Positions 1 through 64,000 of a stretch of 64,000 bases of DNA are shown piece after piece. A program made the position numbers and the translations under genes. Under the pieces are notes generated by a model. That model was not told the origin of the DNA, ran no database searches, and saw only the letters and a program-made list of their open reading frames with translations. This DNA is from Sminthopsis crassicaudata (taxonomy: Eukaryota): NCBI RefSeq assembly GCF_048593235.1, contig NC_133618.1, positions 143,991,162 to 144,055,161 of the forward strand, read 5' to 3'. Position 1 is the first letter of the stretch; each line of letters opens with the position of its first letter.

Positions 1-14265: not shown

Positions 14266-14699
14266 AATGGAGTAAGTTTTAGCGGACTGAAATCTCGACA
14301 TGAATCAACCTTGTTAGGGGTCAGTTAAAACGCTTTCATATAATTTAGGCTTCATTCCCGAACCCAGATTCAGAATACACAGCACCACCTACTTATCTCT
14401 AAAAAAGGCAAATGTAAAAGGCAAGCTGGGATTTATGAAGAGGAAGGCAGGTATAAGGGTGGACGCAAAACAGAGCCCTGAATATTTACGGTGGAGAAGA
14501 AGAAAAGAGGTGGAGAGGGGAAGACAGTGGAATGTGAGGGGAAAATACACTTTTTTTTTTTCAAGTATATGAAAGGCGGCTAAATGGGTTCAGAAACCTA
14601 ATTATTTTGCTTGGCCCCAGAGCCAATGAATGGAAGTTGTAAGAAGCAGATATTCATCTGATATAAAAATAAAAGCAACTTAGTCATGGACATTCCAGG

Positions 14700-15360
14700 G
14701 AGTTCCATCCACGCCGACCCCGGAGGTTCAGTTTTAAGGCACTAGCCTATTGCCCAGACCCCTCTTGAAGGACAACTAACAATGTGGTGGAAGACGCAGC
14801 TTCCTTTTCCTCAGTAATAATTCTAAATGAATTAATTAAATAATTAATTCTAAATGAAAGGCGAAGCCAGAATCGTGCTTTCTCAATCCAATTGCAGGGC
14901 TGGGGGAGGGGAGAAAAAGGGGGAAAGGAAAAGAAATGAGAAGGGAGGGAGGGCGGGGCGGACGGAGAGGGGCGGGGCGCACAGAGACACAGCAACAACA
15001 ACAAGGCGCAGCAGGGAGGAGCTTTAAAGAACCACGTGGCCCGCGAAGCCTCGCCTCCATTTCAGAATCAGTTCCGGTTCCGCTCTAGGAGCCACCCTTT
15101 AAAACGCGCGAGCGGCGTTTGAAGACGGGACTGGTTGTTTTCCTGCAACTTTGGGGAGGGGCTGAGGGCTTTGTTGCTGGCACCTTGAGGCAGTTGTCTC
15201 AAGAGCAGAAAATAATGAGTTTCCAAAAAAATGAAAAAACGAAGCGAAGCGAATTGTAGCTGGAACAGCCGGCTGTTAATCCCCGTTAGAAACAAGGGCA
15301 GAGTTCGCCCCCTCATCCCCACCTCCTTCGCTGAGGGGGACTCTGGAATATTACCTATGT
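14700..15360. promoter_or_regulatory. CpG-island promoter of an unidentified transcript
   Basis: CpG-dense in a CpG-depleted window; CCAAT 14888, GC boxes 14951-14961 and 14969-14978, E-box CACGTG 15033-15038, ETS-like TTCCGG 15072, CHR-like TTTGAA 15118-15123, MYB-type sites at 15191, 15273 and 15283. Confidence 0.8.
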
Positions 15361-15543
15361 TTTAAGACCTGATTTTTTTTTTCTTTTAAAAAAAATACTC
15401 TTTGTTCCATGGGATGGGGGGGGGGGGGGAATGATCCTGGGAGAAATCTAGGTGAGGGGAAAACAAGTATATTTTAGGGACCAGGGAAAAATAGAACCTG
15501 GAAATGAGTGCATTAGATTTAGCTATATCCCTGTTCTAGAATT

Positions 15544-15680
15544 CAGTGGTCCTCAAACTTTTTAAATAGGGGCCCAGTTCTCTGTCCCTCAGACTGTATG
15601 GGAGGGCCGGACAAAAACTCACGCTGTCTCCGCCCCCCATTTGCCATCACCCCGCGGGCGGCGCAGTTTGAGAACCCCTG
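15544..15680. mobile_element. OC1 (OposCharlie1)-derived hAT MITE, short internally deleted form
   Basis: Termini cagtggtcctcaaact ... agtttgagaacccctg, shared with the copies at 47552, 55248 and 58892; no clear TSD. Confidence 0.85.
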
Positions 15681-16119
15681 TATCTAAATGGCAAGCTCCT
15701 TTTCTCCAGTCTCAGAGTTCAGTTTTATTTGTAGAAGAGTAGATGGTGTATTTTACATTTACAAACTGGAGGGAATACCTCCAAAAGTGTCCTTGTCAAG
15801 TGGCCTTTCATACCTGCTGGCAACAAAAGGCGGGGGGGAGGTACCAATTCTTCAATTAAATCTACCTTAATTTTAACTAGAATTCCCTCGTAATGGGAAA
15901 GAAAACCACAGGTTTGCCAAGCAGGCCTTAAACATAGGAACAAGGTACATCATCCTAGAACCCAAGCTCCATCTATAATTTTTCTCTAATGTTGGAATTG
16001 AGGCCCTCAGAGTATCCCCTGAAGTCAAAATCCACCGTTTTTTCAGCCTACCAGTTAATGGAGTTAAACTTATTGATGCTTTATTCTAAGGAGGTTTTTA
16101 TAAGTAATCAGATATGAGT

Positions 16120-19100
16120 TGTGCACATGTAATCATGTAAGCCATTTTCATGTTAGTCATTTTATACAGGAAGACAAAAAGAATAATTTTTAAAAAAAGG
16201 AAATGGGAAAATAGCATGCTTTAGATTATTTAATGTAAGTTTTTTGTCTGGAGGTTTTCATCATTAGTTTTTAAGGATTTTCTTGCATCTTTGTGTTCCT
16301 GAGAGTAGCTAAGTCATTCACAGTTCTTCATTATACACTATTACTATTACTGTGTGCAACTTTCTTCTGGTTCACCTCACTTTGCATCAGTTCATTAAGC
16401 CTCTCCAGGTTTTTCTGAAATCAGCTGCTTATCTTTTCTTATAACAATAATGTTCCAGTGTTATCATAACACAGCTTGTTTAGTCCTTCCTCAGTTGATA
16501 GATATCCTTACAATTTCCTATTTGTCAACCCAAAATATACAAAAAATATAATTATTTTCATATAATTCTCTTCCCAGGATCTAGCAGTAGTACTGTGGAT
16601 CAGAGTATTCCTTTTCTTTTAACAAACAACATTCTTGGGGAAACATCTGATCTGAAATCTCTGACATTTAGAAAAGAGCACTACTTCTTACATCACTCTT
16701 CTTCCTTTGCACTAGTTTCTCATTTAGCAGAGCTTTAACCTAGACTTGTTGAATAATTGTCCTAGAGATTTTATGACTAAAGTTTTTTTTTTAATTAGAA
16801 GAAACTGAAAAGGTCATTCATTTCCATCCACCCTGAATAGGAATTTCCTTTTCCATATGGTCTTAGAATCCTAACTTAGCATTTTTATTGTTTTCTCACG
16901 GGGTGGTATTCTTTGCTGGATGATTTTCTGCAGATTTCTTATTGAATAAGTAGGAACTTCAGATACTTGCTTCATGCTTGAGATAACTGCTCAAGGATTC
17001 AGGCTGTACTGATTTAGTATTTGGTTTCCAAATTGTCCTCCTACCCATTTTAGTCAATTCTTGATCAGATCCCTGATTTCATAAATAGCATCAGATCTGA
17101 GTACAGATAAAACACAGCTCAGTTTTCTGTGTTCAGAATTCCAGCCACTATTGGCATAAAGCAAAAAAGTAAAAAGCCAGAAGGCCAGGAGAAGCAATAC
17201 CCATATTTAGGCTATCAAAATCTTCATCGCACTTTCTGGAGCAGAATGAGAAGTTTTAAGGAATATTGTTATTTGCCTTAGTTACCTTTTTAAAATTCCC
17301 TATATTTCTGAGGTAGTCTCTACAATTCATTGCCTACTAAAAGATCAAAATTTATTTCTTCATTTATTTGGAATTAGATACCTCGTGCCACTTGATGTGC
17401 AATCCTGACAAAGTTATGATTGAGTTATCGAGAGGAAAGGGGAAGAGTAATAGTCTACAGGTTTAGAGAAATAAGTTGAAATCTAGGTATTCAAGAAGCT
17501 GTGATAGATAACAAAGGAGACTGGCAGAAGGGACCAAGAAAGTTTCAGAAATTTGGAGGTGATTGTTACAGAAATTGGCCCACATTCCTCAATATCTCGA
17601 CAGATTGATCAATTATTAAGTACTTACTGTGTACCAGACATTTTACTAAGTGATAGAGAGAAAACCAAGCATAAATGAGTAGTTTATATTCCAATAGGGA
17701 GAAAGCAATACTTATAAAGGGGAGCTGGAAGTGAAGGGAAGAAGAAGCATGGTATAGAAATGGTGGCCAGAAGTGACTTGGAAGCCTGGTTCTCACCAAG
17801 ATATGGCAGAAAGATCATCTAGTAGGAACCTGGGCAGAGTCTCAGGTTCTGGTAAGGGGAAAGAACAGTAATAGCTAGAATACAGGTTGTATAGTTTGGG
17901 AAAAGAACCAGAGAGACCAGTAATGCAGAAAACAATAGAACTTTGTTAGTGTATTTAATTAAAATATAGGAATTTTAAGGTCTAAAATAAAACCTTTAAG
18001 ACTCAGTCACCAAAGGAGTTGGTCATAAAATCAGAAAAGGAAAATGATTCCATGATGATCTCAGAGGTGACCTTTGAATATGGCTCATCCAATTCTCTGG
18101 ATCCTCCTTGTCCTGTCCGAATGTGTGGAAATCTTTGTTCTTGTCATTTACATAACAGAGCAGCTCATCTCTCCATGATGGTCATTTCTATAGATACAGG
18201 GAAGGAAGTCTTGGCTGTGAGTTCAGATTATATAAATAGGAAAATAAAAGAAATATAGCATGCAATTTTCACTTCTGGCTTAAATGGGGCATACTTTTCT
18301 AATAGATTGACCCAAATTGCTGGTGGAAATAGTTTCAAAGAGAGTACAGTTTTTAAAAAATTATCTGTTTTTGCTTTTGCTTTGTTTGTGATTATGATTG
18401 CTACCTCTGCTTTTTTTTTTAAGCTTCATGCGAAGTGCATAACAAGTTCTGCTCTAGCCTCTTAACATTGAGTATCCCTCTAATTAGTGGTTTGTTTGTT
18501 TTTTCTTGTAAACCACAGTATAAGAATCTGGTTTTTAATCCATTTGATTGTCATTTACTTCCATTTTATGAGTGAAGTTATCCCATCAGTTATACTTAGT
18601 GTATTTCACTTCAACCTATTTTCCTCCTGTTTATCTTTCTCTTTCCTTTCATCTTTCCAGTGACCAGTTTTTGACATTGCCTGTGCCCTCCCTTTTGTCA
18701 GTCCCCCATTAGCCCCTTTCACCTCTAGTTTTTAATAGAGTAATATAGATTTCTTTACCCAACTTGATTGTTATTCCCTCTTGAGCCAATTTCTATGAAA
18801 GTAAAGTTCAAATTTTGGTCACTGCCCACTTATTCTCCTCCCATCTTCAATTCAACTATGATAGGTCTTTCTTGCCTATTCATGTGAGGCATTTTCTCTC
18901 TCTCTTCTTTCTCCAGTCTCTTACTCAAAATTATTGCCTCCTCAAAATCACCTTAAAGCTGCACTCTTTGCTCTTTGTCTATATTCTTAGTCTTCATGTA
19001 TATACTTCTATCTGCACTGATAATGTTACTTTTTTTTTTTTTCCCCTGAGGCAATTGGGATTAAGTGACTTGCCCAGGGTCACACAGTCAGGAACTATTA

Positions 19101-20260
19101 AGTATCTGAAACCAGATTGGAACTCAGGTTCTCCTGACTTCAGGGTTAGTGCTCTATCTACTATGCCACTGAGCTGCCCCAGTGTTACAATTCCTAAAAT
19201 TACAAATATCAGCATCTTCTGGGGATGCACACAGTTTGCATTCATTATGTTTTCTCTTTCCTTTTTATGTTTTTATGCTTTTCTTGAGCCCTGTATTTAT
19301 TTTTAAATTAAAATTTTTTGTTCACTCCCTATCTTTTCATCAGGGAAACTTGAAAGCCCTCTATTTTATTGAATTATCATACTTGCCATAATTCCCCTGA
19401 TGGCATTGTGCCCATTTTAGTCAGGTAGGTATTTCTTAGTTGTAATTCTAGTTCTTTTGCCTTCTAGAATATCATTTTAAACCTCCCAGATTTTTAATGT
19501 AGAAGCTGCTAAACTTGTAAAAAGTTGATACTGGCTTAATGATATTTGAATTGTTTCTGACTGCTTGCAGTATTTTCTCCTTGATCTGGGAGTTCTGGTA
19601 TTTATGTTTCTGTGAGTTTTCATTTTGGAATCTCTTTCGAGAAAGTCTATTTTACCCTCTGATTCTAGGATATCAGGGTAGTTTTTCCTCTAATAATTTC
19701 TTGAAATATATAGTTAAATAATTTTTAAATCATCTTTCCTGCATCTACTTTCCATTGAGATTTCACATTTTCTTTTATTTTTTTTTCATTCTTTTGATTT
19801 GTTGATTCTTGATGTCTCATGTCCATTTGTAATTTTTAAGAAATTATTTCCTTCAGTTGGCCTTTTTACTTCCTTTCATATTTGGCAAATTTCTACTTTT
19901 TGAAGTTGTTTCCTTCAGTAAATTTTTGTATATCTTTTTCATTTTTTATATTTTCACTTTTCAAGCTCTTGACTTTTTTCATAATTTTCTTGCATTGCTT
20001 ATTTCCTTTCCAAATATTTTCTCTACTTCTCTTATTTGATTTTTTAAGTTTTTTTTTCCAGAATTTATTTTTGTCTAATATTGGGAGAAAGAAACAACCT
20101 TTGATAATTATGTATGGTCAAGTAAAATACTTTTGCACATTGAGTACTTGATTCTGCATATTTAGTTCATTTTCTCTGTCTTGAGGTAGAGATTCTTCAT
20201 CAGCCCTCTGGAATACGGTTGATCATTGTGGTAATCAGAATTCTTAAGTATTATAAATAA
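16120..20260 (-). mobile_element. Old L1 fragments (3' end at about 16120-16600; ORF1/ORF2-start region at about 18330-20080), plus an L2 3' end at about 17570-17680
   Basis: Similar to minus-strand L1 sequence at 12900-13050 and 53690-54300 (ttgccttctagaatatca.., ttgattcttgatgtctc..). Confidence 0.6.
19029..19180 (-). mobile_element. WSINE1-type SINE
   Basis: poly-T then gaggcaattgggattaagtgacttgcccagggtcacacag...gctgcccc. Confidence 0.85.
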
Positions 20261-21229
20261 ATTCATTTTTAAAAGTAATGCCTAAATATAAAACATCTTT
20301 CTTCAAATGGAAAGAGATTTTATAAAATGTAATCAAATAACATATAGGTGTATGTTCTGAGCAAATCATTTAGTAATGGTACCTTGGTCTACCAATTTCT
20401 ACCAACTTGTTTTTGAATCTCCTTATATGAAGTGCCACCTTTTTACTTTTTCTTTAAATATTATTTCTTCCTCTTCAATCTAGTCTCCTTTTCAGTTCCT
20501 GGAACAATCCTCTATCTCCTGACTTCATGGATTTTCACTTTGATTGCCCCTTATCCCTGGAACTTTCTTACCTGAACACTTTTGTATATTTCCTATTCTC
20601 AATACTTTTAGTTAGGGTATAAAGTCAGTGGTGAAACTGTAGGTTAATGAATGGTAATAATTTTGTAACTGAATAATTCCAAATTGTTGACCAGAATAAT
20701 TATATTCTTGTACTTAAGAGTTGGAATTTGGCAGTACATATATGTTACTTTACTTTTGTATATTTTGTATTCAATTTCATATCATTGTTCTTTTCTTTTA
20801 CATTGTCATATTTTGTATATATGTGTGCGTTTATATATTTTTAAAAACTAGTTCTGTTTACTTGATTTTTCATCATTTTGTATTCTTTTCCTATATTTGA
20901 GGGGGTTTCTAATATTTGCCATCCCTTACGGAGCAGGAACATTCATTCCATTATGTTGATGGCTAAATTTTGTTTAGTCATTCCCCAAATGATGGTATAT
21001 ATTTTGTTTCCAGATATATGGCCTCACAATGAACACATAAACATACACAAATACATAATCTCATTATTTCAATTTGGATTACCTGTTTGGCAATGTGATA
21101 CCTAGATCAAAGAAACATAACTATTTTAATCATTTTAATAGCCTAATTACAAACCCTGAATATTTCTACCAATTCATAGCTGTATAATAAGCCTGCCTTA
21201 CCCATTAAGAATTTTTGGTGATGTGAATA

Positions 21230-21780
21230 TCTTCTCTGCTTCTGTCTTAAATTTTTTCCATAACGTCCCATCATCTTCTTATGTATTCAACATATTTCAC
21301 TTTCAGTCTTTGATCATCCAGTGAATAGTTGAATTTATTTTAGTATTGGTTGATTTGATCTCTTTGCTGCCTTACAGAAGTTTTCTCTAGTACCACAATT
21401 AGAAAGCATTGTGGTGCTCATCTTTCCTTATAGTTCAACTTTCACAGCCTTACATTACTATTGGAAAAATCATAGCTTTGACCATATGGACCATTTTTGG
21501 CAAGGTGATAGATATCTCTGCTTTTTAGTTATACTGTCCAAATTGGTTATAGCTTTCCTTCTAAAGAGCAAGCATCTTTGGATTTCATGGCTGTAGCTGC
21601 CATCTATAATGATCTTTGAGCCTGAGAATATAAAATCTGACATTGCTTCCATTTCCTCTCCCTCTTTTTGCCAGGAAGTGTTTAGATCAATTACCAAGAT
21701 GTTAGTTTGGGTTTCTCTTTTTTATTTTAAACTTCAAGACAGCTTTGATACTCTACTCTTTCACTCTCATCAAGAACTGG
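21230..21780 (-). mobile_element. RTE/BovB-type LINE RT fragment
   Basis: ORF 21470-21697 SWQ.EGEEMEAMSDFIFSGSKI..DG.YSHEI.R.LL..RKA.TNLDSI matches the BovB RT motif. Confidence 0.85.
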
Positions 21781-22967
21781 TGCAATATTTTTGGTAATTG
21801 CCTTTACAACTAACTTGTCCATTATCATCTATTTTCATATAACAATTTGATAAATTGTTTTCTACAAACACTCCCTTCTTCAGCTGATAAAGTACAAATC
21901 TATGCTGGAGCACAGCTTTCTTTTGTTTGGGTGGCTTGTTTGGTTAACAAGTCTAAAGCTCTAGCTGTCTGATTTGTTATTTCTACCACTGCTTGCAGTC
22001 TTATAAGCCTGTTCAAGAAATATATTGGGATCATCTATCCCCAATTTCCATCCTGGGCCCAAGTGGCCAGTCCATAAATTAGTTATTCTTTCAGGGAGCC
22101 ATTCACTTCCCCAACCATTAGCATCACTTGTATTGGTCAAACATTGTATCTATGCTTATGTTAACTCTCAAGATTGCCATTTACTAGTATTCCTAAAAAG
22201 TTACCCCTTTTGGCTCCTGGTAAAAAGAATTTTAAGTGAATTAATTCAATATAGCATATTCCAATTCAGTTAGTGGGGTAAGTTTATAAGCTTTCAGCCT
22301 ACAGATTCAACAATGCCTCTTAAGTCTGGCTGGTTACCTGGGAACAGCTTAGGTCTATTTGTTTTAGGAAAGTACTATTCATTCTTCCACCCTAAAGGCC
22401 CTCTACTATATAAGTAGAATTACACCTCTGTAGTTCTGTTTCTTCCTCCATTCACAATTGTAATGTATTTTTTTTGTTGTTGTTGTTCCCAGAAGATCAT
22501 CCAAAACTGAATATAGAGTTTTCATTTCCTTTCATACTTAGTTTTTCTGGTGGTCAAATTATTGGTGTTTTCATTTATGCAGTGAAATATAGTCTGCCTA
22601 ACACAAATCTGCTGACAACTTCCCATTTCCTATTTAAATTTATATGTATGGCATTCCAGTTATTATTAATTTGGCTATAATCCAATGTTCTCTTAAATTT
22701 TTTCCCTTCTGGTATAAGTCCATTCACACTTGCTCTGTCTTAAACTTTCACCATCTCCAGTTTGAGTCAGATAATAACTTCCTGGGAACTGCAATAGCTA
22801 AGAACCAGATACGTAGCTCTGCTTGGTTCCATAAGCCAGTACTATTCCTTTCTTGTGACTGGTTTCTGAGTATCCAGGTTAAATTCAAAAGTACTGGGTA
22901 CCTTGGCCATTGTTCTGAATTTTCTGGGCCACAAAGACCCAATGATTGGTTATATTGAAAGTTTTAG

Positions 22968-23635
22968 TGTTGTGGGCGTAGCCCCCTTTAAGATTCCTTG
23001 TCTGATCTACCTTTGGAACAAGATCTGGTCAAAACCACCCTTTTGTATTTCTAGGGGAAAAGATCTGTATCTGAGCCAGTTTGGGCTTGTACCCAGCCCC
23101 CCCACCGGATCTGAGCTGGCTTGGATAACCCAACCCCCAACTATCTGAAAAGCCCACCAAAAATCTGGCCTTCCAGGAATTAACCTGAGCTCCGCCCATA
23201 TGGCTTCTTCAAGCAGATAAAAACAGCAAAGCTAGAATCATCTTTGGTCAGAGATTTGAAACATGCCAGCCAAGATGCTGGCATCAGAGATTCTCTGTCT
23301 CCCCTCCCCCCCCCCCCCCCAGCTGCTTTCGGCATTTATCTTCCTCTATTTAATGCCTTTTACTAACCAGACCTTAACCTTGCTTTCAAACCTGGCAATA
23401 AACATCTTTTTACCCATCTAGGTTTTCGGCCTGTAAATTCATTTACAGGGGACTCTCGCTGCCACTAGACCTGATTTAACTTTGTATCCTTGCACCAAAT
23501 CCTAGGGGGTTGCAAGGGAGCTCCATGTGACTCCCTGTACCCCAGTCCTGCCATTAGACCTCAATTAATCCTATTGAGGTATATACCTCATTATTAGGTA
23601 TTTACCTCATCATTTGGTTCATATTTACTTCATCA
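22968..23635 (+). mobile_element. Solo LTR inserted in the ERV env region
   Basis: TG...CA; AATAAA 23397-23402; 4-bp TSD ttag/ttaa (one mismatch). Confidence 0.85.
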
Positions 23636-26273
23636 TTAACAGTAAGTCCCTCAAACTGTTCAAACTGGTTGGTTAATGGAAAGAAAGGTAGAAATGGAGT
23701 AGAGGTTATGATTCTAATTTAGAAAATACTGGTCAAAGCATAGCAAATTTTCAAAGCAAGTAATTCAAAGTAAAGTCCCATTGTCATACTCTGCTTCCTG
23801 CCTACCTATTTATTGTCTGCATCTAAAATAATTGAAAACATCTGGAAGGAAACTTTATTCCTCAGAATGACCAATATTATAAGCATTAATCCAGTTACTA
23901 GGAAAACTATCATACATACAATATCACCTTTGTTCTTTAATTCAACTATGCCAAAGTATAAACTTCATAGGATCTTGGTGTTCACATACAATCCATTCTT
24001 GGGGTTTCTCCATTGGCCCCATGAATGGCCCCAACCTTTTGCCACAATCGTCACTGCAATTTTGGTTGTTATGAGCACTTGAAAAGTGCTACCAATCACA
24101 TTGAAGTTTAATGTCCTTCCAGGTTGCATTCTTCAGGGTGAAACTGGGGGACTGCAAATTCCAAGGTATTTGTGCCTAGAATCCATACCTTCTGAAGTTT
24201 TCAGGAAAGGATGTCAGAATATAATATCTCAAAAATTTATCTTTAGTTTCAAAAGTGGGGAAACCATGACTTCCTTCCAAGTAAAGTAGTCCAAACAACA
24301 TTGCATATGAAAAAAGTCCCATGTCTTTTCTAGGGACAGTCCTGAACCTTAACAAGGCAATAGGTAAACATTTGATCCAAGGTATTTTAGTTTCGTTTTG
24401 TAACTTTTTTTCAGAGTTGGGTTCATACTGTCCACCTTCCCCAATGAGAGTGGATGCCAAGGAGTATGAAATTGACATTTTACTTGTAATCCTTCCAAAG
24501 TTTTCTATAATACCTTACATGTGATGTCTTCCCTTTTTTGAATCTGTGTTCTTTATTTACCCATATCTGAGTACAATTTGTTTCCAAGTTCTATTCAATC
24601 ACCCTTGGAAGTGGCTGAGCTGAAGGGTTATGTTGTTAGATACACTATTTCCAATAAATATCTCACCTGTCCCATTTGTATCATTTTGATGAAGTCTACT
24701 TTGCACATTATGGAAAGATCTGAACCCTAGTTCCTTTCTTCTTGAGGATTGCTTTTTTAATACCTTTTTGTTGATTCTTTGGCAAGTTACACATCTTTCC
24801 ATGTTTGACTACTATGTATAGTCCTCCACATTTGAATTTCTTTAGAAAAAGACCATACAAAGCTTGTTACCCCTCAGTGAATTCCCAGTTCTCTTGTTAT
24901 AGTATTACTTTGCATCTTTTTAATCATCTGATAGAAAACAAAATCCATACTCATATTTGACAGCTCCTAGACTTTTGAATTTTCCCCCTTCCTCCTTTGA
25001 GAACACAGGAGGTACCTGTACTTTGGTTATAGATGGAAAAACATTCTGTTTGGATTTCCTTTACTTCGTGCAGCTTCCTTGATGGCTTTATCAGCTAATC
25101 TGTTCCCTATTATTTTAGGAATATTTCCCTTCTGATGCCCTCTTAACATGTGCCAATTTCTTCAAAGAATAATAAGACTATCTAACAATAGTTTAATCAA
25201 CTCCCCATGTACTGCTACTTTTCTTTTATTACTGATTAATTCCCTTTCATCCCAAATCTTCTCAAAAATATGTACCATTCCATAAGTATTTAGAATCTGT
25301 ATAGATGTTTTCTTCTATTTAATACTTTCAGAGTTTGGTTTAAAGCAAATAATTCACAATTTTGGGCAGATCAATTTTTAGATAGTCTGATTCAATCACT
25401 TTTTGGCTTTTCACAATTGGCTTTTCACCCATTATATCTTTTTCCCTCAACCACTCAGAATTCTATCAGGATTAATCCTCCTTTCATCTTCACTGATTAA
25501 GTGCCCCAGATATCTAACCACTGATTCCACAAATTGCAATTTCTTCTTAGATACATATAGCCCTTTTGTCCCTCAAAAGTTTAGTAGTTTTATAGTGGCC
25601 TGGGTAAGTTCTTATTTCTTTTCCCCTGATATTAGATGATCAACAAAGTGATATTTATGGGACTCTTGAGGTAATACAATTCATCTATGGTTGTTTTTTC
25701 CCAGTGCCTGGATGCTCCAGGGTAAAGGCAAAGAAGTCTTTGCTTCTGAAGTCTGAGGGAATCCCAGAATGCGTCCTTTAGGTCCACTACATGAAATACT
25801 TCTGTACAAAAGTATTTTACTAAGAAGAGTATAAGGATTTGGGTACTTATTTGCTGTTCTCAGATCCCACACTAATCTATATATTTCTTCTGACTGTTTA
25901 ACTGGTAGGCCAGGTGTGTTAATGGGGACATGCAAGATTTTGGTAGCCCGTTCTCTGGCAAAGTATGTGTCACAACTTGTCCCTCTTTTCCTTAAAGGAA
26001 TAGGATACTGTCTTAGTCATACCACATTCCCTGCTACCCTCATATCAGTTTTCAGGGGTGTTATGTTTAGTCCCCTTCTGTTACCTTTTTCAGCCCATAC
26101 CTGCAGATTTTTTGCCTGGTTGTAGTATTCTAGTAAAGGGCACATTTTGACTATTACTTGTCAATTGAATACTTTTAATTCCAATTCTAATTTTATTATT
26201 AAATGTTTCCCTTAGTAAGTTGCTTCCCATCTCTGGGACATGTAGAAACTACATGCTGATTTTCCGTTCCTTC

Positions 26274-26310
<37 letters not shown>

Positions 26311-26578
26311 AACAACAAAAAACAGTGTAGTGTGAATAAGGAGTACACAGAAATCCTTTCTTTTTACTTCTATAGCCTTTAATGTTTCTCATTCAAGTTT
26401 GAGGCCCCCCTCCCCGGAGTATGGTACAGAGATAAGATCTCTCATGATCTACTAGGAAAGTTAGTTCTTCCTGTTTTTCCCCAGTCTTTATTTAAATTTA
26501 TTAAGGGCTCCTGATTCTAGAGAAGAAAAACCCCAGACACATCTGTCTTATTTGTCAAAGGTTAAGGAAGGATCCTTT

Positions 26579-27119
26579 TGATGAGTATTAAATGATGAGT
26601 AGTAAATTGAGGAGTAAATTGTGATTTAAACAGAGATGGATCAGTTCTTTTTCTCTCTCTCCTTCCTTCCCCAAAGTAACCAATGGCGGGTTCGTTAGCG
26701 AATGAATTTCGCTACTCAAGGCTGTGTAGAAACAAAGTCTTTATTGATTAGAATAGAAACACCGGAGAGCCGGTGGGCAAAATGGCTGCATGGTACAAGG
26801 CCATTTGCAAAGAGAAGATTCCCGTTCTCTCTTTTATGCAGTGATGTAGGGAGGTTCCTGAGAGTGATGTAAATTAAGATAAGGACTCTCTTGTTATCTT
26901 TTGAGTAGAGACAGAAGTCTCTTCCCAAAAAGGAATTTCCTGATGCCATTTGGTCTATCTGAGCAGATTTAGAATGGGGGCTGTAAAACCCCAGCCAGCT
27001 CAGATAGCCCAAACTAGTTTGACCACATCTTGTATCAAAGGTCCAAGTCCCAAAAGAAGTTGGAGATCAAGAAGTTGGAGATCAAACAAAGAATACCAAA
27101 GGGGCTACCACCCTCAACA
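26579..27119 (-). mobile_element. Solo LTR related to 22968-23635, inserted in the gag NC region
   Basis: Minus strand starts tgttgagggtggtagcccc (compare tgttgtgggcgtagcccc) and ends ctcatca; AATAAA at 26740-26745; TSD cttt at 26575-26578 and 27120-27123. Confidence 0.85.
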
Positions 27120-30100
27120 CTTTTACCCTGCTTTTCCACAATGGCAACAGGTTGCCCATTCCATTTGGAATTCCTCTGACTAGCTGGGTATTTCCCATCA
27201 CCTTTGCTTCTTCCTTTGCCACAATTACCTGCTCTTTGTTTCTTCATGGCTTCTTTCACTGTATTGGCCATGATTTTTGTCATGTTTTTGCTTTTCATCC
27301 CCTCTCCTTACATGTACTTTCTGGGCTGCTCTCACCAGTTCCTCCAAAGGTCACTTATTCCATCTATCCATTTTTTTTTTTTTTGTAATTTCTTCCATGT
27401 ATCTAATCATGCCTGAGCCACAAAATTCATAGTAAGCATTCACTGAGCTGCTGGATTTTCTAGCTCCATTCCCAAATACTTCCTCCTCCTTTCCTTCAAT
27501 CTTTCTAAAAACAAAATTATTTTTTCCTGATTTACTTAAAGTGCTTTAGTTAAATTTTGTGATTGTGTAGATCTATAGTAGGTTTCATCATTGTTATTCC
27601 ATTGTGGTCCTCCTTAAGAAATGTTCTCTCAGGGGCCAGGATTTCTGGACCCAGGAAGATGTCTTCTTTCCCATTTTTCCACCACTCACATTATTATCCC
27701 TTTCTCTTCTCTCATAAAGAGGAGATTCATTATAGACTTTAATTCCCTCATGTGAAAATGTTAGGTTCCAGAAATTGATCTACTTGTTCTAACCCCACAG
27801 GATTCTCAATAAGTAATTTCATTTCCTCCTTAAAATTTCTTACCTCATTTAAACTGAAAAGGGGACATTCACAAAGCCAACTTTTCCCTTTCTTACTGCA
27901 ACTTCCCTTAAGAGGAACATGGGTAATTTAGATTCTGAGCCTACTATAGATTCCTTCAAAGATTTCCCTCTAATCCTCTCCTGTTACCCTTCCTACCTCT
28001 CTGTCTCTCCCTCAGAAGATCCCTTGAATTGACTGGTCTAATGAGAATTGAAGATGGGAGAACACTTCAGTTGTCTCAAATCTTTCTCTTTGGAATAGAC
28101 TAAAAATACTTTGGTTATCATGGGCCCTATCTTCCAGCAGGAAGTGTAATAAGATTTCTCCTGGTTAAAAGGGTCCTTATTAATCATAAATAAACTTAAA
28201 ACTTGACTTAGGCAATCTACATTGACTCCAAATTATAGTCAGAACACTGAGGGCCATTCCTAATAGCAGTATTCAATCATTTGCTTTTTGTCTTCATATG
28301 AGGTTGACCTATTGTCTTCCTAATTAACTAGTTTTCTCCCTAAAGACTGTCAGGAAGGATGCTCAGAAGGATTTTTTTTCTCCCCAAGTACCTTTTGCTT
28401 TGAGCCCTTATTTCCTATTCTAGGCAAACCTGACTTCTCCCCCAAAATTGCTCACTTAGAACCTAATTTTTCCTACCTCCTTTGGTGCTAACAACTTGTC
28501 TCGGCCTTATTGCTTTCACTTTCCCATTAGCATTGGTCCCACACTCCTTAACGATCTCAGTTCTTCTGATCTCTTGGGAGAGTTTTTAGCCTGTTAAGTC
28601 AAGACTGCTCTAAAATTAGTGGGAGCACGCTCCACTCCTTCCTGCTTACTTTTACCCTTCCTGGTGGTCTTTGGATCTTGGCCAACCCTCCAGATTGTTA
28701 TAAATGACTCAACTTAGAGATGACATATTCAGAGGAAGGATTTTATTTAGTTTTTTGGAAAAAGCAGGTGTGCAGCTCTCCAAACAGCTCACACACTGAT
28801 ATAGAAGCAGGAGCAAGCTCTTTGTACTCTAAAATTATTCCTACTCCTCCAAAGTGCTGGCTAATTGGAGCTCTTCTGGATTACCTCTCTTCCTTATGTA
28901 CTCTCTACATGTCCCCCCTTTCCTGAGCATGCATTGTGTGCTATGTTAATAAAGCCTAAGATCCTCCTAAGAAATGAACATTAATAGGGTTAATTAAACA
29001 TGTATGGTAGCAAGACTACTGTGACTAAAGTTTGAAATGGGATTGGGGGAAGGTTGAATGTCATGTCTTGTTTTTAATTACTGCTGGCCAAGATATTATA
29101 TAGATCATGGAATTGACTCCTCCTGGTTCCTTATTCTGATAGCCAAGTTATAGCATCTGTAGAAACAGAACCTTATCTCTCCACCATTCCTCACATCAGG
29201 AATCAAGAATGTCTATTAACTCACATTCTACCCCTTGGAACAACTTTGGGAATTTACCTTCCAGGATTCTAGAACTCACCTTTGGACTGGCTGCTGGCAC
29301 CATTTGTTAGTTTCCCTAATAGAAAAGCTAATTAAACTTCTTAAACAGATTATTGAGACTAGAGTGGGTGATACAGAAATATAGAATGGTGAATGGTGAT
29401 ATTTCCCTCCATGCTGCCTTTTGTAGTCTCTCCTTGGAGGAACAAGAATTTGAATCCTGCCCTAGTGCTGGTTTTGAGGTCCATGCCATGACTTGGGATC
29501 TGCTGAAACTGTTTCTTTTAAAACACTTTTCCTTATTTTTAAATTCTGAACTTAAAATTGCTAATAAAAGTATACTATACATGAAACTGGGTTTTTACAA
29601 TTTATAATTTTATAATTTATTATTGAGCTTTTTTGGCTCAAACATGTAATAAATTCAACATGTGGATTTCAAAACTGTTACGCTCCTCCTTTCTAGACCC
29701 TCTTAAATAATTCTTTGTTTTCTGATGGATTCTGTCATTACTTCTGGGGATGGATAAGGATAAATATCTCATAGCATTTTCTACCTATAAAGCTATGACC
29801 ACAAGTATCAAAATAGTCTTATACAGGAGTTCTCAGCATTAAATGGTTTGTCACTTAGTAGCCATCTACTTTCCTTCTACTACCCAATATAAGTTTCCCT
29901 GAACAACAGCTGTGATATTTGCAACTTATGTACTTTTCCTCTTTTCTTGTCTGTGAATCCTTGTGGGGCTCCTATACTTTGGCATAGACTCCTTGTTGCA
30001 TGCACTTTTCCCACAGTGGGGACCTGAAATCTAAAACATATTACCTTGAACACAATAGCAAATTACAGAAGATATACCTCTAATTAAATAGGATCCTCTT

Positions 30101-30897
30101 TTGTAAAAAAAAAAATGGTATGATCTTATTCATCAGTGGAATAAATGTTTTATGAGCTTGTTATTTCTTAGATATATGATGCTGACAAATGGAAAGATTT
30201 CAGCTTGGAACACATCATGTTTGGGTCAGTAATAAAACTTCAGGTACCACAATCACAGCAAGTGGATGAAAGGGAGTCAGCAGTGGTCTTAAAAAATCTG
30301 CTTTTAGCTTGGGGGGACTCACTTCCTCAACAGGCCCATTGCCTTTCCCATCATAGATGTGTGGGAAGTCTCGGTTGCCATTTAAATACCTGGGCAAGAG
30401 AAAATAACAGCCAAAATGTAAATTTAAGAGCATTTATTGCTGGCCAGCAACTGAGCCCAAAAGTGCAAGACGTGGGGAGTCAGCCCTGAGCAGTTTTAGG
30501 GACACATATTTGTAGGTGAAAATCACAAGAATGTTCTGAAACATTTATCACACTAAAAATTCCCAGACAGGCGGCAAAGGTTAACAAAGAGACAGTTATT
30601 TAAGTTTTATGCTTATCAAGGTCTTTGGTAATAGAGAAGGTTTAAGGCGGCACATCTGGAGCCATGTGTGCCTGCAGTTGGAAACAGAAAACACCACCTG
30701 CTTTAGGGCGTCAAAAGCTGGTGACATAGTTGTGACTGCAGACAGAATTCAAGCAGGAATCACATTCTCAGGAGTGAAGGATGGGACAGAGTCCCCCCTT
30801 TTACTTGTGACTGATTAGAGATTGTTCTCATCAGAGGCGAGGGGGGGGGAATACAGTGGTCTTAGCCACAAACAACTTACCTACCTGGATCATTTTC

Positions 30898-30899
30898 TT

Positions 30900-30938
<39 letters not shown>

Positions 30939-32019
30939 ATTTTAAAATGCCTTTATTCAGGAATAGCATATAGGGAGAGAAGGGAAGAGGATCAAGGATA
31001 ACACTTTGGGAAAGATCATAAAAGAAGAGAAAGGGAATTGACTTTTATTTAGTATCCACCATGTTTACTATATGCCAACTATTGTGGAAAGGGAAGGTAA
31101 TAGGCATTTATTTAGCAACTGTTATATATCAGATACTGCACTAAACACCTTTTATGATTATTATCTCATTTGAGCCACACAACTCAGAAAGGGAGGTGCT
31201 TTTATTCTCATTTTACTGATGAAGAAAGTGAGGCAGGGTCACACAGAAGTTTCTGGAGCTAAATTTGAATCCAGTTCTTCCTACACTCTAGGCACAGTAC
31301 CCTATCCCCTGTGCCAACTAGCTTCCTATATAGAACAGAAAGAACACTGATTATCATGGCTAGAGCAGTGGGAAAGCCTAGTTCAAATTCAACTCCCCAT
31401 ACTAGCTAGGTGTGACACTGAGTAAATCTTCCCTTTCTTGGACCTCCATTTTCTCATTTCTGATATGAGGAGGTTGAACTCAATGACCTCCCAAGTCTCT
31501 ATGATACTATGATCTTATAATCCTGTCTATGAATCTATATATGATACTATTAGAGAAACCTGTGGAAGAAGAAGGAAGAAGAAAAGAGATTAATGGGAGC
31601 CAGGGGAGTATGGAATCAAGGAAGGCAAGGATAGTCATCCGAACCTTTCTTCCCATTTGAAGGGGATAGTGCAATAATTTGAAATAATTGAACAGTTAGT
31701 CTGAGAAAATCTATCTAGTCACTGGTGGAATAGCAGTTTCAGCTTAATTAACTTTAACAAGTCAAACAGGGCAACTGTCATTTATTGGAGGTGGTGAGTA
31801 AGGAAAAGATCATTTCTCCTCCCATCGATGACAATTCAATGGCTCAGGAAGGAATTGTTGTTGATAAACCTGAAAAATGTTCTTGTGCCAGAATAAGTGA
31901 TGGAGCTAGTTTTAGAGAAGAGTGCTAAACATTGTCCCTTCTCTCATAAACAACATCTCATTAGGTGCAGAAGGACAACTACTGTCATATTTGACATATC
32001 AGCCTGTGATAAGTATCTG
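30898..32019 (-). mobile_element. L1-mediated retrocopy of a polyadenylated non-TE RNA 3' end, containing MIR remnants
   Basis: About 40-nt poly(A) at 30898-30937; AATAAA at 30952-30957; perfect TSD cctggatcattttc at 30884-30897 and 32020-32033. Confidence 0.9.
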
Positions 32020-33420
32020 CCTGGATCATTTTCCTGATATATATGGTTAAACAGTCAATCAGACAAGGGGCAATAAGTAGAGCTAGCAGGAATAGAGCAA
32101 GGGGGCATATCAGGGAGGTTCTAAGGGAGGTCATCCAGGGGGGCCAATTAAAAAGTGACTGGTACCAGGACATTGTCTTCAGCAGTCTCCCGCTCCTCAG
32201 TGTGTCTTTTAATTGTGGACACAGAGACCCCCTTACCACCTCTGAGTTAATTAGCTTAGAAACAGCAAGCTTCCTTGAGGGCCATACACACCCTCCCAGT
32301 TTAAGGTAGAGCAAATCCAGGCCCTGTGACTCTGTAGGACCGCCTCTGCCCAGGAGTGTAGGGAGTTCTCCAACAAAGATATGTGATTTTCCTGGTCCAC
32401 CTGGCAACCCAGAGCCAACAGCTGGCTGTCCCCATGGATCAGGGCAGTGGTCCCCACAGCCATGGGGCCCGCTAGTCCTACTCCTTCCAGCAGGAGGAAT
32501 GAGAATAAGAGCAGTCCTCCTTGCTTTATCTAACAGACCAAAATGTCCTTCGGCCCCTTCTGCAGAGTACAGAGAGATCTGAGGGAGCACGTACACAAAC
32601 AGGCAAAACTCGGGGGATTCTTCCAAGGCCAAAGTGAATTCATTGATACAAGGGGTTAGTCCCATGGTACATGCAAAGATAGAACCCTGTTGAGCCCATA
32701 TTAGGGAGTTTATAGTGTTTTTTGTGTGGGGGAACCTTGGTAACCACCACACGTATATTGCTTTTTGAATGGGGAGTGGTCCAGATTATAGCCTTCCGAT
32801 TTTATGCACCCACCTCACCCTGCACCCCTCCCAAAGGTAACCTGGGAACGGGGGCGGTGCACTCTGGGCAAAGATCCTTAACCAAGAGAGATTCAGGATG
32901 GAGTGGGCCTCCTCCCCCAGGTAGCACCTATGCCAACAAGGTAGAGGGGCCGGGTCCAGGCAGAGCCAGCAGCTTGTGGTGAGGGTGGGGCTGGTCAGGT
33001 TTATCATCTGGTGTATTCTAGCAAGGGCTGACATAAAGGTCCCATAGGGAGACAGCGGTCCTGGGGGAGTGGAGGCTGAGGGGGTGTTGTGGTTTCCCCC
33101 TCCAGATGAGAAGTGGTCTTGGCTGGTCTCAGGTGTAAATGAGGGAGATTAATAACTGCCACATAAAACCTGATACCCCAGGTCCTTCCCAAGAGCTGGC
33201 ACAGATACAGGAGAACCATGGCTGCTGTAAGTCTCATTTAGGCCTCCACCTCCCCCAGTAGTTCTTATTAGGGCCCACACATATCTATGGGGAGAATAGC
33301 GGCTGCGTTTCCCCAATAGGATGGGGGAAGCAAGAGGGAGGCTCAAGCCATAAAAGGGGATAAGATACAAAAACACTATATTCCTGAGTCGGGTCCTGCA
33401 GGCGCACCGGGAGCAGGGCA
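32020..33420 (-). pseudogene. env: Gamma-type env pseudogene (SU and TM, frameshifted); its true C-terminus is displaced to about 30810-30897
   Basis: SPHRYVWALI, MINLTSPTLTTSCWLCL (32786-33034), ISD-like segment and membrane anchor in ORF 31985-32752. Confidence 0.9.
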
Positions 33421-34517
33421 AGGCCTCACATGTGAACGATAGAGCCAAGCCTGACTGTGCATCCTTCAATGCTGAGGGATTGGAGAGTATGACCTGGTGA
33501 GGGCCGGTCCAGTATGGTTCCAATGCAGAGCCACAAGGAAATGTTCTGGCCAGGATCCAGTCACCCGGTTGGAGGTTCGGTCCAACAGGCTGGGGCAGGG
33601 GAGGCTGGGCAGAGGCATGATAGAGAGCCCTGACTGCTGCCGGGTGTCCTGGAGAGCCTGTAGAGAATTGAATAGGGAGCCATTAGTAACATCATAAGAG
33701 TGTCCTGCCCCATGCAGAGAAGAAGGAGGGTGGAGCACTGAATAGGATTTCAAAGGATAAGAGAAAGAAAACTTGAGGGATCAGGAGTACACTGGCAAAG
33801 AGAAGGAGCCCTACGCAGGTCTTGCCAGTTCCAGCTGGAGCTCAACACTGTGCTTCTTTAAGTGTCCTGTTCATGCCTTCCACTCTACCCGAACCCTGTG
33901 GTCCAGAGGCACAGTGCAGGTGCCCTTGAACCCGAGGGCCTGTGCCAGAAACTGAACAACATTGGAAATGAAAGCCAAGCCATTGTCAGATCCGAGGGAG
34001 AAGGGGGCCCAAACCAGGGGATACCTTCAGTCACAAGTTTCTTGGCCATGGCCAGAGCAGATTCAGATTTTATAGGAAAGGCTGCAGGCCATCCTGAGAA
34101 GGTGTCAACAAATACTAAAAGAAAACAATGTCCTTGAACCTAGATTTCCACATCTGTGAAATCAACTTCCCAGTGTTCACTGAGTGAATCCTTGGGGGTG
34201 CAGAGCAGGGACAGTGGGGAAGGGGGGGATGGGCAGGGTTCATTTTGGCATGAGGTAGGCATGGGGGGCGGGGAGCAGCAGTCTCAGTGAGGATTCCATT
34301 CCAGGCAGGGAAAGAAATGGGAAAGCAGAGCAAATAAGGGAGTCCTCCCTGAGTGAGTCAGAGAGCGCAGTTCTGAAACAAAGGGTAGCTCAAGGCTTTT
34401 GGAAGAAGCACATGATGCCAGCCCTTGCCACTGGCCGGCCCATGTTAGGGGCCCTTGTGGTCCTTGCAACCGGACAACAAGGCCTTATTTTGACCAGCAG
34501 ACCTCATTGTTTGATAA

Positions 34518-34763
34518 TGTGGAGATCCGAATAAGGATGAGACAGGGAGCAGAGGTGTTGCAGAGCTCTGTTTATTCCAGCTAGCTCAAGCATCTTTTAT
34601 AGCCTCAGTAACTAAGTGTTGCACAAGCCCGGGGGAGAAGTATGGATGGTGTCTAGAATGGAAGAATGGTCATGCAAGGGAGCTTCAGGCGGGTAGGGGG
34701 CTGAGGGTGGCAGGATTCAGGGAACTTGGAGAGCAGATGTAACTCTGGTGCCATCTAACCACA
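34518..34763 (-). mobile_element. Short LTR inside gamma pol, at the position of the missing RNase H
   Basis: TG...CA; TATA ctataaaag at about 34597, AATAAA at about 34572; no TSD. Confidence 0.75.
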
Positions 34764-35086
34764 GGACTTGGTGGTGGGTGAGGCGGGAATTAGAATTCCA
34801 GCATTGCAGGGGAGGGGAGATGCAGGAGTTGGACTAAATGGTGTTCAGCCACCCCCTCCAAGGGCTGCCAGAAAGTGAGTTTAAAAGCCTCTTTCACTAC
34901 AAGAGCGGTGGCCGCCAGAGACGGAAGACATGGAGGCCGCCAGCAGCAAGGCCACAGGGCGGGACCACGGGCCAAGTTTTTGGGTCAGGACTCCTTTAGC
35001 AATCCCCACTTTTCAGCAACAAAAAGACAAAAGGATTTAGAGATTGTAAAGGACAGTAATACTTAACCCTGGGCAGTCACTTCATT

Positions 35087-35600
35087 TGTGAATGCCCTGG
35101 CGTTACCCCCTATTTCACATTGCCAGTCTCTCCTAGTTCCCAGGGCGTCAGAGACTCTGGCCACTGATGTGTCAACTCACTTTAATCCGACTGCCTACTC
35201 TGAGGCTTTTAGAGATTCCTGGCCACGATTTCTTGAATTGTAGTTTAATAACCGATAGCACGCTCAAGAACAGCCATATGTAAACTTAAAACCCTTATTA
35301 TCCTTGCTCACATATCGCCCTGACTTGTTAATTCCTGAGTGAACACCTGGTCTGAAGACCCACATGTTCACTATCAATCTCCTTACCTCTCTCAACTATC
35401 CATCCCCTCAGCTCAGCTACCCCAGGATAAAGAGCTCAACCTGCTGCAGTGGGCTTAAAGAAGGTCTGTCAGGTCACACACAGCCAATCAGAGAGGGACC
35501 ATGTCCCATCATGAAGCTATCTCAATATGACCAGGGTCCCTCTCATGGGGCAGTCTCTGTCCACAGGGATTACTTCCGGGACGCTCAGACCTCCTGTTTG
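35087..35600 (-). mobile_element. Solo LTR in gamma RT, same family as the LTR at 44814-45340
   Basis: Shared blocks catatg.ctgttcttga, gtggccag..tctct, ctggga.ctaggagaga.tgg; flanked by catt at 35083-35086 and 35601-35604. Confidence 0.8.
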
Positions 35601-38600
35601 CATTGGGCTTGACCCTTCCTAAAAGAGAGGTCTGGCAGGGCGAGTGTGGGTGGGGAGACTAGTGCCCGGAGTGGATGGAATGCAGGATCTTGTTCAGTCC
35701 CACAGAAGGGATTCCCCGGGCCAATGAAGTATACGGGGGTTTGGCAGTTTTGGCAAAGCCAAGAACCTAGAGCCCATAGCACCTGGTGGCTCCCAGAAAT
35801 TCCCTCCACTTGGTAGTGGGGGATTTGGGTGCTTAGGATGCTGGAAATGCAAGAAGGGGACAAAAGACAGAGCCTTTCCTTGAGAATAAAGCTTAGCTAT
35901 GGGATTTCTTGGGAACAGAGCTATACCTTTTCCCCCAAGACCCGGTGCTCCTTCTCTGCCAACAGTTTAAGGAGGGACATGGTGAGCTGGAAGCTCCAAT
36001 CTTTATCGGGCGCTGCCAGCAGTAGGTCACCAACATAGTAACAGAACTGCCCCAGATTGGCAGCTCTAAAATCTCGCAAGTCTTGCTCCAGAGCATCTCC
36101 AAAGGAGAGGGGGGGAATTCTTGAACCCCTGGGGAAGCTTGGGCCAGATTAGTTGCTGAGAGTTCTGGGTGGTGGGATCCTTCCAAATGAAAGCAAAAAA
36201 TGGCCTGGCTAACAGGTGCCAAAGGAATTGAAAAGAACACATCCTTAAGGTCCAACACCCAATCCCAGGTCAGAGCAGGGCTCAGGAAGGACAAAGGAGT
36301 ATAAGAGTTGGGCAGAGTCAGGTATATGGGCTCAACCTGCCTATTCACCTCCCTGAGGGCCGGAAGGCAACGGAAGTCCCCTGATCGACAACAGTGGAGT
36401 ATTCCATGAGCTCTGGCAGGGGAGAAGTATCCCTGCCTTTAAAAGTTCTCAATATGAGGCTTAATCCCTAACAAGGATAGCTGAGGGAAGGAGTGCTGCT
36501 TCACCTGTATTGGAATGGCACTCACCTTGAGCTGGACTTCAGTGGGGGGATAACGATTGATAAGCCCAAATGGGGAGTCCTCAGCCCAGACATGAGGGAT
36601 CAGGGATGTAAAGGTAGGCAGAATGGTACTAGGGCAGCCTGAGATTGAGTCGTTGGAACAATGACCCTGGATACCTCTGAGAGGGGACAGGAAACGCGCA
36701 ATTGTGGAGCGAAAGAAATGTGGGGATCATCTGAGTCCTTAAAGGCAATAGTTGCCTGCAACTTGTGTAAGATCCCTCCCAAGGAGGTGGTAGGGACAGT
36801 CTGGCACACCAAGAAAGGAGTGGGTAACTGTCCCTCAGCCCAAGTCAACTGTCCATGAGGTCATGTAAGGGATCCTTTTAACCTTTCCAGTAGCCTCCTC
36901 TATGTAGATGGTGTTCTTTGAAAGGGGTCCCATAGGGGCTTGGAGAACAGATTTCATAGCTTCTATGTCCACTAAGAAGTGGACAGGGTGACCCCCCACA
37001 TGCAAAATGACCCTCAGCTCCTGGGGGGGGGTCTGCTCTGGTCATTTTCTTATTCTGTTGGTCCTGGGGCTCCTTTCAATTGTTCAAAATCTTTTGTGCC
37101 ATCTCCATTAACTCCAAGAGATTCTTTCCCTCAGAACCTTCCAGCTTTTGCAGTTTCTTTCTAATATCTGGAGCTGATTGAGCAACAAAATCAACAACAA
37201 AAGCCCTGTAGTTGTTTGGGTCCTCTGGGTCAATGGTGTATAGGTACAGTAAGCTCCCAAGATCCTTCCTAGAAAAACAGCTGGAGCCTTGTCTTTCCCT
37301 GCTTTACTTCACTAACCTTAGGTAAATTTGTAAGTTTCTTTGTGGCTCCTCTAAGCCCCCCCAAGAGCAACTAGTAATACCGGTCTAGGGCTTCCCTCCC
37401 CTGGTCTGAGTTATGGTTCCAGTTAGGACATGTGTTGGGGACAGTGCAGGCCAACTGTAAGGGATCATGTGTTGGGCCGCCATCAGGACTCAGTACTCCC
37501 TTTTTTGTCTCCCTAACAATGCACTTTCTTTCTTCACTTGTAAAAAGGACCTGAAGGAGCTGTTGGCAATCATCCCAAGTGGGTTGGTGCAAGAAGAAGA
37601 TAGTTTCTAGGAGACAAATAAGCCTCTGGAGTTTCTCAGAGAAAGAGGGGTTTTGTTGTCTCCAATGGTAAAAATCACTAATGGGAAAAGGGACATAAAC
37701 CACAATCCCTAGTGTCCTGGATGAACGCAGCTTCTCACAAGGGGAATGGGAGGTGGGGTACTAGAATCAGGACTCATGGGGGACCCATAGGTGGCACCTC
37801 CTCTAGTATGGGGCAGACTCTCGACTGGGACAACATTGTCAGAGACAGCAGAATGTGGAGGGAGGGGGCAATCAGAGGGTGGGACCTGTGTCCAGTCTAA
37901 AAAGTCTTCTGTGGGCAGGGGAGGCAGAACGGGGTACAGATGGTGACCCCCTGTACCCTTAGGGAACAGGCCGACTTTGAGGCTTTCGGAGCAAGGACAT
38001 CAGGGTTAGGAGAATGCAGGCAGGAGTCACAGGGGTCTCTTTGGGAGAGGGGGGTCACAGTGGGAACCTCTGAAGAAGTAGTACCAACTAAAGTTTTCAG
38101 AGGGACCCCATCTGACCAGACAAGAATATATGGGATCTGATCTGCCCTATCTAAAGACTTGTTTTACTTTTTCAATTAACTGGGGATTAAAATTTCCCTC
38201 TGATGGTCACCCAGTTCCCAAATTAGGCCACTTAGACTGACATTTCTCAATTAGTCTCCGTTTGGTAACTTTATAGCCATAATCATTAGCATTTTTCTGA
38301 AATTCTTTAAAGTTTTTCAAGAAGTTCTTCAGGGGTCCTTCTTCTTGGAGTCCTCTGGACTCAGAATTTCCCATGTCAATAAACACAACTACATTTAAAC
38401 ACAAAGAGACAGTAGACAAACGATTCCAGACCACAAAAGACAGACAGCCAGGGTACTCCAACAGCGTCCTGTGGAGGCCAGTAGTTGAGTACTGATGCTG
38501 CATCCGGCCTAGCCACCTACTATCCCAGAGTTCTCACCCAGAATTGAACCAGTTCCCAAAATGCTCAAAGCCAATTGAGTTAATTTAGGTCTCACTCTCC

Positions 38601-38724
38601 CAGTTTGCAGAAGGAGGTTACTAAGGCCTGGGGCTGAGGGACATCTCAGTGGCTACCCCTTAGAGACTGTAACCCCCTTCGCCCTCCAGGGAAAGAGACT
38701 AGCTGTTGGACAGAGCCAAAGGCT

Positions 38725-38742
38725 ATCTTTCAGGGACCTCCA
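38725..38742 (-). promoter_or_regulatory. Primer-binding site, tRNA-Gln-like
   Basis: tggaggtccctgaaagat directly after the 5' LTR; 14/18 match to the Gln PBS TGGAGGTCCCACCGAGAT. Confidence 0.7.
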
Positions 38743-39398
38743 ACTGAAATACCTGGGCAAGAAAAAATACAGGACAGCAAAATAATGTAAATTTAAGAGC
38801 TTTTATTGCTGGTCAGCAACTGAGCCCACAACTGAGCCCACAAGTACAAGACTTGGGGAGTCAGCCCTGAGCAGTTTCAGGGACACATATTTATAGGAGA
38901 AAAGCACAAGAATGTTCTGAACATTTATCACACAAAAAATTCCATTCCCAGACAGGCAGCAAAGGTTAACAAGGAGACAGTTATTTCTTCAAGTCATACG
39001 CTTTTCAAGTTGTCGTGGTCTTTGGTGATAGATAAGGTTTAAGGTGACACATCTGGGGGCCATGTGTGCCTGCAATTGGAAACAGAGTACACCACCTGCT
39101 TTAGGGCATGAAAATCTGGTGACATAGTTCTGACTGCAGACAGAGTTCAAACAGAGGAAATATTCTCACCGTCTCAGGAGGGCAGGACAGGGGACAGCCC
39201 ACTCATTTTACCATTAGCTCCACAACAGAACAGTTTTGTCATAACGGTTATAGTTTCTATAAATATGGAACACAAAACGTTGATTCTTGACTTCTAATCC
39301 TATATGGTGTAAATCCCCACCTTCCAAAGCATAAGTGACAGTGACATACATTGCTCCTGAGAAAGGGATAAGGGGAAGAAATTAAAAATAGAATAGTT

Positions 39399-39946
39399 TG
39401 TAAGGTATTGAGGTAACCAGTGTTAGATGTGACAATACACATGTGACAAGTTACAAGATCTTTCTCTTAGCCAAAAAGTACATTTATTTAGAATAAGAGG
39501 TTACAGACAAAATATAGAGGTAAAATAGGCACCAGAAGTGGCAAAATATGAAATGAATTTGGAAAAGCAATAGGATTAACAAGGAAAGGGATTTGGAAGA
39601 AGCCATTAAAGGAATATGCCATGAGGTATGAGCCTGCCACTGACTAGCAGGCTAAATCAACCCATAGAGGAGGTAGTAGACTAATCAGTTTGCTATAGTA
39701 AAGAGAAAGACATCCTTAAAGGGAAGTTGCTATGAGGAGGGAGAGAATGCCTCATAGCAGGCTTATTAGTATTGAAAAAGGCTTAGCAAAGATTTTCATC
39801 ATAAGCACATCTTTCGTAGGGGAATTATAACCCTAAGAATTTCTGGGGGAAGAGGGGAAATAAAGGCAGGAACAAGAATGTATATTGAGATATTGAGACT
39901 GCCTTCAAGATACTAACAAAGGTAGTCTGGAAAACTTAAGTTCCCA
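39399..39946 (-). mobile_element. LTR; a truncated sister copy lies at 42699-42818
   Basis: About 120 bp near-identical (gtgacaatacaca..caagttacaagatctttctcttagccaaaaagtacatttattt); AATAAA on the minus strand; right boundary approximate. Confidence 0.75.
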
Positions 39947-39949
39947 GAA

Positions 39950-42900
39950 TGAGTGTTTTAGCATTTCCTGAAAAAGGGAGAGAATAAGCTGATTTCAGGA
40001 TTTACATCAAGAGGGGTATAAGAGGACTTATACAGACAGGGAACCTCATGATCTTGTAGCCTTTTTTTCCTACTAAAGCTGCAAGCTACTTTAAGGACCA
40101 AGCTCTTTCTCCTCACTTTATTCCCATCTCCATTGCTCCTTACGGTACATCTCTTTTTTTCCTCTTTCACTTTGTAAGACTTAAGAGCCACAATTTTAGA
40201 GGACTGGTGAATATGCACCTTAGCACTGACAGAAGAGATAAACTCGAAATGCAAAATTAGATACATTATGGCCTTCGGCTTGAAGGCTGGCAAGAATCCT
40301 GGAGCTCTGCTGTAGTAACATGTGGTCCAGAGGAGCTATGAGAGTACCAAGTAGGAGCTAATTCCAATAATAAACTTTTCCTTAACACAGGTATACCTTT
40401 CCTTGGGTCACACCCATAGGATGCAGAATTGGGGGTATAGGAGGCATTAACATTATGAAAAAAATAACTTAAGGTGTAATTTTACTTAGAGTTAGAGGAT
40501 CTCATCCAATATGATGGGGCAATGCACCTTTATTTTGGGGGAGAGTTAGGTGGGGGCTGGGTCAGAGACACCTTTCCTACTGGTCAAAATCAAGACAGTT
40601 TCCTAAGGAATGCATAGAGAATAGTTCTGATTGGTAAAAGGGATTCGGTGTTTCCCCCAGGGAGACTGGGCCTACTGATTAGTTCTCTACTTCCTAGTCT
40701 CCTTAATTTCCCTGGGCACACTTACCATTTGACTGCCAGGCATGCTATACCAAGTTTCCAGGGGGACACAATCGGCTAGTATGTAGAATTTGAGGAAGAA
40801 TCATTGTTCCTTAAGCAGAGCCAACAGTTGGTAGAGTTGGTAAGGACACAACTTTTTGAACACGAGATATAGGGGTCAGACAAGGGGTGACAAAAGAAGA
40901 AAAAAGACTAAGATCAGGAGGACAAAGAGAAGGGAAGAGTCCACAACCCATGATAGGTGAGAGGGACTGTGATTACCATAAAGAAAAGTATTAGGGTCAC
41001 TATCAGTCTTCACAATTGGTAAGGTATTATGTGGCTTCAGAAAAGCAAAAAAAAAAATAAATAAATAAGGGAAATGGAATAAATGAGCAAAAATTCAGTC
41101 CTTGCCTCGAATCTTGGGAGAGTAGTCTGCTTCAGATGTCATCTTCTTGGTACTGGTCAGACGAAGTCTTAGTTATTCAAGAATTTCAGCCATCAGAAGC
41201 AGTTAGAAGCAGAGGCTCATTTTAGCTGAGGGATGAATCCAACTATTGATGCCTTTTAGTTTGATGACAATTGGGTTTGTAAGAAACACTTGGTATAAGG
41301 TCCTTCCTCCATCAAAGTTGTAAGGCCAGAATAAATTGCTATCTTGAGGAAGTGAATGCAGTCCACCAGCCATACCTGGAAAGGTTCCTCAGGGAAAGAG
41401 AAGTTCCCAGGAGGCAATCTTACACTGCAGATACACCTCACAGGTAAAGCTCTCCTGAATTTTCCCCACTAGAACTTACATACTAGTACAAACAATTTCT
41501 TAGGGCACCAATGGCACAGAGTATAGATAGTCAACTGGGTTGGGTCAAGAAGTTGTACCAGACGAAACAGTCACTAAGGCCATATCATAAACCAGAAGTC
41601 TTGTCCTGAACATGTCCTTCCCTCCCACATCTCTCCAATGCTGCTTTGGTCATTGTATCAGGGCCAAGAATATGTCAGTTGGGACCAACACAAGAGCAGA
41701 AGAAACCTCAAGAGGGGCTAATAGGGTTATACAGGTAAAGAAGTTCAAGCTAGCCTCTTTGTCATGGTAGTCAGCAAGGATATATCCCACAGCACAGGGA
41801 GAGTTCTTTTTGGAGTATCCCAAAATTAACTAGCAGACAATAAAAGAACAAAGTAATCTGTGTACCTGTTCCCCATTCTTAATTGGGGTACCAGAAGACG
41901 ACAAATCCTCAATATTTCAAGAGCAACCTAAAATCATAAGGTGTATCTGCTATCAGTAAAAATGTTCACTCTCTTATCCTTAACTGAGCCAGCTAGCATT
42001 GGGTGACTGCCTCAGACTTGGTTTGCTATGTTGAGGTGGCAAAGGGGGGAAGACCAGTCTCTTTTGTAGTAGTGATGATGCACCTGGAACCTTTCTGAAA
42101 ACTCATTTCTTAGGAGTTGTCCATATTCTCCAGGGGAGTTTCCTTAAGATCTTCTCTGAAAGACAAAACAGAGTCTAACACTTTAGTGCAGTCATGATTA
42201 TTCAAGTAGTTGAGATCATTTTCAGGGTTTGTCTAAAAGGAGACTAGGTTCCTGGTGTTAATTCTACAAATAGTCACATTTGGTCTCAACATCAGGGAAA
42301 TTTCTACCCTAGAGAGGCAGCTCGCCTGAAAGTATTGATTATGATGTGAATTAAGTACAGCTTCAAAGCTTGGGGTACACCTATTGGCAAAGGATAAGCA
42401 AGCATGCAGTCTTCAGTTTGGGAGAAACCCAGAGACAAGAAGGAAAATCCTTCACTGTAGGATCCAAGGTCTTTGGTGCTTTGGTTTGGTTTGTTTTTTT
42501 GCCAGACAATTGGAGTTAAATGACTTGCCCAGAGTCACACAGCTGTTAAGTGTTTTGTGTCCCAGTTTGGATTTTAACTCAGGTCCTTCTGATTCCAGGC
42601 CAGTGCTCTACCCACTGTGCTATTAAAGGGGTCCTTTGTTTTTGTTTTGTTTTTCCCCCCTTTTCTGGCCAAAAATAGATGAAATTTTTCCTGCTCCTTG
42701 TAAGGTGATGAGGTGCATGTGACAATACACATTTGACAAGTTACAAGATCTTTCTCTTAGCCAAAAAGTACATTTATTTAGAAGAGGTTACAGATAAAAT
42801 ATAGAGGTAAAATAGGCAATATTGCCTATTGGGAATATAGGAATAATTGAGGTAATTTAGGGCAGGAGAATTCATGGACATTTAAAAGGCATTTGGAAGG

Positions 42901-44720
42901 CAGTGATGAACTCTTCTGTCCATGTGAAGGGTTCAGAAATACAGAAATACAGGCCTTCAAAGGATCATAGAGGGGTTGGGAAGTGAGGTAGAAGGAAGAA
43001 GGCAAGAGTTCATTGATCCTACCAAGTCAAGCAGCTGGCACTTAGTGGTGGATTGTGGAAACTTTGTGATTGAAGTTAAGCAACCAAGATCTAAGGGAAA
43101 ACTCTAAGTAGATATCAAATGGCTCCCAAATTTAACTATAATAAAGGCAAGCTGCAACTTTTCCTTGGAAGCTTTGTGTCTCCTAGGAGCAAAGGAAGTC
43201 AGAAGAAAAATGAAGTTGGAAATTTATGATTCCTTGGTGTAGAAGCAAGGGAGAAGGTTATCCATATTCAGCAAAAGTGTGGTATTAATAGAGAAAACAA
43301 GGCTGGCTAGACCAGAGTGAAGTGCTTGAGAAAAATAAGTGAAACTTTCAGTATAACCCTGTGGTCTGAATATACTGACAATCCTCCCAAATAATGGCAA
43401 AAAGGAGCTATTAGGATCTAAGAGAATGCTGAAAAAGGCATTGCCGAGATAATAATTATAAAGCTTGTGGAACTGGGAGTTGGAAATGTGTAGGAAAAGG
43501 AAGTGTGAGGATTTGTTAGCTATCAGCAAGAGGATACTGTGAAACCCTAGGGAGAGGTTTGGAGAAGTGGATTTGGTTCTCCTTTGGAAAGGCATTAAGG
43601 GCTCTCCCAACATTGGTATTGCTAGAGATTTACAGGAAAGAGGAAACCATTTACAAAAGTTGAAAACAGAAGGGGAAATAAATGTGACAGTATGTGGTAG
43701 TGAAGTTTCAAGCCCCCCAGTTGTAAAAGAAAGATTTCATGGGGAGAGGAAAACTTATTGGTGACTTTGTAAGCTTCAAGGAAGTTATGTCCTGCAAAGT
43801 GAACAGGGTAATTGGGGGATAGAAGAAAAAGACTGGAAGTATCACAAATGATGAAAGGAAGAGGCATACTGAGGAACACAGACTGGAGACAGAACTCCCA
43901 AGGAGAGAGGGTCAGGAAAACTAGTGGGGTTTGTAAAAGAAAGGGTAGCACCACTGGGTTTCAACCAGAAAGATCTAAATAGCCTGAGAGGCCATTATGA
44001 TGGGAATCTTGTCCACAGATGAGACTGACCCCTCAAAATTCTTGGAACCCTGTTATTGCTAGGGATTCTTTGTCCAATTAGATTCATAAGAGGTGATCTC
44101 AGAAGGGGTTCCCTTGTAGGGGCAGTGAATTAATGTGTCAACTCCATTGGAGAGAACAGCATTAATTTTTCCAAGTTTTTTGCAGTTGAAACAAACCTTT
44201 TTATAGGGAGACTTTGGGAAATCCAGCCTGTTACTGAAGTTACAGCTACAAATTCACAATCATATCTTTTTTTAAACTTTTCCTTTGTCTATTTGGCTTT
44301 TTCCTTAGAGTAGTCTAGTAACTTGGAGCTACATTAGTATGATCAGAAGAGGAGGTAGTTTTCTGGTTGAAATGTCCACTTCTTACTAGATCAACAATGT
44401 TTCCTGAATGCCTTTGAGTAAGAGTAAGTTAAAAGTGGCAAGAGTATTGGGAATTCCTGGAGGAAGACTAGTTTATCCTCAAGGAACAAGAAAGCCATTC
44501 TAGAACTCAAAACCAAAAACATACTCTCAGATATGTTGGTGCAGATGTGGATCTGACTCCAGTTAGCATCCTTAGAGAATCTGTCCTGGATTTACTGTTT
44601 TACTATTTAATGTGTTTCTCAGGAAGAATTTCTCCTTCCAAAATATGTCAAGGAGGTTAGTCTTCTTGATTACCTGGAACTAGTGGTGGAATTTTTCAGG
44701 CCCAATAAAGAACCTGAAAA
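39950..44720 (-). mobile_element. Mosaic of degenerate class I ERV gag-pol, interrupted by a WSINE1 (about 42490-42630) and an LTR fragment
   Basis: RT PQGYTESFTYFSQAL (43224-43613); RNase H VNIFTDSRY at about 41950; IN EGPY at about 41290; a second RT-thumb piece at 39958-40293. Confidence 0.8.
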
Positions 44721-46363
44721 GAACTACATGCAATTCTTGAGTGAATCCTGAATTTCTTTCTGATCCTTGAGGAATACTTTGACCAACATTTGGAGTTCCA
44801 TCTTGGTCTACAGCGTGAACACTATGATTGCTCACTCGGGAATCACTACTACCAATCTCTCCTAGCTCCCAGGCCCTCAGAGGAAGCTCTGGCCACAGTC
44901 CTTTGCCATGCTTATACAAGTTTTACCAAGCTCACCTCTGTTGGAGGTCTTCAGAGATCTCTGGCCACCACTTCATGGAGTAGTACTTTAATGTACATAG
45001 AGCATCAAGAACAGTCATATGCAAGCTCAAGATGCTTTATTCACGTGTTCTTACCCTATCCTTCTGACCTCCTGCTCACTCTGTTCCTCCTAGTAGAACT
45101 CCCCATCAAAGAGAGCTACTTCCTGGTCCCTACAGCTTATATTGGGTCTATGAGGTAACATGCACAGCCAATTAGAGCAGGAGACACCTCCTGTTGATGA
45201 CGCGTTCTCAATGTGACCAGAGCTCCCACCCACGAGGTGGTCCATGCTGGTCACAGAAAACCACTTCTGGGGATCTTGGGCTTCCAAGGCCTTTCTGCTT
45301 CTGGATTGCACTGTGCATGACTCCTCCCCTGACCCTTATAATTCCCTTCTCTTGTAAAGCGGGGACCGCTCATCACATCAAACTCAATTTAGCATCAGCA
45401 ATAGCTCACTTGATCAATGAGATTACAGAGTGTCTATAGCTGAACACAGGCAAACAAAAGTATGATGGTGAGAATCAGGCCCAACAGGGGCTAAAACCAA
45501 GACTGGGTAACGTGGTGTCCAACCCGCTCAGTAAAGCAATGCTCAAGGAGACAGGAGGTCACAAGTCTGGGGCTTCAGTTGTATTCACCTTTTGGTAAAG
45601 AAAGGCATAGAGGAGGGTGCACACAAGCAAAGTCATGTCCTGCAGCACTGCCTCAGTAATTGTGGCAGGTGGCGTGCAGGCTTTGCCTATAAGTGGAAAA
45701 CAGGTGAAGTCCCCATGAACAGTGAGGAGCCATGGGAGAAGCGCACAAGCCCATTGTCCAGTTATCAATCTGTTTGTGTTGCCCCTCACCCAGGACAGTC
45801 CCTTTCAGCTGCCACATGGGAGCTGTGTCTGCCGTCTCTGGTGTCATGGTCAGGAGGGATATGGCTGCCATCAGCTTCTGGAGGGCTGCTGATGTCTGGC
45901 CATCCCTCTGGGCTGTCGTCTAGTCCTTCTCGGTTCCCTGTTTCTGGTGGTAATCCACTCCTCTGCTGCTGGGTCTGCATCTGGAATGATAGGAGCCTAC
46001 CCAGGGCCCCAACCCTGACCCAGCCCAAGCCCTTCCAGATGCCACATAAACCCTTCCACATCACTGTGGGCAGGGAGCTCTTGTCCTTGTCAGCCAGACT
46101 GTTGGTTAGCTGGCTTTCTGCGTGTGCCAGAAGCACATTGCTGGGGTGAGAACCAAAGAACTTGAAAATTGCAGGCAATTATGTTGTATGTATTGCCACA
46201 TCTCGTGTAAATCCCAAAATTCCCTTCTCTTGTATGAATGGGAGCATCTTGGGGGTATGAATAGTCTGTCCAATGATGGCTTGGCCAGTAGGGTTATTTG
46301 GGATGCCAGTGGAATGGGCAAAGCCAAATTCAGTGCAGAAGGACCTGAAGGCAGATGGATAAG

Positions 46364-46678
46364 TGTAAAGGGCTAGAACTGAGCCAATGCACTTGGATAA
46401 TGGAGCATGTGAGACTAATTGCCAATTGGACAGTTCTCTATTAACTTGTTTGAAGGTTGATCTTCCCCAGCTGTTCTGTGCTGACTTGATTGGTAGGACA
46501 AAGAGGGGGAAGTGACGTGTGTGGGTGGGGTAGGAGGAGGAAATGTGGTGGTTGAGAGAGGAAGGTGTGTGTGGAGATTGCTAGATCTAATCCCCTGACC
46601 TTGACCGTAAAAGATCAAGAATAAAGACGTTTGGTGATCCTGATTCCGACTGATTTCTGGGAAGACAGAGTTCCAGCA
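46364..46678 (+). mobile_element. Solo LTR with a perfect 6-bp TSD, inserted in integrase
   Basis: tgtaaag...ttccagca; AATAAA at 46620; TSD gataag at 46358-46363 and 46679-46684. Confidence 0.93.
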
Positions 46679-47551
46679 GATAAGCTGGTCTACTACCTGT
46701 CTTAAGTGCATGGGAGATTCCTACAATGGAAAAATGGCTGGTCACATACCTGACTGCTGCTCCAGATTGGAGCAAAACCATAAGGAATTGAGATTGTATA
46801 TCTATGGTAACATGGATGTTCTGCCACTCAATGAGTGTTGTCCATTTGCCACAAAGTATTGGATCTCAAACCACAAGGGTTTTTCCCTGGAGGAAGCATA
46901 GGAGTGTGAAAAGGAAGGCAAGCTGTACAGTCTTTTGCTATGTTCCTAGCTTCCTCTTTAGTTATCCCAGTTTTCGAATGTAGGGCTCTAGCAGCTTGAT
47001 GATAAAAGGTAGAATTTGAAAGTCCACTATGAAAATGGACATACAAAATATAACACTTACCTGAATGCTTCCTTACTTGCTTTTGAAGTTCTTTGAAGAG
47101 CTGATATATATTAATTAGAAAGTATAAATTTTATTTGGGCTGTGGCAATTCTTTGTACCACATCTACTGAATAAGCCAAATCAAAAATTATATTTACATA
47201 CCCAGTGCAAGGCTTGGAGCTGTGGCCAATAAATTTTTGCACTCTGGGATGGTTTCACAACACATCAATTTGCACATTGGTATAAGAAGTGTATATTTTG
47301 CCAGGTCTTGTCCCAGATAATTGTACTACTCTCTTAATGGCTTTTATTGAAATTCTAGTTACAAGCACTGGGTACTGAATAAAATTTTGTTCTGTTGTTC
47401 TGGGACATTCACCCACTTCATCATACTGTTTCCTTGCTGAAGGACTGCTGTGGGTGCCTCTTTTGTAGCAAAAACTGATATTTCTGATACTTTTTGAGTG
47501 ACTCAATTTTATTAGATAAAGCCAATTCAATCTCTCTTGGAATCTCTTAAC

Positions 47552-47782
47552 CAGTGGTCCTCAAACTTTTTAACTAGGGGGCCACAGTTCACTGTCCCTC
47601 AGACTGTTGGAGCACCTCATACTCTGTCTCTGCCACCTCAGCCCAGTGCCAGAAGTGTGCATTACTAACGCAAGCTTAGGTCGAATGTCACTTCCAGTTT
47701 GATTTTGCCATAACCCAGTGGGCCACATAAATATCCTCAGTGGGCCACATTTGGCCTGCGGGCTCTAGTTTGAAGATCCCTG
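47552..47782. mobile_element. OC1-derived MITE, about 230 bp
   Basis: OC1 termini; 8-bp TSD ctcttaac/ctcttaag. Confidence 0.9.
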
Positions 47783-48029
47783 CTCTTAAGCTTCTTTTGT
47801 GAGCTGGCATGGTGAGTCTAAAGCACTGTCTCCTCTTAAAATATCATATAATGATGATAATGACTTAACTTTTAGAGATGCTTTTCTTACAGGAGTAAGA
47901 TCAGCAGCCACATGCATTTGACACATAGTTCCCTGTGGCAAAACTATCCTTCAAATCCTTTATGAGGTTCAGCTAAATTAATGCTGGGCACTGAAAAGAC
48001 AAATTTCTTCATATCCTCCTTATCTACAG

Positions 48030-48848
48030 CAGTGTTTCCCAAAGTGTGGTACGCAAACCCCGAGGGGTACGGGAAGAGTTTGGTGGGGATATGCACTGCA
48101 CCGTGCTTAGCTGTGCCTAATTCTACGTTCTCATGAGTCAAGTCAAGACAATCTTGTGTGGCGTGAGATGATCCAGTGTGAGACAGCGTGAATATACCAC
48201 ACTTCTATAGAGACAACTTACTTCGTTAATAGTTAGTGGCTTCTCCAGGCACCTGTGTATTTTTAGCTTTTGTGTGATTTTTCTTATAGGAAAGGTTTAT
48301 GCTCTTTAGTAAGTCCCACTGATTTTTGATTATTTTTATATAGAAGGATGAAATTGTGCTGAGGTAACAGATCATCATAATTTGATTCCCTGGTTGTTAA
48401 TTTAAATATGAGATGCGGCTCCACATCCAATAGTCTGTTCTTTTTTTGACTTAATGTCTACAAATGCTGAAAAAGCAACTTCACGTAATTATGAAGTTGG
48501 AAAAGGCAAGATGTATTTCAGAACTTTTTCTGTTAAAACAGGATACACATGTTGCATTTGTAACCAGAATGATGTTTAAGTACACTCCTTATGTTTATTT
48601 TTCAAGAATCTGAAGCCAGTTCCAACAATTGTTCTTCTTCCACATGCAACACCTTCTGGCATGGATTTAAATTTTATTATGAATAATTTTATTTTTTGTT
48701 TATTGTTATTTTGTGTATGTACCAAAAAAAGAGAAAAAATACATTTTTTGATTGTTGTTAAAATACATCCAATTTTTTGACGAGGCGTACTCAGCATTAC
48801 GAAAATTATAAAAGGGGTACACATATGTCAAAAGTTTGGGAAACACTT
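48030..48848 (+). mobile_element. Non-autonomous hAT/Charlie-type DNA transposon
   Basis: TIRs cagtgtttcccaaa / tttgggaaacact; 8-bp TSD atctacag/atctagag (Charlie-type NTCTAGAN target); orientation tentative. Confidence 0.85.
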
Positions 48849-49600
48849 ATCTAGAGGGATAGAATAGAAATAATCCTTAATCCAAAAAGACCAAAATTCT
48901 CTAGGTAATTGAGGAGATGGAAGCCTAAGCTGAAGAGCTCCCATTGTATCCCATTTACCTTTCTTGAATCAATCAACATTCTCCATTCTCCAAATTTCCT
49001 TTTTATAACAAATTCAGGGGAATTCCAAGGATTTAGAGAAGCTTGGAAATGTCCTTGGTTAAGTTGCTCCTGTGCTGTATCTAATGAGACCTGAATTTTT
49101 TCACTTTTTAAGATGTCTATTCCCCACTAATTGATGGGGAGCCTTCCAATTGTAAAATAAATAAAGATTTCTGTCTTATTTTTAAATTCCCATCTCAAAG
49201 AGGCAGCACTAATTTTAGCTACTATAGATCCTTTTGTGCCAGACATATAGGTGTTTGCTGTAATCTTTAGCCAGTTTCTAGACCAGCTGGCACCTCTAAT
49301 ACAATCTACATCTGTATCTACCAACCTTTTCAATGGTATGCCATTCATATGGATAATGAGCAAAGGACATTCAGCTGTAACAGCTTCAGTCTATAATATT
49401 CCTGAATTCTGTTGCTGGAAATCAAAATTTGAATAACTATCACCAAATTGCATTCTAGGAGTATGAGTCAATAAATCTAATGTTACTTCTCCTCCTAGGT
49501 CACAGATCGTACATTGTCTTATCTATATTATTGATTGGGACAATAGTTACACATTCCTCAGTTTCCCAAATCAGTATATAAATAGACACTATCTTATAAG

Positions 49601-49850
49601 TGTTAAGGTTCAGGTCAATTCTCTGAAAGCCTCCATAGTTGTGCATCATAGGATGAAGGAGTTGTAGGGCAGCCTTTGCTGACACAGGTGTTGTGGCCTG
49701 GGAATGAGATAAGTTGGAGGCAGAGGGAAGAGGAGAGAGATCAGACAATGCAATGGCCTCTCAGTCTCCCTTGTATCATCCTCTCACAAGGAGATCCATT
49801 CTGGGCTGGGTCTCCAGCAGCCACTCAGGTGGCTCGCGTGTATTTCAACA
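49601..49850 (-). mobile_element. Solo LTR in the dUTPase region
   Basis: Minus strand tgttgaaatac...cttaaca; 5-bp TSD ataag at 49596-49600 and 49851-49855. Confidence 0.9.
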
Positions 49851-51028
49851 ATAAGCACTCTGGGTGAAGCAATCAGGCTAACTGTGTGAAAGGGAAAGAT
49901 CTATAAAATGAACAAAGACAAGTTTCAGCTCTCCAGAGAATATCTTTGAAATGGAATGAATGATATGGGAGCTTTATTCTTCTTAATAGACATTACCCTT
50001 AGTAAGACACACCTCTTGAGATGTACTGTCAGGAATCTTTAGTATAAAGGTTCAAATGTTAATTCACATTCTATCTCTTGGTACAACTTTTCATTTTGGG
50101 AATTCATCTCCAAGTATTCTAGAACTCATTCCCAACCAGGCCACTGGCCCCATTACTCAGTTCCCTGATAGAAAAGCTATCCAGATCTGTCATGTAGATT
50201 ACTGAGACTGGGCTTGAGGAGAGAATGTTTAAAATATTAAAAATGAGATCATTTATTCCCACACATAGCTGAATAGAAAAGCCTTATTCAATAAAGCTTT
50301 GTTATACATCACAGCTGAGCATTTTATCCTTCTCTTATGTGGTGATATATTCCTCTCATATTTATTGCTTATTTATCCTTATCCCACAGTTGTTTTCAAA
50401 CCACTAGGAACAAAACAATGCATAATCCCGTAAGTTTTAAGCATTTGTGACTTTGAAGCTTAAAAGAACAATTCTAGCTTTGCATTGTTTCTGCCCCCTC
50501 CCCCCTTTCTTTCTCTGGATCTTTATGGGCCCTTGTTGCATGTCTTCTGCCAGTAATGGGACTATGAAATTTTATCACTTTGAACTCAATAACATTTACA
50601 GAGATAGACTTGTAAGCAAAAGAAACCAAAAATTACAGTGATAATTATAATGGCTGATATCCATGTGTTCTAAAGGATTAAAAAAGCATTTCATCCTCAT
50701 CATTCTACTCAAATCTGACTTTATTTTATACTAAGAAAACTAGTTCCCAAGTTCAGGGATCAAGAAAGATTCAAAGAGTTGTGCATCTTACCCAAAGTAA
50801 TACAACCAGTAAAAGAGTAATGTTGCTTTTATGTATTGTCCTGTGACTACTACACTCCTTATTACTATGCAATGTTGCATCTTAGAGGAGTAGATGGTAT
50901 GAATATAGAGGAGTTTCATCTCTTATAGTCATCAGAGTTGTTGAAGTGGAAACTTTTAAGTAAATTACTTACTGGAAAAACCACAGTCCTTTCTACTGGG
51001 TCTCCTCTATCTCACTACACATCCTTAG

Positions 51029-51612
51029 TGAACTATTGAAGAGTATCTGAGGGAAAGAATTTTCATTCTTTGAGACTTTCCCATTTCAATCCCACTCAGG
51101 GCAAAGAATGAATTTAACCCAATTTGTCTTTTGCCAAGATGAACTTTGAGCCTAGCATCCCAACTCTGTCTCAGCTACAAAGCCTATACCAGTCACTTCT
51201 TCATGTCTTTTTTGAAATTTCTAATCTCTGAACTACTGAGGGGAGCATTTCTAGCCTCTTTCCTATTCACATAGATATTCAAATTTAGGCATACCCAATT
51301 CTTGGAGAATCTATACTTTGGCCAGAAGACGTTTCTTCCTAGGTGGACACCAGTTCAAACTAAACAACATTTTATAATTTTATTTTTATATTGTCTCTTA
51401 TACTTTGGTACATCATCCCAATTATGCAATCTATTCCTGAATGAACTATTAGGGAATATCTGGGGGAAAGGATTTTATCTTTGACTGAAATTTTCCCATC
51501 TAAACCCCACTCAGGATGAAGAGTGAATTTAACCCACTTTGTCTTTTGCCTAGATGAATTTTGAGCCTGGCAGCCCAACTCTGTTTCAGCTGCAAAGCTT
51601 ATGCTAATCACT
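51029..51612 (+). repeat. Diverged direct repeat of about 170 bp (51029-51197 and 51442-51612), probably within LTR-type DNA
   Basis: tgaactatt..tatctg..gaaag...gaatttaaccca..ttgtcttttgcc.agatgaa.tttgagcct..ca.cccaactctgt.tcagct.caaagc present in both copies. Confidence 0.85.
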
Positions 51613-51904
51613 AAGTATCTTGTCCCAGATATCTTGGTGTCAAGGCTTGCAAGGGAAACCCTCTTCAGGAGCCCTTGCCAAAGACTTCCCACCATCCTCT
51701 GCCTCCCAGTCTCATCAACACATCTGGACTGAACATTATACCTACCTGTCCAGTCACCCAGGGTCCTTACCTGGGTCTGTACACAAACTTATGTTACTGC
51801 TGCATTTATTTTTGCTTTGCCAGGAACTCCGGAAGTTCTGATTTCCCCTTTAATTTTTCTTTTCCCCTACCCGGTCCTCTCCTCAGGTTTAGCCTCGCTT
51901 GAAT

Positions 51905-54900
51905 ATGAGATTAAATTCTTGACCTTTTGTTCTTCCAGATGAATTTTGTTATTTTTTTCTAGGTCAGTAAAATAGTTTCTTGGGAGTCTGATTGGTATAG
52001 CACTAAATAAATAGATTAGTTTAGGGAGTATTGTGATCTTTATTATATTCACTTGACCTATCCAAGAGCACTTTAAAATTTTCCAGTTATTTAAGTCTGA
52101 CTTTATTTGTGTGAAAAGTGTTTTGTAGTTTTTCTCATATAGTTCCTGACTTTCCCTTGGCAGATACATCCCCAAATATTTTATACTATCAACAGTTATT
52201 TTAAATGGAATTTCTCTTTGTATCTCTTGTTGTTGGATTTTGTTGGTGATGTATAAAAATGCTGATGATTTATGTAGATTAATTTTGTATCCTGCAACTT
52301 TGCTGAAGTTGTGAATTATTTCTAATAGCTTTTTAATAGATTCTCTGGGGTTCTCTAAGTATACCATCATATCATCTGCAAAGTGATAATCTGATTTCTT
52401 CATTGCCTACTCTAATTCCTTTAATCTTTTTTTCAACTCTTATTGCTGAAGCTAGCATTTCTAATACAATGTTGAATAGTAATGATGATAGTGGGCAACC
52501 GTGTTTCATTGCTGATTTTATTGGGAATGGTTCCAGTTTATCACCATTATATATGATGTTTACTGATGGTTTTAAATTGGTGCTACTATTTTAAGGAAAA
52601 GTCCATTTATTCCTCTACTCTCTAGATTTATCTAGTTCTGAGAGTGAAAGGTTGAGATCTCTCAATATTATAGTTTTGCTGTCTATTTCTTCTTGCAGCT
52701 CTCTTAACTTCTCCTTTAGGAATTTAGATGCTATACCACTTGGTGCATATATGTATAGTATTGATGTTGCTTCATTATCTGTGATATCCTTTAGCAAAAT
52801 ACAGTTTCTTTCCTTATCTCTTTTAATTAGATCAATTTTTGCTTTTGCTTGATCAGAGATCAGGATGGCTACCCCTGATTTTTTTACTTCACCTGAAGCA
52901 TAGTAGATTCTACTCCAGCCTTTTACTTTCACTCTGTATGTTTCCTGTAAACAACATATTGTAGGATTCTGGCTTTTAATCCAGTCCACTATCTGCCTTC
53001 GCTTTATGGGAGAGTTCACCCCATTCAAAATTACAGTTAAAACTACTAGTTCTGTATTTCCTGCCATCTTATGCTTTTCCCAGATTATTCCTTTCTCTTT
53101 CCTTTCCCCTTTACCCCCCTCCTTAGTATTAAATTTATAGGCACCACTTGCCTCACACAGCCCTCTCTCCCTCTTGGAATTCCTCTCCCTTTCTTAAACC
53201 TTTCCCCTACTATTTCTGTATTCCTTACTATTTAGCCTACCCCTTCCCTTTTCACTTTTCCTCTCCCACTTTTCAGTGAGGTGTGGGAGAAGTTTCTCTG
53301 AAAACCAAATTTATGTCTAATATTTTCTCTTTGAGTCAAATTTGATGAGAGTAAGAGTGACACAATGTTCATTCCCCTCCCTTCTTTCCCTCAGATATAA
53401 TAGGTTTCCTTTGCCTCTTTGTGAGGTATAGTTTCCCTCTTTTTACCTTAACTTTTCCCTTTTTCTGGTACAATCTCCTTTTCACTTCTAGTACCTTTTG
53501 TATATTATAACAGTAAAATCAAATTATACATGTACTCTCTATGTATACCCATAATAGAAATGCAGTTCTCAAGAGTATTTTTTATCTTTTTATGCTTCTC
53601 TTGAGTCCTATATTTGGAGGTCAAACTTTTTGGTTAGCTCTGGTTTTTTCATCAGAAATAAATGGAATTCACCTATTTCACTGAATGCTCATCTTCTTCC
53701 CTGGAAGAAAATGCTCAGTTTGGCTGGGTAAGTTATTCTTGGCTGCATTCAAGTTCCTTTGCCTTTCAGAATATCAGATTCCAGGTCCTTTGATCCTTTA
53801 ATGTGGAATACTGCTAGATCTTGAGTAATCCTTATTGTGACTCCTCGGTATTTGAATTGTTTTTTTTCTGGCTGCTTGTAATATTTTTTCCTTGGTCTAA
53901 TAGTTCTGGAATTCAGCCACAATATTCCTTGGAGTTTAAATTTTGTGATCTCTTTCAGGCGGTGTTTGATGAATTCTTTCAATAGCTATTTTATTTTCTG
54001 ATTCTCTAACATCTGGGCAGTTCTCTTTGATGATTTCCTGAAAAGTAGTGTCTAGGCTCTTTTTTTCATCATGATTTCAGAGTCAAATAATTTTTAGATT
54101 TTCTCTCCTACATCCCTTTTCCAGCTCTGTTGTTTTCCCAAGTAGGTATTTAACATTTTTTTCTATTGTTTCATTTTTTGGTTTTGCTTGATTGATTCTT
54201 GATGCTTCCTTGAGTCATTCATTTCTATTTGTGCAGTTTTGATTTTTAATGAATTATTTTCTTCATTTAATTTTTTATTTCTTTTTGTATTTGTCCAGTT
54301 GAGTTTTTAAATGAGTTTTTTGTTCTTTGGAATTTTTTTCCATTTCAAGAATTTTTTTAAGGAGTTCATTACTTTTTCCAGTTCACAAAATCTGTTTTCC
54401 TGGGAGTTCTTTACTTTTTTCCATTTCATATTTCAGGCAGTTGTTTTCTTTTTCCACTTTATCAAATCTATCTTTTAATGACTTATGTGCCTTTTCCAAA
54501 CTCTCTTGGAGAGTTTTCCTTTCCTTTCCCCATTATTCTTATAGCTCTCTTTTTGAGATCCTTTTTAATTTCTTCTAATAGAGCCTTACGTGGTGGGGAC
54601 CAGGTCATATCCCCCTTTAGGGCCTCATCTGGAGACTGTCTGCTGTTAGTCTACTCAGGGTTTGAAACCTGTTCTCTTTCACTATAGAAGCTGTCTATAG
54701 TTAGAGCTCAATTTTCCTTTTTACTCAATTTTTTTTTAAGTTGGGGTCTGCTTTGGGGGCAATGAGGGCTTTCCAAGCTTCCTCTATGGGCACCAGGAAG
54801 TGGCAGCAAAGCAACAGTAGCTGCACTGGGATTGTGCTGAGTCACTCCTGGTGCTGGGTGAGTGTGGCCTGGTCCGGTGAGACTCTGGCACTTTGGGGTT

Positions 54901-55150
54901 CACTCTCTACTTTCTGCCTTTGTGTTGGATATTTTTTAACTTCTCTGCTGATCTACTGGCTTGCTGCCAGGGCAGAGTAGCTGACACTGTGGTAGAGTCC
55001 TCTCTGCAGATTCTTGGCCTGTGGAGACCATACCCCACCCTTGGCCTGCTCAGCAGGTGATGTTGTCTGTGCTCTGCCTCTCTGCCTGAGCAGCACCTGG
55101 CCTGGCCTCTCCCTGGCCTGGCATCCTCCCATGCCCTGCCCCATGTGAAG
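51905..55150 (-). mobile_element. L1 with 5' UTR, disrupted ORF1, ORF2 EN start, a large EN-to-RT deletion and a 3' truncation
   Basis: ORF1 remnants 53600-54700 (Y.G.TIRITQDLA); EN NG.NSPIKR...CCLQET (52615-53067); RT FADDM (51867-52403). Confidence 0.95.
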
Positions 55151-55247
55151 GGTATAAGGTTTAATCTTTGTTTTTTGTTGCTTGGATGTTTGCCTTGCAG
55201 TACTTTCATTATTGTGCCTATGAATCAATCTGTTCTATCACCTATAC

Positions 55248-55477
55248 CAGTGGTCCTCAAACTTTTAAAATAGGGGGCCAGTTTACTGTCCCTCAGACTG
55301 TTGGAGCGCCTCACACTCTGTTTCCACCACCTCAGCCCAGTGCTGGAAGTGTGTGTTGCTAACACGAGTTTAGGTAGAACGTCACTTCAGGTCTGATTTT
55401 GCCACAACCTGGTGGGCCACATAAATGTCCTCAAGCAGGCCACATCTGGCCTGCAGGCCGTAGTTTGAGGACCCCTG
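55248..55477. mobile_element. OC1-derived MITE, same subfamily as 47552-47782
   Basis: OC1 termini; TSD acctatac/atctatac. Confidence 0.9.
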
Positions 55478-56495
55478 ATCTATACTAAGATGAATAAATG
55501 TTTTGAAGTGTGTGGTAAATAATTTAATTGCTTAGGTGCTGGCCAGAACCGACCTTTTTTGGTGATCTTTGAAATTATCTTCTGTTGTAATGTATTGCCC
55601 TCTCAATATTCATGGGTTCTGCCAGTTCAGCACTTATTTTCAGAGGCTGAATTTCATAAATGGTTTGAAGGTAGCAGGAGAGCTCAGAAAGAAGCGTGTT
55701 TCCTCTCCCCATCTTGACTCTGCCTCCCACTACAATCCTTTAAGATAGCCCGTGATGATGAATCTTGATCCTTGGCTTTTCTTCAGAGTAGCTTGTGAAT
55801 TCTAGTTTTTACAAACTATTTGCCCTTTCTTACTGTATTCTTCTAGGACACTCTCTGGGTTTGTCACTAGATTCATGGTAGATACACTTTGGGCAAGAAA
55901 ATCTACTGAATTCTTCTCAGATCCATGTACTTGATAAATTTGAGAATCTTCTGGATTGGTTGCAATCTGGCTCAGTCTTTGAGAAAATGTATATTGATCC
56001 TTACAGTTTTTGCCTGTATTTAATAGCTAGATCAGAGCCACTAATCTTTAGTGTTAATGAGAAAACAGAATACTGAGAGTATAGAGAAAATAGATTCACC
56101 CCTCAGAAAAGAAGGCCTCAACTCCCTCATGGCTCTTTATCTTGGCTTCTTATGGAGCAAAACTGAGACTAGAAAATTATGTTGTCTAATAGCCTCTAAA
56201 AGGTAACAATCTTTATTTTTCTCAGCAATATTAGAATGGAGAAAAGTATCTTTTGTCTTTTCCAAGTAGAAAATCATATTATATAAGAGTATATTCTTTC
56301 CTTATTCTCAGATACAAGTCATTAAAGATTAATAATGTATATATAACCAAGAATCATTTAACAAGCATTATATATTCCTCTGGTCCTTCCCTAAGATAAT
56401 TTGTGAGGCTGCAATTTGTCCCTTCAACCTGCCATTTTTCTATTGAAGAATTCCCTAAGGAGGATATGTTCACTATTGGGCACCGGAGAAAGGCA

Positions 56496-57374
56496 TTAGG
56501 GGCCAGGGGCTTTTACAGTTGTATGAAACATGTATCTAAAAATATCACAGCTATTGGTACGTCTTTTGGTGTAGTTGAGGCCATCCCCAAAGACAGCATA
56601 CCAGACTGCATGCGGATAGTCTATACAGTTCTTTCCTATGTCCTTTATGGGGCATTTGCATGTGGCTGTAGATGCATTTGTCATCCATGCCAGCCCCCAT
56701 TTCCAAATAGTGACATGTAGGGTACCCCATGGTTCTGCCATGGTTGCGGGGGCTGGGACTTGTGCAAACAATGTGGCATTATGTGCAACCCCATCCCAAA
56801 ATGTCAATCTCATAGGACTAATCCATTGGAAGGCATTCAGGCATCTGGGGACCCCACACACACAAGGTTTCAATTTTGTTGTATGATTAAAAGCCTGGTG
56901 TATCAAGGAGTAATTCCCTCCAGAGTATGAGCAGGGCTCATGGGGAATGGCAAATATGGAAATGTTAAGGTTGGTGGGGTGTTGGCCCAGTGTGGCTGCC
57001 TTATGCCATCCACTTGTATAATTCTTTGGTAATAGTGGAAGGCATGCTGATGTGTGATTTGTTCCTGGGCTGCAGACACAAATCAGCAGGGAGTAAGAGA
57101 GAAGGGATATATTAACTATTTGATCCCACCACAAGCACTTCCTCTGTTGTTCTCCCACTAACTTGGTTCCATTTCCTTCCAACGTGAAATCAGGGGTTGT
57201 TTCACCCCATCCAACCATATGGACAATTGAGGGATAGGGAAGGACTGCCCATGTCCAGTGTCTTTGCAAGTCGTTGTTCCATTGTTCAGCATCTGTGAGG
57301 ATTATCCAGTTTTCCACATCTGTTGTCGGTATAATAGAGAGGGCGGCCATTGGGAGTACCAGTTGTCTCAGCAT
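56496..57374 (-). CDS. env: Open 292-aa beta-type Env SU ORF with no TM; expression unknown
   Basis: Follows the IN end; WAVLPYPSIVHMVGWG resembles the beta SU WAY.P.PP...V.W motif; 10 N-X-S/T sequons; Cys-rich. Confidence 0.7.
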   Translation of the reverse strand: MLRQLVLPMAALSIIPTTDVENWIILTDAEQWNNDLQRHWTWAVLPYPSIVHMVGWGETTPDFTLEGNGTKLVGEQQRKCLWWDQIVNISLLSYSLLICVCSPGTNHTSACLPLLPKNYTSGWHKAATLGQHPTNLNISIFAIPHEPCSYSGGNYSLIHQAFNHTTKLKPCVCGVPRCLNAFQWISPMRLTFWDGVAHNATLFAQVPAPATMAEPWGTLHVTIWKWGLAWMTNASTATCKCPIKDIGKNCIDYPHAVWYAVFGDGLNYTKRRTNSCDIFRYMFHTTVKAPGP

Positions 57375-58891
57375 CTTTGTCTTTAGGCACTGGCCTTGAG
57401 GTCTCCTTCTCCTCCTCCTTCTGGACCTTTTCTTCTTCTCTGAGTAATCAGAGTGATTGAGTTGGGATCCAGGAGTTCATCTCCCCTTCGGCCTGGTTAC
57501 CTGGAATGACAAGAGCATATCCTGGTCCCCATGCTACTACCCTCCCTGGTCCCAGCCATCAACTCTCTGGGGTTTTCCATATTACCAGTGTTTGTCTTTG
57601 TGGGATGAGTGATCCACGATCTGAACTGGGCTGGCTAAAGTAGTGAAAGAATTGCATGGCTGGTGTGATGTTATGCAAAAATTGAAGAAAATTGTGTATA
57701 TAACATGCTATGTCAAGTTCTGTTTGGATAACTCTCTGCTCTCCTTTGGCTTTCTTTCCTGGGGCCTCCAGCATGCCCCCTCTTTGTTTAAAAAGAAGAG
57801 TATTGATTATTCAGTTGGCTCTCTCTACCATAGCCTGTCCTGTGTGGTTATAGGGAACATGACATGATGGATGCCAAACTCCTCCATAAAGGAGGCAAAT
57901 GCTTTGGAAGTATAGATAGGTCCGTTGTCTGTTTTGAGTTCATTTGGGGGCCTGCAAAGGCAATACAGTGGAGCATATGGGCAATGGCATGGTGGATAGT
58001 CTCGCCAGGCTGCATAGTAGCCCATGTAAAGCCTGAGGAGGTGTCATATTGTATTGTTCAAATGTGTAACATCCATTTGCCACAGCTGGTGGGGAAAGTC
58101 ACCATTTTTGTTTACCACTGCACCAGCTTGGAGGCGTGCAGAATGGGGCACATGGGATGCAGCATTTAACTATTTCTGCTGCTTGTGACTTTTTTATCCC
58201 ATAAAGCAGTCTAAGGGTTTGGGCCAAGAGTGAAAGCACTGGTGAGCTTTTTGAGCAAATTCTAAGGGACATAAGAGAGAATCAGCTATGTTGTTACCTT
58301 CAAATATGGGACCTAGACCATCTGTGTGTGATCTAACATGAAAAATATATACAGGGTGTGAACGAGCCTATAATAGGGCTTGTTGGGCTTCAAGAAATAA
58401 AGCACAGATAGCTTTATGTTGTGGCTCTATATATGCAGAAGGCAACATTTGAGCGTATTGGCTATCAGTAATAATATTAACGGATTGAGGGAAGTTTAGG
58501 ATAGCTTGGATTATATAGAAAAGTTCATTCTTTTGTGTGGAGGTGTAAGAGGTATTTAGGACCCATTGTTGTTTTGTCTGAGGCACCAAATGGATGCCTT
58601 GCCATTCTTTGTGGCTCAGTAAACACCTGGGGGCCCTTTAAAGGTGTTTTAGATATAGGGGATAAGCATTTCCATGGCAAATGTGGGTATAAGTTAGCAA
58701 GGAGATAGGGCTTTTTACTGGCTGTAGGGGAGTCTGTAATAATACTTTGGCTCAAGGAAGACTATCTGTGCTAAAATTTTTATCTCTTCAGGTTTCAGGG
58801 GACAACATAAAAGGGGTTCCCTTCCTGTTAGCTAGATCACTCTCTGGCAACACTCTAGAATAAACGGGAGCAACATCTCCATTATCTATGT

Positions 58892-61075
58892 CAGTGGTCC
58901 TCAAACTTTTTAAATTGGGGGCCAGTTCACTGTTCCTCAGACTGTTGGAGGGTCAGACTATAGTAAAAACAAAAACTATGAACAAATTCCTATGCACGCT
59001 GCATATATCTTATTTTGAAGTGAAGAAACAAAATGGGAACAAATACAATATTTAAAATGAAGTAAAGTTAAATCAACAAACTTAACCAATATTTCAATGG
59101 GAACTATGGGCCTGCTTTTGGCTAATGAGATGGTCAATGTCTGGTTCGATATTTGTCATTGCTAGTCGTAACAAGTGATGCAAGTGTGCATCCGTTAGTC
59201 TTGATCTGGTTGAAGATTCTAGAAAAAGTCTGTTCACAGATATAAGTGCTGCCAAAGATGGTTGCCACTTTGAGTGCATGGTTTCTGAGATGAGGTTATG
59301 TCTCAAAGGGGAGAGATGCATAGAAATTATGAAGGCTGCTTGACTTGAATGCATCTTTCGGAGAATAACAATTCTGCAGTTCAGCCAGTTCCATTTGATA
59401 AATTGTATCCACATTTTCAATGTCAATAGAAAATGAGTTGTGGAAAAGCTCTATATCTTTTCATGGAGATGAAGCTCTTTAAATCTAAAATGGAACTCAT
59501 TTTGCAATTTTTCCAATGAATCCAGACATGTTTTGTTTGGGAATGCAATCAGTGGTTTTTCTGCTAACAGATTTTAAGTTGTGGGGAGATGGCAGAAGTT
59601 TTCCTCCTTCACTTGTTTGATGAGGAGACCTAATTTTACTTCAAATTCTTTGACATGTGATCGCATATCACAGACAAGCTTCCCCTTTCCTTGAAGTTGC
59701 ATATTGAAATTGTTGAGTAGCTCTGTTACATCTGTCAGAAAGGCAAGGTGCCATTTCCATTCTGCATCATTGAGCTCTGGTACTTCTTTGTTTTTTGAAA
59801 GCAGAAAAGTTGTAATCTGTGGAAGTAAGTCATAGAAATGTTTCAAAATTTTCCCTCTACTCTCAGCCAACGGACTTCTGTGTGATATAGAACATCTTCA
59901 TACTCAACATTTAGCTCAGACAGATATTCCTGAAATTGATTTATTACATTAGCTCTAATGAAGTTAACACAAGATATCACAATTTTCATAACAGAGTTCC
60001 ACTTCAGTGATTTACTACACAGCACTTGTTGGTGGATGAGGCAGTGTGTGGTTATTGGATAAGAATGGTTATGTTTGTCCATCTCTTGGTTAATGCAAGC
60101 AATTACTCCTTTCTTAGACCTCACCATTCTAGGGACACCTTCAGTTGTCATGCTGACTAGTTTAGCCCAGTCCAGTTCCAAACCATTCATAGTTTGGCAA
60201 ACCTTTTCATAGATATCTTCCCCTGTAGTTGTTCCTTTGATGCTTTGCAGTGCAGCAAGCTCTTCTATGACTTCAAAATAATCATGCATTCCCACAAATA
60301 AAAATTAGAAGTTGTGCGGAATCACAAACATAATTGCTTTCATCTAGTGCCAAGGAAAAATATGAAATTTTTTTGTGGAGTTTTGCAAATGCTGATGCAG
60401 ATTGTCTCCCATTTCTTTAATCCTCCATGTAATTGTAGGTCCTGAAAGACTCACTGTACTAAATAAATCGGCCTTCTCTGAAAGAAGGCATTCTTTAACA
60501 AATTCTCCCTCCACGAATGATCTGCCAGTGCACGCTATTAGCTTGGCAATTTGAAAACTTGGTCGCAGTGATGAAATATTTAGCTGCTTCTGCTTCACAA
60601 AAATATTTTGCTGAATTGTCAATGTATTTTTCAATTTTAATATGTTATCTTTTCTCACTTCTCCAACCAAACAATCACATTTATCTTTATGTTGAGTTTC
60701 ATAGTGTCGATGCAAATTATATTCTTTGAACACAGACACTATATTCTGGCATATCAGACATACAGCTCTTTCCTTGTACTACATGAAAAAGTAATAATAA
60801 GTCCACTGTTCTTTGAATATCCTATACTCCAAGTCAATTTTTCTTTTTCTTGACATCATTATTTCTAAGGGATTCCAAATTGCTATTAGTAAAATACCAA
60901 TACATATATACAGTGCTACAAAAACAATATACCAGCAATAACTTTTCCCACACAGAGATATACAGACTGCAATGCCCAACTTCCTCCAAGCTGCCTCTGC
61001 GCTGTGATGCCTCCGTTTCCCGCACTCTCTCTGCCGCTTCAGACCTTCACTGCACACAAGTTACCACTCAGGTGG
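58892..61075 (-). mobile_element. OC1 (OposCharlie1) hAT transposon, near-complete but frameshifted transposase, one TIR lost
   Basis: MMSRKRKID..RIFKEQWTY, C.IHQQ, YHTEVRW, SRLTDAHLHHLLRL...QAHSSH across ORFs 60779-61057, 60344-60739, 59843-60295, 59574-59870, 59094-59426; TIR at 58892. Confidence 0.93.
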
Positions 61076-61504
61076 CCCTCCCAAATGCCCTGGCTTCCTC
61101 TGAATCCTGGGATCAATTCTCATGATCCAGCGCTGCATGATCGTCCATGCTACACTCGTAATTTATCATAATCGCAAGCAAGACTTGGCATATATGTATA
61201 TAACTGGGCGATATATTGTATCTGCATAACGAGTTGTTGTGAGGGGAGCATCCTATATTCTGGAGGGTCTGAAAACTTTCTGTCCTCATCCTCACTAGAA
61301 TCCCTTGCTATTGAATCACCCATTTGTGTAATTCCTGTAACTAATTTTGACGGGTGCCCTTTATCTAATTTATATAATTGCCTAGCATAACTTTCGTTTT
61401 CATCAGGCTTGATGATGGGAAGTGAAAGCATCTGTCCCATGTCTATTCCTCTCCAGCTTCTCACCTAAAAGTGAGACTGTGGAGCTTCCTAACAAGAATA
61501 ATGG

Positions 61505-61522
61505 GTCCCTGTTTGGGCGCCA
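61505..61522 (-). promoter_or_regulatory. Primer-binding site, tRNA-Lys3
   Basis: tggcgcccaaacagggac, 17/18 match to TGGCGCCCGAACAGGGAC. Confidence 0.9.
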
Positions 61523-62793
61523 GTCATTAACTCCCTGCTGCTTACCTCAGTGGAGGTCAACTGGTTCTTACCTTCTCTAGGTCTTCGGACATCTTCGGCT
61601 CTGATTATCTCAATCAGAGAACAACTTCAAGGGTCCCCCATGCGGCAACAGGTCTTTATTGTATGACTTTGCATCATGGAGTTCCTCCCCCAACCCCATC
61701 CCCTATCTTCTGCAACCCCCTTTTTACAGTCCCCAGATCACGTGTCTGAGAGTGCATGAGCCTAGAGCATGATCAGCAAGAGTGAGGAGGCTTTTCCTCA
61801 TTACTGAGGTTTACTTAATACCTTCACCACTCTGTCAGGCTGGGACAGAATAAGCCTCTAAGTGCCTCTTATACTCTACCCTTGAGATTCTGCCCTTTAC
61901 TCTAACACCTATCCCCCACTTATATCTCCTTTCCTCTATTGCCCCTTCATGTGCCATGACAACAGTACTACTATTGGAAGGGAGTGCTTTCCCGTGTTTG
62001 GCACATACTCAGTGCATGACTGCTCTGTGTTTCTGTGACCACCTTATCATTTGTTACATTTGGTGGCTGACTGTACCAGGAACTTGTCTCACTTAATAGA
62101 AACTCGGGAATGCAATCAGCAGAATACATGCCCAGGACACCTCTTGGACCCTCTCGATATGTACTGTTTTCCAGGCAACAATCAAAGGCAAGGTTGGGAC
62201 TTTACAAAGGACAGAGAAACAATCCATCATACCCTTATATGAGCATAATTAAAATGTAACTATTATGGGGGTTTAACATGGGACTTTCCAGACTTGCTCA
62301 CATCAGCATAAAGTACTTCCTCATGTTTGGTGTGCAAGGCTGGAAGATAAAAGGAGGTATTTGGGATAGTAAAGGCAAGCACTTGTCAGAACTCACCATA
62401 ATAAAGAGCATCTTGATTTCATCTCTTCTGACTTGTGACTCTCTTTGGGGAAATATGCTGGCCATGTCCAGATGCGCACTGAAGCTCAAGAGGAGGTAAG
62501 ACCCAGCTGCCCCCAGGTGTAATAACTGACATTTGCTTTTTAAAGTTTGTTTGTTTTCTTTGATTCTTCTTTGACAAAATGAGCAAAACATTAAAGCACG
62601 CTCTAACTATTGATAGCTTCTATATGATCCCTCCAGTGGTTTTTCAGACATTACTTTGGGAGGAATCCACAATAAGCTGGTCATTAGATAAGGGCCTGCA
62701 TGAATATACGTGAAGTGTACAATAGTCATAATGGTGGTCCACAACAGATTATCTTGAGCAATAGCAAGAATATAGCCCTTGGGTATGGGGGCA

Positions 62794-63153
62794 TGTGGGG
62801 GGCGATCCCAACCACCGCCTCTACTTACCCTGCCCAAGGGTCTTCGGATATCTCCGGCTCCCCTCGGGGAACTGAGGGGAGAATCACTAGGCAGAACACC
62901 GGAGGTGGGTTAGAGCAACTTAATTACATGGCGGTCAGCGAAGTCTCCCCCTACCTCTTCTTGGTTAACCCTTATATACTACATCATTAGTCCACCCATT
63001 CCAGGAAGGCTCCTCCCTGGTTCCTCCTGGAGGGCGGAGCTCAGCTCTGTAGGGCCACCCCAGTGCTGATGTGGCAAAGCCACATCACCAGGTCCAGACC
63101 CCCAGGCATCTCCTCTCCACCCCAGGAGGCCCAGGTCCAGAGCACCCCTTACA
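62794..63153 (-). mobile_element. 3' LTR of a beta-like ERV, preceded by a PPT (aaaagaaaaaggggga, about 63156-63171)
   Basis: tgtaagg...cccaca; TATATAA at about 62975; PPT immediately after the env stop. Confidence 0.88.
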
Positions 63154-63208
63154 ATTCCCCCTTTTTCTTTTATCAAGAGGGTTGGTGGACAATTTCAGCC
63201 TTTACAGC

Positions 63209-63907
63209 TTACAAGGTTCTATGAAGGGCAGCTAGAAAGCAAGAAAGTAGGCAGGGTAAACATAAACACACAAGAAATCCCAATCCCAGTGCTACCGCTC
63301 CAGTAGTAATCCATTGTAACAATTGTTGTAGATTTAAATTCTCCCACCAATTTTTAGCATTGTTCAAATGTTTTTCCCAATCTTCATTTAACTGTATAGT
63401 AGCGTTTTCCATTGCAGCAATTATAGAATCTAAAGCATTTAACTCTTCAGTAAAATTAGTAGCAAGAGTGGCATTTTTAAGAATTATTTCAAGCTGTCTA
63501 TATAAAGTATCATTGTAAGGGATGGCTGTTACACATACAGGGTAGTATTTATAATGACATTGCATTCTCATATATCTCAACAAGAAAGCTTGTTTTTGGG
63601 TAATTATCTCTACCACTGCTGCCAGGGATTGTATCTCTTGTTGAAGTACCTTATCAATATGTTCTTGATGTTTCCATGCTAATCCTGTTTGGACCATAAA
63701 TTTCTGTAAGGAACTTGCAAGAAAGGCTACTTGGCTCTGTAATCTTTGTATCTGTACTTCTTCTAAAATATTCATAGCCAAGTTTACCACAGACAAGATG
63801 TCACCCAATGTTAGGGGCTGGGACCGTTCACAGGAAACCTCAACAGTGACTGCCTCTTCTAGCTTCCCCGACCCGACGGGGCTTCGGAGGTCTCCAGCCC
63901 TCCTCAT
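63209..63907 (-). CDS. env: 232-aa ORF: 33 aa from LTR U5 fused in frame to 199 aa of intact beta-type Env TM
   Basis: Heptad repeats, CX7C motif (CHYKYYPVC), membrane anchor ITTGAVALGLGFLVCLCLPCLL, native stop before the PPT. Confidence 0.7.
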   Translation of the reverse strand: MRRAGDLRSPVGSGKLEEAVTVEVSCERSQPLTLGDILSVVNLAMNILEEVQIQRLQSQVAFLASSLQKFMVQTGLAWKHQEHIDKVLQQEIQSLAAVVEIITQKQAFLLRYMRMQCHYKYYPVCVTAIPYNDTLYRQLEIILKNATLATNFTEELNALDSIIAAMENATIQLNEDWEKHLNNAKNWWENLNLQQLLQWITTGAVALGLGFLVCLCLPCLLSCFLAALHRTL

Positions 63908-64000
63908 GGAGATGGGAGGAGGGAATCACCAGACAGAGAGCCAAGGTGGATAGAACACAGTGATGTTTATTGAAGTTACAAGTCAGCAGTGTCTCTCTGA
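63809..64000 (-). mobile_element. R/U5 end of an LTR abutting env TM, cut by the window edge
   Basis: AATAAA at 63967-63972; ends cccctaaca. Confidence 0.8.

Follow-up and report, generated by a model that had tools for sequence, protein, structure and literature searches.

The CHMP7-TDH gap and its CpG island

We analysed a 64-kb window of the Sminthopsis crassicaudata (dunnart) genome (C2:143991162-144055161; genome 3.24 Gb in 8 contigs) together with 600 kb on either side; coordinates are window-relative, and negative ones lie to the left of the window. The proteins of the neighbouring genes have their best matches in dasyurid marsupials. Near 15 kb lies a promoter-like CpG island, placed within a 347-kb gap (C2:143.83-144.18 Mb) between CHMP7 on the plus strand and TDH on the minus strand and followed by a stack of mostly minus-strand insertions (Table 1). 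A RHOBTB-like gene lies farther left, and MTMR6-9-family and XK-related genes farther right.

No host exon was recognised between CHMP7 and TDH, either by Pfam on plus-strand frames to 104 kb or by a codon-based exon scan of low sensitivity (for TDH, it picked up 2 exons out of at least 6). To that extent we agree with the sequence-only reading of this DNA, which saw no host exon in the 49 kb right of the promoter. The locus thus has the intergenic position of a mammalian piRNA cluster, on an exon search whose Pfam part reaches 104 kb, and the same-strand coding exons that should lie downstream of a first intron were not found by a search of limited sensitivity. Short plus-strand frames of protein-like composition occur at -95264 to -94169. 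A KRAB zinc-finger host locus was considered and rejected, there being no C2H2 array in 464 kb of sequence, as were R3HCC1 and FAM167A as hosts, since the R3H- and FAM167-family matches lie at C2:29.4 and 177.3 Mb.

Within one batch, RefSeq protein accessions run in the order of the chromosome. The spacing between the CHMP7 and TDH accessions is 1 in Antechinus, 3 in both Gracilinanus and Sminthopsis, 9 in tammar and 71 in koala, and it is large in the remaining four of the nine marsupials that have both genes; by this rule, the accession order suggests that CHMP7-TDH adjacency is common to American and Australian marsupials. The human gene order around CHMP7 and TDH we take to form two separate blocks, so that the gap marks an old rearrangement junction, the R3H and FAM167 neighbours lying 115 and 33 Mb off in the dunnart.

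The CpG promoter proposed by the sequence-only reading holds up as a weak island, single-copy in the genome, with 20-23 CpG per 500 bp and an observed/expected ratio of 0.68-0.75 against 0.15 window-wide. It carries three GC boxes (14951-14975), an E-box (15033), an ETS site (15072) and CHR-like hexamers (15098 and 15118), and transcription would start near 15.05-15.1 kb. Scored with what we take to be the MYB consensus, the promoter has two sites where 0.46 are expected (p = 0.07), a number that several control islands equal. In koala, the A-MYB motif is reported to be enriched in promoters of intergenic piRNA clusters (10.1101/599852). Candidate splice donors are predicted downstream of the island at 15451 and 15942. 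The first 2 kb hold no AATAAA on the plus strand and three on the minus; over 15-90 kb the counts are 53 and 79. This plus-strand shortage speaks for the proposed precursor, and the control intron of the XK-related gene shows it as well (236 and 318). Rfam gave no match within the 64-kb window.

Table 1. Features of the window and the genes that flank the gap (window-relative positions)
Feature	Position	Strand	Basis or remark
CHMP7	exons -170.1 to -160.9 kb; last matched exon -160.9 kb	+	left flank
Weak isolated CpG-island promoter	14751..15500	+	CpG counts, motifs; direction inferred
Two strict MYB-consensus sites, candidate A-MYB	15189..15290 (at 15191, 15283)	+	motif scan
Putative single-strand precursor	15100..64000, antisense-element domain onward to ~77-89 kb	+	predicted from element stack and substitution skew
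hAT MITE	15534..15680	-	orientation same as autonomous hAT at 58892
Further hAT MITE copies	47550-47786 and 55246-55482	-	same family as 15534 copy
Old L1 3' fragment	16102..16523	-	automated annotation
CORE-SINE (19018-19178) and old L1 ORF1 piece (19250-19709)	19018..19709	-	annotation
RTE/BovB-like fragment	21380..21760	-	by eye
Old degraded provirus, 5' LTR ~28693-29050	21800..29050	-	by eye: reverse poly(A) signal, PBS-like site
Solo LTR, sense exception	22968..23572	+	TG start, AATAAA 23397; has relatives
Solo LTR	26608..27121	-	by eye and sequence relatives
Broken gamma-like provirus	30384..39197	-	Pfam Gag_MA, Gag_p30, rve, MLVIN_C, TLV_coat
Retrocopy, T36 tail, nested in gamma-like provirus	30902..31950	-	SINE pieces on both strands
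Gamma-like provirus remnant; nested SINE 42499-42622; LTR ~45016-45400	39427..45400	-	MLVIN_C at 41206
Beta-like provirus remnant	45790..49824	-	Integrase_Zn, RVP, RVT_thumb
Solo LTR, sense exception	46345..46683	+	AATAAA 46620
L1, 5' part to RT	51870..55090	-	RVT_1, Exo_endo_phos
Beta-like provirus remnant, hAT-interrupted	55800..61900	-	RNase_H, rve, Integrase_Zn; PBS-like site 61510
hAT (OC1-like) transposon, transposase on minus	58892..61000	-	zf-C2H2_12 at 60347-60778
3' end of broken beta-like provirus extending to 70733	62794..64000	-	GP41
TDH	exons 199.8 to 186.7 kb; last exon 186.7 kb	-	right flank

Orientation, density and age of the insertions

The sequence-only reading had counted about 20 minus-strand insertions and about 3 plus-strand ones right of the promoter. 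Our recount by eye (15.1-64 kb) gives about 21 against 2-3: 18 retroelement or hAT insertions and 3 hAT MITEs on the minus strand, and on the plus strand one SINE piece within the retrocopy and two solo LTRs, at 22968 and ~46345, both already singled out as plus (the latter at 46364) and confirmed here as sense insertions. The hAT element at 48030 could not be assigned an orientation; with the second sense LTR and a MITE, it is nested inside the 45790-49824 provirus (hAT element, 48030-48846). The names BovB, OC1, WSINE1 and MIR are presumed from resemblance rather than taken from library matches.

Pfam on stop-free frames of at least 75 aa, covering 147 of 157 frames with the remaining 10 all below 4.2 kb, placed 15/15 matches right of 15.1 kb on the minus strand and 2/2 matches left of it on the plus strand. 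Shorter frames (150 of 231) added five transposon matches, all minus, as well as four weak non-transposon matches under the cut-off, so that all 20 transposon matches right of the promoter in the window are minus. The provirus at 21800-29050 gave no Pfam match. An automated L1/SINE/ERV/hAT annotation that drew on L1s from the region, natural ERV ORFs and a SINE profile agreed (11/11 elements minus in 15.1-64 kb). No run among the 460 elements annotated over 1.26 Mb is longer than its unbroken stretch of 13 minus elements (11475-76316); shuffling gives a probability of 0.07 for a maximum run of 13 or more, in a count that the merging of proviruses makes too low.

The bias right of the promoter is confirmed, as first claimed, and its borders are wider than the claim. 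It begins upstream, with a SINE at 11475 and an L1 at 12469-14282, and reaches ~77-79 kb, past the window end, fading by 89 kb. Between 64 and 104 kb, frames with transposon domains number 18 on the minus strand and 6 on the plus, the latter all from two proviruses, at 79.5 kb (the first plus provirus) and 94 kb.

How unusual this is depends on the baseline. With 21/23 minus, p = 3e-5 against 50:50, 0.04 against 74% and 0.13 against 80%; with 18/21, p = 0.17 against 74%. These counts exclude three long minus ORFs (43227, 51375, 59846) that had self-matches only, and nested elements in the stack are not fully independent. The 74% is that of a control intron in the nearby plus-strand XK-related gene, where 17/23 L1 copies are antisense. 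In human introns, sense ERVs are reported as 2- to 3-fold fewer than antisense ones and ERVs as mostly depleted (PMC1794541). The binomial comparison with intronic background that had been suggested for this locus is thus marginal, and strand bias alone is not decisive, being compatible with ordinary intronic antisense rates (74-80%).

Retroviral density is a clearer anomaly than strand bias. Eight retroviral pol/gag loci lie in 85 kb against nine in the other 1179 kb, a density some 12-fold higher (p = 4e-7), as found with ERV queries from a provirus outside the antisense domain but inside the CHMP7-TDH gap. The transposon depletion typical of mammalian intergenic piRNA clusters, a tendency to which exceptions are on record, is not seen here, where ERVs are enriched about 12-fold. 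Other ERV remnants in the gap, mostly plus, lie at -90, -30, 94-106 and 165 kb.

All proviruses of the stack are broken. The gamma-like provirus at 30384-39197 retains an LTR pair (30384-30789 and 38747-39197) of 81% identity and received the polyadenylated retrocopy between its env and 3' LTR; the LTR pair of the beta-like provirus at 62794-70733 is 94% identical, and two further minus provirus remnants follow it, to 76.3 kb. LTRs diverge at ~2e-9 per site per year, a rate at which these identities would correspond to roughly 45 and 15 million years. Other genomic matches number at least 39 for the gamma LTR, only 71-83% identical, and at least 3, all short, for the beta LTR. Since the current targets of both look old, the stack may record past rather than present defence.

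Several element groups lie in the flanks. A young minus-strand L1 at -76538 to -72696 has an uninterrupted 1281-codon ORF2 frame. Just downstream of TDH, at 142-181 kb, large L1s and a beta-like provirus are nearly all plus; that provirus (165410-170373) is nested in an L1 and has long open gag and pol frames. The plus lean there could reflect minus-strand read-through or a second cluster (skew, as defined below, 0.79; z = -1.9). At 295-378 kb, between the MTMR9-like and XK-related promoters, several near-full-length L1s are all minus, with a skew of 1.01.

Substitution asymmetry and projection onto opossum

We polarised substitutions in L1 and SINE copies and expressed skew as the excess of A>G over T>C relative to the intergenic baseline. 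On the plus strand the excess at 15-90 kb is 1.68 (z = 2.3), a value drawn from 83 substitutions, of which two L1s supply most, in one of 15 regions examined. The control intron of the plus-strand XK-related gene gave 1.41 (z = 3.1), and the minus-strand TDH gene 0.37 (z = -2.0), each in the direction expected of its strand. Left of the promoter the skew is flat (1.03), with no signal of leftward transcription. The pattern weakly fits long-term germline transcription that would run rightward only. A bidirectional cluster was considered and set aside: 9/13 elements are plus in -40 to 11 kb, but the skew there is flat (1.03).

Direct opossum coordinates for CHMP7, TDH, MTMR9, XKR6 or RHOBTB2 were not found in the supplements and literature searched. 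We placed the locus by coordinate interpolation rather than alignment, extrapolating 4 Mb past the nearest anchor. In monDom5, STARD7 is listed at chr1:590.23-590.26 Mb and APMAP at 595.41-595.45 Mb (PMC4654475 supplement file 3). The dunnart anchors are STARD7 at C2:148.02-148.03 Mb and, at 152.61 Mb, the sole Str_synth match, taken as APMAP. The resulting slope of 1.13 projects the promoter onto chr1:585.70 Mb, and slopes of 1.09-1.21 give 585.86-585.38 Mb. A supplementary list of opossum intergenic testis clusters has IG_34-37 at 585.13-585.72 Mb (PMC7782496 supplement file 6), with strands and lengths of plus, 40 kb (IG_34), plus, 36 kb (IG_35), minus, 95 kb (IG_36) and plus, 94 kb (IG_37) (PMC7782496). 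The promoter is projected inside pi_monDom5_IG_37, and three of the four members of the group are on the matching strand; positions no farther than 300 kb from a cluster of at least 30 kb make up only 0.7% of the opossum chromosome. Interpolation thus predicts that the syntenic opossum locus, within IG_34-37, makes piRNAs.

Two mappings of the islands are possible. If the 15 kb island is the start of IG_36/37, the slope is 1.15; if it is the start of IG_35, the slope is 1.21, and the islands at -208 and 208 kb would correspond to IG_34 and IG_36/37. Both mappings would place a plus-strand cluster start at the 15 kb promoter. From the CpG island at -208 kb to CHMP7 (-208 to -172 kb; IG_34 under the second mapping) there is a mild minus lean only. 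Where IG_39 of opossum would map, our positive control, we found two CpG islands, a mild minus lean and no ERV stack; of the two islands, the nearer one is followed by an open reading frame.

C2:144-153 Mb is co-oriented with opossum chr1 and the flanking anchors are opposite, which may reflect a local inversion or a flip in the opossum assembly. As the PIGT and galectin-like anchors show C2 and opossum chr1 to be opposite overall, the block would be flipped locally, and its edge might not be far. TDH and STARD7 accessions are 43 apart in opossum and 39 in Antechinus, which suggests that the TDH-STARD7 segment is intact.

A putative retrovirus trap and its alternatives

We consider the best explanation, with a probability of about 0.68, to be an intergenic piRNA cluster of the testis, single-stranded in output and flamenco-like in content, lying between CHMP7 and TDH. 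The CpG island at ~15 kb would drive a long plus-strand Pol II precursor in meiotic germ cells, possibly under A-MYB, and the precursor would be processed into piRNAs of 24-32 nt that are antisense to the families caught. Sense insertions would be purged because the poly(A) and splice signals they bring would truncate the precursor, and antisense ones would be tolerated or favoured, supplying guides against their families. Over tens of millions of years the locus may so have gathered successive gamma- and beta-like invaders, and it is probably a testis piRNA source of long standing that works as a retrovirus trap. The piRNA-cluster reading first proposed for this DNA is partly borne out, on three independent lines: the intergenic setting with no plus-strand host gene recognised, the predicted opossum synteny and a weak skew. 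The strand bias by itself is at the level of introns, and the MYB excess does not reach significance (p = 0.07).

The same bias might be produced by a long non-coding, perhaps spliced, unit of little or no piRNA output, with selection against sense insertions and ERVs piling up in a weakly constrained, gene-free gap. This seems to us unlikely. Bias compatible with the intronic rates, the candidate splice donors and the mostly plus ERV remnants elsewhere in the gap would all suit it, but it leaves unexplained both the 12-fold ERV density just downstream of the promoter and the fact that the locus projects to where opossum has one of its rare groupings of large piRNA clusters. Considerably less probable is that there is no functional transcript, and that an ancient rearrangement junction has become a hotspot of insertion, its nested elements sharing an orientation by chance. 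The departure from 50:50, the retained unmethylated-type CpG promoter, the plus-strand mutation skew and the predicted synteny with expressed opossum clusters all speak against chance, even granting the maximum-run result and the incomplete independence of nested elements; the genes next to CHMP7 and TDH in human, on the order we assume, do sit elsewhere in the dunnart genome, as a junction would have it. The giant first intron that the sequence-only reading offered as its mundane alternative is largely excluded for a plus-strand protein-coding gene and is the least probable of all. A transcript from 15 kb would meet TDH, the next gene, head-on; CHMP7 and TDH accessions are consecutive in Antechinus; and genes of the FAM167 and R3H families, which human order would place here, are far away. 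What can be said for the intron is that the exon scan is insensitive, that plus-frame Pfam extends only to 104 kb, and that, in the closest species, two accessions separate CHMP7 from TDH.

Returning to the proposed piRNA cluster, its nearest likeness is pi-phaCin-IG-174 of koala, described as likewise marsupial, intergenic and unidirectional on the plus strand, with an antisense ERV and co-oriented transposon fragments (10.1101/599852). In koala, however, the piRNAs have been sequenced and the ERV.1 target is active (10.1101/599852), whereas in the dunnart piRNAs are predicted and the proviruses broken. The opossum clusters IG_34-37, at the predicted orthologous position, are single-strand units of 36-95 kb (PMC7782496), and the dunnart antisense domain measures 62-75 kb; IG_36/37 is listed as divergent (PMC7782496), whereas the dunnart locus has no leftward transcription signal. 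In flies, flamenco-like clusters are defined by LTR enrichment and strand bias (PMC10643416), and at the dunnart locus LTR elements are enriched and lie almost all antisense to one strand. Flamenco and flam-like loci share with it this LTR-element enrichment and a strong one-strand bias downstream of a single promoter; the fly loci, as described, act in ovarian somatic follicle cells against Gypsy elements and are pericentromeric (PMC10643416). The dunnart locus, in contrast, is predicted to act in the testis germline, lies among housekeeping genes and includes co-oriented L1, SINE and hAT elements. With intronic ERVs (PMC1794541) it shares the sense deficit, and it differs in its roughly 12-fold enrichment and lack of a coding host.

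The flamenco comparison fits the content of the locus, but flamenco-like clusters have been published before for a marsupial, the koala. The koala clusters are reported to be transposon-depleted on average, the trap model finding no general support there beyond a few flamenco-like exceptions (10.1101/599852). It is unsettled whether piRNA clusters of mammals serve as adaptive traps for transposons in the way flamenco does in flies. The novelty here is probably the locus itself and its probable age across marsupials, the kind having been described in koala. If no piRNAs are made, this is an ordinary ERV-rich gene desert. Conserved flanks, likely opossum piRNA output and dated antisense proviruses make the idea testable across assembled marsupial genomes.

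A bolder proposal, possible and in our view rather doubtful, is that the CHMP7-TDH gap is a pan-marsupial flamenco that predates the split of American and Australian marsupials, has captured each retroviral wave in antisense and is under selection for trans-silencing. If that were true, the nested, datable proviruses would preserve the history of germline immunity as fossils do, and would provide a long-sought mammalian test case for the trap model.
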